A stretch of DNA of 64,000 nt from a virus. Its lineage: Duplodnaviria; Caudoviricetes. Below the pieces are notes generated by a model. That model did no database searches. It was given only the letters and a program-made list of their open reading frames with translations, and had not been told where the DNA came from. Of this stretch, positions 1 to 64,000 are shown piece by piece. Location of the stretch: IMG/VR virus record IMGVR_UViG_3300029288_000097, positions 49,977 to 113,976 of that record. The stretch is one strand, 5' to 3'. Positions within the stretch are counted from its first letter, which is position 1. Each line of letters opens with the position of its first letter. The position numbers were made by a program, and so were the translations under genes.

Positions 1-264
1 AGTGCGACCTACTATGACTATGCGGGTAACGTATATGAGAGCGAAGCCGAACCTTTGGTCTTGACCGTGGGAGAATCTACCATTAAACGTGAATGGGTGT
101 CAGATGAGACACTTCCCTCATGGGCACAGATCGATGCAGCTGCAACAACAGGTCCGGGTGGTTGTGAAATCTTAGCAGACGGCAAGTTTCGCACATGGGT
201 TGAAGTCGCAAATAACGGAACTTCGGTTACACTTACATGCCGAGTCCGTTATCATCCACCTTGA
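1..264 (+). CDS. 5'-truncated hypothetical protein (C-terminal part)
   Basis: Frame 1 is open from base 1 to TGA at 262-264, followed by a terminator-like hairpin. Confidence 0.55.
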   Translation, partial: SATYYDYAGNVYESEAEPLVLTVGESTIKREWVSDETLPSWAQIDAAATTGPGGCEILADGKFRTWVEVANNGTSVTLTCRVRYHPP

Positions 265-353
265 AGTGAAACTACGGCTGTGACTACTGCTGACACTACA
301 ACTACCACTGTAGACACGGAAGCGCAAGTATCGCTGCCACAAGTAGAGTAAAC

Positions 354-397
354 CAGAAAGTCCCCTCAGCTTTATACCCAGCCGAGGGGACTTTCTG
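354..397 (+). terminator. intrinsic terminator-like hairpin
   Basis: CAGAAAGTCCCCTCAGCT / AGCCGAGGGGACTTTCTG inverted repeat. Confidence 0.65.
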
Positions 398-402
398 CAA
401 AA

Positions 403-447
403 CAGGTATATATACCAGTTGCATTTGGTTAGCTAATCAATTATACT
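403..447 (+). promoter_or_regulatory. CTGGTA-N4-TACCAG-type box abutting a sigma70-type promoter
   Basis: CAGGTATATATACCAG (403-418), TTGCAT (419-424), 17 bp spacer, TATACT (442-447). Confidence 0.75.
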
Positions 448-487
448 CATAGTGTGAGTAACAAAACTTAGACGGGAGGCATCATAG

Positions 488-1510
488 ATGGCAGTAGAAA
501 CGACAATGAAAGGTAGAGTAAGTTCTCAATTCGTTCAGAAGGGGGACGTAGGTCATATCTATGGGGGAGTTGAGATCACTGGCAAAGTCACAGCTGAGGA
601 AGCTCTGGTTTTAGCTGGAGCCAACTTTGAAGTAGCACAATGTGCCGCTCGTATGGGCGATAGAGATAGAACCAAAATTGATAATCTGTTCCACAATTTC
701 AGAACGGATGTCTCCGGCCCCGAGAAATATCTTGGCACAGTCAAGGGTGATTACCATGTCATCCAGAATGAACGTGCATTTGCATGGATCGATGAATTGA
801 TTGGAGATCGTACAGCATGCACCATCACTTCTGCCGGTACACTTTATGGTGGACGATGTGTTTGGGTGTGCATTGATCTTGGTGGCTACGAGGTGCTTCC
901 TGATGATGAAGTCCGGCACCATTTGCTAATCGTCAATTCGCATGATGGCAGCTCCAATATGATCTTCCAGCTACTTGATAAGCGTGTAGTGTGCCAGAAT
1001 GTCATATCTGTAACTGGTGGCGTACACGGTTCAAGTGAACCACTGAAGATTCGACATACACGGCTGGCTGAAATCCGAATGGAAGATGTGCAGCAGGCTA
1101 TCGAGTTAGCCGATACACACTTCAAAGAGGCCGAGGAAGCTATGAAGCACATGGCCCGTGTGTCTATCGATGAAGATGAACAAGACTTGCTTATATATGC
1201 TGGCTTGGGCGTATCAAAGAAGCAACTACGAATGCTCAGCGCGGGTAAGTTTACCAAGTATCCTCAGTGGGTAAATCAGGCAACGTTGGTCAAGGCTGCT
1301 GTTTTACAGGGGCCGGGAGCTGAGTATGCACAGGGCACAGTATGGGGTGTGCTTAATGGCTTCACTTACTACTACGACCACATGAGACACGTCCGTAACT
1401 CCGATACGCGCCCGGATGTGGCAGTAGAGCAAAAGATTCTTCGCGGGAAAGGTGTTCGGGGTAAGAAGCTGGCATTTGAAGCTTGTTTGAGCTTCTGTAA
1501 CCGGAACTGA
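488..1510 (+). CDS. DUF932-family phage/plasmid protein
   Basis: Motifs YHVIQNERAF, SAGTLYGGRCVW, LLIVNSHDGSS, RVVCQN, IRHT, GTVWGVLNGFTYY; GGAGG RBS. Confidence 0.8.
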   Translation: MAVETTMKGRVSSQFVQKGDVGHIYGGVEITGKVTAEEALVLAGANFEVAQCAARMGDRDRTKIDNLFHNFRTDVSGPEKYLGTVKGDYHVIQNERAFAWIDELIGDRTACTITSAGTLYGGRCVWVCIDLGGYEVLPDDEVRHHLLIVNSHDGSSNMIFQLLDKRVVCQNVISVTGGVHGSSEPLKIRHTRLAEIRMEDVQQAIELADTHFKEAEEAMKHMARVSIDEDEQDLLIYAGLGVSKKQLRMLSAGKFTKYPQWVNQATLVKAAVLQGPGAEYAQGTVWGVLNGFTYYYDHMRHVRNSDTRPDVAVEQKILRGKGVRGKKLAFEACLSFCNRN

Positions 1511-1537
1511 CACAACTAAATAACGAAAAATATAGGT

Positions 1538-1572
1538 AAAACAGCTGTCAGACTACCTCTGGCAGCTGTTTT
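1538..1572 (+). terminator. bidirectional-type terminator hairpin
   Basis: AAAACAGCTGTCAGA-ctacc-TCTGGCAGCTGTTTT. Confidence 0.7.
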
Positions 1573-1671
1573 GCTATGTACTTTTTCCAAATAATTTTTT
1601 TGATAGGACACCCTATTCGCTTGCAAGTTTGTTAAGCTAGATTCAGCGACTCATAAAAGGAGCGATTTGCT

Positions 1672-4600
1672 ATGGCAGAAACACTGTTAGCAATGGCCCG
1701 AGCATTACCGCTCTTGCTCGAAGACCAAGGGATTAAGAAACGTAAAGACGTTAGCCCCAAGGAAGGCGAGAAAGAATACGGTGATGTGACCTTTGCTGAT
1801 CCAACGAACAAGAAGTATCCGTTGGATTCTGAGAAGCACGTCAAGGCTGCCTGGAGCTATATTAACATGCCTCGGAATGCAGGTAAGTATAGTTCCAAGG
1901 ACTTGGGTGCTATCAAGGGCCGAATCAAAAGAGCTGCCAAGAAGTTCGGAGTTGCTATATCGGAAGATCAGGACTTCGGTTATGATATTCCGATAACCCA
2001 GGATCATTACCACTTGTATGGTTCGGTGGAAGATGTCCTTACCCGTATCAATCTGGCGTTTCACCAGTGGAGACGCACGCTAGAAAGTGAGATCGAGTAT
2101 CGTTACAGCTCAATACTGGGCGTTTACACCGATCATATCGTTTTCTACACAGATAATTGGCGGGAGGGATTGATCTACTACACAGTCAGCTATACGGTTG
2201 ACACCACCAATGGGAGTGTCACCATTCTCAATGACGTTAATCGCGTGGATGTGACTGTGATAGTTACCGATCTTGCCAGTGTTGGTGACGATGGGGATGG
2301 CAATGCTCCAACTCAAACCGCTACGGAGGACAAAGCGATGGCTGAGGACAAGAAAACCCCAGAAGTCGAAGCACAGGATGGAAGTACCAGCACGACAGTT
2401 GTTAAGACTGATGCCCCTGTGGGTACCAGTGCTGACAGCCCGACTGTTGAACAGCCTAAGACTGATGCTTCGTCTGCTGGACCATCCGTACCGGATGCCT
2501 CAACTGAGGCCACCAGCGGCTCTCCGGTCGAGAAGTCTGATGACATTCCGGTCGGTCCGAGCGGTAGCGATGGTAGCAGCACCGGCACGGTAGCGGGTGC
2601 ACTCTCTGATGGTGGAGCTGGCACAAAGCAAGCACAGGAGTTCGAGGGCAAAGACGAGTTCTTTGTTCAATCGGATAACTATGATGCTGCAAACCAGCCC
2701 ATGAGTTACATCAAACTCCAAGCAGTCGAGGAGAAAGATGGTAAAAAACTCATGACCATCCAAGGCATTGCCACTAGGGGTGACATTGTGAACTCCAAGG
2801 GGCAGGTCTACCCAACCGAAGTATGGCAAGAAAACTTGCCGAGAATGAACGAATTGGCAACTCAAGGTAAGTTCCTTGGGAAGCTGGAACATCCGAAAGT
2901 TGAGCAAGGGCTGGTTGACGCTGCTCTTAAGTTCAACAAGTTCTGGATACAGAACAATGACGTTTGGTTTGAGGCAGTAGTTATGCCTACGGAACCGGAC
3001 GGCAAGAATCTGCAGACCATGATCGAATCGGGTGTGCAGGTTGATCTTAGCTCTCGTGGCTATGGTCAATTTGTTCAGTGTGATTGGCGCGGAAAGCAGC
3101 GACAAGTCATGCAAAAAGGCTTCATCTGCACAGCTATCGATGCTGTATGGATGGGTGCCAGCACCGGTTCCGGTGTAACAAGCGTCACATATCAAAGCGA
3201 CTCAAAAACGGTCGCGGATCAAGGAGACAGTCCAGTGGACAAAGAGAAGAAGGACGAAACCCAGGTTCAGTCTGCTGAGGATCGTGCAGCAGCTATCCGA
3301 GCAAAGGGTGCCTTCGATGAGACTAAAAAGTGCCTCCTTCAGCAGTCCGGCCTTAGCACGGACGGGCAGAGGGCATATCAGGCCGCCCTTGATAAGGCGA
3401 CCGATGGTAGCATTGAGTCTCTGATGGGTGCATCCGATGCAATCTTGCCGAGTTTACAGTCGGTATTCCCGGTAACTCAGTCTGAGACGACCGAGGAAGC
3501 CGCAACTCAGTCCGAGACCTACTCTCCGGTATTCTTCTCCAAGCAGAATGCCGAGGAGTTGGCACCGAAGACAGTTGGCGAGATGATCGACAGAATGGTA
3601 CGCGACCTGCCGGAGCGTTATGAGGGTCAGTCTGATCCGGTGCATAAGGTGCCTTCACACCTTACCAGCCCGAGAGAAGCCTGCCGTCTGATGCTTCAGA
3701 ATGTCGCTCGACTTACTGCGCCTTCATTCCATGGCCCATCCGCAGCTCGCGGACTCTTGGCCCTGGAACAGGGCAAGATTGACAGAGCACAGGACATCCT
3801 CACTCAGGGTGCCGAGTATGCTCTGCAGTCACTTCCAACCGGAGCAACTACGGTTGCTGGAGACGGTGCTCCGCTCTCCAATTATCTGATCTTCCCGCTC
3901 ATTCGCCGGGTGTTCCCGCAGTACATCCTGAACGAGATCGCTTCGATCCAGCCTATGGATAGGCCGAACGGTAAGATTTTCTGGCTTGACCAGTATCGAA
4001 CCGAAGACCCGTCTGCAGGTGAGGTCACCCGAATCGATCTCAACACATCGTCCAGCCCGTTCAATACGAGCTATGCCGATCAGGACACTGAAGGCGAAAC
4101 TGCCAAGATCATCCGCATGAAACTGTCCAGTCAGTTGATCGAAGCGCATACCAAGAAATTGGGTGCAGCCTGGTCAATTGAAGAGATGCAGGATTTGAGA
4201 GCCTATCATGGTCTCGATGCTGCACAGGAGCTTCTTGCAGGTGTGGCACGTGAGCTGGCATTGGAGATCAATGCTGAAGTTCTCAACGACATGATTCTTC
4301 AGGCTTCCGCTGGAGCCCTGGAGTTTGGAACCACAATGCCGACAACTGGTTTTGATAACCAGCCGGAGTGGGATGCTTACATCTGGAACTATGTGTCCAA
4401 GATGGAAAACATCATCTTCAGCAAGCGCAACGGTGGGATCACTCACCTGATCTGCGGTATGGACGCCGCTCTCGCTCTCGCTAAGTCGAACCGAATGGCA
4501 ATCTCGGTTGCCACTGGTGGCGATGGTGCAATGAACGAGCAGTATCCGGGTGTGGCCGTCATGAATCTGGTTTCTGGCACCGGTCAGAGATACCGTATTC

Positions 4601-4848
4601 TGAAGACCAACTTCTGGGGTAGTGGCACCACCAATGGTGCTAAGATCATGGCGTTCCGAAGAGGAACCGAGTGGAATGACGTTCCTTACGTCTACGCGCC
4701 GTACGCGGACTTCACCACTCCGATGTTCACTGACCCGCTGACATTCGATCAGAAGCAGGGTGTTATGTCTCGCTTCGCCAAGAAGTGCGTGACCCCTGAT
4801 GCTATCGGAACCATCGAGGTCAAGAACCAGACTGGCGCACTCGTCTAA
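1672..4848 (+). CDS. capsid polyprotein: DUF6582-like domain, acidic linker, T4 gp21-like prohead protease, scaffold, T4 gp23-like major capsid protein
   Basis: N-terminal FADPTNKKYPLDSEKHVKAAWSYIN; protease motifs NSKGQVYP, GKLEHP, LSSRGYG; capsid motifs FPLIRRVFP..IASIQPMDRPNGKIF, AHTKKLGAAWSIEEMQDLRAYHGLDA, YVYAPY, DPLTFDQKQGVMSRFA. Confidence 0.85.
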   Translation: MAETLLAMARALPLLLEDQGIKKRKDVSPKEGEKEYGDVTFADPTNKKYPLDSEKHVKAAWSYINMPRNAGKYSSKDLGAIKGRIKRAAKKFGVAISEDQDFGYDIPITQDHYHLYGSVEDVLTRINLAFHQWRRTLESEIEYRYSSILGVYTDHIVFYTDNWREGLIYYTVSYTVDTTNGSVTILNDVNRVDVTVIVTDLASVGDDGDGNAPTQTATEDKAMAEDKKTPEVEAQDGSTSTTVVKTDAPVGTSADSPTVEQPKTDASSAGPSVPDASTEATSGSPVEKSDDIPVGPSGSDGSSTGTVAGALSDGGAGTKQAQEFEGKDEFFVQSDNYDAANQPMSYIKLQAVEEKDGKKLMTIQGIATRGDIVNSKGQVYPTEVWQENLPRMNELATQGKFLGKLEHPKVEQGLVDAALKFNKFWIQNNDVWFEAVVMPTEPDGKNLQTMIESGVQVDLSSRGYGQFVQCDWRGKQRQVMQKGFICTAIDAVWMGASTGSGVTSVTYQSDSKTVADQGDSPVDKEKKDETQVQSAEDRAAAIRAKGAFDETKKCLLQQSGLSTDGQRAYQAALDKATDGSIESLMGASDAILPSLQSVFPVTQSETTEEAATQSETYSPVFFSKQNAEELAPKTVGEMIDRMVRDLPERYEGQSDPVHKVPSHLTSPREACRLMLQNVARLTAPSFHGPSAARGLLALEQGKIDRAQDILTQGAEYALQSLPTGATTVAGDGAPLSNYLIFPLIRRVFPQYILNEIASIQPMDRPNGKIFWLDQYRTEDPSAGEVTRIDLNTSSSPFNTSYADQDTEGETAKIIRMKLSSQLIEAHTKKLGAAWSIEEMQDLRAYHGLDAAQELLAGVARELALEINAEVLNDMILQASAGALEFGTTMPTTGFDNQPEWDAYIWNYVSKMENIIFSKRNGGITHLICGMDAALALAKSNRMAISVATGGDGAMNEQYPGVAVMNLVSGTGQRYRILKTNFWGSGTTNGAKIMAFRRGTEWNDVPYVYAPYADFTTPMFTDPLTFDQKQGVMSRFAKKCVTPDAIGTIEVKNQTGALV

Positions 4849-4870
4849 ACCCGAGTCGTCACTGTGAGAA

Positions 4871-4906
4871 GCAAAGCCCCGGACTATATATAGTCTGGGG
4901 CTTTGT
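4871..4906 (+). terminator. terminator after capsid gene
   Basis: GCAAAGCCCCGGACTA-tata-TAGTCTGGGGCTTTGT. Confidence 0.75.
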
Positions 4907-4920
4907 GCTATAATGAAGCC

Positions 4921-5118
4921 ATGAGATATGTCCTGAATCCAACAAACAACCCAAGATACTATGGTACAAGCACAGTAATCCCAGCACACAATTATGGTGT
5001 TGTCAGCGATGAACAAGCAGATTTACTAAGCAAGCCTGTTCTGGTTGAGGGAAGTTCTGAGTTCAGGCCATTGTTCGTGTCCAATGATCCGGGCCGAACA
5101 CCAAATCAAATACCATAA
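4921..5118 (+). CDS. small hypothetical protein, probably leaderless
   Basis: TGCTATAAT at 4906-4914 lies 6 nt before ATG 4921; no SD. Confidence 0.5.
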   Translation: MRYVLNPTNNPRYYGTSTVIPAHNYGVVSDEQADLLSKPVLVEGSSEFRPLFVSNDPGRTPNQIP

Positions 5119-5129
5119 GGAGACAGATC

Positions 5130-5474
5130 ATGGCAAGCATGAAAGACAATGTAACCAGCATCATTAACTGGCTACACCAGGCTATCGACATGCTTATCGT
5201 CCTCATCAGAGGTGGTAAAATTGAAGAGGCCGTCGAGTTGATCCAAGATGTACGTGATGTCATCTCGTCCTATCTTGGTGTCTTTCAGAGTTTCGTTCCA
5301 GACAATGCCATTACGACTATGCCTGGTAACTTCTGGAAGAAGCTGAAATGGATCGCGGATAATACTGGTTGGATTCAAGCTCTTGCACTTCTCACCAGTA
5401 GCACCAATCCATTTGAAGCATCAAAGACACGAGCAGCTGCCGTGGCCTCAAAGTGGGGCTTTACGACAACGTAA
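5130..5474 (+). CDS. hypothetical protein
   Basis: AAGGAG RBS, 114 aa ORF. Confidence 0.7.
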   Translation: MASMKDNVTSIINWLHQAIDMLIVLIRGGKIEEAVELIQDVRDVISSYLGVFQSFVPDNAITTMPGNFWKKLKWIADNTGWIQALALLTSSTNPFEASKTRAAAVASKWGFTTT

Positions 5475-5512
5475 CCACTTCCCTCGATGATGGGAAGCAA
5501 GGAGGAAGTACA

Positions 5513-6439
5513 ATGTATCGAATCATAATTGTAATGCTGGCAATCTTGCTGAGCTTCACACCATCGAAGGCGAGCGTAGACAAGCTACCTGCCTCACATG
5601 ATGACCACGTGAGGCAGGTAGAAGCTGCCAAGACTGCTACCCATAGTGACCCGCCATGGGCTGAACGAGAAGGAACAATAAAGCATGCTTTGACTTTAAC
5701 CGATGGCAGTTCTGTATCACTCGATTGTGTGCGTGTAGCTGCAATCTATAAGACTCCAAAAGAATACTTTGTCATCACTGAATGGTGGGATAATAGCGAA
5801 GATCATGCGATCATAGTAAATCACGCAGCAGCCACAACTATGCTCCCCGGACAAACCATTGATGTAAGTGGCACAATCAGCTCCCTATCCGATGGAAGAC
5901 GCCTTATAGATTATCCTCGTGTCCTTGGCTATACAGACAAAGAGGGCACTCTACTTGTTAAAGGTGGCCCATGTATAAAAGGCATCGATAAGCCTGTAGA
6001 ATGGGCCTGGAAGACTGTACTTTTTACAACTACTCAGCCAAAAACCTACAAGACAGCAACTTCTAAAGTGGGTGTTAGAGCTGTAACAGCAACTACACTT
6101 GACTCAAGTCCCTACTCGATTAAAGGTCTAACCACATATGAGACTATTCAGGCTCTCATTGATGCAAAGCCAGCAGAGGGTGCATGGGTAAGATTACGTA
6201 AGTTGAATATCCATCTAACAGCCACAGACGACACAAATGGACATTATCTTGTGGTTACTGACAAAAGCGATCAATACCTCCAGGTATTCACTACAGCTGC
6301 CCCTAAAGTCTCCACAGCACGAGTTGGACGCCTTATTGGTAAAGTGCACCTGTTGGACGAGAAGATAGTTTTACTGGTTGACAGTGGGCCGACATTTGAT
6401 GCACAATTGGGCACCGGTGACATCTGGATTATCGACTAG
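5513..6439 (+). CDS. secreted OB-fold-like repeat protein
   Basis: AAGGAGG RBS before ATG 5513; signal peptide MYRIIIVMLAILLSFTPSKA; two beta-rich repeats (PGQTIDVSGTI, GRLIGKV). Confidence 0.65.
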   Translation: MYRIIIVMLAILLSFTPSKASVDKLPASHDDHVRQVEAAKTATHSDPPWAEREGTIKHALTLTDGSSVSLDCVRVAAIYKTPKEYFVITEWWDNSEDHAIIVNHAAATTMLPGQTIDVSGTISSLSDGRRLIDYPRVLGYTDKEGTLLVKGGPCIKGIDKPVEWAWKTVLFTTTQPKTYKTATSKVGVRAVTATTLDSSPYSIKGLTTYETIQALIDAKPAEGAWVRLRKLNIHLTATDDTNGHYLVVTDKSDQYLQVFTTAAPKVSTARVGRLIGKVHLLDEKIVLLVDSGPTFDAQLGTGDIWIID

Positions 6440-6447
6440 GAGGCATC

Positions 6448-7569
6448 ATGCGTCGAATATTCCTCGTATTACTGCTCTTATTGAGCATACAGTCAACATG
6501 TTTTGCACAGTGGACACCTCCACTTGGAGAAGCATCTACTGGTGATCCTTTACCATCAGCTCCACCAGCTGAGCATTCTATCGCATGGGCGAAAACCTTA
6601 ACTGATGGAACTGCTCTCGATGAACCTATCATCGATAAGGTTGTAACCCGTACATTCCCTGAGTTTGGCTATTTTTATATTCAGGAAATCGGAGCCGGTT
6701 TTGGACTACGAATCAAGTCGGCAGCTTGTCCTAATCCCGGTGATGTTGTAACAATCACAGCGGGCACTTTACAGACGGTTGAGTGCCAACGCTATGTTGA
6801 TAGTGCATCTTATACCATATCTGAGCATAACCATACGTCCTCAGCCGTTGGTATGTCAAACAAAGCATTTGGTGGTGGGGATTTTCTTTATGATGAAGGA
6901 CCACCCATCAGTGGACAGCAAGGCTTTTGGGATGGCAATGGCCTAAATACAATCGGCATGCTGGTTCGAGTATGGGGTAAAGTGACAGAAATTGACACCA
7001 GGGCCGCTCCGCTTTACTACTTTATCGATGATGGCTCTGGCGTAGACATGGCCGTCGATCTCGAAGTTGCCCCAAGCCAACCTATTCCTTTCACAAGTAG
7101 TGTTGGTGATTACGTTTCTATAACTGGCATAAGTTCATGCTTACCCGTTGACGGCTGGCCTGTAAGAGTTCTTCGTCCTTGTGCTCCATCTGTAAAAATC
7201 GCAAAAAGTACGGGTCAATCTGATCCGGCCACCAAGAGCCCAATTAAGTTTACAATTACGTTCAGCGAACCTGTCTCGGGATTCGTGAACAGTGATGTTA
7301 AGTTTTCGGGTAGTGCCAAGCCAACAGCAGCTCAAGTAATAGATAGTGGCGATCATACTTCCTACTCCGTTGAAATAAGTGGGATGTCAGTCACCGGCAC
7401 AGTCGGTGTAAGATTGGACTATGGAGCTGCAAAAAGTGTATACTATGAAGGGGACTCCTTATCAGGGGCAACCACCACAATCAACTACCAATCCTACGTG
7501 CCCTACCGCACGTTAAATAAACGTATGGGTGTAGGAAATGGCAGGTATCAACGTAAACCATTAAAGTGA
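6448..7569 (+). CDS. secreted protein with OB-fold-like repeats and C-terminal Ig-like domain
   Basis: Signal peptide; FYIQE..GLRI, PGDVVTITAG, GLNTIGMLVRVWGKVT..IDDGSG; Ig-like FTITFSEPVSGF. Confidence 0.7.
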   Translation: MRRIFLVLLLLLSIQSTCFAQWTPPLGEASTGDPLPSAPPAEHSIAWAKTLTDGTALDEPIIDKVVTRTFPEFGYFYIQEIGAGFGLRIKSAACPNPGDVVTITAGTLQTVECQRYVDSASYTISEHNHTSSAVGMSNKAFGGGDFLYDEGPPISGQQGFWDGNGLNTIGMLVRVWGKVTEIDTRAAPLYYFIDDGSGVDMAVDLEVAPSQPIPFTSSVGDYVSITGISSCLPVDGWPVRVLRPCAPSVKIAKSTGQSDPATKSPIKFTITFSEPVSGFVNSDVKFSGSAKPTAAQVIDSGDHTSYSVEISGMSVTGTVGVRLDYGAAKSVYYEGDSLSGATTTINYQSYVPYRTLNKRMGVGNGRYQRKPLK

Positions 7570-7576
7570 GTAAGCC

Positions 7577-8581
7577 ATGAATGCTGTTCAAAGCACAATA
7601 ACTTGGTTACCTGCTCTACTACAAGATAAAGATACAGGTGCAGGCTTAACCGGCATCGTATGGAATGCTTCAGGTATGGTAGTAAAATATCAGAAGCAAG
7701 GTAACGGCATTGTCACAAAGACCCTTACGATAAATGATTGGGCTGAAGGTATAGACGGGTCTTACAATATCCGTTTTACAGCTGCCGAATTAGACACTCT
7801 TGGTCTTTTCAGCTATTGGGTATCTCATCCCAGCTCAACAACATATCCGGGTGCCATAACAGTAGTTGAAGCTATTGCCTCTGATATAGCATCTGAGACT
7901 ACATTAGATGCTGTAAAGACAGCAGTTGATGGACTACCTACTGATGTAGCTTCAAGCCAAGCCGTCTCGGAGTTATCCACAAAGATTGATAATATCGATG
8001 TGGCTGTCAGTGTACCTGCTGCTCCAGTTGGAGTTGGGTTTACTGTAAATACAACTCAACGAAAACAGACTTGGGTACCGGTACAATTGACCAATAGTGC
8101 GACTGGTTTAGGCATCAGTGGCATAACATTCGATCAGGTAACTGTACAGTATCAAAAGCCAGGCGAAGAAGTCACTGTTAAAGTTTTAACTGAGGAACAA
8201 TGGAGCGAAGGTGTAGATGGCTCCTATAGCGTATGCTTTATATCAGATGAAATAGATATGCTTGGCACCATGCACTATTGGGTGGAATACTCAACGGCAG
8301 CAACATACCCTGGCATTATTCTTGTCACTGAACCTGGAGCTGGCCCTGGATCAGTTGAAAAAACAATCAGAGTCAGTGTCAAAGGCCAACCTATCGAAAA
8401 CTGTGAAGTCTGGATAAGTAGTGATGCTGCCGGACGTGACAAAATTGCAGGGCCACGTTATACAAATGTGCTTGGTGTAGCAACATTCTACCTTGATCCA
8501 GGAGAATACTGGGTACACTATCGCAAAGCTCGTGAGGTTGAGTACGATAGACAACAATGGAAGGTGACAAGCGATGGCTGA
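7577..8581 (+). CDS. putative virion protein with an internally duplicated ~95-aa domain
   Basis: Two copies of TW.P..L....TG.G..GI......V.YQK.G....K.LT...W.EG.DGSY...F...E.D.LG...YWV......TYPG.I.V. Confidence 0.65.
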   Translation: MNAVQSTITWLPALLQDKDTGAGLTGIVWNASGMVVKYQKQGNGIVTKTLTINDWAEGIDGSYNIRFTAAELDTLGLFSYWVSHPSSTTYPGAITVVEAIASDIASETTLDAVKTAVDGLPTDVASSQAVSELSTKIDNIDVAVSVPAAPVGVGFTVNTTQRKQTWVPVQLTNSATGLGISGITFDQVTVQYQKPGEEVTVKVLTEEQWSEGVDGSYSVCFISDEIDMLGTMHYWVEYSTAATYPGIILVTEPGAGPGSVEKTIRVSVKGQPIENCEVWISSDAAGRDKIAGPRYTNVLGVATFYLDPGEYWVHYRKAREVEYDRQQWKVTSDG

Positions 8582-9353
8582 TCTTGATATTCTGGGCTAT
8601 GCCCCAAATGGTTTAACTGGAGTCACAGTCGAACAGATAACGGCCAAGCTTAACGGTCGTAATTTTCCAGTCTCTATGCTCGACATAGATAGCATTCTTG
8701 ATGATGCTCTTGGTCAGTTGAACCTATATTCTCCGATTACCATGTTTGCTCTATTCGAGACAGTAGCCGACCAGCAGGATTACTATATATTCGATCCTGA
8801 TGATCCGATCACGTCTGGATTTGCTGAGCGAGCAACTGCAATTCGAGAGGTTTACTGGAATCCGACTACAGATTTCTTCGATATTAGCGTATTCTCACCA
8901 GGATGGACGGAGTTCAACCAAGTGCTGCTTCTAGCGACCAGCAACTTCCACCAGCCATCACAGATGATGATTCTTCGTGCTAAGATTCTAAAATGGAAAG
9001 ATCAATTTGGAGATCAAGGACACGACATTATAGGTGCTGTAGGTGAACCTGGCTCAGTTCTACGCTTATACCCTACACCAGTGGATACAGGCACGAAAGT
9101 GTTGGTAGAATACTCAGCTGGCACTACTCTTGAACTTGTAGCAGCTGCTCAAATATCTGCTCTTATGGATTGGGTATGTTACTATGCAGCTGATGCCCTG
9201 GCAAATAAATATGCTACAACGGCAGGAATCACCTTACTCGGGTTTGCAGACTCTACATCAGCAATGCGTTATTGGGAAAATAAGGCAAAACAGTACAAAG
9301 CTGATGCACTCGAACGACAAGGTGGACTGCATGGAGAGGTAGCACGGTCATGA
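8574..9353 (+). CDS. putative head-tail adaptor/neck protein
   Basis: Synteny between head and tail; LRLYPTP motif typical of neck proteins. Confidence 0.55.
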   Translation: MADLDILGYAPNGLTGVTVEQITAKLNGRNFPVSMLDIDSILDDALGQLNLYSPITMFALFETVADQQDYYIFDPDDPITSGFAERATAIREVYWNPTTDFFDISVFSPGWTEFNQVLLLATSNFHQPSQMMILRAKILKWKDQFGDQGHDIIGAVGEPGSVLRLYPTPVDTGTKVLVEYSAGTTLELVAAAQISALMDWVCYYAADALANKYATTAGITLLGFADSTSAMRYWENKAKQYKADALERQGGLHGEVARS

Positions 9354-9832
9354 CGATCTATGCTGACTCCAGACAAGCAGCAATGCACGCTAGACTTGCA
9401 CAGGTGCTCGGGGCATTGATCGAGCAAATGCCTGATAACGTCAAGTTTATCGATCTCTGGCGTCCTGCCGTAGTAGATCATTCGGGTTTCGCTGACGACC
9501 AAACTGAAGTTTGGGTACGCATGGCTGAAAATGTTTTTGCCTTTAAGATGGAAAAAGCCGAACACTGGGTGCATACTCCAGCAGGCAAAGTTATGAAACC
9601 TAAAGGCACATATCTTATTCTTGCCGATGATTATGGACTTATGCCGGACGATCATGTCATACTCGATGGTATACCCTACATTATCGATGAAGAAGAGGCC
9701 AATAGTAGTATTCAGAAACTAACACTCGATAAACAGGGGAGCCGCTTTGTGCAGCCTACCAGAACTGATGTAGATGGTGTGCCTGCCAGTCTAACATATC
9801 GGCAAATAGGTATGAAAGCCAGGATAGCATAA
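9350..9832 (+). CDS. putative head-closure protein
   Basis: Synteny and size; DDHVILDGIPYII beta motif. Confidence 0.45.
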   Translation: MTIYADSRQAAMHARLAQVLGALIEQMPDNVKFIDLWRPAVVDHSGFADDQTEVWVRMAENVFAFKMEKAEHWVHTPAGKVMKPKGTYLILADDYGLMPDDHVILDGIPYIIDEEEANSSIQKLTLDKQGSRFVQPTRTDVDGVPASLTYRQIGMKARIA

Positions 9833-10302
9833 TGGCACAGATGTCTCTTCTAAAATCAAAACGAGTTCCCAAAGCATCACTTGATCGACTCTGGAAAGAT
9901 ATACAACAAGCTGAAGTTGAGACACTTAATGCGGCAAAACCAGTGGTAAATGAAGTCATTCGCTTTGTAGTAGGAACTCGATACTATGATCTTAAGACTC
10001 TTGCTCGTATGGGACATCCTTATGCAACACATGCTCCTGGTGGCTTAAATCCGGGTGTTATCAATGTCCAGAGTGGTGAGTTCTTTAGATCATTCCGAAT
10101 AACTGGCCCTGAAGTTACACGATCTCGAACAACAATTTTTGTATCAAACTCTTCATGGAAAGGTGATCTGCTAATCGCCGGTGGTGGTAGAATGATACCT
10201 CGTCCATGGGACACATATTTGATGTGGCATCTACAAAGAGCACTTCGTCCTAAACTTGGTGCTTTATTTGCTTCACGCTTAAAACTGCGTAAACTTGATT
10301 AG
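9832..10302 (+). CDS. putative tail completion protein (HK97 gp10-like)
   Basis: Basic; PGVINVQSGEFFRSF and GGGRMIPRPW motifs; synteny. Confidence 0.55.
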   Translation: MAQMSLLKSKRVPKASLDRLWKDIQQAEVETLNAAKPVVNEVIRFVVGTRYYDLKTLARMGHPYATHAPGGLNPGVINVQSGEFFRSFRITGPEVTRSRTTIFVSNSSWKGDLLIAGGGRMIPRPWDTYLMWHLQRALRPKLGALFASRLKLRKLD

Positions 10303-10312
10303 GTGGTCAACT

Positions 10313-10717
10313 ATGGCTGATGCCGGAGCATTCATAAATCAAATACGAAGTCGTATAGTAGAACAACCTCAGTTCACAACAGGTTTCAATGCCGAGCTGA
10401 TCTATCGTCAATACTTGCCGACTGTAAAAGAGCCCAAGTTTCCTTGCATCACCTTGGTTTATGAAGAAGAAAGCGAGGAAGTATTTGCACCTCTCTCCAA
10501 TGGTATGCTTTACATTGGAATACATAAAAAAGATTTTAATGCGGTACAATCTGCTATCTATTGGATTGGACAATGCCTCCACAACTATATGGTTTCTGTG
10601 CCTGACGTAGTTACCATCTTCCAGTGCCATAAAAAAGGTACACCTCCATCTCCTGTATGGAATGACGATCAACAGTCATGGGGAGCTATGCTCGCCTTTG
10701 AAGTGAGATTTGGTTAG
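10313..10717 (+). CDS. putative tail terminator protein
   Basis: P..KFPCITL motif; immediately before the tail tube gene. Confidence 0.55.
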   Translation: MADAGAFINQIRSRIVEQPQFTTGFNAELIYRQYLPTVKEPKFPCITLVYEEESEEVFAPLSNGMLYIGIHKKDFNAVQSAIYWIGQCLHNYMVSVPDVVTIFQCHKKGTPPSPVWNDDQQSWGAMLAFEVRFG

Positions 10718-10803
10718 AAAAATAGTTCCGACAGGACAGGTCTGACGCTTCCTTTTATGCTAAGCTAGTAGTGGCAAATCCTATAGAAAGGGAGACAAAG
10801 CTA

Positions 10804-11400
10804 ATGTCAGTCAACGTAGAGAACATCTCCCTTGGCATCGGTAACCTCGAACTCGGGTCTTTCACAGCCTCAGTATTCGATGGTTATACGGATGTAGGTG
10901 CTATCAAGAGTGAAGTAAACATCGAGCACACCCGCGAAGTGCTGGACTTTGAGTCTGGTCGTCCGCTGGTGACCCTGTTGCAGGAAGTCATTCGTGAATC
11001 TGTTACAGTCACAGCGACTCTCGCGGAACTCAGCCTTGCCACTCTTAAGATGGCCCTCGGCCAGGGGAACATCACATCGGGGACGACTACCTCATTCCTT
11101 GACGGATCGTCTGACGCTATGCGGGGTGATTTGCAATCCGGCAAAGTAGCTCTCGGCACTGGTGATCTGTTCAAGTTTGGTGGAACGCCCACACATGCGT
11201 ATGTCGGCTTGCGCTTTACTCACCGTAAAGCCAGCGGAAAGCGACATATCTTTGAGGGCTATAAAGCGTCACCCCAGGGTGCACTTACCCTCCCATTCCG
11301 CGAGTCGGACTGGAACACTTATAGTGTAACGTTCCGACTCCTGGCAGACACGACAAAAGCAGCGGGAGAGCAGTACTACCAGCTCTTTATCGAGACGTAA
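10804..11400 (+). CDS. major tail tube protein (non-contractile type)
   Basis: DVGAIKSEVNIE, VTVTATLAELSLATLKMALG, YSVTFRLL; GGGAG RBS before ATG 10804. Confidence 0.75.
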   Translation: MSVNVENISLGIGNLELGSFTASVFDGYTDVGAIKSEVNIEHTREVLDFESGRPLVTLLQEVIRESVTVTATLAELSLATLKMALGQGNITSGTTTSFLDGSSDAMRGDLQSGKVALGTGDLFKFGGTPTHAYVGLRFTHRKASGKRHIFEGYKASPQGALTLPFRESDWNTYSVTFRLLADTTKAAGEQYYQLFIET

Positions 11401-11434
11401 TTAAGTTGAGTTCTGTCGTGCCGGTATGCTATAC

Positions 11435-11470
11435 TGAGAGCAGGTAATTGTACCAGATTACCTGCTCTCA
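11435..11470 (+). promoter_or_regulatory. 14-bp hairpin containing a CAGGTAATTGTACCAG box, just after a TTGAGT-18-TATACT promoter
   Basis: TGAGAGCAGGTAAT-tgtaccag-ATTACCTGCTCTCA; -10 at 11430-11435. Confidence 0.55.
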
Positions 11471-11491
11471 ATTCATTTAGGAGGCATCAAA

Positions 11492-12007
11492 TTGGCTAAA
11501 GAAGAGAAAGACACAGCTGTAAAACCGGAAAAGAAGTTCAAGTGGGATTCTACCTGTCTTGAACGCGATGAGTGCGAGATTGATCTGCGCAATGCTGATT
11601 CTAATGGACGGCCCTTTAAGTTTCTTGAGCTGTCACGCACTCCACTACTGAAGTTTGTTGAAGAGTGCATCGACCGGGAGTTTCTAAATGAAAAGGGTGA
11701 GCGTGAAGAGTTCACCAAAATTGCAGACTCACAGTTGGATGTACTTTGCCGGTATTTCTCAGAATCTACCAAGACCCCGAGTTTGGTAGTAAAGGGTGAC
11801 TATGATCCCACAATGGATAAAAATTACAGGTCACCTGAGTTCTTCAAAGAATTAGACATTACAGCTCGGGTATTCGGCGACCTGATTGAACAGTTCTTCA
11901 ATGTGCAGCATCTTGAGGAGATACTGTCAACGGGGGGAAACTGGCTGATGATTCCGACCGTCAGACGGGTTCAGAGACAGACGGAATCAGAAGACGCCAA
12001 CAACTAG
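11492..12007 (+). CDS. tail assembly chaperone (gpG-like)
   Basis: Between tube and tape measure genes; in-frame slippery site G GGA AAC at 11935-11941. Confidence 0.7.
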   Translation: MAKEEKDTAVKPEKKFKWDSTCLERDECEIDLRNADSNGRPFKFLELSRTPLLKFVEECIDREFLNEKGEREEFTKIADSQLDVLCRYFSESTKTPSLVVKGDYDPTMDKNYRSPEFFKELDITARVFGDLIEQFFNVQHLEEILSTGGNWLMIPTVRRVQRQTESEDANN

Positions 12008-12339
12008 ACTCATCCTCGATCCCAGGTAGTGATTTTGCTGGAGTAGTTGATTGTATTACAGGTGATAAAGGCTGGTCATTAGAATATGTGCTCAGTCTTA
12101 CATTTAGGCAAATAGCAACCTTATGGGAACGCTACTGGGATCGAACTATGTGGAACCTGAATCAACAAGCCCGTCTTGGTGGTTTAGGATTGCTTGGTGG
12201 TCTCGGCAGTAGCAGCTCTACCGATAATACTGAATCAGCCAATACCCAAAAAGTGATCGATGCGACATCAGATGATGGTGTGGCAGAAATGGTTGGTTTA
12301 GGACTTCCTGTGAAGTTCATACCAGCCCAAGAGGGTTAA
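11941..12339 (+). CDS. -1 frameshift extension of tail assembly chaperone (gpT-like)
   Basis: The -1 frame is stop-free from 11941 into ORF 12088-12339 (GWSLEYVLSLTFRQ). Confidence 0.7.
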   Translation: MADDSDRQTGSETDGIRRRQQLDSSSIPGSDFAGVVDCITGDKGWSLEYVLSLTFRQIATLWERYWDRTMWNLNQQARLGGLGLLGGLGSSSSTDNTESANTQKVIDATSDDGVAEMVGLGLPVKFIPAQEG

Positions 12340-12346
12340 GGTTACT

Positions 12347-15300
12347 ATGCGCATACCAATTGAGATAGATTCATCTGCAGTATCTCCAGGATTACGGCAA
12401 GCCGAAAATCTTGTTGATAGTGCAATGGCTCGTATGCAAGCTCGAATCAATGCCGTCAAAGGCCCGTCCTTCGCTGGAGGAGCCGGAGGCGGTCTTGGTT
12501 TGGCTACTGATCTACGTCTGGCTAATAAAGAGGTCAGTGGCATTGCAAAAACGCTCACTGGTATGGGTAGCCTTACTACAGGACTTGGAATAGGTGCAGC
12601 AGTCGGTGGAGCTGCACTGCTTGAACAAAGTCTCGAACGATCTATCCGCAAGGCAAAAGAGTTTCAAACGGCTACATTGGCTATCGCGGCCACCATGGGT
12701 TCTATCGGCGAGTGGAAAAGTGGACCTGGTGGCAAAGCTCTAGCTCCTGTTCAGCAAAACCAACGTAATATGTGGGAAGCTGAAAAATACAGGATGAAAA
12801 TACTTGAGCGATCAGCCAAAAACATCCTCACATTTGAAGAACAGCTTAGTGCTTTCCAAGCAGGGCTTTCTTCAGGTGCTCGAAAAGGTTTGAATCCTGA
12901 CCAGATCATGAAGTTGACCGAGCAAACTGCCGTAGTTGCTAAAACTCTCGGTTTGCGCGGTGAGCAGATTGCAAACGCCTCACGTCTTATGATGGGTGGT
13001 GGTGTCAATATTGCACGTTCTACTATAGGACGAGCTTTAGGTATCACCAATGCAGATATTGCTACCCGACAAGGACCAGAACTTGCTAAGTTTCTTAACC
13101 AACGCATGAAGGGTTTTGAAGCGATGCAGGGACAGTTCGAGAACTCCATAGAAGGTTTAACCTCTACTCTGGAAGCTAAAATTGATGTACTAGCTTCCAG
13201 AGTTGGTGAAAAGTTCTTCAAGGGCATTGCACCTACAATGAAACAGATCGGGTTACTTGGTGAACCTGATCGTTCTGAGTATCGCTCTGATGCTGAATAT
13301 AAGAAAGCTGTAGCCAGCTATCAGAAGCAATCACAGACAATGGATAAAGTTGTCGGAGCTGCTGCTGAAGCATTCAATGGTCTTTTTGAGGGAGTAAAAG
13401 GTGTCGTAGAATCGGACACATTCCAGACTCTACTCGAAGTGCTTGTACAGATAGCCAAGGTATCGAAGACTATTATGCTGGCAGCTATTTTCAGCAAAAT
13501 AGCTGGTGCTGTCGGAGCTGCTACTGGTGCTCTTCAAAAGTTTCTAGCTATGGCCCGTAGTGTAGGCACTATAGGTGGTGGAGGTGGTGGAACAGGTGCC
13601 AGTGGCATCATGCCAGCCGACATCGTAGCCAGTGTCTTGACAGGTGGTGGTCGTGGAGCCAGAGGTGTTGGTGCCCAAGGTCTTGGAGCTGAATTAGGTT
13701 TAGCTGGTTTTAGTGGAGCATCTGCAGAAGATGTTGCACGGCGTTTTGGTGTAAACCCAGAGGCCAAATATGCCACTCGTATGCGCCAGGTTCGAGGTAT
13801 AGTTGGTGGTCGTTCTGCTATGGCTGAGGCAATGGTTATGGCTCTCGGCTATGGTGCTGCGGGTCTACCTCAAACTCAACGTTATGGTGCCAATTTCTCA
13901 GCTGAAGTAGAAAGACAGGCAAAAATTGCCGGTAAGCGTGACTACTACAGTATCAAAGGTGGTATACGTGGCCTAAGCGAAGAGGAAGCTGTTCTCTCGA
14001 ATAGATCACAATTTCTTGGTGGAACTGAACGCCAAGCTGCGATGGAACGATTAAATGCCATCAATATGGAAAAGATGGCTCTCGCGCAGCAAATGACAAT
14101 GATACCTTATGCCTCTCTTCCATTTGCAGGTAAGATGGGCCGTCGTTGGAGTGGATTCACTGGACATGCACAAGAAGCTCTTCCTATTGCTATGCTTGGC
14201 CTTATGGGTGGTCAGATGGCAAAAGACATCATTCCTGGCACAATAGGAGATGTCATAGGGAATGTTGTTCAGGGTGGCTCTCTCGGATATTTAGGTAAAG
14301 GTATCAGACCAGGTTTAACTACCAAAGGTGCTGTTGGAGCTGGTGTTGTTGCTGGTATTGGCTCAAGTCTTGTAGACTACTACCAAAAGAAGTCTATGGA
14401 AGACTTGAACAAAGGCACTACAGGTGGGCAATATGCAGGCATGGCTCTTGGCGGGGCTGCTAAGTGGGGTGCAGCTGGTTTTATGGTTGGTGGCCCTCTG
14501 GGAGCAGCTGCCGGAGCCATCGGTGGTGCTGTACTTGAGCCTCTTATCTCTTCTATGAAAAAAGCACAAGCTCAAGCTGAAGCTTCTGCTAAAGCTCTTG
14601 AAGAGATGTCTGCCAAGTTCCCACAGGCAGCTCAAATCACAAAAACCAGTCAACAAATACGTAATATAGATAGACAATTACAAACAGGCCGGAAACCAAG
14701 TACAGAACGTGATCCAAATTGGTTTGCACGTCAGTACTGGGCTTTATCTGGTTGGATGGGTGCACCTGTTAAAGTAACGGAACCCGGTCGAAAACTCACA
14801 GCAGAAGAACAGAAAGACTTAGCTGCTCGCCGTGATGCTCTAAAAACTCGCCGGGAGCAAGAACGTCAAGTTGCAATATTTGAAGGCGATCAGGGACTCA
14901 CTGAAGACCTGAATAGACGCAAAGCACAACTCGATCTCATTTCCCAGTATGGTGGAAAGAGTATCGATACTCAGATGCGCATTGCAAAGCTTCAAGCTGA
15001 GTATTCAGCAAAATCTCTGGAAAAAGACAAAGCTCAGATTCCAGTTGATTTCAATATGGAAGCATTCGGCAAGCGCATGAAAGACAAGAGTAATCCTCAA
15101 TATCAACAGTGGCAGAAGGAATACCAAAAGTGGCGACTCGGACGCACAGATGAAGAAATCAAAAATGGCAAAGCTGATTATGCTTCATTTATCTCATCCA
15201 AAGCTGACGAAGAAGTAAGGAAGCTGCAAGAAGCAGCCTTACCCGCTCTTAAAGCAGAAGTTCGTGCAGCAGGCGAAGCTACTGTTAAGTCACTACAGCT

Positions 15301-17131
15301 ACAGTCAGGTGCTATGCAAGCTGCCGGACAAGATCGAGGATCACTGGCAGCTTATAAAGAATATCAGGCCAGCCTTTATGAAAAAGCTCCTTTATTCAAG
15401 GGTGGCATGGGTAGCACTGAGTTTAAGCAATATCAATCTGGCATGCTCGGTCAGTATAAGCGTGACCTACGAGAACAATATGATGTTGGTATGCTCGGGC
15501 TGCAAAGCAATAACTTGGAACGTACTAAGTTAGGGCTTGAACGCACACGTCTACGTGAGGATGTATCACTGAAACTTTCTCATCTTCAGTTAGATGCACA
15601 GCGTATCGACATTACCGGCCAGCAGACTCAACTTGAATCAAGACGACTTAATCTGCAGGGACAACAACTCGATCTCACAGGCCAAAAGCTCGGTTTACAA
15701 GCTCAAGCCTTACAAGATGAACGTGCTCAAACTCTTTTAGGTATCGCTAAGGGTCAGCAATCGATGAAACGGGTTACCGAAGATTATCAGATTGCTAAGC
15801 CTGAAGCACAATTGAACTATCAAGGGGCTCTTCTCAACGAGCGGAGAGCCAACATATCACCACAACTATTTTATGGTAATCTCGGCCCAACATCAGAAGC
15901 CGCAAGTGCTATTCGATATAAGGTTGAAGCTGAGTTTGCCAGTAAGTTTGATCCTGGAAAATATGAATCTGCTTATCGAGAAAGTCTGAAGATTCAAGAA
16001 GAGCAGATGGGTGTTGATAAGCAGCTGGCCGAACAAAATACAAAACGAGCTGCTTTAGGGCTTGATCGTGTTGAAGAGGATTATGCTTCTGCAATGGCCG
16101 ATCTAACTGTTCAGCTACGTGGCATGGAACGTCACATGGCTGAAATTGGGATCAGCGAAAAAGAGAATGCAATCGCTCAAGAAAGTAACAAGATCGATAA
16201 AGATGAGAATGCACTTGCGAAAAAGGGTGTGACTCTTAAAGAGCAGGAAAACGAACTTGCTAAGAAAGAGAATGCTATCTCCCAGCAACGCACTGTGCAA
16301 GATGCCCAAATCACCGATAAAGAGCTTGCCATTAAACAGAAGAGTTTAGACATCCAGGACAAAAAACAGCGGCGTGATATAGGTGAACTTGGTAAAACAC
16401 TCAAAGACATTGGTGGCACAAATATACCAGGTTTACCAGGCGTTGGTGGTGTTCCGACCTTGACTGGAAAACTGCCTACTGGAGTTCCTACAGGTAGTCC
16501 ACAATTCACCATGCCTGCTGGAGTTCCTGGAGGTATGGGTGGTGCACCAATCAAGCCTGGACAAACAATTGATATGGGTGGTGGAGTAAAAGCTATTGCC
16601 AAGATGACCACTGATGGCAAACTTATGTTTGAGGGTGCCAACGGTTATTCCATTATGGATCAGACTGCCAAGGGTAAGTTTGTAAATGCTCTTGAATCTG
16701 GAAATGTTGGTGAGGCACTTAATCTCAGCAATCCGACAATGACACAGGCTAAACTCGAACGAATAAGTTCTCTCCCTGAGCTTGGTCAAAAGTTCGGACT
16801 TGAAAATACAGCCATACATGCTGCATATGCTAAGCCACTTGGCTCTAAAAAAGACTGGGAGCGTGTGCGTGAATTGATGGATAACGGCATGACCAAAGAA
16901 CAGGCCAGCCAACAAGTTATCAATTCTAATGCTCAACGTGCTTATCAAGATGATGTTGCTAAACAAAAAGCGGCCTCTGGTGGTGGTAGAAAAGAAATGG
17001 GTAGCATCACAGTTAATGCACCAGTCAGTATAACATCAGAACAGAAAATTGATCCATCATCTCTTCGCCGAGACTTTGAAACTTGGCTTAATGATTGGTG
17101 TAAGACTCAACAACTGAAAGGAGGCGGCTAA
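12347..17131 (+). CDS. tape measure protein
   Basis: 1594 aa, Ala/Gly-rich helical and coiled-coil segments, follows the chaperone pair. Confidence 0.85.
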   Translation: MRIPIEIDSSAVSPGLRQAENLVDSAMARMQARINAVKGPSFAGGAGGGLGLATDLRLANKEVSGIAKTLTGMGSLTTGLGIGAAVGGAALLEQSLERSIRKAKEFQTATLAIAATMGSIGEWKSGPGGKALAPVQQNQRNMWEAEKYRMKILERSAKNILTFEEQLSAFQAGLSSGARKGLNPDQIMKLTEQTAVVAKTLGLRGEQIANASRLMMGGGVNIARSTIGRALGITNADIATRQGPELAKFLNQRMKGFEAMQGQFENSIEGLTSTLEAKIDVLASRVGEKFFKGIAPTMKQIGLLGEPDRSEYRSDAEYKKAVASYQKQSQTMDKVVGAAAEAFNGLFEGVKGVVESDTFQTLLEVLVQIAKVSKTIMLAAIFSKIAGAVGAATGALQKFLAMARSVGTIGGGGGGTGASGIMPADIVASVLTGGGRGARGVGAQGLGAELGLAGFSGASAEDVARRFGVNPEAKYATRMRQVRGIVGGRSAMAEAMVMALGYGAAGLPQTQRYGANFSAEVERQAKIAGKRDYYSIKGGIRGLSEEEAVLSNRSQFLGGTERQAAMERLNAINMEKMALAQQMTMIPYASLPFAGKMGRRWSGFTGHAQEALPIAMLGLMGGQMAKDIIPGTIGDVIGNVVQGGSLGYLGKGIRPGLTTKGAVGAGVVAGIGSSLVDYYQKKSMEDLNKGTTGGQYAGMALGGAAKWGAAGFMVGGPLGAAAGAIGGAVLEPLISSMKKAQAQAEASAKALEEMSAKFPQAAQITKTSQQIRNIDRQLQTGRKPSTERDPNWFARQYWALSGWMGAPVKVTEPGRKLTAEEQKDLAARRDALKTRREQERQVAIFEGDQGLTEDLNRRKAQLDLISQYGGKSIDTQMRIAKLQAEYSAKSLEKDKAQIPVDFNMEAFGKRMKDKSNPQYQQWQKEYQKWRLGRTDEEIKNGKADYASFISSKADEEVRKLQEAALPALKAEVRAAGEATVKSLQLQSGAMQAAGQDRGSLAAYKEYQASLYEKAPLFKGGMGSTEFKQYQSGMLGQYKRDLREQYDVGMLGLQSNNLERTKLGLERTRLREDVSLKLSHLQLDAQRIDITGQQTQLESRRLNLQGQQLDLTGQKLGLQAQALQDERAQTLLGIAKGQQSMKRVTEDYQIAKPEAQLNYQGALLNERRANISPQLFYGNLGPTSEAASAIRYKVEAEFASKFDPGKYESAYRESLKIQEEQMGVDKQLAEQNTKRAALGLDRVEEDYASAMADLTVQLRGMERHMAEIGISEKENAIAQESNKIDKDENALAKKGVTLKEQENELAKKENAISQQRTVQDAQITDKELAIKQKSLDIQDKKQRRDIGELGKTLKDIGGTNIPGLPGVGGVPTLTGKLPTGVPTGSPQFTMPAGVPGGMGGAPIKPGQTIDMGGGVKAIAKMTTDGKLMFEGANGYSIMDQTAKGKFVNALESGNVGEALNLSNPTMTQAKLERISSLPELGQKFGLENTAIHAAYAKPLGSKKDWERVRELMDNGMTKEQASQQVINSNAQRAYQDDVAKQKAASGGGRKEMGSITVNAPVSITSEQKIDPSSLRRDFETWLNDWCKTQQLKGGG

Positions 17132-17502
17132 TGTCAGATGTAGTGCTTAATGGCATCACTCTTCCATGTGATCCTGACGATCTAAACTTCGGCGGGAAAA
17201 AACGTGGAGCCGTCTTTAAGACTATTGATGGTGGCATAGTAGTCCAGGATCGTGGATTTAACACAGGTGACCAAACAATTCAATTGAAAGGTCGTCTCAC
17301 TGGAAACTCCATAGTTCAGGCTCTTTATGCTTTATATAGAAGTACCGGTACCACATTCTCGTATACCGACTTCAAAGGTAACTCAGCCACGGTTGTATTT
17401 ACCCCTGGAGCCGAATCTCTGCGTGTACGTCCTATTAAAGGCTCGAACACTGGTTACGAATATGAAATGTTCCTCACCGTAGTTTCTGGCTCAGTGTTTT
17501 GA
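17131..17502 (+). CDS. putative distal tail protein
   Basis: Directly after the TMP gene; small beta-rich protein. Confidence 0.5.
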   Translation: MSDVVLNGITLPCDPDDLNFGGKKRGAVFKTIDGGIVVQDRGFNTGDQTIQLKGRLTGNSIVQALYALYRSTGTTFSYTDFKGNSATVVFTPGAESLRVRPIKGSNTGYEYEMFLTVVSGSVF

Positions 17503-17550
17503 CGAACGGTATTTCTTGTGCTATATTAAGATAGCTGGGAGGCATACCAC

Positions 17551-18507
17551 ATGAGCCAGAAACACACCATACTCCTTATACGTCAACGTCCTGCTTTCGG
17601 CGATGCTTTACTTCTCGGCCCACTTATCCGTACTATCAAAAATATCTACCCCACCAGCACGCTTACAGTAATGACCGATTCAACCTATATGGCCGGAGCA
17701 TTACCCTTAATCTTTCGAGGAGTTCCTGGTGTAGATCGCGTAGAATGTGTTCCAAGTCTTGAATGGACTACAGACAGCAATAAATGTGTTGATCCTATTC
17801 TACGAGGTGCAGGTATTGAGGCTCCTTATAGTGTGACACACGCTAATCTCGTAATGGATTGCAATGGAGCTTATATGGCTTTTGAAAGACAGTATGGTGG
17901 AGATATACCATACGGCATCCAGGAGTTCTGGCTTAAGCATTTCAATTACTATGATAGTACCATCGATCTTCGCCCCAAATGGAACATTCCTGCCACTGCC
18001 TTAGAAGCTGTAGATGAATGGCTGACCTCTGTAAATCTACAGAATAAACCTATGGTGGGTATTGTGTTACGAGCCGGTGATAAAGTTAGAGACTGGAATT
18101 ACAGTAAACACTCAACTGACATTGCCGATTGGCTGCATACTAAAGGTATATTACCAGTTGGTATCGATCCATTTATAAATCTTCGTTCGATCTATGGTGT
18201 CTCCTGCATCGGACGCCAGCTTGACTTTGTAGCTGCTCTCATACAACGTTGTAAAGTGATCCTTACACCTGACACAGGGTTATTACACCTCGCAGAAGCC
18301 GTAGGAACGCCTACAGTGGGCCTCTGGGGTATTATGCGACCAGAACTAAGGGTCGCAGGCTATCGCTGCAATATCGTGCCAAAAACAAGCTTAGGGCAAT
18401 GTGACCAGCAAGGTTGCCCATGTTGTAGCTGGAAGTTCCAACGCTGGTCATGTCTCAACAAAATCACACTCCCTATGATTCTTAATGGACTTCGAGAAAG
18501 TCTATAA
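17551..18507 (+). CDS. glycosyltransferase family 9 (heptosyltransferase-like)
   Basis: AFGDALLLGPLIRTIK, ILTPDTGLLHLAEAVGTPTVGLWG, C-terminal Cys cluster; own promoter TTGACG-17-TATATT (17499-17527). Confidence 0.85.
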   Translation: MSQKHTILLIRQRPAFGDALLLGPLIRTIKNIYPTSTLTVMTDSTYMAGALPLIFRGVPGVDRVECVPSLEWTTDSNKCVDPILRGAGIEAPYSVTHANLVMDCNGAYMAFERQYGGDIPYGIQEFWLKHFNYYDSTIDLRPKWNIPATALEAVDEWLTSVNLQNKPMVGIVLRAGDKVRDWNYSKHSTDIADWLHTKGILPVGIDPFINLRSIYGVSCIGRQLDFVAALIQRCKVILTPDTGLLHLAEAVGTPTVGLWGIMRPELRVAGYRCNIVPKTSLGQCDQQGCPCCSWKFQRWSCLNKITLPMILNGLRESL

Positions 18508-19241
18508 TGATGAAAACCAGACCTACGGCTACACTCACGGAGCCTCAAGTTATTGAAGTTCTCCGTAGACTGGATGCAGGTGAATATCAGCATGTCATTG
18601 CCAAAGATTATGGTGTGAGTATAAAAACGATCAGTCGTATAAAGACTGGCGAAACATGGAATGAAGTCACACAACGTTTTCGTTCTAAGCATCCACTGGC
18701 AAACATAACACAACCTATTATTCGACTGATGCCGGTAAAAGCTGAAACTATTGATACCATCGATACTGTAATAGCCATCAAAAATCATTTTGGTTTTGAC
18801 TTTGCACAGCCGATTCACTGGGGATGGTTCGATGGGTGGGATGGTTTACACGCTATTGCCTCTGATGGTATCATACTTTGGGAGTCCACTGATCTTGTAC
18901 ATTATGCACAGCATTTAGCTGAATCACAGATAGATGCCCACCCTGTTTGGGCAAATAGAGCAGAAGAACTTCCGACATTTGATCTTGAAGACATCATGAC
19001 CCTTCCTGTAGGAGACAAGTTTGATATAGAATTGGAAATCGATGGTATTGCAAAACTAACCTGTAATAAGCACCAAGCATTCATCCAACAACGATTCATA
19101 AATATAGCTCGTAAAATGAAATTAGACATTCGGGTGGCCGGTAAGCAAGAACACTTCGTATATCTTACCAAACAAAAACCTAAGTCACCCTTGAACACTG
19201 TGCATGTTGTAATAGCATGCCTAGCGACAATGACCGATTAG
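18507..19241 (+). CDS. protein with N-terminal HTH domain
   Basis: LTEPQVIEVLRRL..GEYQHVIAKDYGVSIKTISRIKTGETW. Confidence 0.65.
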   Translation: MMKTRPTATLTEPQVIEVLRRLDAGEYQHVIAKDYGVSIKTISRIKTGETWNEVTQRFRSKHPLANITQPIIRLMPVKAETIDTIDTVIAIKNHFGFDFAQPIHWGWFDGWDGLHAIASDGIILWESTDLVHYAQHLAESQIDAHPVWANRAEELPTFDLEDIMTLPVGDKFDIELEIDGIAKLTCNKHQAFIQQRFINIARKMKLDIRVAGKQEHFVYLTKQKPKSPLNTVHVVIACLATMTD

Positions 19242-19252
19242 GAGGCATCAAA

Positions 19253-19525
19253 ATGAATGAAATCAGTGACGGAAGTGGAGGATTCCCGGAAGGAGTCCCT
19301 ATCAAGACAGAGAAACTTGGCACAGAGCCAATCCAACGCTCAGTAGCCAACCAGACCAAGGTAAATGGCATCAAAGACATGCTCACCTATGTTATCAAGG
19401 AAGAAGAGATCGACGCTTTCTTCCTTGAGTTTATGGGCACAGCAGCCAAGATGGGGTATCGTCTCCAGGCTGAACCCAAGGTTCTACTCGCTCAAATCGA
19501 CAAAGCAGCAGAGGCAGGCGCGTGA
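19253..19525 (+). CDS. hypothetical protein
   Basis: AGGAGG RBS before ATG 19253. Confidence 0.6.
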   Translation: MNEISDGSGGFPEGVPIKTEKLGTEPIQRSVANQTKVNGIKDMLTYVIKEEEIDAFFLEFMGTAAKMGYRLQAEPKVLLAQIDKAAEAGA

Positions 19526-20532
19526 CAGCTCGAAAACCTTACGTTCTCGTAGTTAGGCAACTCGGAGGCGTAGGTGACGTTATTATGCTGAGCTGTGTGT
19601 TCCGGGGACTACGTGAAAAGTACCCGGAACACACAATCAAATATGTAACAGCACACATCTACCTTGGAGGAGCCCTCACTGACATTGCTGACCACAATCC
19701 TTATATCGATGAAGTTATCTGGATTGAACCATACGAAGGTTGTAGTTTACGAACACGGGAGGTATGGGGTCAATACTATGGTGGCTGTCCTCCAATCGAA
19801 AATGAAGTGTTGTGGCAAAAAGCAGACTTGGCCGTTTGCTTAAATACCCCATGCGTAGACTATGAATGGGAACATATGCACGATAAAGCTGTAGAAAAGC
19901 CTCGATACCAGATATGGTGTGAAGCAGCTGGAGTTGTGCCAAGTTCATATGCTCCAATCTATCGAATAACTGACGAAGAACGCTTAAAAGCTCATAAAGT
20001 ATTCGATGAACGAGGCTGGACAGGTCAACGTGTAGTTGGTGTAGGCATCAATGCTTGTGATCCAAAGCGCGGAGTTGCTGCCGCAAAAACTCAGCAAGTA
20101 TGTGTTGGACTGCAAAAAGCCGGTATCATACCAGTTACTATCGACAATAGTATGTCCATTCCTGGTATTCAATCAATCATAGGACATCGATTACGTGATC
20201 TAATTCCCTTACTTGAGTTAATGGATGTTGTCGTGTCTGTCGATAGTGGTCTGATTCATATGGCCGGAGCTGTAGGCACTCCTGTAGTCGGTTTATTCGG
20301 GCCAACAGACTATCGAATGCGCATGGGAAACTACCTTGGTAGTGCAACAGATAGTCGAACACTAATGCCTTGTGCACCTTGCTGGTATACATTCCAGTGC
20401 CGAAAAGACATCAATCCTGCCCGGCATGTGGAATGCCTACAAAAAATAACTCCAGAGTGTATAATAGAAGAGACATTACGTTGGGTAGACAGAGGCCGAA
20501 AAGTTCCACTTAATGAGGCTTCTGTGCTATAA
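19522..20532 (+). CDS. glycosyltransferase family 9 (heptosyltransferase-like)
   Basis: GGVGDVIML, VVSVDSGLIHMAGAVGTPVVGLFGPT, CAPCW..C..C. Confidence 0.85.
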   Translation: MTARKPYVLVVRQLGGVGDVIMLSCVFRGLREKYPEHTIKYVTAHIYLGGALTDIADHNPYIDEVIWIEPYEGCSLRTREVWGQYYGGCPPIENEVLWQKADLAVCLNTPCVDYEWEHMHDKAVEKPRYQIWCEAAGVVPSSYAPIYRITDEERLKAHKVFDERGWTGQRVVGVGINACDPKRGVAAAKTQQVCVGLQKAGIIPVTIDNSMSIPGIQSIIGHRLRDLIPLLELMDVVVSVDSGLIHMAGAVGTPVVGLFGPTDYRMRMGNYLGSATDSRTLMPCAPCWYTFQCRKDINPARHVECLQKITPECIIEETLRWVDRGRKVPLNEASVL

Positions 20533-20539
20533 TGAACTT

Positions 20540-20914
20540 ATGGCATCTCAGATAGAATTACAAGATGATACCGGCACAAGTATAACCAACTTCGACTTCG
20601 GTGCCATTGATGGTGGAGACGATCTTGAGATCAAGTTCTACGTCAAAAATATAGGCGCGACATCTGCAAACTCAGTTCGAGTTTATGCGCAGCGTCTTTC
20701 TCAGAATGATGGAATTGATCTCATATTGATGGCCTTCGATAATGGAGGTAATCCCGGCTCCTACATCAGCACTCTGTCAGAAGGACTTGCATTCGGCACA
20801 ATAGCTGCCGGAGAATCACAGCCGTTTTGGATAAAAGTAACGGTTCCCACAGGCACGACTCCTGCCGGAAACCCAAGACTTTTCAACATAATGGTCGAAT
20901 ACACAGGAACGTAG
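20540..20914 (+). CDS. putative virion protein (Ig-like)
   Basis: FDFGAI, FYVKNIG, GTIAAGESQPFWIKVTVP; TGCTATAAT 6 nt before ATG 20540. Confidence 0.6.
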   Translation: MASQIELQDDTGTSITNFDFGAIDGGDDLEIKFYVKNIGATSANSVRVYAQRLSQNDGIDLILMAFDNGGNPGSYISTLSEGLAFGTIAAGESQPFWIKVTVPTGTTPAGNPRLFNIMVEYTGT

Positions 20915-20926
20915 GAGGAATACACC

Positions 20927-21430
20927 ATGCCTGCAACCTTTGCATGGGCACAAACAGTCGGTGCACCACCCGGAACCAGATCATCTTTAGGTTCGACCGG
21001 AAACTTGGCGAACTTTAAGAATATCGATTCCGTTGGAACCAGCGACTATGCAACTCACCCGATCCCAGCGGGTAACAATTCGTATGAAGTATGGCTGCAA
21101 GGCTATTTCAGTGGAAGTTTCAACTTCATCTATGATCTTCGATTCTGGATGTCAACAGACTTCTCACCGAATACGGGCTTGACTGTTCGAGCAAATATGA
21201 CACAGCAAACATTCGCGCAGCCAACCAATGCAACTTCATCCATTGCTACATCTACGATTGGCACCAGCGATCCGGGAGCTGCAAATGTCTCCATAGGCGG
21301 GAGTCTTAACTCTTCGTTGTCGAGTAGTGGTTATACTGACTACCTCGTGCTGCAACTGCAGACAACAACTGCGGCTGCCGCAGGAGATACATCACTCGCA
21401 ACATTCTCTCTGTCCTATATCGAAACCTAA
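20927..21430 (+). CDS. Ser/Thr-rich putative virion protein
   Basis: AGGAGG RBS; NSYEVW, TDYLVLQLQT motifs. Confidence 0.6.
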   Translation: MPATFAWAQTVGAPPGTRSSLGSTGNLANFKNIDSVGTSDYATHPIPAGNNSYEVWLQGYFSGSFNFIYDLRFWMSTDFSPNTGLTVRANMTQQTFAQPTNATSSIATSTIGTSDPGAANVSIGGSLNSSLSSSGYTDYLVLQLQTTTAAAAGDTSLATFSLSYIET

Positions 21431-21441
21431 AGGAGGCATAC

Positions 21442-22242
21442 ATGACTGTAACACCAGTGGAGATTCCTGAAGACAAGAAACTCCAGGCGTTTTGTGACGA
21501 CTTACGCCAGCCAAAAGTAACATTTGGTCGTTGCGCAATCACGGGTGAATGGGGTAAAGTGGCTGCCATAGATTTGGGCGACATCAGTATCAACGTTCCC
21601 AATATCGAAGATGGTGTTCTCTACGATCCTGACACAAAAGAAGTGACATTCACCAAAGCCCGGCCTGTGATTTTTCAGAATCAAGCTCTGATTTCACGCA
21701 CAGGTTTAGAGAAATTGATCGCCTATTTGGATGACCAGACTAACCCCATTCCATCCGTCACACCCGAACTGGTTTATAAATGGCAGGTAACCTATACTGA
21801 TGGTTCTGCTTTAAGTCAGTTTAGAACCAAAGTCGGCACCAATGATGAGGAAGAAGTAATTTCCAGTGAAATTGACTTCCCCAGAATTGCACAATTATCT
21901 GTTGTTCCTAACTTTCCAGCCGTCCCTCGGGCAGAAGGACTTCCCACTTACACATTTGTCCGTGAGACTGGTCAAGTCTATCGTAATGGTGAAGTACTCG
22001 ATCTGATGTTCGATGCTGTTTACCCGGCAGAAATAGATATAATCTATGCTCGGAAAGTGAATATCACTTTTGGCTCCGGTATGGCACCCAATAGTCTTGA
22101 TCGAAATATTGTAGCAGCACATACATCCGTGTTACAACTACTTGGCTGGAAAGTGGGTGGATTGCACGGTGATGGCCCTGGGTGTATCATTGCTATCGAT
22201 GAACGGGGTAATTGGCGTCCATATGAGTATATAGAGGGCTGA
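21442..22242 (+). CDS. hypothetical protein
   Basis: AAGGAGG RBS, 266 aa. Confidence 0.65.
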   Translation: MTVTPVEIPEDKKLQAFCDDLRQPKVTFGRCAITGEWGKVAAIDLGDISINVPNIEDGVLYDPDTKEVTFTKARPVIFQNQALISRTGLEKLIAYLDDQTNPIPSVTPELVYKWQVTYTDGSALSQFRTKVGTNDEEEVISSEIDFPRIAQLSVVPNFPAVPRAEGLPTYTFVRETGQVYRNGEVLDLMFDAVYPAEIDIIYARKVNITFGSGMAPNSLDRNIVAAHTSVLQLLGWKVGGLHGDGPGCIIAIDERGNWRPYEYIEG

Positions 22243-22243
22243 G

Positions 22244-22828
22244 ATGAGCACATCATTCCCTACTAACTTGGATAATCTATCAAATCCTACCGGGTCTACA
22301 GAAACATATAATGTGGACCCGGCTCTTGGTCATGCCAAACAACATACCGATGCAAATGATGCGATAGAAGCTATCCAAGCCAAAGTAGGGATCGATGCTT
22401 CAGCCAACACCGATAGTTTAGACTACAAAGTTCGTAATGGTGGATCAATCAGAAAAACAGTCCAGGTGACAACTGATAGTATAGCAGCTGAGGCTACTGA
22501 TTCTGCCAAGACTCTAACTTTAGGCAAAACTTGTATTGCCTTAAAGATTGAGACTGACTACCCAGCATGGGTCAGAGTATATTCTTCGACAGCCGCTCAA
22601 ACAGCAGATGCCAGTCGAGAAATTACAGCTGACCCCACAGGAGAACATGGAGTTTTACTGGAAGTATTAACTACCAGTGCTAATCTAGCTTTGGACCTTG
22701 CACCGGCTGCCATGTGCTATTCGCTTGAATCGAGTCCGGGCACAACGTTACCAATTACGGTGACCAACAAAGACTCTTCAAGCCGAGAAATCACTGTAAC
22801 TGTAACAGTGGTTCCAATGGAAGGTTAA
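22244..22828 (+). CDS. putative tail fibre/structural protein
   Basis: N-terminus MSTSFPTNLD..NPT..HAKQHTDANDAIEAIQAKVG typical of phage fibre N-termini. Confidence 0.55.
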   Translation: MSTSFPTNLDNLSNPTGSTETYNVDPALGHAKQHTDANDAIEAIQAKVGIDASANTDSLDYKVRNGGSIRKTVQVTTDSIAAEATDSAKTLTLGKTCIALKIETDYPAWVRVYSSTAAQTADASREITADPTGEHGVLLEVLTTSANLALDLAPAAMCYSLESSPGTTLPITVTNKDSSSREITVTVTVVPMEG

Positions 22829-22829
22829 A

Positions 22830-23714
22830 ATGGCAAAAACAAGCTTTGTTTCAGTATCAGGCTGCACAAGTGATGCTGCGTTTAGAACACTTGGACTACT
22901 AATTAGTGGGGCACTTGAAGCAGTTGGCTTAATAAAAACTGCGGACACTGGTCAAATAGACTGGGGTACCGTTACAAAACCTACAACTACTTATGCAGTT
23001 GCAGGCTATGAGATACGTACATTTCCAGCTGGAACATTGCAGACAGCTAACCCACTCATTGTTAAAGTGAATTATGGTAGCACAAATAATAGTGCTAATG
23101 TGATGGGCATTCAGATTCAAGTAGGACACGCTACTGATGGAGCTGGAAACTTCACAGGAGATTACTCAGATACCTATAGTCTATACCCAAGCTCCAGTAA
23201 CTCTAATGGGGCTCAATGTTATGTAAGCTGTGACACAGAACATCTTACCATCGCACTGTTTTTAGGCATATCTGGCACCACAACAAACTACTCGATTGTA
23301 TGTAGTATGGATCGTCTACGTGATTCCGATGGTGTGGCTCTTGATACTGGAGTCAATATCCTCACTATGTACTCCGGCTACTTCGGCCAGCGTATGCTTC
23401 CAGCCACAGGTGCACAATTCCCATCCTCAGCCTTAACCCAACCAATGGCTTTATTCCCTGGTGGTTCCGGGGCACAAACAGTAGTTGGTAAAAATATATG
23501 TTTTTCAAACGTCTACCCATACTTAGGCTGCACTGGAAACCCTGACATGAATGCAGTTGTATATCCAGCTGGTAATATGCCTATAAATGGTGGTGTTGTC
23601 ATTCAATTCCCAGTCTATGGTGTCCTACATGATTATGTTCTTGTTGGTCCATATGTAGGAACTTATGGTGGTAATACTACGGCACAGTGGGGGCTAGGAG
23701 TCCGATATGAGTAA
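22830..23714 (+). CDS. putative virion protein, paralog A
   Basis: Shares ALEAVG.IKTADTGQIDW..V..P....AGYEIR and VG..TDGAGN with the next ORF. Confidence 0.65.
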   Translation: MAKTSFVSVSGCTSDAAFRTLGLLISGALEAVGLIKTADTGQIDWGTVTKPTTTYAVAGYEIRTFPAGTLQTANPLIVKVNYGSTNNSANVMGIQIQVGHATDGAGNFTGDYSDTYSLYPSSSNSNGAQCYVSCDTEHLTIALFLGISGTTTNYSIVCSMDRLRDSDGVALDTGVNILTMYSGYFGQRMLPATGAQFPSSALTQPMALFPGGSGAQTVVGKNICFSNVYPYLGCTGNPDMNAVVYPAGNMPINGGVVIQFPVYGVLHDYVLVGPYVGTYGGNTTAQWGLGVRYE

Positions 23715-24570
23715 AACAGTCTATTCAGTGGCACCAACCAACAGTTCTACTGCGACATTCCGCTTATGGGGCAAAGCACTTTCTGATGCACTAGAAGCTG
23801 TAGGCTTCATAAAAACAGCAGACACCGGACAAATAGACTGGACTTCCGTTTCAGTTCCCGGAACAAGTACATATGCTGGTTATGAGATTCGTCGTCTGTC
23901 CGATACACTTCAGGCTACTACACCAGTATTCGCAAAAATCGAATATGGCACAGGCTCATCATCTACTTATCCTAAGTTACAGATCACAGTTGGACGTGAG
24001 ACAGATGGTGCAGGCAATATTATAGGTGTATCGGCGACTGCTATAACATTTGGTGGTGGTGCTCAATCTGCAACTGCTTACGACTGCTATGTTTCAGGTG
24101 GTGAGGGTTATGTAGCATTCGGACTTTACATAACCTCCTCAACAACAAGTCATCCTTGGTTATTTTATCTTGCACGACCTCGTGATGCAAATGGTACGCT
24201 TAATGAACAAGGTATCAATATAGTAGGACAATCAGCCAGTGCAACATTCTACCACCAATGGTTACCCGAGATTGGCTCTCCAGTTCCTTATACACCTGCA
24301 GGTGGTCCATTTTGTTCTGGACCAAAATCAGGAACAGGTGCTTATGGAAGTACAGTAGGCATATTTCCTATCTTTACAAATATGGGTTTTGCTGCACACC
24401 CAGATGGTATAGGAATTGCTGTTTTTGCTGCAGACATCGGAGCCGGTGGTCAAGTTATATCAGTTTCAGTTTTTGGTGCAAACCATGACTTTGTATCATG
24501 TGGTGTCGGAAGTGGTGGTTTTATCAATGGTAATTCTACTGCCAGCACACTACTTCTCAGGTGGGAATAA
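23707..24570 (+). CDS. putative virion protein, paralog B
   Basis: Tandem paralog of 22830-23714. Confidence 0.65.
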   Translation: MSKTVYSVAPTNSSTATFRLWGKALSDALEAVGFIKTADTGQIDWTSVSVPGTSTYAGYEIRRLSDTLQATTPVFAKIEYGTGSSSTYPKLQITVGRETDGAGNIIGVSATAITFGGGAQSATAYDCYVSGGEGYVAFGLYITSSTTSHPWLFYLARPRDANGTLNEQGINIVGQSASATFYHQWLPEIGSPVPYTPAGGPFCSGPKSGTGAYGSTVGIFPIFTNMGFAAHPDGIGIAVFAADIGAGGQVISVSVFGANHDFVSCGVGSGGFINGNSTASTLLLRWE

Positions 24571-24756
24571 ATGGCAATCACAGCGGGAAGCATGGGTGCA
24601 GATACAACTGACCTTTATATATCAACAGAACGATCCATCTGCACAGAACCAACCTATATGAAAGAAGATACTTGCACGAGAACCTATGTCGATGGATTCC
24701 CGAGCACAGGAGCCGTACGTCCAACTGAAGGCCAATTACTACCAAGATCAACGTAG
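24571..24756 (+). CDS. small hypothetical protein
   Basis: Fills the gap between flanking genes; translationally coupled. Confidence 0.5.
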   Translation: MAITAGSMGADTTDLYISTERSICTEPTYMKEDTCTRTYVDGFPSTGAVRPTEGQLLPRST

Positions 24757-24768
24757 GAGAACAATGCC

Positions 24769-27700
24769 GTGGCTACTCAAACAATCGGCCTTAGCGCATT
24801 CATCCTACATGAGCGTGGTGGTCCCCATACCTACGATCAAGCTGGTTTAACTTACGACCAGCTCGGGATTCTATACGACAGTAATCCACCCTACATCAGG
24901 TCTTTCCAAGGCAAAGCTTACCTGATGAATCCATTCAGCTACCAAACCATCCAATTTCAAGCACGAATGTTGGGTGCTAATGTAGCCACACTAAGCATGC
25001 GTTCACGCCTGGCAAATCAAACTATCGCAACCTTGTCCATGCGAACATTCATACGAAACACGGCTTTTATCAGCTCACAAAGTCGTATTTCTGTTGTGAC
25101 TAATCAATCAATCAACTTTACTGGTCGAATTACTCCTTGTGTTCGATTTACAGCACAAGCTCGAATCAGTCAAGTAAGACCTGTAGACATACAGTTCATG
25201 GCTCTTTTACGGCCAGCCGGACATATTCGTCTTCAAGCACGAATATTGCACTACCACCAAGAAGAACTTTCCAGTCAAGCTCGACTTTCACAGTATAATG
25301 TCTTCACAACCACCACTCGTGCTCGCATAATTTATTTGAGCACGATTGATCTGCTGGCACGTATAAAGCAACATTACACACAACTACTTGCCAGCAGAAC
25401 TCGCATAGCCAAGAAATCAACGAAAACTGTAAGAATCAGAGGTAAAATCTGGCCTTACTCTCGTTTGATGGCACGTGCTCGAATCAAAGATGTTTCCTGG
25501 AAGCGAAGATACATAAATGCTCTAACAAAACCTTTGGCACAAGGCACTATTCCGGGCCGTGGTGATCTTCTCAGACACACCAATGGAAACATCTATTGTG
25601 TCTATGCTGATGTTTATATGAATGCTGTAAGTGAGCGCAGGCTTTATCTTTCGATCTCAACGGATAATGGTTTGACATGGGGCACTCGGATTCAACTGAC
25701 TTCCGGTTATATTGACAATATGCCAAGTCTCCTACAGTTGGATACCTCCAGCACAACATCGGACATAGGTATTGCCTTTGTCAGGGGTAACCCACGCAAC
25801 ATCTATCGTTTAATATTCACCACAACCGGAACTGTGAGTTTTAGCCCACAACCGATTATGTATGGTGCTTATACAACTAATAATGCTATATACCCTAATC
25901 TAGTGAAGCTTACATCGGGCAAATACCGAATCTACTATCTATCCAATGCGCTCTCTTCCTACCTGGCATACTCAGACAGTCCGAGCACGGTTTATACTGG
26001 CACAACACAATGGAGCAGTGTTGCTGCTAAATATCCCGGTGGAGTGAGTAGTAATTACATGGCAAGCCTATCTGTAAGACGCCATGCTGACTCTGGGCAT
26101 TTCATAGCAATCGTAACATATATGACTGCAAAAGATGGTGCAACAAGTCCTGTATCTTACCTCGATGCAAATATGGTCTACGCATTAGCCATGACTGCAT
26201 CAGCTGATGAAGGTGTCAACTGGTCAACTCTACAAGTAATGGATAGTTCATCAGATACTCATTTACTGTCCTTAAAAGAGAAATCCTGTCCAATCTCTGG
26301 TGACTTCACTGAACTAAGTGATGGGAGTATTGGTTTACTCTATCAGAAAGGTGATGTACACCAAGTCATAGATACTCAAACCTCTGTTACGTACGATAGT
26401 TACACTCGTTGTGCTGGCGTTATCTATGACACATTGCGTGAGACTCTGATTATTGCTGAAGCGAATACAGATTCGTACGGAGATCGTACTTTATACGGTG
26501 GTCTCCTATTCTGCAAACGAAATACACAAGGTGTATTTGAGGTAACTTTTGAGCTTAATCCTCGATCAACACCTCCTGTATGGTCCACAATTTTACGTGC
26601 AATAGCACTTAGCCCCGATAGTCGCTACTTACTATTAGCTGCTGACGGTGGTATATCAGTGCTCGATATGCAAGCCGAAAGCCATGAAGATTGGACATTT
26701 CAAGAGTTTCGACAATCAACATGTTCATTCCTTAAAGGAAATGACATTGCATGGGCTGACTGGCTATCAAATACAAAAATAGCCTTTGGGTATAGCTCAG
26801 GACAAGCCTCTGGTTATACATGGGGAGGAGCTTTTGATCTTACTGATCCTGAGAGCACTTACTACGGTCTGTACGCCACTTCTAGTGGTAGTAATAACTG
26901 GTCTACCAACCATACCTGTATCATCCAAGATGGAGTTATTTTCGCCATATGCAATGGCTATCTGGTTGCTTCTGATGCAAACACAGGTGCATTTTTAAGC
27001 TCATACTATCCTGGTTCAAGTTTAGGTTCAAATACTCTTGTTTATGATGCTTTGAATAGTGAGTGTCTGGTATCCACTTCAACAGTACTTTACTGTGTAG
27101 GATTTAATTGGATAACCAAAGTGCTATCACTCCAACGCAGTTTTTCAGAATCAAGTGGTAACCCACGTATACTCCAAAGTGGAGACTACTTTGGGAACGC
27201 TGAAAATAACATCATAATCCCACCAGAATCAAATGCCAGTGATTACTCGGTTAGTGTGTACAATCCATTAACTCAAACCGTTATCGGGTTCATCCATGGA
27301 ACTGACATCACACCTGGCTTAAGCATATACGATGACAATAATCAGTATAGTAATCCAAAAATCCTCGATGTAGATGGTAAACAATGGCTGATATGGACTG
27401 GGGGATCGGCGGGTCTATGCTTCATGCCAATCAAAAATATAGGTAAGCTTCGCTATGGGGTTTTTGTCTATAATCAGACGACAAAACAACTGGAAGAAGG
27501 CGATGCTGCATTCTATGATATTGAAAATGTGCGTACAATCAACTCTGAAGACTACAATCAGCTAGAGTTTCCACGTTTAGTCTCTCGAACTGATGGTGCT
27601 TTACTAATCTACTGTCGTCTATCAGACATCACACGTGCAAGTCAGCCCTTTGCCCCAATCATAGCTCTTGGCTGGACAGATGGTATGACTCTAAGCATGC

Positions 27701-28755
27701 GCGGTCGAATTGTGCTACCTACTTCAATCTATATGCGTGGACGCATATCATTCTCATATACAAAAACACTAAGCTTACAAGGTCACCTTGTCCCCGCTGG
27801 ACATATTCAATTTCAAAGTCGTATCTTGAATAGCTACACAAAAACGTTCGATATGACTGCCCGAATTAAACAGACTTATAGTGCTACCCTAGACATGCAG
27901 GCATTCTTACGAGGAGCTGGTCACTTTGAAGCCCGTGCAAGGCTGCTACACGCCCGATCCTACGCTTTTACAGCAAAAGCCAGGATATTAGTCACTCCAC
28001 TACGTACAGTGGCTTTCAGAGCGCGTCTGACACATTTACAGAGCTTAACACTTAAAGCTCGGTTGATTCCCAAACGATCTATCTATTTGCGTGCTAAGAT
28101 CAGTCACAGCTACACAAAAACATTATCGAGTAAAGCACATATCCATATACTCGGACGCCCAACTATAAGTTTCACGGCTATCATCCAAAAACAACAGTTG
28201 AATACCTTGGCCCTCCAAGGTTATCTAATGCATGGATCAGCTCCCGAGATGCGCGGACGTATAGCTCAACGCCAGGGTTGGCCGGAACCAGATAGTGGAG
28301 ATGAACAGTGGTATGTTTTCACTGAAACAGCTCTCAGAATCAGAGCAAACATTGGAGATGTTACTTACAGCAGTGCTTCGTTTAGTGGTCGTGGTCGTAT
28401 CAGACCATTCCGATTGACTACTTTATCAACTATGGCAAATGTAGTGCTTTGTAACTCAATACAGATGCAGGCAAATATCAAACCATGGCGATCCTACGTC
28501 TCACTACCGTGCACCTTTGATGTTCAAAAACTGGTAACCAAACGCATTCGTATGGTATTCTATACTCAAGGATTCTACAAAACAAGTGCGCTTACTATGC
28601 GAGCAAATATCGAACGGACGATCACGGCTCGCTTCACAGGACACTTTATTGTTCCTGCAGCTACTATCACAAGTTCAGTTATTACAGTATCCTACAGTAG
28701 CCAGCTTAAGTATGTAAGACAATTCTCAATCAAAGCATTCATACTGGATCAATAG
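24769..28755 (+). CDS. large tail protein: Asp-box beta-propeller core flanked by Arg-rich RARI-type repeats
   Basis: Asp boxes STDNGLTW and SADEGVNW; many xMRARI-like repeats at both ends. Confidence 0.7.
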   Translation: MATQTIGLSAFILHERGGPHTYDQAGLTYDQLGILYDSNPPYIRSFQGKAYLMNPFSYQTIQFQARMLGANVATLSMRSRLANQTIATLSMRTFIRNTAFISSQSRISVVTNQSINFTGRITPCVRFTAQARISQVRPVDIQFMALLRPAGHIRLQARILHYHQEELSSQARLSQYNVFTTTTRARIIYLSTIDLLARIKQHYTQLLASRTRIAKKSTKTVRIRGKIWPYSRLMARARIKDVSWKRRYINALTKPLAQGTIPGRGDLLRHTNGNIYCVYADVYMNAVSERRLYLSISTDNGLTWGTRIQLTSGYIDNMPSLLQLDTSSTTSDIGIAFVRGNPRNIYRLIFTTTGTVSFSPQPIMYGAYTTNNAIYPNLVKLTSGKYRIYYLSNALSSYLAYSDSPSTVYTGTTQWSSVAAKYPGGVSSNYMASLSVRRHADSGHFIAIVTYMTAKDGATSPVSYLDANMVYALAMTASADEGVNWSTLQVMDSSSDTHLLSLKEKSCPISGDFTELSDGSIGLLYQKGDVHQVIDTQTSVTYDSYTRCAGVIYDTLRETLIIAEANTDSYGDRTLYGGLLFCKRNTQGVFEVTFELNPRSTPPVWSTILRAIALSPDSRYLLLAADGGISVLDMQAESHEDWTFQEFRQSTCSFLKGNDIAWADWLSNTKIAFGYSSGQASGYTWGGAFDLTDPESTYYGLYATSSGSNNWSTNHTCIIQDGVIFAICNGYLVASDANTGAFLSSYYPGSSLGSNTLVYDALNSECLVSTSTVLYCVGFNWITKVLSLQRSFSESSGNPRILQSGDYFGNAENNIIIPPESNASDYSVSVYNPLTQTVIGFIHGTDITPGLSIYDDNNQYSNPKILDVDGKQWLIWTGGSAGLCFMPIKNIGKLRYGVFVYNQTTKQLEEGDAAFYDIENVRTINSEDYNQLEFPRLVSRTDGALLIYCRLSDITRASQPFAPIIALGWTDGMTLSMRGRIVLPTSIYMRGRISFSYTKTLSLQGHLVPAGHIQFQSRILNSYTKTFDMTARIKQTYSATLDMQAFLRGAGHFEARARLLHARSYAFTAKARILVTPLRTVAFRARLTHLQSLTLKARLIPKRSIYLRAKISHSYTKTLSSKAHIHILGRPTISFTAIIQKQQLNTLALQGYLMHGSAPEMRGRIAQRQGWPEPDSGDEQWYVFTETALRIRANIGDVTYSSASFSGRGRIRPFRLTTLSTMANVVLCNSIQMQANIKPWRSYVSLPCTFDVQKLVTKRIRMVFYTQGFYKTSALTMRANIERTITARFTGHFIVPAATITSSVITVSYSSQLKYVRQFSIKAFILDQ

Positions 28756-28756
28756 C

Positions 28757-31405
28757 ATGCCAACAATCAATGACAGCTTACGAGATGGACGGGGTATTAA
28801 GATACTTGATACCCAATTAGACAGCACTGCCAACCAGGTAGGAAGATATGATCTTCTCTATCATACCAATGGCAACGTCTATATCGTTTTCGCTCGTAAT
28901 TGCCAAACTTATGCGTCTGGAGCTGTTGCTGACCGCCAGATTTGGGCCGCTGTTTCTGCCGATGGAGGTACAACATTCTCAACTCCAGTGCAGATCACCA
29001 ATCGAACTGGTTACTGGCATGATTACCCATGCATATGCCAAATCGAACCGGATGACATTGATTCTCCGATTGGGGTCATATACCAGTCTGCTTCTAATTG
29101 GAACAGCACATACAGTGCTGCTCAAAATAAACCAATTCCATACAGATTTCTTATTGACACTGATCTAAATAGAATCAGTCCTATAGATGTATTAACCAAC
29201 TATATGTCTGATTGTTCAGAAGGATCATTACTCCGAGCCAGTAATAGTTTTATCTACTTTACACTTAGTAGCACAGATGACGCTTTTTACATATGGGAAA
29301 ATCAAATTGTTGAGTTAAACTCGGCTGATGGCTTCCTTGATAATGCATGGACACGTCGATATGTGTCAAACTTTGGTGGAACAAACGATGTATTATCCTT
29401 TCAAGTTCGCATTCTAAGTAATGGCGATCTTCTGATGGTATTTGCGGGCAAGACCGCTTCTACAGGAGACTTAGAACTCACAAATCTGTTTTATACAATC
29501 TCAGCAGATGAAGGTTATACATGGAGCACCCCAGTTGCATTAACCAGTTACACAGGCACACCCGCCATCGACATTGTAGGGCTCACAAGTGTGCTGGCTA
29601 CTGATGCAGCACAACTATCTGATGGCTCTATTGCTATTGCGTTCCAAGAAGGTATTCCACCACAATCGATAGGCTACTACAGTTCTCCATCTTATAGCAT
29701 TGGTTCATATGGACGAACACCAGTAGTGCTCAATGGGCATAATTATATGCTTCTTCCCGTCTCCTCGGGTACTATTAGTGGCTTAAACGTTTATGATTTG
29801 ACCACACAAACAATACTACTTAGAATCACAACATCGAGCACTCCTCCTGTATGGAGCCAATCAATATACCGAATTGCTGTGAGTCCTGATGAAAAATATC
29901 TTGCTGTTGCAACAGATTTAAGTCTGGATATTTTTCATATCGAAGACTCAAATCCTGCCAACTGGACAGTAACCAGCCTACGCACTACAACTACACCAGC
30001 CTTACGCGGTAGCACAATCTATTGGGTTGAGTTTGTAGATGATACAACGCTTCTTTTTGCTTATTCATCTTCGGGCACATCATATGTATGGGGTGGCAAA
30101 GTAGATGTGACAAACATTGCTGGAGGAATTACAGACCTCTACAGTGCCGGTCGAAGTGTAACAGGTTTTAGCTATCCAACCATGCTTACGCCTTACATCG
30201 ATGCCACAAATGATCGAGTATATGTATCAGGTGGATCAGCTATATGGAAGACAAAAATATCAGATGGAACAGCAGACTATGGCTTATCTATTAGCACTTC
30301 CGGGTTAGAGTTTATAACTTATGATTCAGTAAATAATCAATATGTGATAGCTGGTTCATCTGGCATCTACAGATATTCAGACACAGGATCAACTTTCTCA
30401 TTCATTGATTCAATAACATTAACGTCTACACCAAACATGCTACCTGCTAATATCTATTCTGCTATTGCTTACCCTGATAGTGGCATAATGTTTCACTTTA
30501 ATGTGGCTCCTGGTTGGTATGATTTTGTCACACGGCAGTGCATTGGTCCGTTAATTAGTACAAACGATGATCTACTAGGGCTTCGACAGTACTCAGATAA
30601 CCCTAATAATCCACCACGCTTTTGCCGAAATGGGACATGGGTCACACTTGGTGGTTCTGACTATGTACGTTTCTTTCCGATCTTAAACGTTGGTCGATTA
30701 CGTTGGGGCATATTCTCCTATGATCCTATCACAAAAACCTTAGACACAAGCAGTTCAGATTTCTATAATCTCGTAGATGATACATGGGTTCCAGCTGCAG
30801 ACTGCGATCAACTCGTAATCCCTAAAATATGCCCTGCACCAAGCGATAATGTGGTCTTGGCTGCATTCCGATACCAACCAGGGCATATCGGTGGACGTGC
30901 TTTAGCTTTTGTCACAGGTGTTATGAATCTGGAGCATCAGCAGCTCAGTATGCGAGCTTCTATCGCTAAACGTGAACCAGCTGAAACTACCACAATGCGT
31001 GGCCGAATTGCACAAACTACAATCAGAACTCTCGGAATGAAAGCACAAATCCATATGGCTCAGTGTCTTAAAATGCGTGCCTGGATTATCCCAGAACAAA
31101 CACAGACATGCACTATGCGTGCTTCAATCCGAGCACTGAAATCCCAAAGCTGGTCAATGCAATTTACTGTCCAACAGCTCGTGAAAACTCGTAGATTCCG
31201 ATTGCGGTTCACAGTCAATACGGGGTATACTGGTAATTGGCAGATGACGATGCGTGCCAAGATTCTTGGCTACAACTACTACCGTTTCACAGGACATTTC
31301 ATAGTTACAGCATCACCGGCTACTACCGGTGCATATTCATTCACTGTCGATACATCTGGACGTAGAATGTTGACAATGAAAGCTTATATAGGATCACCAG
31401 CATGA
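28757..31405 (+). CDS. paralogous Asp-box beta-propeller tail protein with C-terminal RARI-type repeats
   Basis: SADGGTTF, SADEGYTW; DLL.HTNGN.Y and STPPVWS shared with the previous ORF. Confidence 0.7.
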   Translation: MPTINDSLRDGRGIKILDTQLDSTANQVGRYDLLYHTNGNVYIVFARNCQTYASGAVADRQIWAAVSADGGTTFSTPVQITNRTGYWHDYPCICQIEPDDIDSPIGVIYQSASNWNSTYSAAQNKPIPYRFLIDTDLNRISPIDVLTNYMSDCSEGSLLRASNSFIYFTLSSTDDAFYIWENQIVELNSADGFLDNAWTRRYVSNFGGTNDVLSFQVRILSNGDLLMVFAGKTASTGDLELTNLFYTISADEGYTWSTPVALTSYTGTPAIDIVGLTSVLATDAAQLSDGSIAIAFQEGIPPQSIGYYSSPSYSIGSYGRTPVVLNGHNYMLLPVSSGTISGLNVYDLTTQTILLRITTSSTPPVWSQSIYRIAVSPDEKYLAVATDLSLDIFHIEDSNPANWTVTSLRTTTTPALRGSTIYWVEFVDDTTLLFAYSSSGTSYVWGGKVDVTNIAGGITDLYSAGRSVTGFSYPTMLTPYIDATNDRVYVSGGSAIWKTKISDGTADYGLSISTSGLEFITYDSVNNQYVIAGSSGIYRYSDTGSTFSFIDSITLTSTPNMLPANIYSAIAYPDSGIMFHFNVAPGWYDFVTRQCIGPLISTNDDLLGLRQYSDNPNNPPRFCRNGTWVTLGGSDYVRFFPILNVGRLRWGIFSYDPITKTLDTSSSDFYNLVDDTWVPAADCDQLVIPKICPAPSDNVVLAAFRYQPGHIGGRALAFVTGVMNLEHQQLSMRASIAKREPAETTTMRGRIAQTTIRTLGMKAQIHMAQCLKMRAWIIPEQTQTCTMRASIRALKSQSWSMQFTVQQLVKTRRFRLRFTVNTGYTGNWQMTMRAKILGYNYYRFTGHFIVTASPATTGAYSFTVDTSGRRMLTMKAYIGSPA

Positions 31406-33234
31406 GCCAGGACTTAAACATAATTGAAGTATCTATAGAAGACTCACTTGGTCAAATAGCCAAAACTTGCACATTAACTTTGGCTCCGGCTTCTGCTGTC
31501 ACTGCACCAGTTGCAGAGTTTGGACGCCCTGGCGATACTCCACGCCTATGCTCAACTGATATACGACCTAATGGCGTGATATTCGATATTGTGGCTGGCT
31601 ACGGAGGCGTTGTCCCTCATGTAATCTTTAGTGGCTCTATCGAATATATGGATGATCTTGATGATGCCGAAGCTATGACATTCAAAATCATCCTATCAGA
31701 AGTTCCAAGAGGTTTTCCTCATAGGCAAAAACGAAGTGCTGTCTGGAATATGACTGATAAAGGCGAAGACAGCATGGAGGCTGTAAGTGCTCACCAGGTT
31801 TTATCCACAATCTGTGGAAAGGCTGGTATTGGCGTAGGTCGATGTGACTTCCCAGACTATAATATCTGGGGTACATACGAAGTGGCCCAACAATCTCCCA
31901 TAGAAGTGGCTCAAAGTCTTTATGGCCCATTCAATATCAGTGACCATTTGAAATACTTTACTCGAATCGATAGAAATGGTCTGAATGTCATTGCCGTCAA
32001 CTACGCCAAAGCATCTGGTATAGCACACTACGAGCCCGCTTCACTGCTTAAAAGACAATCACACTATGAAGTATTTGTGCCCGAAATCACCAACAATGGT
32101 GACATCCTACTCACTGGTGGAGATCGTTACACGAATAAAGCTGATGCTTTAGGGCATTGGGAAGTAGACTGTTATCATACTTACTATGAAAACTCCTCCG
32201 ATCTGACAGAAGGTGCCGGTGTCACTCGTGAGACAGAGAAATGGTCAGATTTTCAATTCAGAGTTGAGCTTACTATCCAAAAAGAAGTAATAGGAGACAA
32301 CACCACAATCAATATCCCAGCCATTCCCGGTGGAGATATTGATACCGTAGTTGCGGCAGTAAAAAATGGTGATTTTGATACATGCACCATTCTTGAAAGC
32401 TTTTGCACTCATATATTCGAGCAAGTATCAGGTGATATTCGTGGCAGCTATATGGTAATGCAGGAACGCGAGACCAATGTTACCTATGAAGAGAAAAACT
32501 TCAATGGAAACGGTATGCTTGCAACTTCTTTTATGGATACTACGAAACTTGTCCCGACTTATGATGAGATGGTAGAATCCCATAGCTGTGGTGATGGATT
32601 AGCTCCAACACATATGGTGCGAAACTGGTACTTCTATGATGAAGTAGGATCACCGTCTGCAACTGTTACAGCCGAATATTATTATGCCCGAGGGTGGCAT
32701 CTAGCAAAGACCAGTGTTCAAAGTGGTGAGAACATGGGTATGACTAATGCTCAGATTCAGTTCTACCTAAATGCCTGGAATGCTTTAGAGAATCCACCTG
32801 CTGTACAGATTCCAAAGAAAGGTGTCCGATTCACCAGCAGTAAGACTCCTCTTTGTAAATACATGCTTCTTAACGGGACAAAGCTTGAACCGTTAATTAT
32901 GCCCAAACTTCAAGCAAATCAGTCGTTTATCATAGACGAAGCATACTGGGCTGCTCTTGCAAAGTCACGTGCTGCAAAACAAATCAGTGGTCCTGGTATG
33001 GATTATGGTGGTCTTGGTAAAATCTGGAGTATAGTAACACAAGCTATGGCTTACCATACAGGTAGTTTCTACTGGCTCGTTGTCTCCGGGACTTACAGTA
33101 TTGACACAACTCCTGTAGTTGGGGAATCAATCAAAGTAGGTGGAGCTGCTGGCATTTGTGAATCATATAAGCATATGATTACATCAGATGAAGCAATCAC
33201 ACAAATTACACTAAGGAGGCTGGCATCAGACTAA
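31402..33234 (+). CDS. putative tail hub/baseplate protein
   Basis: N-terminus IIEVSIEDSLGQIAKTCTLTL..IFSGSIE resembles hub proteins; synteny. Confidence 0.5.
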   Translation: MSQDLNIIEVSIEDSLGQIAKTCTLTLAPASAVTAPVAEFGRPGDTPRLCSTDIRPNGVIFDIVAGYGGVVPHVIFSGSIEYMDDLDDAEAMTFKIILSEVPRGFPHRQKRSAVWNMTDKGEDSMEAVSAHQVLSTICGKAGIGVGRCDFPDYNIWGTYEVAQQSPIEVAQSLYGPFNISDHLKYFTRIDRNGLNVIAVNYAKASGIAHYEPASLLKRQSHYEVFVPEITNNGDILLTGGDRYTNKADALGHWEVDCYHTYYENSSDLTEGAGVTRETEKWSDFQFRVELTIQKEVIGDNTTINIPAIPGGDIDTVVAAVKNGDFDTCTILESFCTHIFEQVSGDIRGSYMVMQERETNVTYEEKNFNGNGMLATSFMDTTKLVPTYDEMVESHSCGDGLAPTHMVRNWYFYDEVGSPSATVTAEYYYARGWHLAKTSVQSGENMGMTNAQIQFYLNAWNALENPPAVQIPKKGVRFTSSKTPLCKYMLLNGTKLEPLIMPKLQANQSFIIDEAYWAALAKSRAAKQISGPGMDYGGLGKIWSIVTQAMAYHTGSFYWLVVSGTYSIDTTPVVGESIKVGGAAGICESYKHMITSDEAITQITLRRLASD

Positions 33235-33425
33235 TGGCTGACCAACTCTTAGAATACGGCATAGTTATCGCTTTAAGCAAAAATCCTGACTGGTGTACTA
33301 TCACAGACGGTTACTTCAGTGCGTCAGCATATATCTCAAGCGGAGTAACTGTTCAAGTAGGTAAAAGCTACATGGTCCATAAACGTGGCACTACTTACTA
33401 CATAGGTCAGGAGATTCAAAGCTAA
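33234..33425 (+). CDS. small tail-associated protein
   Basis: Coupled to both neighbours. Confidence 0.5.
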   Translation: MADQLLEYGIVIALSKNPDWCTITDGYFSASAYISSGVTVQVGKSYMVHKRGTTYYIGQEIQS

Positions 33426-36400
33426 ATGAGCGATCCAGTCGTATGTAAAATATGCGGTTTTGCAAAAGAATCAACCGCAAAAGAACAGACACAGGCTGTT
33501 AAGAGTCAGGAAGATGAAAGTACTGAAGCTTTAACAGGTGGATTTAACCGTGCCTACCACAAAGCAGACGCAGCCATCGTTTTTGTCTTGGGTTATAAAA
33601 CCAAAGATGGTGGCGTAAAAACTCGACAAATAGACGTTTTCTCTGCCATGAATGGCTATCATATTCGCTCAATGCCTGATCGCCGATACCGTAATCCTGT
33701 AATGGTTGGTGGTGGCGACAACTTCATTGCTGTTGTAGATCGCTTCCAGGATACCGATGTCATCCGAATCACGGATAAATACTTTGGTCTTACTGAAGAT
33801 GACTTCGATGACTATGGTCTTCCTCGGGAAGAAATAGACCTTGATAAAGTCGATGATCTACTGCAAGTTACAACACCCCAGGGCAGCCGAGTGACCGGAC
33901 TTACCATCCTTCCCCGTGGGATTTTAATAGCTAACATCACAAAAGAAGATGGTATCCCACGCTACATCAAAGTTGATGTACGCACAACTTTAGGACAAGA
34001 CACACAGCCTGGTTTCAATGGTATAGATACCCTGACAGACCCTTTCTATTCGTGGGGTAACATGATAGGGGCTCCGGCTCCATATGACATTGCTCTCGGC
34101 TCCAGTATGCTTCTCTTTGCTACAATCATAAGTGATGGTCAAGATAAACATGGAGTAGCCATAGTTGATCTTACATTGGGTGAAGTAATAGCCTATGTCG
34201 GTTTACCAAGTAAGTATACACCTCTTCAGGTATCACACGGGCAAGGAGTTATCCATGTTCTTGTAAAAGATGAAGATGCACCGGTATCTGATAACGAGAC
34301 TGATCCTACGTTCGGTAATAAAGTTCTCCGTATCCCAGTCATCTATGGAAATTACATGCTCTCTGGCGGTCTTGAAAACGATGCTATGATTCTGGAACCG
34401 CAAGACTACCAAGTTTCAAAAACCTATCAGGTTAAAGATGCTGCGAGTGAACAAGACACAGATTTACCCGCTTACATAGAAGGTGCTCGTCAACTGAATA
34501 GCAACTATGATGTCGATGCAATCGGAGACAAGGTGACAGCCGAAGATATAAGTGTAACGGCCCCTAGCGGCCTCTCAGAGGGCCAAAATACGGCTTCTAG
34601 CACAGAGCTTGCCTCCAGACCTCAGACCACGGATTCTGATGCAGCAAGCAACACCTATGACGATTCTCGAAATATACCTGTGAAAGTTATCACTCTACCT
34701 GATGACAGACGCATATTTGCTATCGGAACTGTTGGAAATACATTAGTTGAGGGTGGTTATGCATGGGATGAGGCTAATACAGAAGACCCCAGAGACACCA
34801 GCAAACCTCTCTTCTTCGTATTTCACAATTCACACTATGACTATCTGTCTGATGGTGGATTCATCTACGGTTGCGTAAAAGAGGTAAATAAAACTGATGC
34901 AAGTGGAAACGTAATCAACGGCTCCGATGGAGAACCTGAAACTGAATATAAAAGTGTAGTTGTCACAAACGATTTCACTCCAATAGCTATGGGATTCGAT
35001 AACCAAGCCGTCCCTGGTGTGCTACGCACTTTACCTGACATGGGTGTGGTCTTAGTCGATGCAAAAACAAATCGTCCTATGTATCGGCATCCAAAAAATC
35101 TTGGAGTAAAAGTCTATGCTGGCTCATACGCCAGTGCTCAATACACTGATGAGAATAAAGTCATTCGTTCAGTATGTTCCGATGAAGCTGACAGTTTGGC
35201 TACTACATTAGATGGCATCACACGACCTATAACGCCACCAGCAGCTCGAAAACCAGAACGCGATCCTACACCGCATGAAATACCTGGTTATGATCCAGAC
35301 TACTATCCTGTAGAAGCCTATGGAAATGCACACGAGTATGATATGCCTTTTGAGGTATTAAGCAGAAGTGTGGTGCCTGGCAGTGATAAAGCTCTTGTCC
35401 AGCTGGCTCATAGTTCATGGAGTATGCGTGAAGATAACATAGCAGCTATCACTCCCGCCTTACTCCCTGAATGGCGTGATGGCCTTATATTTGATATGGA
35501 GCCAGTTGTCACTATCGACAAAAACTCAGAAAATGGCGAGACATTCTGGGAAAAAGGGTCTTCATCCAATGATCCAAGTTTTGTCGCTACAGCAGCCGGT
35601 GGTTTCTGGTTCCTTGACTTACTCAAAGTCCGCACTCGTTTGAAAGACGAATATGAAGAAGACCTTATAGAGCTACAAGAGCAGCTTCAGACTCTCCAGG
35701 ATCAAAAACAAGCCTATGAAGATGAATTGAACGGTGATCCAGCTCCTACTAATGAGCGAAAAACACAACTTCAGAGTCTTATAACGAGCATAGAAAATCA
35801 AATTACATCTGTTGAAAACCAGATCGATGCAAAAAAAGATGCCATAGCTGAGTGTGGTGATGACTACGACAGTAATCCAGTAATGTTTCGCACTCCCCGG
35901 AATATCTTAAACAAAGTCTACAAGCTGGATGCTCATAATGCACAGACCATTGATCCTATAGAAGGCACTCAAAACATCAAAAGTGTCACTCCCATTGATG
36001 AAGGAAATGGTGCATGGGATTCCTGTAATGTTGAGATAGTTCGACACGATACTGAACTGAACACAGACGTAACCGAAACAAAAGAATGCGGCATTCTTGT
36101 TGATCCCGGCATCCGTAGTTGGATTGGTCTCGATGTCAAATGTAATTACTGGGGAGTCTTTGTAAATGGTATAGCTGGCTACTCTTTCGATGAGACCATA
36201 GAAAACGGTCTTGGCCGATGTGCTGGCACAAATAGAGTATATTCACACTCACCCGGAGATAATCCCTTTGATTGGGTTGATGGTAGCATCTATGAAGCTG
36301 GTTACATTTGCAGCCCATGGGGAGATGGTGCCTGGGGTCGATTTGAAGTACTTGTCGAGTTTAATGGTAAGCCAGCCAAGAAAATAGCAACCAGAGTTAC

Positions 36401-36956
36401 CTACTATGAACAGCTATATGATCTGGCTCCATCTGAATTACAAACTCGTCTTATGGCTGATATGTTGGTCGAAGATGATGTAGAGAATGGATTTCACGAT
36501 GGAAAAGTCTATTATTCTGACGAGATAATCGATGAAGTCCGTATCCGTATACGGTTAGTCAACTATGCTACCGATGTCTTTATGATCGGCTTCAAAACGC
36601 TCTCTATCGATCATCCTTGGTGGTGGAACTGTCCTGGATATGATCCAGGGTATCTGGCAGGTAATAACTGTGAAGCCATGGGTTGTGGTAATCTTACGTG
36701 CACATCTCTGATGTTTGGTGGCGATCATAAGCTCTACCCAGCCCAAGAGTCAATACCACTGACACGACAGCTTATATGGGAAGGTGAGGCCACATATACC
36801 ATCAAAGATTCTGACAATCCTTATCTTCAGGATGGTTTACAAGTTGGTTATTTTATGGACTGTTATTTCAATTTTGATCTTATGGCACCTATGACAGCTT
36901 ATCGTGTTGACATCAGTGAAGATACATACAAACCCGGCGAAACAACAGGGCTATAA
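33426..36956 (+). CDS. large acidic tail tip protein with central coiled coil
   Basis: 1176 aa; heptad segment LIELQEQLQTLQDQK...IDAKKDAI. Confidence 0.6.
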   Translation: MSDPVVCKICGFAKESTAKEQTQAVKSQEDESTEALTGGFNRAYHKADAAIVFVLGYKTKDGGVKTRQIDVFSAMNGYHIRSMPDRRYRNPVMVGGGDNFIAVVDRFQDTDVIRITDKYFGLTEDDFDDYGLPREEIDLDKVDDLLQVTTPQGSRVTGLTILPRGILIANITKEDGIPRYIKVDVRTTLGQDTQPGFNGIDTLTDPFYSWGNMIGAPAPYDIALGSSMLLFATIISDGQDKHGVAIVDLTLGEVIAYVGLPSKYTPLQVSHGQGVIHVLVKDEDAPVSDNETDPTFGNKVLRIPVIYGNYMLSGGLENDAMILEPQDYQVSKTYQVKDAASEQDTDLPAYIEGARQLNSNYDVDAIGDKVTAEDISVTAPSGLSEGQNTASSTELASRPQTTDSDAASNTYDDSRNIPVKVITLPDDRRIFAIGTVGNTLVEGGYAWDEANTEDPRDTSKPLFFVFHNSHYDYLSDGGFIYGCVKEVNKTDASGNVINGSDGEPETEYKSVVVTNDFTPIAMGFDNQAVPGVLRTLPDMGVVLVDAKTNRPMYRHPKNLGVKVYAGSYASAQYTDENKVIRSVCSDEADSLATTLDGITRPITPPAARKPERDPTPHEIPGYDPDYYPVEAYGNAHEYDMPFEVLSRSVVPGSDKALVQLAHSSWSMREDNIAAITPALLPEWRDGLIFDMEPVVTIDKNSENGETFWEKGSSSNDPSFVATAAGGFWFLDLLKVRTRLKDEYEEDLIELQEQLQTLQDQKQAYEDELNGDPAPTNERKTQLQSLITSIENQITSVENQIDAKKDAIAECGDDYDSNPVMFRTPRNILNKVYKLDAHNAQTIDPIEGTQNIKSVTPIDEGNGAWDSCNVEIVRHDTELNTDVTETKECGILVDPGIRSWIGLDVKCNYWGVFVNGIAGYSFDETIENGLGRCAGTNRVYSHSPGDNPFDWVDGSIYEAGYICSPWGDGAWGRFEVLVEFNGKPAKKIATRVTYYEQLYDLAPSELQTRLMADMLVEDDVENGFHDGKVYYSDEIIDEVRIRIRLVNYATDVFMIGFKTLSIDHPWWWNCPGYDPGYLAGNNCEAMGCGNLTCTSLMFGGDHKLYPAQESIPLTRQLIWEGEATYTIKDSDNPYLQDGLQVGYFMDCYFNFDLMAPMTAYRVDISEDTYKPGETTGL

Positions 36957-38221
36957 TGATACTCTATACCACATTCAATCAAATATTGGCTGCCATGGAA
37001 GACGCCACAACATACCTAAAGTGGATCGAAGATAAACTTACAGGTAATCGAAACACCTATGGCTTAGATACGCCCATTTACATCCTCGATGTGTTGAATA
37101 CTATGGGGATTCATGATGCTCTCTTACTGATGGACTGCTGTATTCAAGATGTCACTGCTATTCGGAAAATCATCGGTATAGACCTTGCACGTAATTTCCA
37201 GGGAGCATGGCAAGCTTACACCTCTGCTGGGGATATGGGCAAATTAGATAACCTACTTGTATTTGCTGAACGCTGTATGGATGCTCAAAGTGCTGATACC
37301 ACACGCTATGACTACTGTGGTGATCCTATCCCAGGCAGCGGTGATGTGACTTCAGCTCAAGTAGATACATTGATTACTCAAATAACTGCCATTTACGATG
37401 AATGGGTTTACTCTATACCAGTGCAGCCAATCTATAGCTGGACACCTGTCGGGGCTACTACGCGTACAAATGATAGCATACCAGCCTATCAGCAAGATGA
37501 ATGGGCTTATGAAACTGAAGCTTATGTAGATTGGATGAATCCTGGTAGTTCACTCAAATCGAGTGATGTTGCTTCTATGGGAAATAAAGATATTGCTCAA
37601 TCCATGGCAAATGATCCTGACACATTCTACAACATCTCCCTACAACTCCAACAGAAAATACTTGATACTACCAACTACCTTTACCAGCGAGTTAAAATCT
37701 GGCCGAGAGGTAGTGATACTATGGTTATCAACCATGAAGCACAAGCTGCTCAATATGCAGCCAAAGCAGCTATTGCAGCTGCACGTCTCGCTTCCAGGGG
37801 TATAGGCAGCCTCACAACAATTATGCTATACTGTCAACGAGCACAAGCATCTACCAACTCGGCCAACTATCGAGCAATAACTCGTGCTATGTTACGAACC
37901 AGAGAACTCGGCTCTATGATAATGCCCTATCCGGCATTCCCAGCTGATGATCCGGCTTACGATATTGAAGTGGACATCATCAATCAGGCACAGAATCTTA
38001 GGGCTTCATTGTTCCGAGACCAAGCATTCATTACCCAGTATGATGCAGATTATAACGGTGACTTGAATGCTACTGAGTTCATAGCCCTCGAAAATGGGGT
38101 AAGAACAGCTATGAAAGCAAAGGCAAAAGAACTGTCCGATGCTTATTATGCTGCACAAACTTCAGGTGGCACAGATTTAGTAGCCACGATTGACGGTATA
38201 CTCAGAGGGTATCTGGTGTAA
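36956..38221 (+). CDS. hypothetical protein
   Basis: 421 aa, coupled to the previous gene. Confidence 0.65.
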   Translation: MILYTTFNQILAAMEDATTYLKWIEDKLTGNRNTYGLDTPIYILDVLNTMGIHDALLLMDCCIQDVTAIRKIIGIDLARNFQGAWQAYTSAGDMGKLDNLLVFAERCMDAQSADTTRYDYCGDPIPGSGDVTSAQVDTLITQITAIYDEWVYSIPVQPIYSWTPVGATTRTNDSIPAYQQDEWAYETEAYVDWMNPGSSLKSSDVASMGNKDIAQSMANDPDTFYNISLQLQQKILDTTNYLYQRVKIWPRGSDTMVINHEAQAAQYAAKAAIAAARLASRGIGSLTTIMLYCQRAQASTNSANYRAITRAMLRTRELGSMIMPYPAFPADDPAYDIEVDIINQAQNLRASLFRDQAFITQYDADYNGDLNATEFIALENGVRTAMKAKAKELSDAYYAAQTSGGTDLVATIDGILRGYLV

Positions 38222-38256
38222 AATATATCTAAAGCTATTTCCAGGAGGCATCTATA

Positions 38257-38646
38257 ATGCGTCGATTGAATGAACTGCTATTACATACAAGCACGGAATA
38301 TGCAGAACTTCTCCTGGGAGTAATATCAACATTCACAGGCATTTGGCTGTGTTTCCCCGTTTGCCATGCTGGTTTCTGTGACTGGCAACTCCAACAACAT
38401 GTCCCGGAATATTGGGGTGTTATGCTCCTGATCGCTGGTCTCCTCAAACTATCTGGAATCCTCTGGTTGGTATTCAAAATCCGTCAAACTTCATGTGGGA
38501 TTGCAACTCTTGTATGGTTCTTTCTTACCTTGACCTTTTTTATGTCTAACCGACCTGAGTTCTGTACGATGGCGGCTCCTCTAACCCTTGTATTAGCCGT
38601 CTTCAACGCCCTAATCTACATCAAACTATGGATGGTAACTCGATGA
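38257..38646 (+). CDS. four-TM membrane protein (holin candidate)
   Basis: Four hydrophobic segments; AGGAGG RBS; follows the tail module. Confidence 0.5.
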   Translation: MRRLNELLLHTSTEYAELLLGVISTFTGIWLCFPVCHAGFCDWQLQQHVPEYWGVMLLIAGLLKLSGILWLVFKIRQTSCGIATLVWFFLTLTFFMSNRPEFCTMAAPLTLVLAVFNALIYIKLWMVTR

Positions 38647-39014
38647 ACTGGGAAACTCTAGTGGTGGCCCTCCTTGGTGGAGGACTCGTACAAGGCATTG
38701 CAAGTCTGGCAAGTTATTATGTAAGACGAAAAGAAATCAAAGTCACTGATGATGCTGGTGTGCGCGATTCACTTCAAAAACAAGTGGACGGTCTTATGAA
38801 AGAGCGAACCCAACTCATAGCTGAGATTGACAAACTTTCTGATCGATGTGGTGACATTGAAAAAGAAAATCGTGAGCTGAGTCGGCAAAATAGAGAGCTA
38901 AATGAGGAAATAACCAAGTTACGTAAAGAGAGTTTCGATAAAGAGTGTGAAATGACATGTAAAATCGATACTCTTAAACAAGAGGTCGAGAAACTGAAAA
39001 ATGCGTCTTGTTGA
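38643..39014 (+). CDS. N-terminal TM plus coiled-coil protein (holin/spanin-like)
   Basis: WETLVVALLGGGLVQGIASL then heptad repeats. Confidence 0.5.
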   Translation: MNWETLVVALLGGGLVQGIASLASYYVRRKEIKVTDDAGVRDSLQKQVDGLMKERTQLIAEIDKLSDRCGDIEKENRELSRQNRELNEEITKLRKESFDKECEMTCKIDTLKQEVEKLKNASC

Positions 39015-39282
39015 TCGCATAAAACGAGCTGCTACAGCCAAACTTAAGCATATTCGCTTCGATGGTAGTATCAGCACTGACATTACCCATTACTGCCCGG
39101 AATGCGGATTCCCCAAGCCGGAACGTACAGTGCTGCCCGGAGTAGATTTTGACGAGCATGGCTGGTATCAGGTAGAACAGTATACCTGTCAAAATACTGA
39201 TTGTGGTCATACTTGGAAAGAGAAAGTTATCGTTCAGGGTGGTGGCCGTGTTCACTACTATGGAGGTAATCCACGTGGCTAG
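39001..39282 (+). CDS. zinc-ribbon protein
   Basis: CPEC ... CQNTDCGH. Confidence 0.55.
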   Translation: MRLVDRIKRAATAKLKHIRFDGSISTDITHYCPECGFPKPERTVLPGVDFDEHGWYQVEQYTCQNTDCGHTWKEKVIVQGGGRVHYYGGNPRG

Positions 39283-39670
39283 AGCAACTGAACTGAAGAA
39301 TCCTGATGGATCACATGGTGGTTACTGTGTCTTTTGCCCGGCTTGTAAATGTGGGCATATGTTCGATAGTCGTTGGGAGTTCAATGGCGATATGGACAGA
39401 CCTACATTCCGACCATCTATGCTTGTCCACGAACACAAGTTTGGTAATCGTATCAGACCGGCTTGCCACTCATTCATAACCAATGGCTTTATCACATTCC
39501 TTGATGACTGTGGTCACGAACTGGCCGGACAACAAGTAGAGCTACCTGATTGGGATGAAATGGAAAAGCAGCCTTGCATCCCTTGTGAAGAATGTGCCAA
39601 AGAGCCATGCTGTGAAGATCATAAAGAAAACCCCAATGTAGTTGGCTGCATCGACGGTGTACGCCTCTAA
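39275..39670 (+). CDS. DUF6527-like Cys/His protein
   Basis: CPACKCGH, WEFNGD..RPTF.PSML, CHSFITNG.I.FL.DC.H.LAGQ.V.LPDW; GGAGG before GTG 39275. Confidence 0.65.
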   Translation: MARATELKNPDGSHGGYCVFCPACKCGHMFDSRWEFNGDMDRPTFRPSMLVHEHKFGNRIRPACHSFITNGFITFLDDCGHELAGQQVELPDWDEMEKQPCIPCEECAKEPCCEDHKENPNVVGCIDGVRL

Positions 39671-39673
39671 ATC

Positions 39674-39718
39674 CCCGCATTTGTACCAGGTGTCTCTTTC
39701 TTCGATCCATGCTATACT
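39674..39718 (+). promoter_or_regulatory. degenerate box with extended -10 promoter, leaderless
   Basis: CCCGCATTTGTACCAG ends 23 bp before TATACT (39713-39718); ATG at 39725. Confidence 0.55.
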
Positions 39719-39724
39719 GTCCCT

Positions 39725-40159
39725 ATGTTACAGCGTTTTGTGGCTTGCATGCTATTGATATTGAGTAGCGTACAGCCTTTATCTGACAGTCCAAAACCCA
39801 TACTTCCCACACCCAAAAAGAAGATTGTGCAGAAACAACCTGCCGAAGTGTGGTATGATGGACAGGTCACAACCTATGCGAAATACTTTGAAGGTCGCCG
39901 AATGGCCTGTGGACGTATATTCAGGCATTCGGGGCACGACATAGCTTGCCGTGGTGGGATTTTAGGCCGTAGGGTAGAACTTCGATATGGCAAAAATGGC
40001 CGATCCGTGTGTGTCATTTCAGATCGTGGCCGACTGCCTTTCCATCAACCGTCCTGCTGGCAATTCGACGTACCCAAACAAGTGGCTCGTGAGCTTGGAC
40101 TATATTCACTCAAAAACGGGAAAACCGACCGTAAAATCCGTTGGAGGTATATCGAATGA
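39725..40159 (+). CDS. RlpA-like double-psi beta-barrel lytic transglycosylase with signal peptide
   Basis: GQVTTYAKYFEGRRMACG..F, IAC, V.VISDRG, FDVPKQVARELG. Confidence 0.7.
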   Translation: MLQRFVACMLLILSSVQPLSDSPKPILPTPKKKIVQKQPAEVWYDGQVTTYAKYFEGRRMACGRIFRHSGHDIACRGGILGRRVELRYGKNGRSVCVISDRGRLPFHQPSCWQFDVPKQVARELGLYSLKNGKTDRKIRWRYIE

Positions 40160-40440
40160 CTCATTACTTTGCCGACTGGCGTTTGTGGCTCCTATCATTA
40201 CTCATGGGGCCAATTGCATGGATCATCATTATCAAAACCTATCTCGTTTTAAGCAAACAGCTTGGCTACATCCGCAAATGGTATGTCGGCCTCCCAGTTT
40301 ACTACTGGTTCTGCATGCTTCTCATCATTCTCGGTGCCAAGAATCTTAGCCCTAAGCATTGTGAATGGCGTAGATTGGACGGTAAGTGGTATGTAACCGT
40401 AAACACGCCAGGATTCCAAGCAGAAGGGCCAAAGAAATGA
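40156..40440 (+). CDS. two-TM membrane protein
   Basis: GGAGG RBS; two hydrophobic segments. Confidence 0.55.
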   Translation: MTHYFADWRLWLLSLLMGPIAWIIIIKTYLVLSKQLGYIRKWYVGLPVYYWFCMLLIILGAKNLSPKHCEWRRLDGKWYVTVNTPGFQAEGPKK

Positions 40441-41657
40441 CAACACCCATCGTCCTGTACACGACACCAACACTCGAAAAGACAGACTCGACCGGAAAGA
40501 CCTTATTCTGGGAAGGCTATGCATGCCAAAACCCAGAAGAAGGCTATTGCTATATCTATTCAATCTCCTGGCAGTCACTCAAAAGTGGTGGCTCTTCAGC
40601 CCGAGTTACAAGTGACCATAGTAAGGTCAAAGGCAAAAATGTGGGCCGTGCCAATGAGACCTCGGACGAAGAGCAGGCTATCTTCGAGATCGGCGTTAAA
40701 GAGCGCGAGAAGCGCGATTCTGGCTATCATGAGGCCGGACAAGAGGCTGACATCCTACCACTGCCAATGCTGGCCCACGTATTCTACGATGTGATGGCCT
40801 ACGAGTTCGACAAAAAGGGCAATCTTATCCGTGAATATGTGAAGACCAAAGGTCAAAAAGCCAAAATCAAGTTCCCATGTGGAGCCCAACCCAAGTTTGA
40901 TGGCGTCCGCTGCCTGATGGACAGTGAAAAAGCCTGGAGCCGGAACGGTAAACTCTGGAAACCTGAGATCGTAAGACACCTGATGTTCGATACCAATGGT
41001 AGTATACTCGATGGAGAACTGATTCTGGCTCCTGAAGCCGGAGGATTCCAGAAAACCACATCTGCAGTCAACAAAGTATCGGAGCTGACACCCCACCTGC
41101 AATACTACGTTTATGACTGTCTGCCGGACGAACACAACATCGATGAGCATACGCCTTACAAGCAGAGGTATGCATACCTGCAATATATGTTCAGAAGTGC
41201 CAAAATGAGCGGCCTACTGCCCGAAAACGTGATTCTGGTCAAGACCGTAGAGGTTCGAGACGAAGATCATGCCGTTAGAATGCACGATAAAGCTGTTGCG
41301 ATGGGCTATGAGGGACTTATTGTCCGAAATTGGAATGGTAATTATGGCCTGGACAAACGCTCTCATAACCTGCAGAAAATCAAAGTATTCGTTACCGAGG
41401 AGTTCAATATCGTTGACTGTATAGATGGCCGGGGTGCAGATGAGGAAGCAATCATCTATGTCTGTGAGACAGACGAAGGTAAACGCTTCAAAGCCCGTCC
41501 TGGTGGCACCATTGAGAGTCGTAAAGGACTCTGGCTATCATTCTGCGAGGGTTCTTATGATCCAATTGGCAAGAAACTCACCGTCAAGTTCCAGAATTAT
41601 ACCGATGCAGGTAAACCCCGGTTCCCAGTAGCCCTGGCAGTGAGGGATTATGAGTAA
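40437..41657 (+). CDS. lig: ATP-dependent DNA ligase with N-terminal WGR-like domain
   Basis: Motif I QPKFDGVRC, ILDGEL, YYVYD, GYEGLIVR, KRS..LQKIK, C-terminal OB fold KPRFP. Confidence 0.92.
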   Translation: MTTPIVLYTTPTLEKTDSTGKTLFWEGYACQNPEEGYCYIYSISWQSLKSGGSSARVTSDHSKVKGKNVGRANETSDEEQAIFEIGVKEREKRDSGYHEAGQEADILPLPMLAHVFYDVMAYEFDKKGNLIREYVKTKGQKAKIKFPCGAQPKFDGVRCLMDSEKAWSRNGKLWKPEIVRHLMFDTNGSILDGELILAPEAGGFQKTTSAVNKVSELTPHLQYYVYDCLPDEHNIDEHTPYKQRYAYLQYMFRSAKMSGLLPENVILVKTVEVRDEDHAVRMHDKAVAMGYEGLIVRNWNGNYGLDKRSHNLQKIKVFVTEEFNIVDCIDGRGADEEAIIYVCETDEGKRFKARPGGTIESRKGLWLSFCEGSYDPIGKKLTVKFQNYTDAGKPRFPVALAVRDYE

Positions 41658-41922
41658 GATACTCCGAGTAAAGATCATAGCACCCAAACATGCACACTAT
41701 GGCGAAATAGGCACCATAGAAATCCCCAGAATAGCTATTATCGGAGCCACAGGGATATTTGACAACTATGAATCCTACATACGAGTCAGACGCGACGGCA
41801 TCATACCAAAATGGAGCCACATGTATCTGGTCACACTCGAAAGTGGTATTCAATGCTTTGCCCAACGGGGCACACTTAAGGAGATAGCTTATGACGAATC
41901 ACCAAATGGTCTGGCCCGCTGA
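41650..41922 (+). CDS. hypothetical protein
   Basis: Overlaps the ligase stop; 90 aa. Confidence 0.5.
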   Translation: MSKILRVKIIAPKHAHYGEIGTIEIPRIAIIGATGIFDNYESYIRVRRDGIIPKWSHMYLVTLESGIQCFAQRGTLKEIAYDESPNGLAR

Positions 41923-42523
41923 CTTTCTCAACTGGGCAAGAGATCATAAAACGCTCAACATCGCGTTTACCGGCCATCGCCCGGACAAGTTAGGTGGGTA
42001 TGGCTCAATCCGAAATATATACCTCAATAACACAATGCGGCTTTTAGACCTCATCGGCATCGAACGTATCCGATGGGCTTATGACGGCATGGCCCAAGGG
42101 TATGATTGGGAGGCTCTGAAAGCCTGTTTTCAGCTTGGTATCGCAGTCGTAGCCTGCAAACCCTCGGACCATCAGCACATCATATGGCCCGAACGTGCAC
42201 AGCAGCTCTATAGATCGCTCCTGAACCAGCTTAAAGCCTCCGGTGGCCGTATTGTCGATATAGAACACTGCATCCTGAAGCCTACAGTAGGTGAAAGTGC
42301 TTATTGGAGCCAGAAGTCCGGCCTCATTGAAGCCTATCATAAATCGAAATCCAGTAAACACCAGGCAGCACTCTTATGTGAACTGCGCAACCAGTATATG
42401 GTCGATTCAGCTGATCTTGTTATCGCATGCTGGAACGGCAGTCCCGGTGGCACAGCAAATTGCATCAAGTATGCTGAAAAACTTGGTATACCCTGGATAA
42501 ATATAATGGAGTTGAGCAAATGA
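41891..42523 (+). CDS. SLOG-superfamily (YspA/DUF1273-like) protein
   Basis: IAFTGHRPDKLGGY, GMAQGYD, RNQYMVD, WNGSPGGTANCI. Confidence 0.85.
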   Translation: MTNHQMVWPADFLNWARDHKTLNIAFTGHRPDKLGGYGSIRNIYLNNTMRLLDLIGIERIRWAYDGMAQGYDWEALKACFQLGIAVVACKPSDHQHIIWPERAQQLYRSLLNQLKASGGRIVDIEHCILKPTVGESAYWSQKSGLIEAYHKSKSSKHQAALLCELRNQYMVDSADLVIACWNGSPGGTANCIKYAEKLGIPWINIMELSK

Positions 42524-43164
42524 TGAGAATTGGTTTCGTTGGAGTCCCTGGATCAGGTAAAACGTCCACAGCTCGCGGCCTGGCCTCAGTCTGTCGAAGT
42601 ATACCTGGTCTGAACAATGTTGAGCTATCTGCAGAGTATGCTCGACGTTACATCATCAAATATGGTGATATTACCAATATCTGGGAGCAGTTCCGTATTC
42701 TGAAGAAGCAGATGGACTGGGAAGATTCTGTTGGTGATGCAAATATAGTCATCACAGACGCCCCGATCTTCATGGGAATGGTCTACGCACGCATGTTATC
42801 CCAGGGCACGCCCAAAGATATTATGGTTCTCAATGACCTGTTCAGCGAGTTGAACAAAGCCAACCATCCCCAGCCTCGGTATGACATCATATTCCACCTT
42901 CCACCGATCCTGAAGCCGGTCAATGACGGTGTTCGCCCAAAGAGCAACTTTGATCGCACATGGCGTCAAGATACTGATAACTCGATCTTGGGTGTTTTCG
43001 AGATATTCAAGCCGTTGCTGTTCTACACGGTGGACCTTCCCGACCTTGAAAGTCGAATCACCTGGTGCAAAGAATGTCTGGCTACCTACATACGAGATTG
43101 CAATGAAGCCGGAGCCACCCTGGGCCAGGCCAACTTCACTCCTCCGGCGATGGGAGGCATATAA
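42520..43164 (+). CDS. NadR/AAA_28-type P-loop nucleotide kinase
   Basis: GVPGSGKTS, EYAR, YDIIFHL, DGVR. Confidence 0.8.
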   Translation: MMRIGFVGVPGSGKTSTARGLASVCRSIPGLNNVELSAEYARRYIIKYGDITNIWEQFRILKKQMDWEDSVGDANIVITDAPIFMGMVYARMLSQGTPKDIMVLNDLFSELNKANHPQPRYDIIFHLPPILKPVNDGVRPKSNFDRTWRQDTDNSILGVFEIFKPLLFYTVDLPDLESRITWCKECLATYIRDCNEAGATLGQANFTPPAMGGI

Positions 43165-44126
43165 TGGCTATTCTCGTCACCGGTGGCTGTGGTTACATCG
43201 GCAGCCACACGGTCAAAGCTCTTCTTGCTGCGGGCGAACAGGTCATCGTGCTCGATAATCTGTGCCAAGGCCACCCTGAAAGTATCGGTGATGCCCGGCT
43301 GGTAGTCGGAAATTATGGTGCACCACATGTAGTTGGTAAGATATTCAGTACCAACGAGATCGAAGCTGTAATTCACTTCGGAGCATTCGCATGTGTTCCC
43401 GATTCTGTGGTCAATCCCAGCCGGTATTATGACAATAATGTCGTAAAAACACTCAATTTACTCAATACCATGCACCGATTTGGCTGTAACAAGATCATTT
43501 TCTCGTCCAGCGCGGCTGTCTACGGCGATCATGGCGACAAAATCATCACCGAAAGTGATCCAACGGTGCCTATCAATCCTTATGGGTGGTCAAAACTACT
43601 GATCGAGCAAATCTTGGCCGATTATGACATAGCCTACGACCTGAAATCCATCAGTTTTCGCTACTTCTGTGCTGCCGGAGCCTCCCTCGATGGTTCTATC
43701 GGCGAACAACACAGCCCCGAACATCATCTGATCCCTAATATCATGCACACCCTCGTTGGAGATCAGCATTTACTCAAAATCTACGGTAGTTCGTGGCCTA
43801 CTCATGACGGAACTTGTGTCCGGGATTTTGTCCATGTCTGTGACATAGCAAATGCGCATATTGCAGGTTTGAATGCGCTCAGAGATGGACATAATAGCGA
43901 TGTTTACAACATCGGCAGTGGCACCGGATACTCGGTTCATGACGTAATAAATGTCATAGAAAATGTCACCCAACGTGTAGTAGCTTATACCTACGAAGAA
44001 GCACGCCCCGGCGATCCCGCGATGCTTGTTGCGAGCAATACAAAGCTCCGGGAAATCTACACTGTCAAACACGATCTGGAGTGCATCATACGCACGGCCT
44101 GGATGTGGCACGCGAGGAATCACTGA
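43164..44126 (+). CDS. galE: UDP-glucose 4-epimerase
   Basis: TGGCGYIGSH, FSSSAAVYG, PYGWSK, FRYFCAAG, DGTCVRDFVHV. Confidence 0.92.
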   Translation: MAILVTGGCGYIGSHTVKALLAAGEQVIVLDNLCQGHPESIGDARLVVGNYGAPHVVGKIFSTNEIEAVIHFGAFACVPDSVVNPSRYYDNNVVKTLNLLNTMHRFGCNKIIFSSSAAVYGDHGDKIITESDPTVPINPYGWSKLLIEQILADYDIAYDLKSISFRYFCAAGASLDGSIGEQHSPEHHLIPNIMHTLVGDQHLLKIYGSSWPTHDGTCVRDFVHVCDIANAHIAGLNALRDGHNSDVYNIGSGTGYSVHDVINVIENVTQRVVAYTYEEARPGDPAMLVASNTKLREIYTVKHDLECIIRTAWMWHARNH

Positions 44127-44455
44127 TGCTAAGTATATTCTGGAGAATCTTCTGGCGCACAATCAATCGTAGAGCCCTCTACGTGGTCAAAAAACGCGGT
44201 ATCCGGCAAGAATCAGGTGGTTGGGTGTATCAAACCTCAAATATGAGGATCGAAGCTCCTGGAACTGCCGTAAGAGTATCTGTACCGGTACGTCCGGGTG
44301 AAACTGCTTTAGTGGACGATGGAAACAAATACTGGCGTATCGTCTACTGGCTGGACAATGGAGTCATAAAAATATGGAAGTTCGGCCCTTGGGCGAAACA
44401 AATAGGACAGGTATGTTGGAGAATAAAGAGGCATAATAGAGGTAAGATTCTTTAA
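44126..44455 (+). CDS. hypothetical protein
   Basis: Coupled TGATG start; GAGG RBS. Confidence 0.5.
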   Translation: MLSIFWRIFWRTINRRALYVVKKRGIRQESGGWVYQTSNMRIEAPGTAVRVSVPVRPGETALVDDGNKYWRIVYWLDNGVIKIWKFGPWAKQIGQVCWRIKRHNRGKIL

Positions 44456-44471
44456 CCGGGAGGGTAACACC

Positions 44472-44876
44472 ATGAGGATCGTAGCATGTGGTGGCTGTTT
44501 CGATGTGATCCACGCCGGTCATGTCAAACTGCTCGAAGAAGCAAGGAAGTTAGGCGACATGCTTGTCGTACTCGTCAATGAAGATGCGTACGTGGCCCGT
44601 AAAGGCCCGAATCGACCGATTATGCCACTGGAGGACCGGATGGCTATTCTGCGGGCACTGAGGCCCGTCAGCGCGGTCCTGAGCTTTCCCGATGACACTC
44701 CGTGCAGGATGCTCGAATTGATGGAAGTAGATGTGTTTGTGAAGTATATCGAGTACCAGGGTCAAGACATCCCCGAAGAAGCCACAATGAGAAAGATCGG
44801 TGGCGAGGTAGTCTATATCGATTCAGGTATCGATGTGCACAGCAGCACCCTTATAGGGGATAATATTGAGCACTGA
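44472..44876 (+). CDS. RfaE/HldE domain II-like adenylyl/cytidylyltransferase
   Basis: GGCFDVIHAGHV, KGPNRPI, HSSTLI. Confidence 0.85.
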   Translation: MRIVACGGCFDVIHAGHVKLLEEARKLGDMLVVLVNEDAYVARKGPNRPIMPLEDRMAILRALRPVSAVLSFPDDTPCRMLELMEVDVFVKYIEYQGQDIPEEATMRKIGGEVVYIDSGIDVHSSTLIGDNIEH

Positions 44877-45159
44877 ATATAAGACGATCAAAGCAAAGGA
44901 TGTTCTGGCCCTCTACTACCCGGAGCGCGAGACATTTGTCGGTATCAAAGCAAAAACTCGTGAGTCAGTTCCAGGGCTTCTGATATTCGAGGATATGGCC
45001 TCTCTGACGCTGTATCAGTGTGCAACCAATGAACATACGGATGCCACACCAAAAGTTTTGGAAATTGAACAGGCCAGAGACATTGTGCGTATCTGCCCTG
45101 CATTCAATGCACTGATATTGTTTAAGCCACCAAAAAAGCTGGTAGTAGAGTTTCTGTAG
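44866..45159 (+). CDS. hypothetical protein
   Basis: Last ORF before a terminator. Confidence 0.5.
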   Translation: MSTEYKTIKAKDVLALYYPERETFVGIKAKTRESVPGLLIFEDMASLTLYQCATNEHTDATPKVLEIEQARDIVRICPAFNALILFKPPKKLVVEFL

Positions 45160-45195
45160 AACCCTCGGTACCCTCGCTGGGGCCGGGGGTTTTTT
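45160..45195 (+). terminator. intrinsic terminator ending the plus-strand block
   Basis: AACCCTCGGT..GGCCGGGGG stem followed by T tract. Confidence 0.75.
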
Positions 45196-45392
45196 GTGCC
45201 TGGGTTTAGAGGTCTAAGTTTTTGTACTTCAGAGACATGATTATAGCTGATAGATTATAGCCCATAGTCCATAGCGTCTGAACCTAGCAGACTGGTATTT
45301 GTAACAGGCCAGGGTATGGGGGTTTGTCACAACCTGAACACATGTCTGACATATTCCCACACCCTGGTATTTATAACAGGTGCCTGGTAAAC

Positions 45393-45902
45393 TTACCGGG
45401 CCTCCAAGGTTTTTCTAGCTCGCTTTAATATCTTGTTCAGCTCTCGCGTATCCATGCTAGCTTCAAAAGTTGTTAATCGATCCATCACATACTCAACATC
45501 TCTCAAAACACTATACATTCTACTGGGTTTCAGTGTACCACTTGCTTTAGCTCTACACATTGCCCTGCAAGCGGCGACTATGTATGTTATCTCATCACCA
45601 AACCCCATAAGTACATGAAGCTCTGGCAATGACTTTTGGTACCCTGTGTTTGGAAAACTATCCCATGCATTGCCAAAATCAGCAGGTACAGGTTTGCCCC
45701 ATAAAGTCTTGACTATAACGCATGCTAGTGAATGATGCCCCGAACCATAGTTTAGTATTCTAATGCACTCCTCAAGCTTGTTTGCACGGAATAGCCTCAA
45801 GAAGTTCTTAAACATCTGACTAAACACTGTAACCGACTTCTCATTCACTCTTTTTGTGCTTACATTATTGCGTACCTTTTTTGTGCTTGCCTTAACTGTC
45901 AT
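45393..45902 (-). CDS. cassette gene, basic hypothetical protein
   Basis: CTTGGAGG RBS; box 45964-45979 is 23 bp from CATAAT. Confidence 0.75.
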   Translation of the reverse strand: MTVKASTKKVRNNVSTKRVNEKSVTVFSQMFKNFLRLFRANKLEECIRILNYGSGHHSLACVIVKTLWGKPVPADFGNAWDSFPNTGYQKSLPELHVLMGFGDEITYIVAACRAMCRAKASGTLKPSRMYSVLRDVEYVMDRLTTFEASMDTRELNKILKRARKTLEAR

Positions 45903-45985
45903 GATCGTAACCTCCAAGCTTGCCCTACATGTATATTATGCCATGTATAGCTCAGTCTGGGAACTGGTAAATGTACCAGTTTTTA

Positions 45986-46099
45986 CTAATGTCCAAGCAA
46001 GGCATGAATCGAATTATACAGGCCGATTCCTGCGTAAACTATAGGCACAAGCAAAATGATAATACCGATCAATGTTACTTTCCAATTCATTGTAGACAT
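45986..46099 (-). CDS. 37-aa single-TM peptide (not in the ORF track)
   Basis: MSTMNWKVTLIGIIILLVPIVYAGIGLYNSIHALLGH; GGGGG RBS; upstream GGCATAATATACATGTA identical to the neighbouring promoter. Confidence 0.55.
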   Translation of the reverse strand: MSTMNWKVTLIGIIILLVPIVYAGIGLYNSIHALLGH

Positions 46100-46180
46100 A
46101 GTATATATCCCCCGTTCTAAGTTGCTTACATGTATATTATGCCGTACCCTACATGTAAGCAACCTAGTACTTATACTTGA

Positions 46181-46489
46181 TTATGCTATGAACTCTTTAA
46201 GCTCATGTTTTGCCCTTGCCTGTTGAACCTCATGGGCTGTAACAGTAACTAAGTGTGTACCACTATCAGCGGCATATTCACCCTTACCATTGACCATGAG
46301 CAAGCCGTATTTACAATGGACTATGAGACCATCATGCCCATGCACAAAGTCCCATGTATTCTTGACCGTTTCCTCGTGCTCTATACGCTCTATAAGCCCG
46401 TTTCCTGCGAGTCTGTCATGCTCTATAAGGTAGCAATGACCGTTATACATTCCCTCATAATCGCCTTGTGTGTTGTTTCCTGCGTTCAT
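46181..46489 (-). CDS. cassette gene, hypothetical protein
   Basis: CTTGGAGG RBS; box 46561-46576 is 22 bp from CATAAT. Confidence 0.75.
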   Translation of the reverse strand: MNAGNNTQGDYEGMYNGHCYLIEHDRLAGNGLIERIEHEETVKNTWDFVHGHDGLIVHCKYGLLMVNGKGEYAADSGTHLVTVTAHEVQQARAKHELKEFIA

Positions 46490-46721
46490 GATTCTAACCT
46501 CCAAGTATCAAGCGTTTTTGCCTTACACTTAGATTATGCCTTGTTTCGAGAGAATCATCACAGGTAAAAATACCGGTTTTCCACACACCCAAAACCCCGT
46601 ACTTTTACCAGGGTCCGAAAACCCAGTAATTGTACCAGCTGGTACACCGATCCGTATTTATACCAGCTGGTACAATTACCAGGTCCGCAGCAGTCTTCGC
46701 AGCCCGCAGCACACACGCAGC

Positions 46722-46765
46722 CAAAAAAAGGCGGGCAAGACCGCAGCCCATACGCAGCCTTGCCC
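46722..46765 (-). terminator. terminator of cassette 46795-47352
   Basis: Minus strand GGGCAAG..CTTGCCC gcc TTTTTTT. Confidence 0.55.
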
Positions 46766-46794
46766 AAGTAAGAGGAATGACCACCAACCAAACA

Positions 46795-47352
46795 TTAAAG
46801 CCGTTCGACTTTATAAAGCAGTTTTTCGTAAAGCTCTGATCCCAGAAAAAACTTCAACTCCTTGGCCGTATCACCACAGCCCTTGTATATGCTTTCAGCT
46901 TTTCGGGAATCCTCATCATACCCAAAATCAGCGCAAAAATCTTCAAAGTTCCGAGCACAATCATAAGCCGAAGCATCAGACGCCAAACAATCAATAAGCT
47001 GTTGTACTTCCGGCTTTACCGGGTCACAGCAGTCTATAAGCCATTTAGCACCGTTTTTGCTCATCATGGCCTTATTCTTCATCTGTTCAATCTCGCGCTT
47101 ATCAGGCCAAAAACCACGGGCATGAGCGATCTTGTTTCTATCCGGTGTTCTAAGCCCTAAGCCGGTTTTGAACTCAGTACTCATGGTTTTGCCCGCCATG
47201 CTCAATGTAACTAACCAACCATCCATAGAATGAGGCTCTTTTACACCTTCCCGGTTTTTCTCCATTGTCGTTTTAATCCCGGTATGCACAAAATCGGCCT
47301 TTATACCGTGCTCAGTGCAAAACTGTTCCATTGTGATTATGACTTCTTCCAT
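46795..47352 (-). CDS. cassette gene, conserved-looking phage hypothetical protein
   Basis: CTTGGAGG RBS before ATG 47352; CLASDAS..NFEDFCADFGYDEDSRKAE.IY motif; box 47417-47432 is 23 bp from TATACT. Confidence 0.8.
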   Translation of the reverse strand: MEEVIITMEQFCTEHGIKADFVHTGIKTTMEKNREGVKEPHSMDGWLVTLSMAGKTMSTEFKTGLGLRTPDRNKIAHARGFWPDKREIEQMKNKAMMSKNGAKWLIDCCDPVKPEVQQLIDCLASDASAYDCARNFEDFCADFGYDEDSRKAESIYKGCGDTAKELKFFLGSELYEKLLYKVERL

Positions 47353-47617
47353 ACCCGTTACCTCCAAGCAACTTGAGTGTATAATTAAGTATACCGCAAA
47401 AAACGCGCCTTTTGAACTGGTAAAAATACCAGAAAAACAAAAGTAGTGACCAAACGGGGAGGCATCAGCCCGTCCAGCCACTACATGGTAATTTTACCAG
47501 GTTTGGCTGAAAAATGGCCGTCAAACTGGCTGAAAGTGTACCAGCTGGTACAATTACCAGGTACAAGCGAAAACCCAGTATTTCTACTGGGCTCGCCTTG
47601 CCTATCGCTTGGAGGTT

Positions 47618-47905
47618 TTAGGCAAAACTGTATTTGACTGCTTCGGTGCGCATGCCGTCAAGCCAAGCACAAAACGACCGTTGAGCATCGGGTGTACGGA
47701 ACTTGAAGAGCTTCTGTCCATTTATTCGCCTTCCGTTATCCTCAAAACACTCTACTGACACCTTATGAGTCACAAAAGCTTCTGTACATCGCTTGTCACT
47801 CCATACTTCAATATGAACTGATGCACAAGCCTTGAAAGTATCAAGCCAAAAGCCCGAAGGCCGATCACTAAGCCCTACATAATCGAATGATGGTTCATTT
47901 ACCAT
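47618..47905 (-). CDS. cassette gene, hypothetical protein
   Basis: Third ORF of the 48316-47618 unit. Confidence 0.55.
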   Translation of the reverse strand: MVNEPSFDYVGLSDRPSGFWLDTFKACASVHIEVWSDKRCTEAFVTHKVSVECFEDNGRRINGQKLFKFRTPDAQRSFCAWLDGMRTEAVKYSFA

Positions 47906-48122
47906 CGATCAATACCCCCATATCCCGGAGAAGTGCTTCAAAGTCATGCAGGACTGCATCACGACTTCCGCGAAGATCAAACTCCCGCTTTATGATAGCG
48001 TAAGCCGATTCCCCGTGACTTCGGCGCATGCCCTTGCATTCAAGCTTCAGAGCACCTTTAAGCGACAATAAGCGATAAGCTTCTAACTTAGTAGGAGTAT
48101 CAGCGACAATAACCTTACCCAT
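47895..48122 (-). CDS. cassette gene, hypothetical protein
   Basis: LKGALKLECKGMRRS..SAYAIIKREF; second ORF of the unit. Confidence 0.65.
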   Translation of the reverse strand: MGKVIVADTPTKLEAYRLLSLKGALKLECKGMRRSHGESAYAIIKREFDLRGSRDAVLHDFEALLRDMGVLIDGK

Positions 48123-48124
48123 GA

Positions 48125-48316
48125 CTATGCCCCTTCCTCGAAGTCAAACTCTACCTTGCCCACGGTGTTACCATTTATATCACGTATTCCATGATAATAG
48201 GTATGGTCTTGGTTTGTCTCTATGTCCTCGGCTATCTTCCGAAGAATGCGGGCACATTCCGCATGGTCACTAACGGCATTCTCATTATTTACCTTGATTC
48301 TCAAATTAAACGGCAT
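48125..48316 (-). CDS. cassette gene, hypothetical protein
   Basis: CTTGGAGG RBS; ARILRKIAE..IRDINGNTVG motif; box 48381-48396 is 23 bp from TATACT. Confidence 0.75.
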   Translation of the reverse strand: MPFNLRIKVNNENAVSDHAECARILRKIAEDIETNQDHTYYHGIRDINGNTVGKVEFDFEEGA

Positions 48317-48451
48317 ACCAGTTACCTCCAAGCAACTTGATTGTATAACTAAGTATACCGCACATTTTAAGCCAAGTCACCTGTCAAAAATACCAGTATT
48401 TCAATACCCGGTAAATGTACCAGCTGGTACACATTTTCACGCACAAAAATA

Positions 48452-48625
48452 CGGGTAAGTTGATGGTTGCAACGTCCGCGAGCTGAACCTTCACCTGTTT
48501 TATATCCACATGGGACAGGTACTCAAGTGCTCCTTTCGGGCATCAACTTACCCGCGCCATATAGCACTATGCGCATAGTGACACATCTATATGGGTACTA
48601 CTCAATTCCCTGTGCTGGGAATCCT
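48452..48625 (-). ncRNA. candidate structured RNA at the 3' end of a cassette
   Basis: 14-bp perfect stem 48452-48465/48541-48554 enclosing ACCTGT/ACAGGT and a GAAA-loop hairpin; palindrome CACTATGCGCATAGTG 48565-48580; no ORF. Confidence 0.4.
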
Positions 48626-48631
48626 TACGAC

Positions 48632-48811
48632 TTACCCACCATACGCTTTATAGTGAGCGGGCTTTTTGCCGGAAGTCACATTATTGATACATGAAACAAG
48701 TTCGGCGCGATTCTCGCGTATAAACTGACTCTTGCTCATGTGCGAAGACTTCCACCAATTGTAAAGCCCTTCATCGTTGTCAATCCACTGTGCTATGTCT
48801 CTATTGCTCAT
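48632..48811 (-). CDS. 59-aa cassette gene (not in the ORF track)
   Basis: MSNRDIAQWIDNDEGLYNWW...; GGAG RBS; overlaps the upstream stop (ATGA). Confidence 0.65.
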   Translation of the reverse strand: MSNRDIAQWIDNDEGLYNWWKSSHMSKSQFIRENRAELVSCINNVTSGKKPAHYKAYGG

Positions 48812-48996
48812 GGTCTCACTCCATCAATGTATTGTTGAGCACATTCATGCTCGGAGAAACCTGCTTCAAAAGCGGGCATTAAGTAACTCTCTTCGATGTC
48901 CACATCGTCAAGATCAATGTCAACACCTTTTTCTTCTAATATCCTTTGAACTTCAATAGCATAAAAGTCAAAATCTTGGTGAACTCTACCACTCAT
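48808..48996 (-). CDS. acidic cassette gene, hypothetical protein
   Basis: GCTTGGAGGTAACGCATG leader identical to that at 49167-49184. Confidence 0.7.
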   Translation of the reverse strand: MSGRVHQDFDFYAIEVQRILEEKGVDIDLDDVDIEESYLMPAFEAGFSEHECAQQYIDGVRP

Positions 48997-49010
48997 GCGT
49001 TACCTCCAAG

Positions 49011-49169
49011 CTAATCTATTGCATGTTCAGGCAATCCCACTTCGTACTCATTCCCACAAGATGCACATGTAACTATCTGACTTGAGGGATATGCTATCAT
49101 CTTATTAAGTGTTTCACAATTCGGGCATTCCCACTCATAGCCGGATGCTATAATATCTACACTTTCCAT
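49011..49169 (-). CDS. 52-aa zinc-ribbon protein (not in the ORF track)
   Basis: MESVDIIASGYEWECPNC...CASCG; CTTGGAGG RBS; box 49232-49247 is 23 bp from TATACT. Confidence 0.7.
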   Translation of the reverse strand: MESVDIIASGYEWECPNCETLNKMIAYPSSQIVTCASCGNEYEVGLPEHAID

Positions 49170-49332
49170 GCGTTACCTCCAAGCAAATTGATTATATACT
49201 TAAGTATACAGCATAAAACGCGCCTTTTGAACTGGTAAAAATACCTGTTTATTTCACCCTGGTAAATGTACCAGCTGGTACACATTTTCACAAAGCCAAA
49301 ACCTGGTATTTCTACCAGGATCGGCATTCACC

Positions 49333-50187
49333 CTAATGATGAGCTGATATTGATATACGACTTTGCGGGTCTTTCATATCCGGGTCATAGTTTATCGCTA
49401 TGGCACCTGCGTACAACCATCTTGACGTATCCTGCAAATGCCAATTCCATGACACATCGGGCTTGAACTCTGGACTGTTGTCATTCACATTAAAGAATGC
49501 CGTTGACTGTCGGGCTTGATCCGACACCCGATCAAAACGACCAAAGCCGAAACCCAGTTTTGTTACAGGCACGTCTACCCATTCCTTATGATCTTCATTA
49601 TCGGCATCCTTAAGCTGTACCCGTTTTGACCTAAGCCGAAGATACCCAAGAATGGTATCACGTTCCCGGTTGTACCAATCTTGAAGCTTGAGCACATGAG
49701 GCTGTATTGTATTCCCGGTATGCTCATCATATACCCGGTACTCGAATGCTTCACGCATGTGCTCTGGTATTGAACCTCTAAGCTCATCAAACGATACCAT
49801 GAAACCATCGGCATTATTAAAGTCGGGTATAGGTTGAAAACCTGCCTTTTTTGCTTCATCATGAAGCATTATACCCGCCATATCACCCGAAACCGTATCA
49901 ACAGTAGTTAGTTCAATTCCGGGTTTGACAATAAAGAATACATTCCCTTGATTGTTTATGCCCGTGAAGTAAGACAAAGCCGACCACGGGTCATTTATAA
50001 AGCGATAGTAAGACGATGAGGTTATACTACCCCACTTTGTCACGACAATGACCGTAAGCACGCTCATAGAGTCCATAGACGGCCTGTCATACTCATTGAC
50101 AGACTGCGTTATACGTTCCCGTGCTTCCTCGTCAAATACCGTGCACTCATGCACAGCGTCTAAAAACATATCAGCAATACCTTTCAT
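49333..50187 (-). CDS. cassette gene, hypothetical protein
   Basis: CTTGGAGG RBS before ATG 50187; box 50246-50261. Confidence 0.75.
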   Translation of the reverse strand: MKGIADMFLDAVHECTVFDEEARERITQSVNEYDRPSMDSMSVLTVIVVTKWGSITSSSYYRFINDPWSALSYFTGINNQGNVFFIVKPGIELTTVDTVSGDMAGIMLHDEAKKAGFQPIPDFNNADGFMVSFDELRGSIPEHMREAFEYRVYDEHTGNTIQPHVLKLQDWYNRERDTILGYLRLRSKRVQLKDADNEDHKEWVDVPVTKLGFGFGRFDRVSDQARQSTAFFNVNDNSPEFKPDVSWNWHLQDTSRWLYAGAIAINYDPDMKDPQSRISISAHH

Positions 50188-50190
50188 GCC

Positions 50191-51032
50191 ATACCTCCAA
50201 GCTGAGTATATAATCAATTATCCCGCAAAAAGCACGCCAAGTCACCTGTCAAAAATACCAGTATTTCAATACCTGGTAATTGTACCAGCTGGTACACTTT
50301 AAGGATGAAACCACGACCTGGTAAATATACCAGGCCGCAGTCTTTAGAAGTCGAATGTTAATGTCAACTCATCGGGCTTTACATCGGGGAATGACTCTCG
50401 CAGCAAGTCCGATAAATGAGAATCACTATAACAGCCTTCAGCCGGATCATAGTCCATTATGGCATCAGCCACAAGCCCGCGTACAACCTCTTCATCTTCG
50501 GGCTTAGGATCATAACAACCATCTTCATCTAGTAGAATCTTAATACCCCGTTCTTCGGCCATTTTAGCGACTTCATACCTTGCCCATGCATCATAAGCAC
50601 TACATGCCTGCTCATACTCCCGGCTTGCCCAATCTTCTTCGTCAAGTACAGGATAGTCGTCAAGCTTGTCTATCAGCTCAAGCACTCTTTCCATGGTCTT
50701 GGTTGCTGTAACTCTAACCATGATATGCTCATACCATCCAACAGCCCAATGATTAGTACGCATAATCTGGACTGACTTACCGGATACCCGCCTAAGTTCC
50801 TTGTATGCAGCATCAAAGTTACTTTGTGCGAGCAAGTCAGAATCACGATGTTGACCGAACGGGGCAAAACCCCAAACGGTCAAGTCAAGATCACCCCAGT
50901 ACATAAAATCTTTTGGGCGTTTCAGCATACCCTCTTTTAACTCTGTAAGGTTCATGACCTATACCTCCAAGCTGAGTATATAATCAATTATCCCGCAAAA
51001 AGCACGCCATGTCACCTGTCAAAAATACCAGT
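50191..51032. repeat. 72-bp direct repeat (box, promoter, RBS) at 50191-50262 and 50961-51032
   Basis: Identical except one base; the two copies flank gene 50344-50955. Confidence 0.9.
50344..50955 (-). CDS. cassette gene, phage hypothetical protein
   Basis: RDSDLLAQSNF, HWAVGWYE, LDDYPVLDEED motifs; CTTGGAGG RBS. Confidence 0.8.
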   Translation of the reverse strand: MNLTELKEGMLKRPKDFMYWGDLDLTVWGFAPFGQHRDSDLLAQSNFDAAYKELRRVSGKSVQIMRTNHWAVGWYEHIMVRVTATKTMERVLELIDKLDDYPVLDEEDWASREYEQACSAYDAWARYEVAKMAEERGIKILLDEDGCYDPKPEDEEVVRGLVADAIMDYDPAEGCYSDSHLSDLLRESFPDVKPDELTLTFDF

Positions 51033-51148
51033 TTTTCCAGAGAGCAAAATGTGTACCAGCTGGTACAATTACCAGGTATGAGAAAACCCGGTAATTGTAC
51101 CAGGATTCTCTCTATGCCGCAGCCGCAGTCATGCCGCAGCCGCAGTCA

Positions 51149-51490
51149 CTATTCACCTATACCCCGTTCAATGGCTAATTCAGCTTCACCCTTGTTCCAG
51201 TCCTCTTCTACCCCACTGATAGCCCAATAATCATTGTAAATCATCATATAAGGCTTTCCACGAGTGATCTTAGCCGTACGTAAGTACTGTTGACATTTAT
51301 CTACCATATGCCCGTCTTTGTGCATACGTTTCTTGATAAGCCCAAGATTATACGGTTCCTTGTTCAGAATGCCCTTAAGCCAATACAGGAAACGGGATTC
51401 ACCCCGAGCAAGGTTTACCCCATAAAACTTCGGGTCACCCGGTTCCCTCTTAACCGTCAATCTATCCTCTGTTATTGTGATCTTAGGCAT
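51149..51490 (-). CDS. cassette gene, hypothetical protein
   Basis: Last of a 4-ORF unit; IKKRMHKDGHMVD motif. Confidence 0.7.
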   Translation of the reverse strand: MPKITITEDRLTVKREPGDPKFYGVNLARGESRFLYWLKGILNKEPYNLGLIKKRMHKDGHMVDKCQQYLRTAKITRGKPYMMIYNDYWAISGVEEDWNKGEAELAIERGIGE

Positions 51491-51491
51491 G

Positions 51492-51689
51492 TTACCCAGC
51501 CCTTTCATACAAGTGTGGTTTAGTCCGACAATCATAGACGTATTGACCAGACTTCACAGGCATGGCATTATCCCAGCCGTAAAGCTTCCTCATACCCGTA
51601 AGGTTCCCGTTTGGGCCAAAGTTCGGAAGGCCATGTAACTGTCGTGCAAACGGGTCTTTTGTTGACAGATAACGCATAGGGTACTTCAT
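51492..51689 (-). CDS. cassette gene, hypothetical protein
   Basis: Coupled ORF; PNFGPNGNLTGMRKLYGW. Confidence 0.6.
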   Translation of the reverse strand: MKYPMRYLSTKDPFARQLHGLPNFGPNGNLTGMRKLYGWDNAMPVKSGQYVYDCRTKPHLYERAG

Positions 51690-51973
51690 CTTGCACTTTC
51701 CGGTTTAGAACATCGGGGCAAAAAGAAGTCATACAAAACCGGTCCCATGCCCGTTCGGTTCATCTTATTCTGGATTCCCACAACATCATGGCAAAAATCA
51801 AATTGAGGGAATGACAATAGCCGTTCAAAGTCGAGTGGTATACCATTGCAATGAACCGCTTCCAAGTCCATTGTAAGGCTCAAAGAATCGTCAACAATAT
51901 TGTATTCCCATGCACGTGATACAATCTTCTGTATCAATTCATGCTCTTCACGAGTCGCGTTAAACTCCCACAT
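51686..51973 (-). CDS. DUF6874-like protein
   Basis: SLTMDLEAVHCNGIPLDFERLL.F..FDF.HDV.GI...MNR...FLPRC; GGAGG RBS. Confidence 0.7.
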   Translation of the reverse strand: MWEFNATREEHELIQKIVSRAWEYNIVDDSLSLTMDLEAVHCNGIPLDFERLLSFPQFDFCHDVVGIQNKMNRTGMGPVLYDFFLPRCSKPESAR

Positions 51974-52139
51974 ATTCCGATTCCTCCCGATAACGTATGC
52001 CGTACTTGGCAAGCAAGGCACGCGCTTCATCTTTAGTCATACCTCCCATGATCCTTGCCCCTGCATCACTCATGGCAAGAGTCCGTTTGGCTATCTTGAG
52101 TCGGTGTTTTTCAGGAGTGCTCAAATGACTTTTTCCCAT
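51960..52139 (-). CDS. cassette gene, small basic protein
   Basis: CTTGGAGG RBS before ATG 52139; box 52202-52217. Confidence 0.7.
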   Translation of the reverse strand: MGKSHLSTPEKHRLKIAKRTLAMSDAGARIMGGMTKDEARALLAKYGIRYREESEYVGV

Positions 52140-52312
52140 TGACTTCAACCTCCAAGTTGACCATATACTCAAGTATACAGCATAAACCAAGCCAATGTCA
52201 CCTGTAAAAAATACCAGTTTTCCATAGGCCGGAAACCTGGTAATTGTACCAGCTGGTACACTTTTTATGTGCAGAGAAAACCTGGTAATTGTACCAGGCT
52301 TCCTCGCTGCTG

Positions 52313-53011
52313 CTATCCGTTGGCAAGCCGCAGTTGTCCCGCAGCCTCTTGAGCTTTTGTCAATGCCGCAGCCGCATCACTTACTGCCTTCTCAGCTCTG
52401 CTTACCGCGCCTTCCTTCCAGCGTGGAGCTATACTTTCAGCCGCCGATTCTGCTTCCTGTTTACAAGCATCTATGCCATAAAAACCCCAGCAACTATCGG
52501 AAAGATCATCCATGTCATTCCCATTCTCATCCTTGATTATATAGCCGAATATCTCCCCGTTTGCCCATTGAGAATAGGTTTCCACTTCGGCATTCATACA
52601 CTTGCGGGCTTTTTCCCTTACCGTGCGCGTAGCACGCTTTTTACCCCATTCCTCTATCATTGTGCGATGTTCGCAAAGGATAAAGCCTACTCTTCCCCAA
52701 TCCCAGCCGTGTGAGTCGTATGCTGAAAACCCTGTGGTATTGTAAGCAACACCTGAATGCTCATAACGGAACACGGGAAGAATCTCACAGCCGGGATAGC
52801 ACGCCATGACAGCCTTGTCAAGTTCATCCCAGCCGGAATAGTCCTGCGTAGGAAAGAACGTACCGCCAAGCTCATTCACTCCTATGTGGTTTCTACCCTC
52901 ATAAATGACAAGCTTGCCTGCATTATCCCATTCCCTCGGAGATTCCCCACACTCATCGGGATGAATCTCTATTGTCAGTCCTGCATGTTCGTAAGTCTCA
53001 ATTGCTTCCAT
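52313..53011 (-). CDS. cassette gene, phage hypothetical protein
   Basis: SPREWDN, LPVFRYEHSG, GWDWGRVGF, DSCWGFYG motifs; CTTGGAGG RBS; box 53073-53088. Confidence 0.8.
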   Translation of the reverse strand: MEAIETYEHAGLTIEIHPDECGESPREWDNAGKLVIYEGRNHIGVNELGGTFFPTQDYSGWDELDKAVMACYPGCEILPVFRYEHSGVAYNTTGFSAYDSHGWDWGRVGFILCEHRTMIEEWGKKRATRTVREKARKCMNAEVETYSQWANGEIFGYIIKDENGNDMDDLSDSCWGFYGIDACKQEAESAAESIAPRWKEGAVSRAEKAVSDAAAALTKAQEAAGQLRLANG

Positions 53012-53144
53012 CGTATCCTCCAAGCAAGTTGATTGTATAACTAAGTATATCGCATAAATTGCGCCTTGTGACCTGCTAAAAATACCTGTTTTTTACCGGC
53101 CAAAAACCTGGTAATTGTACCAGCTGGTACACTTTTTGGCTGAA

Positions 53145-53178
53145 AAAATGGCTGAAACTGTCACATTTCAGCCATTTT
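53145..53178 (-). terminator. hairpin after the RuvB-like unit
   Basis: AAAATGGCTGAAA-ctgtcaca-TTTCAGCCATTTT. Confidence 0.6.
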
Positions 53179-53188
53179 CCGTTCACTT

Positions 53189-53449
53189 TTAGTGCTTTAT
53201 GTCAATTTTTGCCAATACAGCCTCAAGCCGGGTTTGGAACTCATCATGCTTGACCCGCTTGGTTTTGTCTGATTGCCAATAGTTCAAATGCTTGCCCGTG
53301 GTCGTGCTCCACACGTTTTCAGAGACCACTGTACCCTCACCCGGCGCGTAGAATCCCACACATGTTTCGTAGGAAAAGTACAGCTCAATTAGCCCTATGG
53401 TCACTTCATACTGAGTCGGTGAATTAACGTTCTTGAGTTTAACTTTCAT
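53189..53449 (-). CDS. phage hypothetical protein
   Basis: YFSYETCV, WSTTTGKHLN motifs; AGGAG RBS. Confidence 0.75.
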   Translation of the reverse strand: MKVKLKNVNSPTQYEVTIGLIELYFSYETCVGFYAPGEGTVVSENVWSTTTGKHLNYWQSDKTKRVKHDEFQTRLEAVLAKIDIKH

Positions 53450-54342
53450 GCTTGTCTCCTTCCTCTACTTGATTGTTTAACTAACACCCTACCTCTGTTA
53501 GTCGTCATGAGTAAACCCATGAAAATAAGATGGCTTTCCATCATCTCGATAATAGGTTTAGATTCTCGAAGTGCACTCGCTATGTTATTAAGGGATAACG
53601 GTCTATCAGCTTCGGCCAATAGATTCAGGTATGCCAAGTCTTTTTGGTCAAGGCCAAGTTCGTTAATACCCCGCATGTCAAAATACTCTTCAGACTTAAT
53701 GCCATAACGTTGTATTGATTCCCCATAACTGATAGCCAAACGGGGCACGCCTTTTGACCGTCTGGCTACATCATGTATAGTCTCATCTGATAACTTTGGA
53801 AAGTTACGTTTGATTATTTCCTCAATATCTTCTACAGGATAAGCCGTCAAGTGGAATTGTAAAGCTAACCGATCCCGTAAGGGTGCACTCATTTTTTCCG
53901 GGTTTGTAGTGCCAAAAAAGTAACATATATCAGGCAACCAATTGATTAAACCATCATCTGGTGAATAGGTATGACCATCCTCGATAGGACGAAGTAAAGC
54001 GTCAGAAGCACTTGCACTGAGGCCATGCGCTTCGTCTATCATGAGCAAGGTTTTCCGGGCATTCTTACCGGCTACACCCTTAGCATCATAGCCTTCGATG
54101 GATAATGACATAAGCAACTTGAATATGTCCGATTCATCCCAATTAGGCTGTGCCACACATTCCCTGAAGTCACAGTTTGGTATCTCACTTGCAAGGGCAC
54201 AAGCCAATGATGTTTTGCCTAAACCGGGGCCACCATATGCCAGAATTGATCTCGGGAAACCCGAAGCTAACTCCATCTCAAGCACTTTTTTCACGACCGA
54301 TTGACCGACATATTCATGCAAGCAAGTTGGACGTTTACTCAA
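53446..54342 (-). CDS. ruvB: RuvB-like AAA+ Holliday junction branch-migration ATPase
   Basis: RP..L.EYVGQ, Walker A GGPGLGKT, Walker B IDEAH, GTTN, PLRDR, RSKGVPRLA, C-terminal winged helix with T.RGR. Confidence 0.8.
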   Translation of the reverse strand: MSKRPTCLHEYVGQSVVKKVLEMELASGFPRSILAYGGPGLGKTSLACALASEIPNCDFRECVAQPNWDESDIFKLLMSLSIEGYDAKGVAGKNARKTLLMIDEAHGLSASASDALLRPIEDGHTYSPDDGLINWLPDICYFFGTTNPEKMSAPLRDRLALQFHLTAYPVEDIEEIIKRNFPKLSDETIHDVARRSKGVPRLAISYGESIQRYGIKSEEYFDMRGINELGLDQKDLAYLNLLAEADRPLSLNNIASALRESKPIIEMMESHLIFMGLLMTTNRGRVLVKQSSRGRRQA

Positions 54343-54421
54343 AATGTATCACCTGCCTTTCCCTCCCATGATGCCATGAAGCATGGTGCATGTCAACAGG
54401 TAAAAGTACGGGGATTCAAAA

Positions 54422-54486
54422 CCCTGGTAATTGTACCAGCTGGTACACATGAACACAATGTGTACCAGCTGGTACAATTACCAGGG
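54422..54486. repeat. perfect 29-bp inverted repeat with 7-nt loop (double palindrome)
   Basis: CCCTGGTAATTGTACCAGCTGGTACACAT-gaacaca-ATGTGTACCAGCTGGTACAATTACCAGGG. Confidence 0.95.
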
Positions 54487-54577
54487 TGCATGTTTCTATG
54501 GGTGTATGTTTATGTGAGGTTCGCAGCAGCCGCAGCTCTCATGACATGTCGCTCGCAGCCTATACCCACTCGCAGCT

Positions 54578-54922
54578 TCAGTCCTTACTCGTTTGGTTTC
54601 GACAGTCCTTACACACGTACTTGAATCCACTCGACTGAAACTTATCACGATGATAGTATTCATCTGTTAATGGTAAAAGCTCCTCGCAGCTCTTACATCG
54701 CCGCAGCTTAGTTCCATCAGGACGTGTCTCAGTGCGTTCGTTGGGTTCCCGCAGGATCACATCAGGTGATGTTGCTAAGATACGGCGTACCATGGTATAT
54801 GACATCTGCAAACCTTTAGCTATTGCTCGCAGCGAATAATGTTGCTCATCATAATAATGGATCACTGCAGCCCGCACTCTATCTTCATCCCACTTCGGGT
54901 ATTTGCCGGATTTAATTGCCAT
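54578..54922 (-). CDS. HTH plus C4 zinc-finger protein (candidate regulator)
   Basis: YSLRAIAKGLQMSYTMVRRIL helix-turn-helix; CKSC...CKDC; box 54958-54973 is 23 bp from TAGACT. Confidence 0.7.
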   Translation of the reverse strand: MAIKSGKYPKWDEDRVRAAVIHYYDEQHYSLRAIAKGLQMSYTMVRRILATSPDVILREPNERTETRPDGTKLRRCKSCEELLPLTDEYYHRDKFQSSGFKYVCKDCRNQTSKD

Positions 54923-54972
54923 ACCCCTAGTCTATCACAACGCTCGCAGCTATGCTACTGGTATAAATACGG

Positions 54973-55195
54973 GTTTTGGCCGTTTGATTCACAGTTTTGG
55001 CCGTTTGATTGGCTACTTGATTCACAGTTTTGGCCGTTTGATTGGCTACTTGATTCATGGGTTTTGGCCGTTTGATTCACGAAAAAATAGGGCATGCCAC
55101 GAAAAAGTGAATCAAGTAGCCAATCAAGTAGCCAATCAAGTAGCCAATCAAGTAGCCAATCAAACGGCCAAGAGCATAAATCATACGGCCAAAAC
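54973..55195. repeat. symmetric inverted iteron-like array (12-mer AATCAARYRGCC, 6 reverse and 6 forward copies); candidate origin or terminus
   Basis: GTTTTGGCCGTTTGATT at 54973, 54994, 55027, 55061; AATCAAGTAGCC x4 at 55110-55157; central GGCATGCC 55091-55098; extra copy at 55450. Confidence 0.9.
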
Positions 55196-55643
55196 GTAAA
55201 TTATGGCGTTCCCAGACCTATATAAAGTCGTACTAAGTCCACTTTGGCCCCCACGTTTATGGCCGTTTGAGAACTTGCATGTTCAAAATAACAAAAGTCC
55301 GTCTTTTGGCCCGCACGATTCCTAGAAAACTGTAAGTTTGGGCGTATTTGGCTAAAACCCACCCACCCCTATAATTACAGAGTCCGCAGCCTAGCATGTC
55401 GCTATAAACCATATAATTTGGCCCCATGATTCACCTATTTTGACCCATGAATCAAGTAGCCAAGAAATCTCCTTATATATAGACACTTTCACGTATAAAA
55501 GACGATACTTACACTTTTATATACCTTAACCCCACACAATCGTGCTCCCTTATACTACTATACTACTTTCTAAAGCAAATATACATATACATATACACCG
55601 CAGTTCTGTGATTATAATTCGCGCTCCGCACAGATTCATACTA

Positions 55644-55673
55644 TTGACGACACATGGGTTTTGATGCTATAAT
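55644..55673 (+). promoter_or_regulatory. sigma70-type promoter
   Basis: TTGACG-18-TATAAT with TG extension. Confidence 0.65.
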
Positions 55674-55710
55674 ACAGTGATTTTCAGATTTTCGCACACA
55701 AGGAGTGAAC

Positions 55711-56943
55711 ATGAAGCCTACTATTCGTTCTCAGCCGGGCATTACGCCTACAGATCATACCCCACTTGCGCTCGCAGCCGTTGCGATCACTCAACTGTAT
55801 CGAGAAGAGCAGGACTGGCGAGCAGTCTACTACAGCATGAAACGTACCGAGTTATTATCTGCAGCTGCTACGGGACAATTCCTACCGCAGCCTACCGACC
55901 TCCAACAAAAACTCAACGACTTAATTGGTGGGGTCAGTGAAGCACACCTATACCTTCCCCGTTACGAGCATGATGAACCGACGCACTACGTCTCCATCAT
56001 TCGTGACCCGGACACACAACTATGGCGACTACGCCACACCAAAGTAAGGGCCGTTGCCGACCGAAAGTCATTTGGTGCCATGATCTACTGGAAACAGATC
56101 ACACCGATACCCGATGTCTGTATTGAACTTACACCCGCGCTCACCCCTGTCATCAAGGGTGCCGGAGCCTATGATGCTTTTGTATCCGCAGTCACAGGCC
56201 ACGACCTTGCCACTCAGCAACAACTTTCGCATTCCATCATCGTATCCAAGCTTTTCGGGGCTACCACTACTCATCGTTCACCTATCTGGTTCTCGAATGC
56301 CAGAAACCAGTTCACTGAAAACTGCACACGGGTATCATTCCTCGTGGACGAGAATACAGACGGCTGGACTCTACCTTTCGCGTTTGGGGCTCCGGCCATC
56401 CGCAAGGGGCTACCATTCTCCACCAAAAAGAATGTCTCCATAATCCACACGGACAAGGGCATATTCCCCTTTACCTCAAAGCTCCTACCAGTAGAACCAC
56501 ATAAACTTGGCGACCTTTCCTTCGTTCTTGAGCAATTACTCATCGCAGCCAGACTCACACCATTCGTAGGTGTCACACTCGACGGCCAGACCGTTCAGCT
56601 CTACACCGCATTCTACTATCTCGACACCGAAACCCCCGAGATCGTCCAGATTGCTAAGGGCAGGCGCATGTCCAATTGTGAGAGCATCCCGGTCATCAAG
56701 CCCTGGCAGAACTACAATGGCTACTGGATACCGACACTGCCTCTCACGGCCATCCTACATTACTACACTCTCCTGGATGACCGGGCTGCACGTGTGATGC
56801 CATACTTCGGTGCATCCAAGATCACATCCTACAACAAAATCTTCGGGCGTTATGGCATGCCGCTCGCAGCAGAGGAACTTGAAAAATTAGACAGCAATAC
56901 CGGTATTATTACCAGTTCCAATATAGTTCAGCCCGAGGTATAA
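55711..56943 (+). CDS. hypothetical protein (about 410 aa) next to the repeat array
   Basis: AAGGAG RBS before ATG 55711; no recognised motif. Confidence 0.7.
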   Translation: MKPTIRSQPGITPTDHTPLALAAVAITQLYREEQDWRAVYYSMKRTELLSAAATGQFLPQPTDLQQKLNDLIGGVSEAHLYLPRYEHDEPTHYVSIIRDPDTQLWRLRHTKVRAVADRKSFGAMIYWKQITPIPDVCIELTPALTPVIKGAGAYDAFVSAVTGHDLATQQQLSHSIIVSKLFGATTTHRSPIWFSNARNQFTENCTRVSFLVDENTDGWTLPFAFGAPAIRKGLPFSTKKNVSIIHTDKGIFPFTSKLLPVEPHKLGDLSFVLEQLLIAARLTPFVGVTLDGQTVQLYTAFYYLDTETPEIVQIAKGRRMSNCESIPVIKPWQNYNGYWIPTLPLTAILHYYTLLDDRAARVMPYFGASKITSYNKIFGRYGMPLAAEELEKLDSNTGIITSSNIVQPEV

Positions 56944-56944
56944 T
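56900..56944 (+). promoter_or_regulatory. box plus promoter
   Basis: CCGGTATTATTACCAG (56900-56915), 23 bp, TATAAT (56939-56944). Confidence 0.75.
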
Positions 56945-56966
56945 GAGCGTATGAAAAGGAGAAACA

Positions 56967-57512
56967 TTGATGCTTAAGGATTTTATTGCAGAGATAGTAA
57001 ACAACAACTCGGATTTCATCAAGAGTCAGATACTACGTGGAGTGGAACTTATCTCCATAAACAAAGATCATGAACTTATACTTGATGAATATATGGATTC
57101 CGCTGAAGAGTTTGCCGGGACCACAATGGAACGGGAAGACACTCTCGAACAGATCATAGACTTCCTGTATTCCAGTGCTGTGTGCAAACGGTTGACCACA
57201 CTTATTGCGCCACAGGTCAAGCTTGCTTTTGAGGCACAAGGTGAGAATGGTGAAGCTTTGTCCTATGTTTTACAGGATGTAGCGGCACAATTGATGGTCA
57301 TGGGCTATACACGAGAAATCATCGAGCTAGTTACTGACCACAATCTCATTGATTATCTGGAAGTAGATGAGCGTGAATATGATGCCTACAGAATGCAGGT
57401 TTCCGTTTTCTTGAAGGCTGTGTATCTGCACAATGCACCAATTCCAACAGCTAAGCTCTACTTTGTTTTACCTACGCCTGAAAGCATCGATACTGATGGG
57501 TGGTGGGTATGA
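56967..57512 (+). CDS. acidic hypothetical protein
   Basis: AAGGAG RBS. Confidence 0.7.
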   Translation: MMLKDFIAEIVNNNSDFIKSQILRGVELISINKDHELILDEYMDSAEEFAGTTMEREDTLEQIIDFLYSSAVCKRLTTLIAPQVKLAFEAQGENGEALSYVLQDVAAQLMVMGYTREIIELVTDHNLIDYLEVDEREYDAYRMQVSVFLKAVYLHNAPIPTAKLYFVLPTPESIDTDGWWV

Positions 57513-58096
57513 TACACAAACTCGGTATAACCATCGGCGAAGAGGAACACGTCCTCACACATGAGCATTTGCTCAACATGATGGGTGAAGCATATGAATG
57601 GATGGTTGCCAACATCAATACTTACGGCGAGTGGACGATGTACTTTGGATGGAATCCCGTGAAATCCGAGTTCACTGTTTACTCAGCTCTACCGAAGGGT
57701 TCATCCATAGAGTCTCTTGTAGCCATAACCACAGACTTGAAGGCTCCGATCCGCTGGGCCGGGACCATATTCAACGAGCTATGGGATCGTGAGTTTCCAC
57801 TGCACGTCAAAATGAAGTCGCTGCAGGCACAGTCTCAGACCTGTGGAGAACTGCTCGAATGGCTGCACGACACCAAGGGCATTTTGTTTGCCAAGTATCA
57901 TGAGCATACAGATGACTGCTATGACGAAGAAATATGTCCACCACTCTTCAAAGACTCCCGGCCACCATACTGCGGCATGTCCGATCAGATGGTATACCCG
58001 ATCAACACACAGGTGACCGACTTGCTGCACGAGTTCTTCGGCATTGACCGGAAGGCTTTTGATCGTGAGAAGCAGAGAATGTTGGACACACTATGA
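57509..58096 (+). CDS. hypothetical protein
   Basis: ATGA coupling; SQTCGELLEWL and LLHEFFGID..AFDREK motifs. Confidence 0.7.
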   Translation: MIHKLGITIGEEEHVLTHEHLLNMMGEAYEWMVANINTYGEWTMYFGWNPVKSEFTVYSALPKGSSIESLVAITTDLKAPIRWAGTIFNELWDREFPLHVKMKSLQAQSQTCGELLEWLHDTKGILFAKYHEHTDDCYDEEICPPLFKDSRPPYCGMSDQMVYPINTQVTDLLHEFFGIDRKAFDREKQRMLDTL

Positions 58097-58770
58097 TAAC
58101 ATTCAAGGCCAATATGGTAGCTATAGAGCTGACACGTAGGTGTAACATGGCATGTGGGCACTGTATGCGAGGTGATCCACAACCTATCGACCTTGACCCG
58201 GCATATCTTGGGCCGTTCTTTCGACAGATCGACTTCATAGATACATTGGTTTTGTCAGGTGGAGAACCATCACTGGTGCCGGAGATCATAACAGCTGTTA
58301 AGCAGGCACTTAACGATGCTTGCACCAAAGTCTATTCGCTTGAGATTGTAACGAATGGAAAGGTTGTATCTGTTCCGTTCATCAATGCACTTGCAACGTT
58401 GGATATAGCCTCCACTTATAATCTTGCCTATGGTGGGATATACCATGAAGAAGTTCCGAAAGTAAACATAAAAAGACTGAAGAACAATCTTTGCCCGAAG
58501 TGGACTGTGCATCCACAGGGCATTCATGGGAAGTTTTTAAGTAAGCAGGGTCGATCTAAGGAAGGCACGGAGCCGGACTTATATAGTCCATTTCTGATCT
58601 CGACATTACACTCGACCTATGTCACTGGACGACCAGTGTACCTGAATGCTGAGGGTTTTATAGTCCCGCATTGTGACTTATCATATGAGAACCAGGCCAA
58701 GCATATAATGTGCCGGGCTGATGAATCCATATTTGATGCTGTGGTGGCATTTAATACGAGGGTAGAGTAA
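58093..58770 (+). CDS. radical SAM protein
   Basis: IELTRRCNMACGHC (CxxxCxxC), SGGEPSL, VTNG. Confidence 0.85.
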   Translation: MITFKANMVAIELTRRCNMACGHCMRGDPQPIDLDPAYLGPFFRQIDFIDTLVLSGGEPSLVPEIITAVKQALNDACTKVYSLEIVTNGKVVSVPFINALATLDIASTYNLAYGGIYHEEVPKVNIKRLKNNLCPKWTVHPQGIHGKFLSKQGRSKEGTEPDLYSPFLISTLHSTYVTGRPVYLNAEGFIVPHCDLSYENQAKHIMCRADESIFDAVVAFNTRVE

Positions 58771-58792
58771 GATTGAAAGGAGCCATACCAGA

Positions 58793-59500
58793 ATGACAAC
58801 ATGTGAGTGCTGTGACAGCACACCGGAGTATTATATCCACTATGTTATTAAGCACGGGAGCTTTGAGGGTGGTGAAAAGAGATTCGTCAAACTCTCTTGT
58901 GCTGCACATTTGACCGAGGTGATAGCTTCGGCAGCGAATATGCAGGGTAAGCCCGCAGTCATAGTCGAAAGTATCGCCGGACGCGAGGAATGGAAGACAA
59001 GAGTATTTGCTCAACACTACGGTGGTAAGCCATCCTCGCTTAAACAGCTTGTTGTAGAAGATATAAACCCTGATCCAGAGACGATCAAGCCTGTCTTGAT
59101 TGTACGTTCAAAATGGGGTAGAATGTTCCATCTGCACACGGGCTTACAGCTTCGGTGGTGCAAGGAACGTGGGCCGGATGGTCGATCAACAGGCAAGCCG
59201 AGTAAGCACAGATTTGAGTTCGGGCAGTTTTTGCTTTCATTCAACAAGAACCGTGACCGTATGGAAACTTATGCTCGGGAGATCACAGTTGAGCAATCGC
59301 TGGAGTTACAACAATTGGATGCTGAGGCCGAAGTCTGTTACAAGCATACCAATATGCTCTGTAAGAAGCGCAACGATCTTCTTGCCACATGTTTCGAGAC
59401 CGGGCGACCGGTGCAAATGAATGAAATACTAACGCTATTGAAAGGAGAGATGGATGGACGAGATAATCACCAGGGAACAGGCGATTCAGGAGATCAGTGA
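58793..59500 (+). CDS. hypothetical protein
   Basis: AAGGAG RBS, 235 aa. Confidence 0.6.
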   Translation: MTTCECCDSTPEYYIHYVIKHGSFEGGEKRFVKLSCAAHLTEVIASAANMQGKPAVIVESIAGREEWKTRVFAQHYGGKPSSLKQLVVEDINPDPETIKPVLIVRSKWGRMFHLHTGLQLRWCKERGPDGRSTGKPSKHRFEFGQFLLSFNKNRDRMETYAREITVEQSLELQQLDAEAEVCYKHTNMLCKKRNDLLATCFETGRPVQMNEILTLLKGEMDGRDNHQGTGDSGDQ

Positions 59501-59714
59501 TAAGTTGGGCCGGACGCTTGATGAGGCCAAGGCTGTTTACGAGAAAGTCTATGACCTCATTGAAGCTACTCTCAAGGGCTCTGCTACAGTAATGGGCGAG
59601 CATGCGAAGATCGCTGCAGTTGTTTCGACAATGCAGATGAATGAGCTTCCGACCTTCATCTTCACGAAGACCTGTGCTCACTACAAGGCGTATTTCCTTG
59701 AGGTGCAGCTGTGA
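59454..59714 (+). CDS. hypothetical protein
   Basis: AAGGAG RBS. Confidence 0.6.
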   Translation: MDEIITREQAIQEISDKLGRTLDEAKAVYEKVYDLIEATLKGSATVMGEHAKIAAVVSTMQMNELPTFIFTKTCAHYKAYFLEVQL

Positions 59715-59902
59715 GGCGTGAAATGGAAAATCCTTATGCTGACATCCGAGTAGTCACCCAAAACATTCTTATGGAGCTTCAGGCCGTGAAGAATCGGAAT
59801 CGTGGGTGCCTGGACGAGGAGATGCGGACTGCTACAAAAGCCGTGCAAGCACTTTCTCGGGCCGCTGCTGATGCAGTGATACAAGGAGCACAGAACAAAT
59901 GA
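59711..59902 (+). CDS. hypothetical protein
   Basis: GTGA coupling; GAGG RBS. Confidence 0.45.
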   Translation: MRREMENPYADIRVVTQNILMELQAVKNRNRGCLDEEMRTATKAVQALSRAAADAVIQGAQNK

Positions 59903-60078
59903 GTAACGGTATCAAAAATCGTGGTTTTGCCAGTATGACTGAGGAACGACGAAAAGAGATTGCCCGGAATGGTGGTCGTGCTGTCCAGGCAAGAGGCACT
60001 GGGCACAGATGGGATAGTGATAAAGCTTCGGCTGCTGGCAAGAAGGGCCGGGCGAAGCAGTTGGAGACGGACAAGTGA
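59899..60078 (+). CDS. KGG-motif stress-induced protein (YciG/YmdF-like; not in the ORF track)
   Basis: MSNGIKNRGFASMTEERRKEIARNGGRAVQARGTGHRWDSDKASAAGKKG; AAGGAG RBS. Confidence 0.8.
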   Translation: MSNGIKNRGFASMTEERRKEIARNGGRAVQARGTGHRWDSDKASAAGKKGRAKQLETDK

Positions 60079-60332
60079 TGCAGTGTGATAGATGCCCTGC
60101 TCAATTCCAGGAGGGATATTATGAGCTTCCTCTTGACTTTGGAGAAGGTGTCAAGATAACTGTTAAGCAATTGCTCAACTTCAATATATGCCCACAGTGC
60201 TTTGCCTCTGATCTTCAGGATTGCATTGACAATGGTGATCCAAAGATACGTGACCAGATGCGTAAAGAACTGCGAGAAGGTATACTACCTAATAAGGTCT
60301 CTATCGGGTTTCATTATGAAGCTGGGAGATAA
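60078..60332 (+). CDS. CxxC-pair protein
   Basis: CDRC ... CPQC. Confidence 0.55.
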   Translation: MQCDRCPAQFQEGYYELPLDFGEGVKITVKQLLNFNICPQCFASDLQDCIDNGDPKIRDQMRKELREGILPNKVSIGFHYEAGR

Positions 60333-60507
60333 AGTCATCATACAGAAAAGAGTCTTGGATGACCTTAATAAGTGGCACGAGCCGGGGGAGGAGGCCACGG
60401 TTAAAGTGCATGCGGCAAGCAACGTGCAGGTTGAGTTTGCCGGATGTGTCTTTAACCGTGGCCGGGCTGTTTTAGACGTAAAATACGTGGAGGTGAAAGT
60501 TGGTTAA
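60316..60507 (+). CDS. small SH3/KOW-like hypothetical protein
   Basis: MKLGDKVII.. start; fills the gap. Confidence 0.45.
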   Translation: MKLGDKVIIQKRVLDDLNKWHEPGEEATVKVHAASNVQVEFAGCVFNRGRAVLDVKYVEVKVG

Positions 60508-60877
60508 ACAAACAAGTAGAGGGTTCAACTACATTGAGTTCACTGATAAAGCAGGGACACAATGCAACTTGCAGGAATCCAGCTCCGCTGAGGAGCCATC
60601 TATATGGCTTGGTGCCGAGAACATCGGGCTTAAAGAGTTCGTAGCATTTAGGGCACCATCGGCTTGGGAAGATAGACCTGAGTTCGATGAGTTTGATGAG
60701 AAGCATCACTTTGTGGCGAATAACCGCATGCATTTGAATCAGGAACAGGTCAAGGCTCTGTTGCCTTACCTACAGCGTTTCGTTGAGACAGGAGCGGTCT
60801 GTGAAGAAGGAAGTGAAGAAGATAACACCCCAGGACCGGACAATGCCGGTGAGTCCGTTTGTGGTTCCGGTTATTGA
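60500..60877 (+). CDS. conserved-looking phage hypothetical protein
   Basis: RGF.YIEF.D......LQESSSAEEPSIWLG, RMHLNQEQVKALLP.LQRFVETG; GGAGG RBS. Confidence 0.7.
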   Translation: MVKQTSRGFNYIEFTDKAGTQCNLQESSSAEEPSIWLGAENIGLKEFVAFRAPSAWEDRPEFDEFDEKHHFVANNRMHLNQEQVKALLPYLQRFVETGAVCEEGSEEDNTPGPDNAGESVCGSGY

Positions 60878-61127
60878 TTGGGGTAGTTTTCCACGGTCAG
60901 ATGTTCTTAAATACATAGCCTGCCACGGTCAATCACGTGTAAGGGTCGTATGCTGTGAGTGTCAATGCGAGCAGGACTTTTACCTGTGGTCTATGGCCGG
61001 GCATGGAGTAGGAAAGTGCAAGGGCTGTGGTGTAGCGATCTCATATCATGGGTATCATACGGTGCCTGCTGACCTCTATAATGAGGTTCACAAAGATCGC
61101 AAGAAAAAAATCACTAAAACCACTTGA
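60843..61127 (+). CDS. zinc-finger protein
   Basis: CCEC ... CKGC. Confidence 0.5.
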   Translation: MPVSPFVVPVIDWGSFPRSDVLKYIACHGQSRVRVVCCECQCEQDFYLWSMAGHGVGKCKGCGVAISYHGYHTVPADLYNEVHKDRKKKITKTT

Positions 61128-61152
61128 CACGGTAGTGATATGGTGTTATGAT
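61124..61152 (+). promoter_or_regulatory. strong sigma70-type promoter of the Y RNA/Ro60 operon
   Basis: TTGACA-17-TATGAT; predicted +1 coincides with the first RNA stem (about 61158). Confidence 0.8.
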
Positions 61153-61157
61153 ATGTT

Positions 61158-61291
61158 TGGTGGTGACCACGAGACGGTTACTTCGCTTTGGGAGCGCGTG
61201 GTCGCAGGTTCGAGTCCTGTTGGGGTCCACATGGACCCTATAGCTCAGTTGGTAGAGCGCGTAAACTTTCCGTCTCACCTTTATCCCACCA
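61158..61291 (+). ncRNA. YrlA-like Y RNA containing a circularly permuted tRNA-Pro(UGG)-like domain
   Basis: Outer stem TGGTGG/CCACCA, inner GAGACGG/CCGTCTC; anticodon arm CGC-TTTGGGA-GCG, T arm GCAGG-TTCGAGT-CCTGT, closed acceptor TGGGGTCC-acat-GGACCCTA, D arm GCTC-AGTTGGTA-GAGC; upstream of Ro60. Confidence 0.8.
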
Positions 61292-61304
61292 TTTATGTAA
61301 TTTT

Positions 61305-61418
61305 TGCCGGTGACCAGAAGAGGGTTACTTCGTCCAATTGGTAGGACATCAGTCTACTAAACTGAATGTTGCAGGTTCAAGTCCTGTAGTGTTATTCCCT
61401 CTTCAGCTTTTCCCGGCA
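61305..61418 (+). ncRNA. Y-RNA-like RNA with D, anticodon (ACT) and T arms; acceptor stem replaced by the scaffold stem
   Basis: TGCCGG/CCGGCA, GAAGAGGG/CCCTCTTC; GTCC-AATTGGTA-GGAC; TCAGT-CTACTAA-ACTGA; GCAGG-TTCAAGT-CCTGT. Confidence 0.75.
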
Positions 61419-61423
61419 TTATT

Positions 61424-61489
61424 TTTGCTGATGACCAGTGCAGAGCTACTTCGTGCATTTGAATACTCTGTTCAATTTAACTCAGCAAA
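61424..61489 (+). ncRNA. minimal Y-RNA-like module abutting the Ro60 RBS
   Basis: TTTGCTGA/TCAGCAAA and CAGAG/CTCTG stems with the same TGACCA and TACTTCG motifs as the two preceding RNAs. Confidence 0.6.
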
Positions 61490-61502
61490 GGATAGGAGAA
61501 AA

Positions 61503-62924
61503 ATGGCTAAGTTCAACACTGCACCTGTCGATAGGAGCAAAACCATCAACCGAGCTGGCGGTCCGGCTTATGCGAAGTCTACTAAGCTGGAACTTGTCAG
61601 CTTTTTGCTGACCTCATTTGTCAAGGATCAGTTCTACCGATCTGCGGATCAGGGATTGAAAGCCTTGACCAATCTGGTTGCAGACAATCCTCTGTTCGCA
61701 GCGAAGGCAGCGATCTATGCCCGGACTCAGTTCGGTATGCGTAGTGTATCGCATGCAGTTGCAGTCGATCTGATGGAGTTTGCAAAAGGCCATGCGTGGG
61801 CAAAGCGATTCTATGATCGCGTGATCTTTCGACCTGATGATATGACTGAGATTCGATCTCTGTATCAGACCAGGACCAAGAAGAATGGTTTGCCTCACGC
61901 AGTCAGCAAGGGCTTTGCTGCGGCCTTGACCAGGTTCGACGCTTATCAGCTTGGTAAGTATCGAGGTGAGGGCAAGGGCGTGTCTCTTGTAGACATCGTG
62001 AACTATGTTCACCCTCAGCATTCGGAAGCACTGCAGGCTCTTGTAAAAGATGAACTGCGGGCGACTGGCACCTGGGAGTCCAAGTTGACTCAGGCTGGGC
62101 AGCAGGGTAGTGATGAAGAGGAAGTCAAATCGCTCAAGCGTGATGCGTGGGCCGAGCTGATCTCTTCAAAGAAGTTGGGCTACTTTGCATTGCTGAGGAA
62201 CTTGCGAAACATCATCGAGCAGGCACCGGAGTGTGTAGACGCTGCATGTGCTATGCTTGTTGATGAGAAGCTGATTCGGAAGTCATTGGTTATGCCGTTC
62301 AGGTATCAGACTGCAGCTGATGAGATCAGGAAGTTGGGTGGTTCCAATACCCGTCCGGTTCTTAAGGCTCTGAATGAGGCCGTGGATAAGTCTGTAGCCA
62401 ATGTTCCGAGGTTTGATGGTCGAACTTTGATAGCGTTGGATGGAAGCGGATCGATGAGTGACGTTCTTGCAATCGCTACTCTGTTCGCCGCTGTGCTCTA
62501 TAAGTCTCAGGATGCAGACTGTATAATCTACAGTGATTCTGCGGAACAACATAGCTACACTGTCGAGGATTCGACTCTGACTATCGCTTCTCAGATGAGC
62601 AAGGACTGTCCTATGAGCAGCACTGATTTCAGTGCAGTATTCAGACTGATGACTGAGCCCTATGATCGGGTTATCTTTTTGTCTGACATGCAGTCCTGGG
62701 TAAATAGCCGGGGCATTCCGACTTACTTTAACAGGTATGTCGAGAAGATCGGTAAGAGACCGAAGCTATACTCTTGGGATTTGAGCGGGTATGGCACTCT
62801 GGAGTTCCCGGAGCGTGATGTTTACGCTCTGTCCGGCTTCTCAGAGAAGGTTTTTGATCTGATGAAGCTGCTCGAAACCGATAGAAATGCTATGGTGCAC
62901 GCTATTGAGGAAATAGAGCTGTGA
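61503..62924 (+). CDS. Ro60/Rsr-like TROVE-domain RNA-binding protein with C-terminal vWA domain
   Basis: NRAGGPAY, DQFY, YARTQFGMRS, FDAYQLGKY, TWE..L, MIDAS-like DGSGSM, ALLRNLRN, FLSDMQ, GFSEKVF; AGGAG RBS before ATG 61503. Confidence 0.92.
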   Translation: MAKFNTAPVDRSKTINRAGGPAYAKSTKLELVSFLLTSFVKDQFYRSADQGLKALTNLVADNPLFAAKAAIYARTQFGMRSVSHAVAVDLMEFAKGHAWAKRFYDRVIFRPDDMTEIRSLYQTRTKKNGLPHAVSKGFAAALTRFDAYQLGKYRGEGKGVSLVDIVNYVHPQHSEALQALVKDELRATGTWESKLTQAGQQGSDEEEVKSLKRDAWAELISSKKLGYFALLRNLRNIIEQAPECVDAACAMLVDEKLIRKSLVMPFRYQTAADEIRKLGGSNTRPVLKALNEAVDKSVANVPRFDGRTLIALDGSGSMSDVLAIATLFAAVLYKSQDADCIIYSDSAEQHSYTVEDSTLTIASQMSKDCPMSSTDFSAVFRLMTEPYDRVIFLSDMQSWVNSRGIPTYFNRYVEKIGKRPKLYSWDLSGYGTLEFPERDVYALSGFSEKVFDLMKLLETDRNAMVHAIEEIEL

Positions 62925-63091
62925 GCAACCATAAAAACAACAAGGCCGTCGAGGAAGACACACGCTTGACGGCCTATGTTCCACCCCAAGACTACCGTAA
63001 ACTCCGCATAAGCCTAATCAAGCACGGCATGAGTGTATCTGAGTGGGCACGACAGATGATCCACAGATGGTTTCAAGAGCACGATGAATAA
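62921..63091 (+). CDS. 56-aa ribbon-helix-helix-like protein (not in the ORF track)
   Basis: RLTAYV-PPQDYRKLRISLIKHG-MSVSEWARQMIHRW; GTGA overlap with the Ro60 stop; GAGG RBS. Confidence 0.55.
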   Translation: MSNHKNNKAVEEDTRLTAYVPPQDYRKLRISLIKHGMSVSEWARQMIHRWFQEHDE

Positions 63092-63137
63092 CTGGTATTT
63101 TTGCCAGTTGTTTTTTGCCTCTAGGCTGAGCTATACT
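63092..63137 (+). promoter_or_regulatory. box plus promoter
   Basis: CTGGTATTTTTGCCAG (63092-63107), 24 bp, TATACT (63132-63137). Confidence 0.7.
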
Positions 63138-63170
63138 ATAGTTGATAGATCAATCTAATGGTGAGGGATA

Positions 63171-63542
63171 ATGAACAACACTGTGCGTAAAATGCAAGAA
63201 ATCATATTCCGGGGTAACGTATCAAACGCTGCAGCTATAGCGATCAGACAGGCTCTTTTACAACTGATAGAGCTTAAAGCATGCACTGAGGAAGAGTTCA
63301 TATCTCTTATTGATCTCGACCAGCAGAATGATTGGTGTAAGATCGCAGCTGACATAGCAGAAAAGGTTGAACCACATATACGCTCCGGTAGGTTACACCC
63401 GAATACCATAAAGCCCTGGCAGCTGTGCAAGAATTATCGAGATACGTTTGCACAGATTGTCCACATACGGGCGTGGAGATCGGCAAATGCGGCTATTAAC
63501 TCGATCATTAAAGCCATAACTGTCAGGTTTGAACATGTATAG
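63171..63542 (+). CDS. hypothetical protein
   Basis: GAGGG RBS; downstream of the boxed promoter. Confidence 0.6.
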   Translation: MNNTVRKMQEIIFRGNVSNAAAIAIRQALLQLIELKACTEEEFISLIDLDQQNDWCKIAADIAEKVEPHIRSGRLHPNTIKPWQLCKNYRDTFAQIVHIRAWRSANAAINSIIKAITVRFEHV

Positions 63543-63999
63543 GACAGATGATATTGTTTCTTTTGAAGATGATTATATAACCTATCTTCAAGGTCAAGTG
63601 GAGAAGCATGGCTCTATCGGTGGCACAGGGCTCAGCCCAATTGTAAATGCTAAGCATACAGCCAAGTTGGGGCCATACAAAGCTTTAGAGGATAAGTATT
63701 ATCCTGGGCAGAGACCACAGCCTGAGCCGGTTTGTATAAATATTTACCCTGAGACTCTGGGTATATTTATGCCAAAGCCTGAACCTAATCCTGAGCATAT
63801 GAAGTTGCTTGGTAATCTAGTGCCTCCAGACGGTAGTCGAACAATTAGATTGCCGGAGGATGCGGATACAGGGGCAGGGCATGCTTACCCGGCAGGAACT
63901 ATATGCACTGTTGTTTGGGAAAATCAAACCAAGATGCTTGTGAGACCTGATGATATGTTTCCTCTCAGGTTTATAGCTTTAGATAAGAAGGACATTTGA
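63535..63999 (+). CDS. hypothetical protein
   Basis: ORF overlapping the previous stop. Confidence 0.55.
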   Translation: MYRTDDIVSFEDDYITYLQGQVEKHGSIGGTGLSPIVNAKHTAKLGPYKALEDKYYPGQRPQPEPVCINIYPETLGIFMPKPEPNPEHMKLLGNLVPPDGSRTIRLPEDADTGAGHAYPAGTICTVVWENQTKMLVRPDDMFPLRFIALDKKDI

Positions 64000-64000
64000 A

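Follow-up and report, generated by a model that had tools for sequence, protein, structure and literature searches.

A palindromic box in fixed register marks a class of sigma70-type promoters in three related phages

We found a palindromic box, CTGGTA-N4-TACCAG, at a fixed distance from the -10 element of about 22 promoters in a 113,976-bp phage record (G000), the final 64 kb of which form the window analysed here; eight of these promoters lie upstream of the window. The arrangement recurs in two related phages (G001 and G006; one has TerL at 67% and the other is a 92.6-kb record) with about 19 box promoters each and unchanged spacing. The box is a site in DNA and very likely works as a common switch that turns early and DNA-metabolism genes on or off. 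Tentatively, we propose that a sequence-specific and probably dimeric protein docks on it and activates RNA polymerase (RNAP), and the box would then define a phage-specific class of sigma70-type promoters.

The exact motif occurred 14 times in the window compared with 0.00 in 100 shuffles, and 38 boxes were found with at most two mismatches (2.34 ± 1.33 expected). Extending the scan to the whole record, a check proposed with the original prediction, gave 46 boxes at the same threshold, 38 of which lie between genes (91% of the genome is coding). At distances of exactly 22-24 nt, 20 of the 46 were accompanied by a -10-like hexamer, where 0.43 would be expected in each distance bin. The original prediction had described a regulon of 15 such promoters in the window, and every box position and spacing proved correct (Table 1), although the regulon is larger in the record as a whole and the boxes at 39674, 54397 and 54958 are degenerate (9-10 of 12 positions). 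Eleven of these 15 promoters are on the minus strand. About 20 further boxes in the window are not promoter-proximal and represent the distal boxes of a gene array at 45.4-55.1 kb. The same promoter architecture was found in G001 (about 17-19 box promoters) and in G006 (19, with 18 hexamer matches at 23-24 nt), and at orthologous promoters the box was retained while the spacers had diverged.

Table 1 Box promoters, distal boxes and associated features in the window (box start and box-to--10 spacing are given for promoter-proximal boxes).
Coordinates	Strand	Box start	Spacing (bp)	Feature
403..447	+	403	23	Promoter of the DUF932 gene (488-1510; Pfam); box 403-418, -35 TTGCAT, -10 TATACT at 442-447
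18507..19241	+			244-aa protein of the late region, N-terminal HTH; second candidate for the reader
39674..39718	+	39674	23	Degenerate box (9/12), GTGTCT, TGcTATACT (39713-39718); ATG at 39725, 6 nt past the -10 (leaderless)
45935..45979	-	45964	23	Perfect box (45964-45979), -10 CATAAT; gene 45393-45902
46533..46576	-	46561	22	Box promoter; gene 46181-46489
46596..46682	-			Distal boxes and head-to-head compound palindrome at cassette junction; U-tract after first hairpin
47388..47432	-	47417	23	Array promoter, perfect box, TTCAAA, TATACT; gene 46795-47352
47395..53066	-			Second element in -35/-10 spacer, seven copies, tGGCnnG-nTTT-kTGC, GG-N10-GC invariant; first bases 47410, 48374, 49225, 50239, 51009, 52194, 53066
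47485..47560	-			Distal boxes, compound palindrome TGTACCAGCTGGTACA
48352..48396	-	48381	23	Array box promoter, GTGACT, TATACT; genes 47618-48316
48408..48431	-			Distal box and third half-site
49203..49247	-	49232	23	Array box promoter, TTCAAA, TATACT; genes 48632-49169
49259..49318	-			Distal boxes; 49303-49318 a terminator-like 7-bp stem + UUUU (-10.6 kcal/mol) right after the stop of gene 49333-50187
50217..50261	-	50246	23	Array box promoter, GTGACT, GATAAT; gene 49333-50187
50273..50333	-			Distal boxes; extended stem 50318-50333 (-16.3 kcal/mol)
50987..51031	-	51016	23	Array box promoter, GTGACA, GATAAT; gene 50344-50955
51052..51103	-			Distal boxes; hairpin and U-tract at 51088-51103
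52172..52217	-	52202	24	Array box promoter, GTGACA, TATACT; genes 51149-52139 including a DUF6874 gene
52237..52297	-			Distal boxes; extended stem and U-tract 52282-52297 (-12.4 kcal/mol)
53044..53088	-	53073	23	Array box promoter, GTCACA, TATACT; gene 52313-53011
53108..53131	-			Distal box and third half-site, then U-tract
54368..54412	-	54397	23	Degenerate box, TTGACA-17-CATCAT; RuvB-like AAA+ gene 53446-54342
54424..54484	-			Perfect long inverted repeat, ~29-30-bp arms, two compound elements, then GGGUUUUG; probable strong terminator 3' of the HTH-zinc-ribbon gene
54578..54922	-			Best candidate reader P0001, 114 aa, N-terminal three-helix HTH and C-terminal Stc1-like CxxC...CxxC zinc ribbon
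54929..54973	-	54958	23	Degenerate box, TAGCAT, TAGACT; ATG of the HTH-zinc-ribbon gene 6 nt past the -10
55644..55673	+			Boxless near-consensus promoter TTGACG-18-TGcTATAAT of a 410-aa gene beside iterons
56900..56944	+	56900	23	Box promoter, TTCCAA, TATAAT; gene 56970-57512 and rightward operon
61124..61152	+			Boxless near-consensus promoter TTGACA-17-TATGAT, 5' of tRNA-like RNAs and a Ro60 (TROVE) gene
63092..63137	+	63092	24	Box promoter, TTGTTT, TATACT; gene 63171-63542

With the start site assumed from a -10 hexamer at -12 to -7, the box is the dyad C-N2-GTA-(T-rich N4)-TAC-N2-G at -51 to -36, centred at -43.5. It is immediately preceded by an A-tract at -55 to -52 and followed by a weakly conserved -35, a 17-bp spacer and TATAMT at -10. 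Among 19 non-array promoters, the information content was 1.49 bit/position for the -10, 1.32 for the box, 0.89 for the A-tract and 0.38 for the -35. A dyad near -42 to -44 beside a mostly non-consensus -35 had been anticipated; the position agrees on the assumed start site and is kept in all three phages. The -35 is indeed poorly specified across the class, but individual hexamers are present and usually match TTGACA at three to five of six positions, with five to six of six at the -10. The box adjoins the -35 region without overlapping it.

As proposed originally, one promoter class with boxes at fixed register drives the array on the minus strand, two rightward units, the gene at 39725 and the DUF932 gene; it also serves eight DNA-metabolism units outside the window. 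The 'RlpA-like' label of the original prediction was unconfirmed by Pfam. Structural genes have boxless TGcTATAMT extended -10 promoters. Boxless promoters in the same phages carry consensus -35 hexamers; those of the 410-aa gene and the tRNA-like RNAs are near-consensus (Table 1), and the G001 ortholog of the 410-aa gene has TTGACA-17-TATACT. An activator that contacts RNAP fits these data, because the dyad adjoins the -35, the -35 is poorly conserved and boxless promoters have a consensus -35. The bound protein would lie directly upstream of sigma region 4 and beside the alpha C-terminal domain (alpha-CTD), where it could recruit or stabilise host RNAP, as Mu Mor does at Pm and class II activators do at their promoters. 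Early gene cassettes and DNA-metabolism operons would thereby be switched on together, while structural genes would depend on their boxless promoters instead.

The same promoters could be read in the opposite sense, with the box serving a phage-encoded repressor as operator so that early and middle genes are shut off, which we consider unlikely. Promoters would fire unaided at infection until a phage protein accumulated, either P0001 (the HTH-zinc-ribbon protein, acting by negative autoregulation) or the 244-aa HTH protein of the late region, and protein at -51 to -36 would block alpha-CTD and sigma region 4 contacts or over-stabilise RNAP, leaving the boxless late promoters on. The core elements are serviceable, so the promoters might indeed fire unaided, and every early and middle promoter carries the box, the candidate's included, while the late promoters and that of the initiator gene are boxless. 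The array intergenic regions with their 2-4 boxes each and the late location of the better conserved 244-aa candidate also suit a repressor. However, unaided promoter strength is doubtful because the -35 is barely conserved, and at the roughly 60 promoters of the three phages together the box keeps a single helical register and never lies over the -35, -10 or start site, which is unusual for steric repressors. Neither a CI/LexA-type S24 domain, an XRE HTH nor an integrase was found in the phages. A point against activation is that start-up must rely on basal transcription if the activator is required at almost every early and middle promoter, that of the candidate reader among them.

We infer that P0001 is the most likely reader of the box. 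Its family comprises proteins of about 110 aa that combine an HTH with a zinc ribbon, and in its AlphaFold2 model (pLDDT 93) the HTH resembles the DNA-binding domains of LsrR/SorC/DeoR proteins and sigma region 4 (Z 7.3 to 5.6). One copy is present in each of G000, G001 and G006 and none in the boxless distant relatives G007 and G008, a co-occurrence across five related genomes that is confounded by phylogeny. Its own promoter is boxed in all three phages, and P0001 may regulate itself from this weak box promoter through an apparently leaderless mRNA; G001 has the same layout at this promoter and at the counterpart of 39674..39718 (ATG 6 nt past the -10). P0001 shows just 31-49% identity among phages that share a common box. 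The second candidate, the 244-aa protein, is better conserved (63% in G006, 47% in G001) and matches the boxes in phyletic pattern. Mor, CRP, GntR, XRE, S24 and sigma genes were looked for in the phages and none was found; HTH_Crp_2 gave no match above threshold in the three phages, Peptidase_S24 was absent from all three, and a six-frame search with PF08765 (Mor/C) gave none in G000 and just a 15.5-bit sub-threshold match in G001.

A box that copies a host transcription factor site would need no phage protein, as a host activator could be recruited to all early and middle promoters at infection, leaving P0001 with a different function, for instance at the neighbouring iteron origin. We judge this rather improbable. 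It would solve the start-up problem, the TGGTA/TACCA half-site resembles GntR-family operators, and GntR, CRP, Mor and XRE proteins are missing from the phages. On the other hand, the phages have conserved HTH proteins of their own, one of them expressed from a boxed promoter; the box differs from LexA, CRP and FNR sites, and no known host regulator with such a site could be named. A precedent is CGRE1, a dyad starting 55-57 nt upstream of the start site of cyanobacterial yfr2 genes and bound by a host GntR-family regulator (PMC6191309); its motif differs from that of the present box, T4-like cyanophages are another phage group with another host, and no host site is known for the present box.

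Two features of the array go beyond the original prediction. The first is that the distal boxes are terminator-like hairpins. Every array intergenic region contains a promoter and a hairpin with a U-tract, and after most array genes the first distal box forms a 7-10-bp stem followed by a U-tract (-9 to -16 kcal/mol), with one perfect hairpin of roughly 30 bp. Terminator copies in G006 carry the compensated variant CCGGTA...TACCGG. G001 and G006 share this intergenic layout but have largely different genes in their cassettes. Since the distal boxes are terminator-like hairpins, the cassettes appear similar to the promoter and stem-loop (PeSL) units of T4-type phages, and since they appear to behave as RNA terminators, part of the motif's abundance is probably not regulatory. 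The hairpins and the shared layout would also fit if no dedicated regulator existed and the palindrome were a mere stem of terminator or insulator hairpins in composite terminator-promoter cassettes, kept next to promoters through recombination and duplication. This is highly improbable in our view, as most proximal boxes do not fold (14 of 22 have stem mismatches, 0 to -5 kcal/mol) and show no covariation. Complementary half-site pairs numbered 224 compared with 217 ± 3.5 in shuffles; variants are thus uncompensated, indicating that the box is a DNA site rather than an RNA hairpin. Moreover, phages whose proteins are about 50% identical keep the specific box sequence, beyond pairing; 12 unique non-array promoters with unrelated flanks have the fixed 23-24-bp register as well; and PeSL stem-loops are variable in sequence and position (PMC2839356). 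On the activator reading, the palindrome would be reused in opposite polarity within the array, where GC-extended stems and U-tracts may provide the intrinsic terminator of each cassette.

The second feature is a conserved element in the -35/-10 spacer of array promoters. Its form tGGCaCG-nTTT-kTGC, with invariant GG and TGC, was present in 24/24 array promoters of the three phages and absent from the 12 non-array box promoters; against TGGCACG-N4-TTGCW one copy matched at 12/12 positions and nine at 11/12. Such a sigma54-like element, together with distal boxes about 60-140 bp upstream of it, could mean that a host AAA+ activator of sigma54 uses the array boxes as enhancers (UAS) and that the GG-N10-GC elements are the real promoters. 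We regard this as very improbable: a conserved sigma70-type TATAMT, which sigma54 promoters do not need, follows 1-3 nt past the element, the proximal box is too near for a looping activator, the other box promoters do not have the element, and no Sigma54_activat domain was found in the three phages. Alternatively, the element may be an operator in the spacer (GCAC-N5-GTGC). A fuller scheme, which we advance with little confidence, joins these features. A new family of ~110-aa phage factors (sigma-region-4/SorC-like HTH and Stc1-type zinc ribbon) would act in a Mor-like manner from -43.5 at ~20 promoters per genome, its operator doubling as terminator stem and recombination seam of mobile early cassettes. 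These cassettes would also be gated by the sigma54-type GG-N10-GC in the sigma70 spacer, read by host sigma54 holoenzyme as a brake or by a second repressor.

If the activator reading is correct, three promoter classes, readable from sequence alone, would reveal the temporal programme of uncultured phages: box plus spacer element for early cassettes, box plus GCTGAGS before the -10 for DNA metabolism, and boxless TGcTATAMT for late genes. One short DNA word would then programme most non-structural transcription in a clade of roughly 90-115-kb environmental phages, and its reuse as terminator stem and cassette seam would tie regulation to modular gene shuffling. P0001 and the box would form a cheaply testable pair (a 114-aa protein and a 16-bp site), potentially a compact orthogonal promoter/regulator module.

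Among known sites, CRP and FNR sites were ruled out, as the box is neither TGTGA-N6-TCACA nor TTGAT-N4-ATCAA, with the reader search covering phage-encoded proteins. The LexA/SOS box of gamma/beta-proteobacterial type (CTGT-N8-ACAG) was also rejected: CTGT and ACAG do not occur together in any of the 38 window boxes, consensus positions 4 and 13 are G and C, and the three phages lack Peptidase_S24. Class II activation (CRP/FNR at -41.5; lambda cI at OR2 for PRM) is similar in placing a dimer-type site beside a sub-optimal -35, and the 5-N4-5 core spacing is that of FNR sites. Here, however, the centre is at -43.5, adjoining rather than overlapping the -35, and the sequence is unrelated to CRP, FNR or cI operators. 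Lambda cI is leaderless and self-controlled from PRM, and the P0001 gene is likewise apparently leaderless and probably self-controlled. T4 middle promoters resemble the present class in having a phage-specific element upstream that takes the place of good -35 recognition and sets apart a temporal class transcribed by host sigma70 RNAP. Their MotA box, however, is asymmetric, 9 bp long, centred at -30 and dependent on AsiA, unlike the present dyad at -43.5, and homologs of MotA or AsiA were not noticed in the scanned proteins. The Mot box is also mentioned in work on PeSLs (PMC4122927), composite promoter and terminator units that flank genes of T4-type phages, with stem-loops at five positions relative to the promoter (PMC2839356, PMC4122927). 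The array likewise has sigma70-type early promoter and stem-loop terminator units flanking ORFans; small fast-changing genes are each flanked by a unit of ~100-170 bp, and genes are shuffled while units are kept. Unlike PeSLs, it uses one specific dyad in one fixed register, also at unique non-array promoters, with proximal copies mostly unable to fold into hairpins.

The geometry is that of Mu Pm, where a 16-bp Mor dyad is centred at -43.5 and an A/T-rich alpha-CTD subsite lies at -57 to -52 (PMC4390567). Shared are the 16-bp dyad at -43.5 (the start site being assumed here), the A/T-rich tract upstream, the weakly specified -35 and a temporal class defined by the site. Mu has 1-4 Mor/C promoters per genome, whereas here there are ~20, which often retain a recognisable -35-like hexamer (TTG/GTGACA). 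The dyad also doubles here as a terminator stem, and the candidate reader combines an N-terminal HTH with a zinc ribbon in a phage (G000) negative for Mor/C protein. Mor geometry without a Mor homolog would, if the reading holds, represent an independent solution to activation from -43.5.

All 15 promoter boxes listed in the original prediction were found, ending 22–24 bp, mostly 23 bp, ahead of a -10 hexamer (TATACT, TATAAT, GATAAT, CATAAT, CATCAT or TAGACT). Exact CTGGTA-N4-TACCAG occurred 14 times in the window versus 0.00 in shuffles, and 38 boxes with at most two mismatches were counted versus 2.3. The regulon, first described as window-wide, reaches further, as a scan of the whole phage yielded eight more box promoters upstream of the window, which precede DNA-metabolism genes. 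Genome-wide, 20 of the 46 boxes had a -10-like hexamer at 22–24 nt (0.43 expected per distance bin), and 38 of the 46 lay between genes (91% of the genome is coding). Given a 17-bp spacer and a -10 at -12 to -7 (start sites assumed), the box spans -51 to -36, with its centre at -43.5. Eleven of the 15 listed promoters point to the minus strand, into a block of leftward gene cassettes at 45.4–55.1 kb (the array), where GC skew is negative, consistent with that direction. The source record (113,976 bp, rated complete in IMG/VR; the window is its bases 49,977–113,976) has ends that by eye share an inexact repeat of about 150 bases. The compound motif had no match in IMG/VR, and a text search of the literature for the box returned only primer noise.

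Relatives were collected by a TerL search among viral contigs, and boxes were present in 5/5 related records tested. The complete, syntenic genome G001 (106 kb, TerL 67%) has about 17–19 box promoters with spacings of 23–25 bp, and in G006 (92.6 kb) there are 19, 18 of the hexamer matches lying exactly 23–24 nt away. Two distant TerL relatives (32% identity) lack boxes. At the orthologous promoters compared (those of the beta-helix, Gam-like, DinG and SSB genes and the 39725 gene), the box and a GCTGAGS-TATAMT block are kept while the -35 and spacer diverge; the core common to the phages is C-N2-GTA-N4-TAC-N2-G with an A-tract ahead of it. Judged from sequence, the boxes form a genuine promoter-operator regulon, conserved within a clade of uncultured phages. 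No cultured relative was found in the phage collection by DNA or capsid match, and TerL searches of GTDB genomes were uninformative on the host. As the phage carries genes for nucleotide metabolism, a polymerase and tRNAs, it looks virulent. A global repressor like C1 of the temperate phage P1 was rejected because integrase, S24 and XRE HTH were all not found, and a LexA box because the sequence does not fit and the phages have no S24 domain.

Information content was calculated for 19 non-array promoters of the source phage and G001 with unrelated flanks. It reached 1.49 bit/position in the -10 hexamer, 1.32 in the box half-sites, 0.89 in the A-tract at -55 to -52 and 0.38 in the -35 region, so that conservation upstream resides in the box rather than in the -35. 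The weak -35 of the original prediction is thus borne out as poor conservation, but the core elements are still serviceable. Promoters without a box have consensus -35 hexamers, and the structural module of both phages has boxless TGcTATAMT extended -10 promoters, which recur at orthologous places in G001 and are probably late promoters. Box, consensus -35 and extended -10 promoters make three classes, with the box marking the non-structural ones. A box-like 16-mer also lies in a 13-bp-stem hairpin just 3' of a late-type -10, in the gap that separates the best conserved tail gene from the gene that follows; the equivalent place in G001 holds a 14-bp-stem hairpin containing a box. At two genes the ATG lies 6 nt past the -10, giving apparently leaderless mRNAs; both arrangements are kept in G001, and in G006 the homolog carries a Shine-Dalgarno sequence in its leader.

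Promoters, candidate readers and other features (window positions unless stated)
Feature	Position	Strand	Detail
Seven spacer elements, tGGCnnG-nTTT-kTGC	47395-53066	minus	First bases 47410, 48374, 49225, 50239, 51009, 52194, 53066
Candidate 1, P0001 (114 aa)	54578-54922	minus	N-terminal HTH and CxxC...CxxC ribbon
Candidate 2, 244-aa protein, late region/tail module	18507-19241		N-terminal HTH
RHH-like ORF	62921-63091		
Boxless promoter ahead of 410-aa gene			TTGACG-18-TGcTATAAT; G001 counterpart TTGACA-17-TATACT
Boxless promoter ahead of tRNA-like RNAs and Ro60			TTGACA-17-TATGAT
DUF932 promoter in G001			TTGACA; only a displaced remnant of the box
Boxless TGCTATA(A/C/T)T extended -10 class, structural module	4906, 11427, 17519, 20525, 37824, 39710		
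Hairpin with box-like 16-mer	11436-11469		16-mer at 11441-11456
ATG 6 nt past -10	39713-39727, 54920-54934		
Palindrome enclosing array -10	49196-49211 and equivalent array positions		TATACTTAAGTATA or variant GATAATTGATTATA
CGCAGC(C) repeat clusters	46683-46770, 51104-51148, 54485-54577		Coding strand GCTGCGG
Array end	45160-45392		Bidirectional GC-rich terminator 45170-45190
Iteron-rich origin-like region	55059-55710		
MT-A70-family DNA methyltransferase (locus L005)	Genome 12557-13318, outside window		

Frequent box variants break the stem without compensation (e.g. CAGGTA...TACCAG, CTGGTA...TGACAG), and 14 of the 22 boxes at promoters (proximal boxes) are mismatched, folding at 0 to -5 kcal/mol. 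Over 51 proximal boxes of three phages, complementary positions numbered 224 versus 217 ± 3.5 in shuffles, stem pair 3/14 being the sole pair slightly raised. Folding and the missing compensation rule out a role solely as RNA hairpin or terminator for the proximal boxes, and no Rfam family matches the box; by these measures the proximal box is a DNA site. The hairpin role is retained for the distal boxes, elsewhere in the intergenic regions. Each array intergenic region carries one to three extra boxes of opposite polarity, and the first box 3' of a stop codon combines a GC-extended stem with a U-tract (-9 to -16 kcal/mol). The HTH–zinc-ribbon gene is followed by a hairpin that pairs perfectly over about 30 bp, and G006 copies of the first distal box are a compensated variant, CCGGTA...TACCGG. 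Distal boxes with stem and U-tract are best read as intrinsic terminators; a pure terminator cassette, for which these boxes speak and the proximal ones do not, is very improbable.

Terminator and promoter are separated by a 14–16-bp palindrome, GTACCAGCTGGTAC in this phage and GTACTAGCTAGTAC in G001, G006 and the further record L035; the stand-alone palindrome is TGTACCAGCTGGTACA. This layout is constant across phages while the cassette genes mostly differ. Another 14–16-bp palindrome encloses the array -10, so that another -10-like hexamer falls 10 bp further downstream and yet another on the complementary strand; G001 and G006 are alike in this. The phage has palindromes that contain GTAC, and an MT-A70-family DNA methyltransferase is 62% conserved in G001. 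CGCAGC(C) clusters sit between array-gene stop codons and terminator boxes, with similar GCTGCGG/GCAGCGG runs 3' of array genes in G001, L035 and another record, L038; our guess is a Chi-like or RNA-processing site. The array end has three degenerate boxes and two TATAAT hexamers, and could give a short non-coding transcript.

Inside the spacer of 24/24 array promoters from three phages we found tGGCaCG-nTTT-kTGC, with GG-N10-GC invariant and ending 1–3 nt before the -10. Box promoters outside the array lack this element. Its sequence is the sigma54 -24/-12 consensus and partly also a GCAC-N5-GTGC dyad, and it may be an operator for early shut-off or the seat of a sigma54 holoenzyme. No sigma54 activator domain was found in the three phages, and we hold it scarcely probable that the box is a sigma54 enhancer.

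In a set of about 60 promoters drawn from three phages, the box keeps a fixed register and never overlaps the -35. Because of this register, the weak -35, the A-tract and the consensus -35 where the box is missing, recruitment of RNA polymerase is favoured: a bound dimer would recruit the enzyme from the box, as Mor does at the Mu middle promoter Pm. We lean towards an activator, whatever its origin. A repressor site with autoregulated shut-off would suit the serviceable core elements and the presence of the box at every early and middle promoter, that of the candidate P0001 included, but we regard it as unlikely.

GntR, XRE, Mor, sigma70 region 2, CRP-type HTH, S24 and integrase genes were not found in the phages, and a host factor reading the box is a rather doubtful alternative. 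P0001 is present as one copy per box-bearing phage and in neither boxless relative. Its gene, whose own promoter has a box, stands at the array head adjoining the iteron region in the source phage, G001 and G006, with the ATG 6 nt past the -10 in the first two; in L035 the RuvB-like neighbour alone was seen. Profile search gave 460 relatives, including about 15 full-length proteins of about 110 aa, and many of the 460 repeat an Stc1-like ribbon. AlphaFold2 predicted the P0001 structure confidently (pLDDT 93), and residues 1–60 align with LsrR, SorC and DeoR DNA-binding domains and sigma region 4 (Z 7.3 to 5.6), modest matches that indicate fold class only. P0001 is absent from the phage collection; Stenotrophomonas phages BUCTxx99 and ANB28 encode a distant homolog, in a different context and with no dyad enrichment. 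The chance of a phage-encoded activator, probably P0001, falls a little short of even.

The second candidate, of 244 aa, matches P0001 in distribution and exceeds it in conservation (63% in G006 and 47% in G001); its beta-rich C-terminal domain gives weak matches of sliding-clamp type (Z about 5), and at least 25 homolog clusters, all unannotated, lie on contigs of about 100–115 kb. Other readers were rejected: the RuvB-like AAA+ protein has no homolog in G001, though G001 keeps boxes; the RHH-like ORF is unconserved in G001 and G006; and the 63-aa, 52-aa and 203-aa array proteins were not found in G006. The 410-aa protein, for which no family was found, was also rejected, being poorly conserved and adjacent to iterons that vary from phage to phage, and is for these reasons more likely an initiator. 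The iteron-rich region lies between the divergent HTH–zinc-ribbon and 410-aa genes; its iterons are fully different in G001, L038 and a further record, L034, while the adjoining box is kept.

Among known systems, the promoter-early stem-loop cassettes of T4-type phages resemble the array in that cassette genes are shuffled within a constant layout, whereas their stem-loops vary in sequence and position (PMC2839356, PMC4122927); on its organization, this part of the regulon is PeSL-like. The Mor element at Mu Pm likewise measures 16 bp and has its centre at -43.5 (PMC4390567), and the box A-tract occupies the place of the Pm alpha-CTD subsite. The class II geometry originally proposed stands as a likeness, not as membership: the closest functional parallels of the box promoters would be Mor/Pm and class II activator sites, yet they lie outside those families.

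Follow-up and report, generated by a model that had tools for sequence, protein, structure and literature searches.

The gene array described here most likely consists of units joined by a module that is both the docking site of a regulator and a seam for ordinary recombination, and not of integron cassettes. The window, i.e. the whole stretch of 64,000 nucleotides that was analysed, covers positions 49,977 to 113,976 of the IMG/VR record IMGVR_UViG_3300029288_000097. On balance, the array is probably a set of regulatory cassettes resembling the promoter-early stem-loop (PeSL) elements of T4-type phages, to which a lineage-specific palindromic operator has been added; it would form a hypervariable, probably early region in which cargo turnover is a by-product. 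The source phage is uncultured and lytic-looking, and neither a repressor nor a lysogeny module was seen in its genome. The single tRNA of the genome lies outside the array.

Organization of the array and its cargo

The array converges on plus-strand late/auxiliary genes at about 45160 and diverges from plus-strand genes at about 55700, and the GC skew switches sign across the region. The earlier note had described about 12 minus-strand units of 1-4 ORFs; twelve were counted, and nine junctions carry a palindrome. Every unit has its own promoter element (the box, CTGGTA-N4-TACCAG), -35/-10, leader and RBS, and a terminator at its end. The units are the following.

45292-54973, minus strand: whole array, 12 transcription units
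54578-54922, minus strand: F02, 114 aa, N-terminal three-helix HTH and C-terminal CxxC...CxxC zinc ribbon; first array gene
53446-54342, minus strand: RuvB-like AAA+ ATPase with C-terminal winged helix
53189-53449, minus strand: 86-aa gene sharing a unit with the RuvB-like gene; homologues in relatives carry DUF8033
52313-53011, minus strand: 232-aa gene (phrog_6186) in slot 3, where other relatives hold unrelated genes
51149-52139, minus strand: four-gene unit of 59, 95 (DUF6874), 65 and 113 aa
50344-50955, minus strand: 203-aa gene with a near-identical promoter copy on both sides
49333-50187, minus strand: 284-aa gene
48632-49169, minus strand: three-gene unit of 52 (zinc ribbon), 62 and 59 aa
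47618-48316, minus strand: three-gene unit of 63, 75 and 95 aa
46795-47352, minus strand: 185-aa gene (phrog_4273), conserved distal anchor
45393-46489, minus strand: distal units of 102, 37 (membrane peptide) and 169 aa (46181-46489, 45986-46099 and 45393-45902), each with a promoter and no palindrome

Apart from the RuvB-like AAA+ ATPase and the HTH-zinc ribbon protein, the cargo matched only families of unknown function. A role of the cargo against the host or its defences, as put forward in the earlier note, is a possibility. For the 284-aa gene neither a homologue in the array DNA fetched from relatives nor any family match was found, and for the 203-aa gene no homologue was found in the same DNA. 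The window-specific 203-aa unit has its own promoter and terminator and duplicated flanks, as expected of a moron.

A palindrome restricted to the array

The 16-bp palindrome TGTACCAGCTGGTACA is present between 46631 and 54476 of the window in 10 exact copies and one copy with one mismatch, against a chance expectation of 0.03 for these 11 matches. When the whole 113,976-bp record was scanned, every copy was inside the array and none in the remaining genome; all palindromes (11/11) and about 30 of the 46 box matches fall in 10 kb of the 114-kb genome. The nine positions that had been listed previously, from 46631 to 54432, were all recovered with the spacing given for them (906, 879, 851, 1014, 771, 1193, 871 and 1316 bp), and second copies were detected at 46659 (one mismatch) and 54461 (exact). 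In IMG/VR, the exact palindrome turned up in 58 contigs, in each as a single copy only, which is the chance level.

The palindrome is always made of one box and one abutting extra half-site, the complete box being either the left or the right one. It sits in the spacer between terminator and promoter, and in most junctions its centre precedes the start site by about 79-87 bp. The gap to the promoter-proximal box varies: five junctions have 19-20 nt, two have 27 nt, and the remaining ones have 54 and 104 nt. A T run follows the palindrome on the plus strand at four or five junctions.

54432-54476: junction 1, exact palindromes at 54432-54447 and 54461-54476, both next to a complete box and together forming a 30-bp inverted repeat
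53116-53131: junction 2 palindrome; classical intrinsic terminator 53143-53180 before it, proximal box 53073-53088 after it
52245-52260: junction 3 palindrome; box-based terminator hairpin 52271-52310, proximal box 52202-52217
51052-51067: junction 4 palindrome; terminator-like box 51087-51104, proximal box 51016-51031, promoter GTGACA-17 nt-GATAAT
50281-50296: junction 5 palindrome; terminator hairpin 50309-50342, proximal box 50246-50261
49267-49282: junction 6 palindrome; terminator-like box 49302-49319, proximal box 49232-49247
48416-48431: junction 7 palindrome; proximal box 48381-48396; upstream non-coding stretch of about 190 nt, in which a 40-nt block is shared with the relative L083
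47537-47552: junction 8 palindrome; terminator hairpin at about 47566-47597, proximal box 47417-47432; all 265 nt about 80% identical to the L083 orthologue (blastn)
46631-46674: junction 9, exact palindrome 46631-46646 and one-mismatch copy 46659-46674; strong classical terminator 46732-46766, proximal box 46561-46576

Composition of the junction module

The junctions share one order of elements: an intrinsic terminator, the palindrome, a box abutting the -35, a -10 (TATACT or GATAAT) and the RBS CTTGGAGG. The box, -10 and RBS are present in the units as described before. With a length of about 130-300 bp, the intergenic module combines, as predicted from sequence, a composite sigma-70-like promoter and a stem-loop terminator with an SD and start codon at its 3' edge. 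The box itself is not confined to the array; about 22 promoters distributed over both sides of the genome, one of them preceding the head gene, have it 22-24 nt upstream of a TATACT/TATAAT-like -10.

In most junctions a terminator hairpin precedes the palindrome, and the stem is in most junctions a CCTGGTA-N4-TACCAGG box with a T run after it. Two junctions use classical terminators unrelated to the box and still keep the palindrome, which indicates selection for termination as such and a palindrome mostly outside the mRNA. Junction RNAs folded far more stably than shuffled sequences in 8/9 junctions (z of -3.4 to -8.7). Rfam searches with the hairpins gave only sub-threshold, microRNA-like matches, which were judged spurious.

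The promoter and leader of junction 5 are 97% identical to those of junction 4 over 77 nt (blastn), which places one copy on each side of the window-specific 203-aa gene. The earlier note had reported 72 bp with one mismatch for two junctions; the pair (51052 and 50281) is the same, and the alignment amounts to 77 nt with 2 mismatches.

A candidate for the conserved factor reading the box is F02, the best one found. Its predicted fold (pLDDT 87.6) has an N-terminal domain resembling the DNA-binding domains of DeoR, SorC and LsrR and sigma region 4; with Foldseek, the whole F02 model gave weak E-values of 0.07-0.1 against the PDB, over the HTH domain only. The protein is conserved in the relatives.

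The array in related phages

The RuvB-like gene was used as anchor for finding relatives, and the same array was identified in metagenomes in at least 7 lineages of related phages. A megablast search with the array gave zero matches among the INPHARED phages, and neither a single-sequence nor a profile search with the RuvB-like protein found relatives in IMG/VR. One relative's array was assembled from L063 and L079, the contig being self-closing with a 141-nt overlap. Genomes of the clade are roughly 90-115 kb in size.

Palindromes were located at the junctions in 10/10 arrays from related phages. Their core is either TACCAGCTGGTA or TACTAGCTAGTA, with the halves TACCAG|CTGGTA (CCAG type) or TACTAG|CTAGTA (CTAG type), and is uniform per genome save for one hybrid copy. 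The promoter-proximal boxes remain of the CWGGTA type in relatives of both palindrome types. In the RuvB tree the genomes of CCAG type do not form one clade, as L072 clusters with CTAG genomes with a support of 98/99. Between the recognition helix of F02 and the palindrome type no co-variation was seen in the five available sequences.

Cargo exchange and its breakpoints

Comparison of the relatives' arrays confirmed that cargo differs between them, and the array has a variable middle. The order of gene families is collinear in all relatives, so that changes consist of gain, loss and replacement only; the idea that cargo is shuffled was not borne out. Conserved gene adjacencies keep their junction state in 29/30 cases.

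One of the clearest cases is the unit of 63, 75 and 95 aa, whose place in L083 is taken by an unrelated unit of 206 and 102 aa between conserved junctions. Homology stops at the RBS and restarts at the stop codon, leaving the palindrome within the conserved flank. L065 and L069 show a mosaic boundary at a junction: at the RuvB leader their comparison changes from 2 differing sites over about 2.0 kb to about 62 over 400 nt on the upstream side. Another clear case is the pair of near-identical 77-nt promoter copies around the window-specific 203-aa gene. For one pair of genes the intervening junction is not always there, which would fit a deletion by TAA microhomology. Junction-edged exchange was seen in a few genome pairs only. 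In the comparison of all pairs, which spans deep divergence, 26 breakpoints were at a junction in both genomes versus 20.5 expected, which is not a significant enrichment (P = 0.09), and many differences fall within units; junctions are therefore not the sole sites of change. Of the proposal that breakpoints coincide with the repeats, one part stands, as those differences that are resolved best begin and end inside junction modules. Crossover in the palindrome itself is not supported, the resolved edges being at RBS/start codon and stop codon/terminator.

Alternative explanations

Dedicated capture as in integrons is here regarded as very unlikely; the earlier note had read the array as integron-like. 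A recombinase specific for a site or structure would act on the palindrome, releasing units as circles and inserting them. Such capture would account for repeats of constant sequence delimiting units of varying content, for the whole units swapped in some cases between conserved junctions, for the RuvB-like ATPase at the head of the array in all relatives and for the double palindromes at each array end. However, Phage_integrase (PF00589) and Resolvase domains had no match in the complete 113,976-bp genome, whereas the searches matched 14/14 and 12/14 control genomes, respectively; as RecA, RecT and ERF were not found in the genome either, an integron is unsupported. Promoter and terminator are supplied in every unit, with no shared Pc, and the ORF-edged breakpoints, the collinear order, the many within-unit differences, the single junction indel fitting microhomology deletion and the stable junction states all speak against such a system. 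Less probable still is a recombinase-independent 'phage integron', where the palindrome would be the target of a dedicated, non-canonical phage machine that insulates units and catalyses cassette excision and insertion, possibly with the RuvB-like ATPase; if true, the genome-wide CCAG/CTAG switch would mark incompatible exchange groups.

Two further readings, though improbable, deserve more weight than any capture system. Boxes and palindrome may be sites of a host global regulator or nucleoid protein exploited by the phage, an unlikely option which is nevertheless the strongest competitor. The box stands at promoters in every part of the genome, including those of array units that would be transcribed before phage proteins exist, a phage sigma factor was searched for in the genome and not found, and F02 does not co-vary with palindrome type. 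Two palindrome types nonetheless occur among close relatives, some of them from the same sample (JGI 3300014204 holds L065 of CCAG type and L067 of CTAG type), and the departure of type from the RuvB tree is easier to reconcile with a specificity factor carried by the phage than with a host factor, provided that the hosts do not differ. An RNA-only element, with palindrome and boxes acting as transcript hairpins (terminators, attenuators, processing or stability sites, nut-like antitermination) and no DNA-binding protein, is slightly less probable than the host protein. The folding of the junction RNAs, the box hairpins with T runs that fit the terminator pattern, and the symmetric CCAG to CTAG change that preserves pairing are in its favour. 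But the proximal box, at its fixed distance from the -10 at about 22 promoters, is upstream of the start site and hence untranscribed from that promoter. Moreover, palindrome copies are identical in sequence, whereas terminators usually conserve structure, the palindrome lies downstream of the terminator and is retained where that terminator is classical, and the CTAG form is a much weaker stem. A point against the preferred reading is that the palindrome, with its T run on the plus strand at four or five junctions, could also form a hairpin in transcripts that read through, or terminate antisense transcription.

Comparison with known systems

PeSL cassettes of T4-type phages have been described by Arbiol et al. 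(2010; PMC2839356) and by Comeau et al. (2014; PMC4122927). Like them, the array has composite intergenic modules of about 100 bp or longer with sigma-70-like promoter, stem-loop terminator and SD, concentrated in a hyperplastic region of small ORFans. Insertions, deletions and replacements between relatives, flanked by the modules in T4-type phages, are so in some clear cases here and fall within units in others, and the breakpoint excess of the array is not significant at the sampled divergence (P = 0.09). A lineage-specific gene between duplicated module copies is common to both. The array differs in belonging to a phage that is not T4-like (fused protease-capsid head gene, 114-kb genome), in its added invariant lineage-specific palindrome derived from a half-site of the genome-wide promoter box, and in having the terminator ahead of the promoter and not inside it. 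The host-takeover module of SPO1, reportedly described by Stewart et al. in 1998, is to our knowledge without a shared palindromic operator. It resembles the array as a cluster of small genes in many short operons, each with strong promoter and strong RBS, those of SPO1 being early; the genes have no homology. Both PeSL elements and SPO1-type early regions, named as precedents beforehand, are fitting ones. The term 'host-takeover module' is used in PMC6873191 and PMC10531801.

In Cluster A mycobacteriophages, stoperators and operators are numerous copies of a single short site in each genome; its consensus varies from one related phage to another, together with a DNA-binding protein that the phage encodes (PMC6550527, PMC9283540). 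Stoperators are asymmetric 13-bp sites, oriented with transcription and spread over the genome, where a monomeric immunity repressor binds and blocks elongation (PMC6550527, PMC9283540). The array shares the many copies of a short site differing between related phages; its site, unlike a stoperator, is a perfect palindrome in one array only, upstream of promoters.

Integrons consist of IntI, attI and attC cassettes, the promoterless cassettes being expressed from one common promoter and crossover taking place in attC. Variable gene units between imperfectly conserved palindromic repeats are common to integron and array, but the latter has no tyrosine recombinase, has its own promoters and terminators, and shows breakpoints outside the palindrome and no cassette reordering. 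The phi29 regulator p4 is a small DNA-binding protein of the phage whose inverted-repeat sites immediately precede promoters and which coordinates early and late classes; it is said to be treated by Monsalve et al. (1996, EMBO J 15:383) and by Rojo and Salas. By analogy of such inverted-repeat sites it may be a model for the array, with no sequence or fold relationship. Matches to the -35, read by eye, were similar in array (about 4.0/6) and non-array promoters (about 3.7/6), so that -35 quality does not split the promoter classes and a simple switch of p4 type is weakened; the argument of a stronger -35 at array promoters, which a switch of this type would predict, was dropped. References on p4 are listed in PMC4461284.

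Proposed function and significance

In the favoured reading of PeSL-like cassettes, the module would terminate the upstream unit by its intrinsic terminator, the invariant palindrome would serve as operator for a dimeric, lineage-specific DNA-binding protein, and the box-preceded sigma-70-type promoter, conserved leader and strong RBS would start the next unit. The box would be a genome-wide promoter element, probably read by a conserved factor, and the array-specific palindrome would let all units switch jointly. Protein binding, the identity of the binder, expression timing and the direction of regulation are what we infer here, early timing being assumed from the quality of promoters and RBS. 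As long direct repeats, the modules would offer homology in which general recombination may replace, delete and insert cargo with ORF-precise edges, as in the PeSL of T4-type phages; cargo turnover would then be a by-product of the layout rather than a dedicated capture system.

For this uncultured clade, the box at every promoter and the array-specific palindrome with two alleles would provide a defined, testable regulatory grammar. The PeSL idea, namely that standardised promoter-terminator modules are portable homology for gene turnover, would be extended to a phage group not related to T4. The two-allele palindrome opens the search for the cognate DNA-binding protein, and it allows asking if operator type may limit exchange or cross-regulation between co-infecting relatives.

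Palindrome and units of the array

The palindrome TGTACCAGCTGGTACA, a 16-mer, was found in ten exact copies and one copy with a single mismatch between window positions 46631 and 54476 (0.03 in shuffles). The record is 113,976 bp long, with the window as its last 64 kb, and was rated complete by CheckV; a search of its whole length returned no copy outside the array. The positions and the intervals that the earlier note had reported for the palindrome were confirmed. Two junctions (51052 and 50281, named by palindrome start) do share sequence as described there, over 77 nt at 97% identity and not over 72 bp. The minus strand was read as 12 units.

Units of the array (window positions)
54922-54578, minus strand: F02, an HTH-Zn-ribbon gene
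minus strand: RuvB-like AAA+ gene and 86-aa gene
minus strand: 232-aa gene
minus strand: four genes
minus strand: 203-aa gene
minus strand: 284-aa gene
minus strand: two units of three genes each
minus strand: 185-aa gene
minus strand: three distal units (102, 37 and 169 aa), promoters present, palindrome absent

Between the F02 gene and the divergent plus-strand genes there is a field of iterons (window 54973-55165), with four copies of GTTTTGGCCGTTTGATT, four tandem copies of GTAGCCAATCAA and two inverted copies. Other iterons occupy the same place in related contigs, two of which (L066 and L067) are distinguished by a single copy of 13 nt. The field, located beside the RuvB-like ATPase, is a candidate for a replication origin or a master control region. 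Elsewhere, window 1672-4848 holds one 1058-aa ORF with matches to both head maturation protease and major capsid protein.

Architecture of the junctions

The order of elements on the coding strand was derived from the aligned junctions and the sequence. The stop codon comes first, often followed by GCTGCGG-type repeats; a terminator hairpin and its T run are next, and the palindrome follows after a short spacer. In most junctions 19-27 nt separate the palindrome from the box (CTGGTA-N4-TACCAG), which is abutted by a -35-like hexamer (GTGACA, GTGACT or TTCAAA). After a 17-nt spacer comes the -10 element (TATACT or GATAAT), followed by about 25 nt of conserved leader, the CTTGGAGG RBS and ATG. 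The palindrome consists of a TACCAG half-site abutting a CTGGTA half-site, and the half-site on one side belongs to a complete box. The palindrome is thus no independent invention; it is made from box half-sites. The box itself forms the terminator stem in seven of nine junctions (CCTGGTA-N4-TACCAGG, then TTTT). Junctions 53116 and 46631 carry a classical GC-rich terminator without relation to the box, so termination itself is under selection.

Nine of the 14 genome copies of GCTGCGG (array sense) lie inside the array, mostly directly 3' of stop codons (window 46685-46747, 51117-51140, 52339-52372 and 54530-54707). The array of contig L082 has 11-13 copies of GCTGCGGCTGCGG-type 10-mers. Possible roles for GCTGCGG are those of a Chi-like site, of a Rho-related signal or of terminator context. 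In junction 47537 the stop codon is directly followed by CCTCCAAG (window 47600-47612), the exact complement of the CTTGGAGG RBS, which is kept in contig L083 and may be an anti-SD element. Upstream of palindrome 48416, 190 nt are non-coding (window 48440-48630) and include an inverted repeat as well as a block of 40 nt that is conserved in L083. No Rfam match was found for this segment, which may be a small RNA or a regulatory site.

Allowing up to two mismatches, 46 box matches were counted in the whole genome, about 30 of them in the array. At about 22 sites, each facing a gene, the box end lies 22-24 nt ahead of a TATACT/TATAAT-like hexamer; examples far from the array are genome positions 4661, 9657, 19077, 25272 and 37325 and window positions 403, 56900 and 63092. 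Promoters outside the array carry GGCTGAGC ahead of the -10 and lack the palindrome, whereas those of the array carry TGCGG or TGCTG at this place and the palindrome upstream. These differences define two promoter classes sharing one box.

Two forms of the palindrome in related arrays

No relatives were found in INPHARED and IMG/VR. Protein-level searches starting from the RuvB-like and ligase genes, followed by contig look-ups, yielded at least seven related lineages with arrays.

Metagenomic contigs with related arrays (RuvB and ligase values are to the window)
L083: 10-kb contig, ligase 80%, core CCAG
L065 and L069: short contigs, RuvB 74%, core CCAG
L064, L070 and L071: short contigs, RuvB about 60%, core CCAG
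L072: short contig, RuvB 49%, core CCAG
L063 + L079 (R63): circular 112-kb contig, RuvB 53%, ligase 71%, core CTAG
L078: 92.6-kb contig, ligase 74%, core CTAG
L080: 114.8-kb contig, ligase 62%, core CTAG
L082: 99-kb contig, ligase 51%, core CTAG
L066 and L067: 11-kb contigs, RuvB 46%, core CTAG
L074: short contig, RuvB 49%, core CTAG

The layout, with the palindrome at the junctions, is identical in every listed relative. In L080, 14 palindrome copies fall within 7.9 kb, with close to one small gene for each unit; L082 contains 15 copies. Only two core forms were seen, TACCAG abutting CTGGTA or TACTAG abutting CTAGTA, with one form per genome except for a single hybrid copy in L080. The promoter-proximal boxes remain CWGGTA-N4-TAMCAG in the CTAG genomes, and the switch is therefore limited to the palindrome core. 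In the RuvB tree the CCAG genome L072 clusters with CTAG genomes (support 98/99); either the palindrome type would have changed more than once or the region would be a mosaic. Identity within genomes, together with discrete symmetric alternatives between them, looks like co-evolution of the site with a dimeric DNA-binding protein. Precedent for such site-protein co-evolution exists in the repressor/stoperator pairs of Cluster A mycobacteriophages (PMC6550527).

The more distant L081 (RuvB 37%) has a different, non-palindromic repeat; a similar series of small genes at L081:6700-15700 carries AAAGCACGAATAGGAATAGGT, about 21 nt long, in six copies. The contig of L063 and L079 (112,295 bp) closes on itself via a 141-nt overlap, with the assembly break inside an array junction.

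Turnover of the cargo

Homology maps showed the gene families to be collinear in all genomes, in the order F02, RuvB, F03, F05/F09, F10, F07, g65, F11, F15, F12, F16, F04, F13, F06, F14, F08, with conserved array ends and a variable middle. The shuffling of cargo proposed earlier is therefore not borne out, since no reordering was seen.

Replacement at junctions was clear in several cases. Slot 3 is filled, depending on the genome, by one of three unrelated genes, with junctions on either side of each. Between the F12 and F06 genes, the window encodes proteins of 63, 75 and 95 aa and L083 proteins of 206 and 102 aa; homology stops at the RBS and returns a few nucleotides ahead of the stop codon. 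Both retain the unusual junction 47537 (265 nt). Comparison of L065 with L069 gave 2 differing sites in about 2.0 kb (from RuvB up to and including a 233-aa gene, internal junction included) and about 62 within the 400 nt upstream of it; the switch falls at the RuvB leader, and divergence resumes directly after the next stop codon. The 203-aa gene, present in the window only, is flanked by near-identical promoter copies, an arrangement expected from one crossover with a circular cassette, by analogy with the mini-circles proposed for PeSLs, the promoter-early stem-loop cassettes of T4-type phages (PMC2839356). Junction sequences are mosaics of each other.

Changes were also found inside units, where F10, F04, F12 and F16 have differing neighbours. 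One gene pair is 1 nt apart in the window and has a complete junction of 200 nt between its members in L072; this difference has edges that would fit a deletion between TAA repeats. Over all genome pairs, 63 synteny-break sides were counted, with a junction in both genomes at 26, in one at 26 and in neither at 11 (null 20.5, 31.4 and 11.1; P = 0.09). The junction state was kept in 29 of 30 conserved adjacencies. These results speak against junctions as the exclusive place of change. Taken together, these clear cases, the within-unit differences and the conserved adjacencies indicate that the junctions are stable regulatory fixtures and sometimes recombination seams.

Candidate DNA-binding protein and proposed mechanism

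F02 is kept at the array head in relatives. Its AlphaFold model (pLDDT 87.6) has an N-terminal three-helix domain resembling the DNA-binding domains of DeoR, SorC and LsrR and sigma region 4 (TM-scores of about 0.65-0.7 on target domains, with weak E-values). A zinc ribbon forms the C-terminus; this widespread module often occurs in tandem in other proteins. No co-variation of the F02 recognition helix with the palindrome type was found, which makes F02 a better match for the conserved box than for the variable core of the palindrome. It is a candidate reader of the box. Sigma70_r2 and Sigma70_r4_2 had no match in the genome; some relatives encode sigma-70-family proteins (Pfam matches on record at L080:8426-8926 and L081:16645-17550).

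The most likely reading, held with moderate confidence, is that the module is a terminator-operator-promoter cassette. The box would be read at all phage promoters by a conserved factor, possibly F02, and the palindrome would be an array-specific operator through which a lineage-specific dimer switches all units together. A host factor as binder of the sites is unlikely. That the repeats act solely as RNA hairpins is quite improbable: the palindrome lies downstream of the terminator, in DNA mostly not transcribed. A dedicated cassette-capture system, to which the junction-edged replacements might be ascribed, is very unlikely. Phage_integrase and Resolvase had no match in the genome, and the same searches matched 14 and 12 of 14 control genomes, respectively. 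The array had been likened to an integron, and this fails on three defining features: IntI beside the array, promoterless cassettes under one promoter and crossover inside the repeat. RecA, RecT and ERF also had no match in the genome.

With the terminator-operator-promoter cassette, cargo turnover would come about incidentally, through general recombination in the long direct repeats. PeSLs offer a parallel for turnover by recombination in repeats (PMC2839356, PMC4122927). In the way it works, the array resembles a PeSL array and the host-takeover region of SPO1, but differs from both by adding a putative palindromic operator, derived from a promoter-box half-site and present in two alleles.

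What the first reader, a model, noticed from the sequence alone, without database searches (positions are those of the whole stretch)
61158..61291. Y RNA containing a complete circularly permuted tRNA-Pro(UGG), anticodon arm included
Seen: the order is anticodon arm, variable loop, T arm, acceptor stem closed by an ACAT loop, then D arm. Joining ...GAGC-G-CG (61256-61262) to CGC-TTTGGGA-GCGCG (61184-61198) rebuilds a perfect CGCGC/GCGCG anticodon stem with UGG and G37, and a 7-bp acceptor GACCCTA/TGGGGTC. The scaffold stem is effectively inserted between tRNA positions 28 and 29, and the RNA ends in CCACCA. Known: YrlA RNAs beside Ro60 have T, acceptor and D arms, but canonically no anticodon loop. 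Inference: an anticodon-displaying tRNA mimic that could decoy anticodon nucleases, or an evolutionary intermediate between tRNA and YrlA. Processing into a real tRNA is less likely.
Basis: partly seen in the sequence, partly recalled or inferred. Interest (0 to 1): 0.82.

Follow-up and report, generated by a model that had tools for sequence, protein, structure and literature searches.

The report
Y RNA carrying a true anticodon arm
This phage RNA, which partners the Ro60 protein, contains a back-to-front tRNA that keeps a textbook anticodon arm; more than 100 relatives in phages and bacteria do the same with 24 different anticodons, although the papers I could read describe these RNAs as lacking an anticodon loop.

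Summary
Window 61158-61291 is the first of three tandem Y RNAs. They sit between a near-consensus promoter and a phage Ro60 (TROVE) gene.

It is a YrlA-type Y RNA. A Ro60-type stem carries a circularly permuted tRNA-like module in the order T arm, loop-closed acceptor stem, D arm. The module also has a 3-bp hairpin with the 7-nt loop UUUGGGA. Two further pairs (61197-98 with 61260-61) complete a 5-bp anticodon stem. After re-joining in silico, ARAGORN calls a perfect tRNA-Pro(UGG).

The layout is common, not unique.
- I parsed 113 non-redundant homologs from viral and bacterial contigs, and 70 have the perfect split stem. About 22 are expected after partner shuffling.
- The split stem covaries.
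- The loops obey tRNA rules: U33, purine 37, A38, and G37 only after G36.
- They carry 24 different anticodons.
- Acceptor ends do not track the anticodon, so only the loop looks authentic.

The hairpin is almost certainly the "V" stem-loop that Chen et al. (2014) read as a variable arm. Rfam's YrlA model does not include it.

This is a new member of a known family, with a probably new reading of one arm. The function, decoy or competitor for anticodon-reading enzymes, is inferred and untested. The scan has noted other Y RNA variants before on other DNA.

The parts
61124..61152 (+). Sigma-70-type promoter: TTGACA, 17-nt spacer, TG-TATGAT. The expected start falls at about 61158-61160, the first bases of the RNA.
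   Evidence: 11 of 12 matches with an extended -10. Position seen in the sequence.
61158..61291 (+). Y RNA 1 (the finding): a YrlA-type Y RNA with a permuted tRNA-like module that includes an anticodon arm.
61158..61183 (+). 5' half of the scaffold: outer stem strand TGGTGG (61158-63), motif GGTGACCA (61162-69), inner stem strand GAGACGG (61171-77), conserved junction motif GTTACTT (61177-83, contains YUAY = TTAC).
   Evidence: The same plan with different, compensating stem sequences is seen in Y RNAs 2 and 3. GTTACTTCG recurs in homologs.
61184..61198 (+). Anticodon arm, 3' side of the split. Stem 29-31 CGC, loop 32-38 TTTGGGA (anticodon TGG at 61189-91, G37, A38), stem 39-41 GCG, then C42 G43.
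61199..61220 (+). Class-I-type variable loop TGGTC (61199-203) and T arm GCAGG-TTCGAGT-CCTGT (61204-20).
61221..61240 (+). Acceptor stem closed into a hairpin: TGGGGTC+C, loop ACAT, G+GACCCTA.
   Evidence: The stem covaries in homologs, 95-98% paired.
61241..61261 (+). TA (positions 8-9), D arm GCTC-AGTTGGTA-GAGC (61243-58), G26, then C27 G28 (61260-61), which pair with 61198-97.
61262..61291 (+). 3' half of the scaffold: linker TAAACTTT, inner stem strand CCGTCTC (61270-76), pyrimidine-rich bulge, outer stem strand CCACCA (61286-91).
61305..61418 (+). Y RNA 2. Same scaffold, but the cargo is a tRNA-like module in normal order: D arm, anticodon arm with loop CTACTAA, T arm. It is joined through a truncated acceptor stem.
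   Evidence: Rfam tRNA 48 bits, model positions 5-66. Fold. ARAGORN pseudo-call tRNA-Ser(ACT).
61426..61487 (+). Y RNA 3: scaffold only, no tRNA-like cargo. It ends 15 nt before the Ro60 start codon.
61503..62924 (+). Ro60/Rsr-like protein gene, 473 aa, TROVE domain.

Best explanation
What it is (shown). This is a YrlA-class Y RNA of an uncultured 114-kb phage, the first of three Y RNAs apparently co-transcribed with the phage Ro60 gene. A bulged stem of the kind that Ro60 binds carries a circularly permuted tRNA-like module. Besides the T arm, closed acceptor stem and D arm known from YrlA, the module keeps a full anticodon arm. That arm is a 3-bp hairpin stacked on a 2-bp helix formed with the two bases behind the D arm. 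The scaffold therefore leaves the anticodon stem between positions 28 and 29 through a three-way junction. The 7-nt loop has the form of a tRNA-Pro(UGG) loop.

How it most likely works (inferred). Ro60 holds the stem. The module folds into a tRNA-like L and shows an authentic anticodon loop to proteins that read tRNA anticodon loops. It would act as a decoy or competitor, most plausibly for host anticodon nucleases and possibly also for position-34/37 modification enzymes. It cannot itself be used in translation.

Phages appear to carry panels of such RNAs with different anticodons.
For: Identity:
- A TROVE gene lies directly downstream on the same strand.
- Rfam YrlA matches at E 9e-8.
- Three sister RNAs have compensating stems.
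- The promoter is at 61124-52.

Anticodon arm:
- ARAGORN calls tRNA-Pro after in-silico re-joining. It calls all 70 re-joined homologs as tRNAs.
- 70 of 104 homologs have a perfect split stem, against 21.8 +/- 3.4 and 3.2 in the two controls.
- The closing pairs are 97.3% paired with 55 double-sided changes.
- Pair types at 27:43, 28:42 and 31:39 vary in step.

Authentic loop:
- U33 in 68 of 70, purine 37 in 70 of 70, A38 in 67 of 70.
- G37 follows 18 of 20 G36 and 0 of 50 other bases. The same direction is seen in 555 real tRNAs from the same loci (68 of 123 against 18 of 432).
- There are 24 anticodons.
- In all 5 loci with two such RNAs, the paralogs differ in anticodon.

Not a variable arm:
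- A normal 4-5-nt variable loop (AGGTC/TGGTC) follows positions 42-43.
- L046 has the hairpin plus a separate 14-nt variable region.

Context from the literature:
- YrlA is modified by tRNA enzymes (PMC4201824).
- Hughes et al. proposed that the YrlA tRNA-like domain might competitively inhibit an anticodon nuclease (PMC7790460).
Against: - No expression, Ro60-binding, modification or nuclease data exist for this RNA.
- About half of the YrlA-like RNAs in an unbiased sample of annotated phage Ro60 loci lack the hairpin, and so does Salmonella YrlA. The arm is therefore not needed for the core Ro60/Y RNA function.
- The anticodon is not conserved between close relatives: UGG here, UUG in L001.
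- Three of the four nearest Ro60 relatives have no such RNA.
- I know of no anticodon nuclease specific for tRNA-Pro.
- The sample was collected with a motif (GTTACTTCG) that fixes two bases of the hairpin's 5' strand. At pairs 29:41 and 30:40 it therefore shows complementarity but little covariation.
- The thermodynamic MFE fold (-50 kcal/mol) differs from the cloverleaf-type fold (-42 kcal/mol).
Confidence: 0.5

Rival explanations
1. Structural hairpin only. The arm is an inherited piece of the ancestral tRNA, or a generic 'V' stem-loop, that stabilises the fold or the junction. Its loop sequence has no reader.
For: - Many YrlA-like RNAs do without it.
- The anticodon differs between related phages.
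- Chen et al. call it 'less-conserved'.
- U33 and purine 37 are also what a stable U-turn loop needs.
Against: - A purely structural loop would not couple G37 to G36 across 9 different G36 anticodons while keeping A37 in 15 others.
- It would not keep exactly 7 nt, U33 and A38 while the three middle bases change freely into 24 triplets.
- Paralogs in one locus always differ, which looks like diversification rather than drift.
Confidence: 0.25
2. Precursor of a working tRNA or ribosome-engaging RNA. RNase P opens the acceptor loop and CCA is added, as shown for M. smegmatis YrlA. This would give a two-piece, chargeable tRNA held together by the Y stem. Alternatively the scaffold is cut out and the ends are ligated.
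For: - After re-joining, every module passes ARAGORN.
- M. smegmatis YrlA is cut by RNase P and receives CCA (PMC4201824).
- The G36/G37 and U36/A37 rules are, in real tRNAs, tied to decoding.
Against: - Discriminator base and first acceptor pair show no relation to the anticodon.
- RNAs with Ser and Leu anticodons lack the long variable arm.
- Acceptor stems range from 5 to 9 bp. Here an 8-bp stem is closed by only 4 nt.
- The phage has no RtcB, Rnl2-type ligase or CCA-adding enzyme.
- A long helix leaving the anticodon stem at 28/29 would probably clash on the ribosome (inference).
- The junction is not a bulge-helix-bulge splice motif.
Confidence: 0.08
3. Not a Y RNA at all: a decayed pair of tandem tRNA genes, or a chance resemblance.
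For: BLAST of the element also matches junctions of adjacent tRNA genes in phages, where the 3' half of one tRNA plus the 5' half of the next gives the same order of arms.
Against: - The acceptor strands are joined by a 4-nt loop and pair with each other.
- The flanks form the conserved Ro60-type scaffold shared with two sister RNAs.
- The element sits at a promoter upstream of Ro60.
- The design is conserved with covariation in more than 100 loci.
Confidence: 0.02

Closest known systems
YrlA (Y RNA-like A) of Salmonella Typhimurium, M. smegmatis and mycobacteriophages (Chen et al. 2014, PMC4201824; Wang et al. 2018, doi 10.1101/312249; Rfam RF02553)
   Same: - Encoded next to and on the same strand as Ro60/Rsr.
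- A Ro60-type stem carries a tRNA-like module in the order T arm, loop-closed acceptor stem, D arm.
- Conserved YUAY at the junction.
- Near-invariant D and T arms.
- Mycobacteriophage HyRo's YrlA has the same hairpin (CTC-ATTGAAA-GAG plus AG:CT).
   Different: - The solved and Rfam-modelled Salmonella type has no hairpin, and the 2018 paper states that YrlA lacks the anticodon loop.
- Where a fourth stem-loop was seen, it was labelled 'V' and equated with the variable arm.
- Here the data show a split 5-bp anticodon stem with a canonical 7-nt loop.
- This RNA scores below Rfam's gathering cut-off (41.4 against 69 bits).
Deinococcus radiodurans Yrn1 (Chen et al. 2014)
   Same: A Ro60-bound Y RNA with tRNA-like features and a possible 'anticodon arm' with a 5-bp stem.
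   Different: In Yrn1 the arms are in the normal tRNA order, the loop has 6 nt and the D arm is incomplete. It resembles Y RNA 2 of this locus (61305-61418) rather than the finding.
Circularly permuted tRNA genes of the red alga Cyanidioschyzon merolae (own knowledge: Soma et al. 2007)
   Same: The 3' half of the tRNA precedes the 5' half, and the acceptor ends are joined by a short linker.
   Different: Those genes are matured through a circular intermediate into working tRNAs and use a bulge-helix-bulge junction. Here the junction is a long Ro60-type stem, and the acceptor ends show no amino-acid identity.
Phage-encoded tRNAs that offset host tRNA-cleaving defences (own knowledge, not read here), and the proposal that YrlA competes with an anticodon nuclease (Hughes et al. 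2020, PMC7790460)
   Same: A phage-supplied RNA with an authentic anticodon loop could meet the same host enzymes.
   Different: Those are ordinary, chargeable tRNAs. This RNA has a closed acceptor end and is tied to Ro60.
tmRNA and plant-virus tRNA-like structures
   Same: Non-tRNA molecules that copy the tRNA L-shape.
   Different: They keep a free CCA end and are charged, and they lack a true anticodon loop. This RNA is the reverse: closed acceptor, true anticodon loop.

Membership tests
YrlA-type Y RNA | Encoded close to, and on the same strand as, a Ro60/TROVE gene | tested here: met
   The TROVE gene is at 61503-62924 (+), 212 nt downstream. 23 of 32 bacterial loci with such RNAs also have Ro60 within 8 kb.
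YrlA-type Y RNA | tRNA-like module in the order T arm, loop-closed acceptor-like stem, D arm, with conserved D and T sequences | tested here: met
YrlA-type Y RNA | Conserved YUAY between scaffold and module | tested here: met
   TTAC at 61178-81 lies inside GTTACTTCG, which recurs in homologs.
YrlA-type Y RNA | 5' motif GNCGAAN0-1G thought to contact Rsr (Chen et al. 2014) | tested here: inconclusive
   The 5' strand has GGTGACCA (61162-69), shared by all three sister RNAs. It only loosely fits the published motif.
YrlA-type Y RNA | Score at or above Rfam RF02553 gathering cut-off | tested here: not met
   41.4 bits against 69, E 9e-8. The model has no positions for the hairpin and aligns that region badly.
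YrlA-type Y RNA | Expressed and bound by Ro60 | not testable with these tools
No binding data.
tRNA (functional) | Contiguous cloverleaf with free 5' and 3' acceptor ends | tested here: not met
   The arms are permuted and the acceptor strands are joined by ACAT. No Rfam tRNA or ARAGORN call on the native sequence.
tRNA (functional) | 5-bp anticodon stem and 7-nt loop with U33 and purine 37 | tested here: met
tRNA (functional) | Acceptor-end and body identity elements that match the anticodon | tested here: not met
   Across homologs the discriminator and the 1:72 pair are unrelated to the anticodon. Ser and Leu anticodons occur without a long variable arm. For this RNA, position 73 is C and 1:72 is G:C.
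Permuted tRNA gene (algal type) | Bulge-helix-bulge junction allowing excision and circularisation | tested here: not met
   The junction is a 6+7-bp stem with large asymmetric internal loops and 6-nt and 8-nt linkers.

The most novel reading that the evidence does not exclude
A major subclass of Ro60-associated Y RNAs in phages and bacteria are anticodon-specific tRNA decoys or sensors. Each displays the authentic anticodon loop of one tRNA species. Phages carry panels with different anticodons, matched to the tRNAs that host anticodon nucleases or other tRNA-targeting defences attack. The Ro60 particle would protect translation or report the attack. This would give the long-unexplained tRNA-like domain of bacterial Y RNAs a concrete, testable job.
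Probability: 0.3. Interest if true: 0.8.

Novelty: new member of a known kind. Interest (0 to 1): 0.6.

Why it matters
What the tRNA-like domain of bacterial Y RNAs does has been open since 2014. The papers I could read describe YrlA as a tRNA mimic without an anticodon loop.

Here, a large share of these RNAs carry a split but complete anticodon arm. This includes RNAs of the published groups. Their loops follow the fine rules of real tRNAs and come in at least 24 anticodon identities.

That turns the open question into testable ones:
- Which anticodon-reading enzymes bind, modify or cut these RNAs?
- Does swapping the loop change phage fitness on hosts with tRNA-targeting defences?

There is also a practical point. 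Genome annotators already mislabel some of these RNAs as tRNA genes.

Tried and rejected
1. Pairing of TGGGA in the loop with TCCCA near the 3' end, as the forced Rfam alignment suggests. Rejected because it conflicts with the outer stem, which covaries among the three sister RNAs.
2. An alternative stem GTTAC/GTAAAC replacing the split anticodon stem. Rejected because it is not conserved in L001.
3. The variable-arm reading of the hairpin. Rejected because a normal variable loop follows positions 42-43, the loop is always 7 nt with U33/R37/A38, and L046 has a separate long variable region.
4. Recent origin from a tRNA-Pro gene. No close tRNA match. [quoted passage not shown]
5. Close relatives in sequenced phages. 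Megablast found none. The best Ro60 identity is 51%.
6. Phage-encoded RNA repair or CCA-adding genes. None found.
7. Plain MFE folding does not recover the cloverleaf, as is common for tRNA-like RNAs.
8. Expression check.
9. The two Wolin-lab reviews (PMC6047535, PMC10870794) were not held. I could not check whether they already call the V arm an anticodon arm.

Full report
**Setting**

The window is the last 64 kb of a 113,976-bp IMG/VR virus record rated complete. At 61503-62924 it encodes a 473-aa protein with a TROVE domain. Its nearest relatives are Ro60-like proteins of uncultured phages, at 43-51% identity.

A near-consensus promoter sits at 61124-61152: TTGACA, 17 nt, TG-TATGAT, 11 of 12 matches. 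Between it and the start codon lie three tandem RNAs built on one plan:
- an outer stem,
- the motif GGTGACCA or its like,
- an inner stem,
- the junction motif (G/C)TACTTCG,
- a cargo,
- and the return strands.

The stem sequences differ between the three RNAs but pair within each. No terminator separates them from Ro60, so a single transcript that is then processed is the simplest reading (inference).

**The finding itself**

- The hairpin is CGC, loop TTTGGGA, GCG (61184-96).
- It is followed by CG (61197-98), which pairs with the CG (61260-61) that comes one base after the D arm.
- Together these give a 5-bp stem CGCGC/GCGCG, interrupted on its 5' strand between tRNA positions 28 and 29. 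That is where the two linkers (TTACTT and TAAACTTT) lead to the scaffold.
- Then come the variable loop TGGTC, a T arm with TTCGAGT, an acceptor stem of 7 bp (one G-U) plus one extra C:G closed by ACAT, TA, and a standard D arm.

Joining 61234-61261 to 61184-61228 in silico gives a cloverleaf that ARAGORN calls tRNA-Pro(TGG). On the native sequence neither ARAGORN nor Rfam's tRNA model reports anything here.

Rfam's YrlA model matches at E 9e-8 but only 41.4 bits, against a cut-off of 69. The model has no positions for the hairpin and forces that region onto a scaffold helix.

The proposed fold has -42.2 kcal/mol against an MFE of about -50. That gap is usual for tRNA-like RNAs, whose tertiary contacts are not modelled.

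**Conservation**

L001 has a 51% identical Ro60 and again three upstream RNAs. Its first RNA has the same layout with GTC-TTTTGGA-GAC plus TA:TA. Four of the five stem pairs are changed on both sides, and the anticodon is UUG instead of UGG. The other three near relatives have only cargo-less or different RNAs.

I scanned viral contigs, and then one genome per prokaryotic species, for GTTACTTCG followed within 15-30 nt by GGTTCGA. A script selected candidates only on having the T arm, a closed acceptor stem and a D arm in permuted order. It parsed 113 non-redundant RNAs.

Of the 104 in which a hairpin window could be placed, 70 have the perfect arrangement of 3 bp, 7-nt loop, 3 bp and 2 closing pairs, and 91 have at least 4 of 5 pairs. 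Two controls give far fewer perfect cases:
- Shuffling the 3' partners between RNAs and re-optimising the register gives 21.8 +/- 3.4 (maximum 31 in 1000 shuffles).
- Shuffling the 5' segment gives 3.2 (maximum 9).

Most of the rest are register variants.
- Some split one base further down, 2+3, as in L100, L105 and L033.
- Some have intact 5-6-bp hairpins where the scaffold joins at 26/27, as in L010 and L035.

The tool counts agree.
- On a MAFFT alignment of 50 RNAs the structure is 94.4% paired against 65.8% shuffled, with a covariation score of 0.709 against 0.177 and 0 of 500 shuffles as high.
- On a covariance-model alignment of 77 distinct RNAs the closing helix is 97.3% paired, with 38 and 17 double-sided changes.

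There is a caveat. The search motif fixes C29 and G30, so those two pairs show complementarity rather than covariation. Covariation there comes from RNAs with other stems: CTC/GAG in HyRo, CCT/AGG in the Xanthomonas phage, TGC/GCA, GGT/ACC and GCT/AGC.

**The loop is an anticodon loop, not a generic loop or a variable arm**

In the 70 perfect cases U33 is present in 68, purine 37 in all 70 and A38 in 67.

G37 follows 18 of 20 G36 and none of 50 other bases. This holds across 9 different G36 anticodons and 15 others. The 555 bona fide tRNAs that ARAGORN finds in the same loci show the same direction: G37 after 68 of 123 G36, and after 18 of 432 others.

There are 24 different anticodons. GUU is the most common (16), followed by GUG, CAU, CUU and UUU (5 each). 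U36 is over-represented relative to real tRNAs.

All 70 re-joined modules are called tRNAs by ARAGORN.

Three points argue against the variable-arm reading:
- The hairpin lies 5' of the two closing bases.
- Those bases are followed by a normal class-I variable loop (AGGTC, TGGTC).
- L046 has the hairpin and, separately, a 14-nt variable region with a tRNA-Leu-like D arm.

Only the loop is authentic.
- The discriminator base and the 1:72 pair are unrelated to the anticodon.
- Acceptor stems range from 5 to 9 bp.
- Ser and Leu anticodons occur without a long variable arm.

In all five loci with two such RNAs the anticodons differ. The same holds in Xanthomonas phage 10KY502B, with CUC and UGU.

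**How general it is**

I applied the covariance model to Ro60 loci of annotated phages that were chosen by protein similarity only.

The hairpin was found in:
- mycobacteriophage HyRo,
- Gordonia phage Rabbitrun,
- Brevundimonas phage Gurke,
- Microbacterium phage Big4,
- Streptomyces phage Satis,
- two of the five Y RNAs of the Xanthomonas phage.

It was absent from other YrlA-like RNAs in the same or other phages: Xanthomonas #1, Gurke #1, csAssE-Sib and Satis #2. Roughly half carry it.

In cellular genomes it occurs in Streptosporangium, Amycolatopsis, Chitinophaga, Chryseobacterium, Bradyrhizobium, Cohnella, Acidobacteriaceae, Verrucomicrobia and others. In 23 of 32 such loci Ro60 is within 8 kb.

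**Relation to the literature**

Chen et al. 2014 defined YrlA by its T arm, D arm and acceptor-like stem. [quoted passage not shown]

In HyRo, which belongs to the mycobacteriophage group they analysed, the only stem-loop upstream of T directly follows TTAC and is the hairpin described here. Their V arm is therefore almost certainly this element. I could not see their figure or supplements, so this is an inference.

Wang et al. 2018 solved the Salmonella module and state that YrlA lacks the anticodon loop. Hughes et al. 2020 suggested that the tRNA-like domain might competitively inhibit an anticodon nuclease.

Full-text searches for YrlA or Y RNA together with anticodon found no paper that describes an anticodon arm in YrlA. 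Two reviews were not available.

**Mechanism**

Shown: the anatomy, its conservation, and the tRNA-like rules of the loop.

Inferred: Ro60 binds the scaffold, and the module folds as an L with the anticodon arm stacked under the D arm and the scaffold leaving sideways. The loop is then read by proteins that recognise tRNA anticodon loops.

I favour a decoy or competitor role towards host anticodon nucleases, with modification enzymes as possible additional readers. My reasons are:
- the loop alone is kept authentic,
- the acceptor end is closed and carries no identity,
- phages diversify the anticodon between paralogs,
- in bacteria the Ro60/Y RNA system is genetically tied to tRNA damage (PMC7790460).

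The main rival is a purely structural hairpin, favoured by its absence from many YrlAs and by the anticodon change between relatives. A processed, chargeable two-piece tRNA is unlikely. The identity elements do not match, and the phage has no RtcB, Rnl2-type ligase or CCA-adding enzyme. M. smegmatis YrlA is nevertheless cut by RNase P and receives CCA.

**Verdict**

The object is a new member of the known YrlA family, not a one-off and not an evolutionary intermediate.

The valuable part goes beyond this window. The supposed variable arm of many YrlAs is a true, split anticodon arm with diverse anticodons, and I could not find that in print.

Earlier notes of this scan on the same window (e1-5915162, e1-5915163) agree on the three-RNA layout. 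Other windows have yielded different Y RNA rearrangements.

Noticed in passing
window 61305-61418: Y RNA 2 uses the same scaffold but carries a tRNA-like module in normal order: D arm, intact anticodon arm with loop CTACTAA (ACU), T arm. It is joined through a 3-4-bp acceptor remnant. Rfam's tRNA model scores it 48 bits over positions 5-66, and ARAGORN calls it tRNA-Ser(ACT). L001 has a similar third RNA. Two opposite wirings of tRNA cargo therefore coexist in one locus.
   Followed up: partly
window 61426-61487: Y RNA 3 is scaffold only. It ends 15 nt before the Ro60 start codon, next to the ribosome-binding site GGAGA. Cargo-less RNAs with the same (G/C)TAC(T/A)TCG motif are the only Y RNAs upstream of Ro60 in L002-L004.
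   Followed up: no
G000:C1:21674-26070 (outside the window): The phage genome encodes a tmRNA (tag ANTDNSGVSQSIVDQINARDRVGSEEMLLAA), a tRNA-Asn(GTT) and a tRNA-Gln(TTG), by ARAGORN and Rfam.
   Followed up: no
L125 1458-1525 (Xanthomonas phage 10KY502B) and L126 1485-1552 (Microbacterium phage Big4): GenBank annotates parts of these Y RNAs as tRNA-Thr and tRNA-Ser(cga). ARAGORN likewise of the fetched Y RNAs as tRNAs, using the scaffold strand as a false acceptor/D region. Several other phage Ro60 genes are directly preceded by annotated 'tRNAs' that deserve re-inspection.
   Followed up: partly
L125 1000-1600: Xanthomonas phage 10KY502B has five tandem Y RNAs upstream of Ro60: one YrlA without the hairpin, two with it (CUC and UGU loops) and two cargo-less.
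   Followed up: partly
L046 ~4091-4342, L074 ~2917-3024: Some family members have a tRNA-Leu-like (class II) D arm, and one has a 14-nt variable region, combined with Pro-type loops. This suggests exchange of body parts with different tRNA genes.
   Followed up: no
window 58093-58770: A 225-aa ORF matches the radical SAM superfamily (E 5.5e-7). Its neighbours have no Pfam match. It may belong to a nucleotide-modification cluster.
   Followed up: no
one search hits H69-H76: The element's T-acceptor-D stretch aligns to junctions of adjacent tRNA genes in Vibrio, Shewanella and Acinetobacter phages. A tandem tRNA pair offers a ready route to the permuted order.
   Followed up: no
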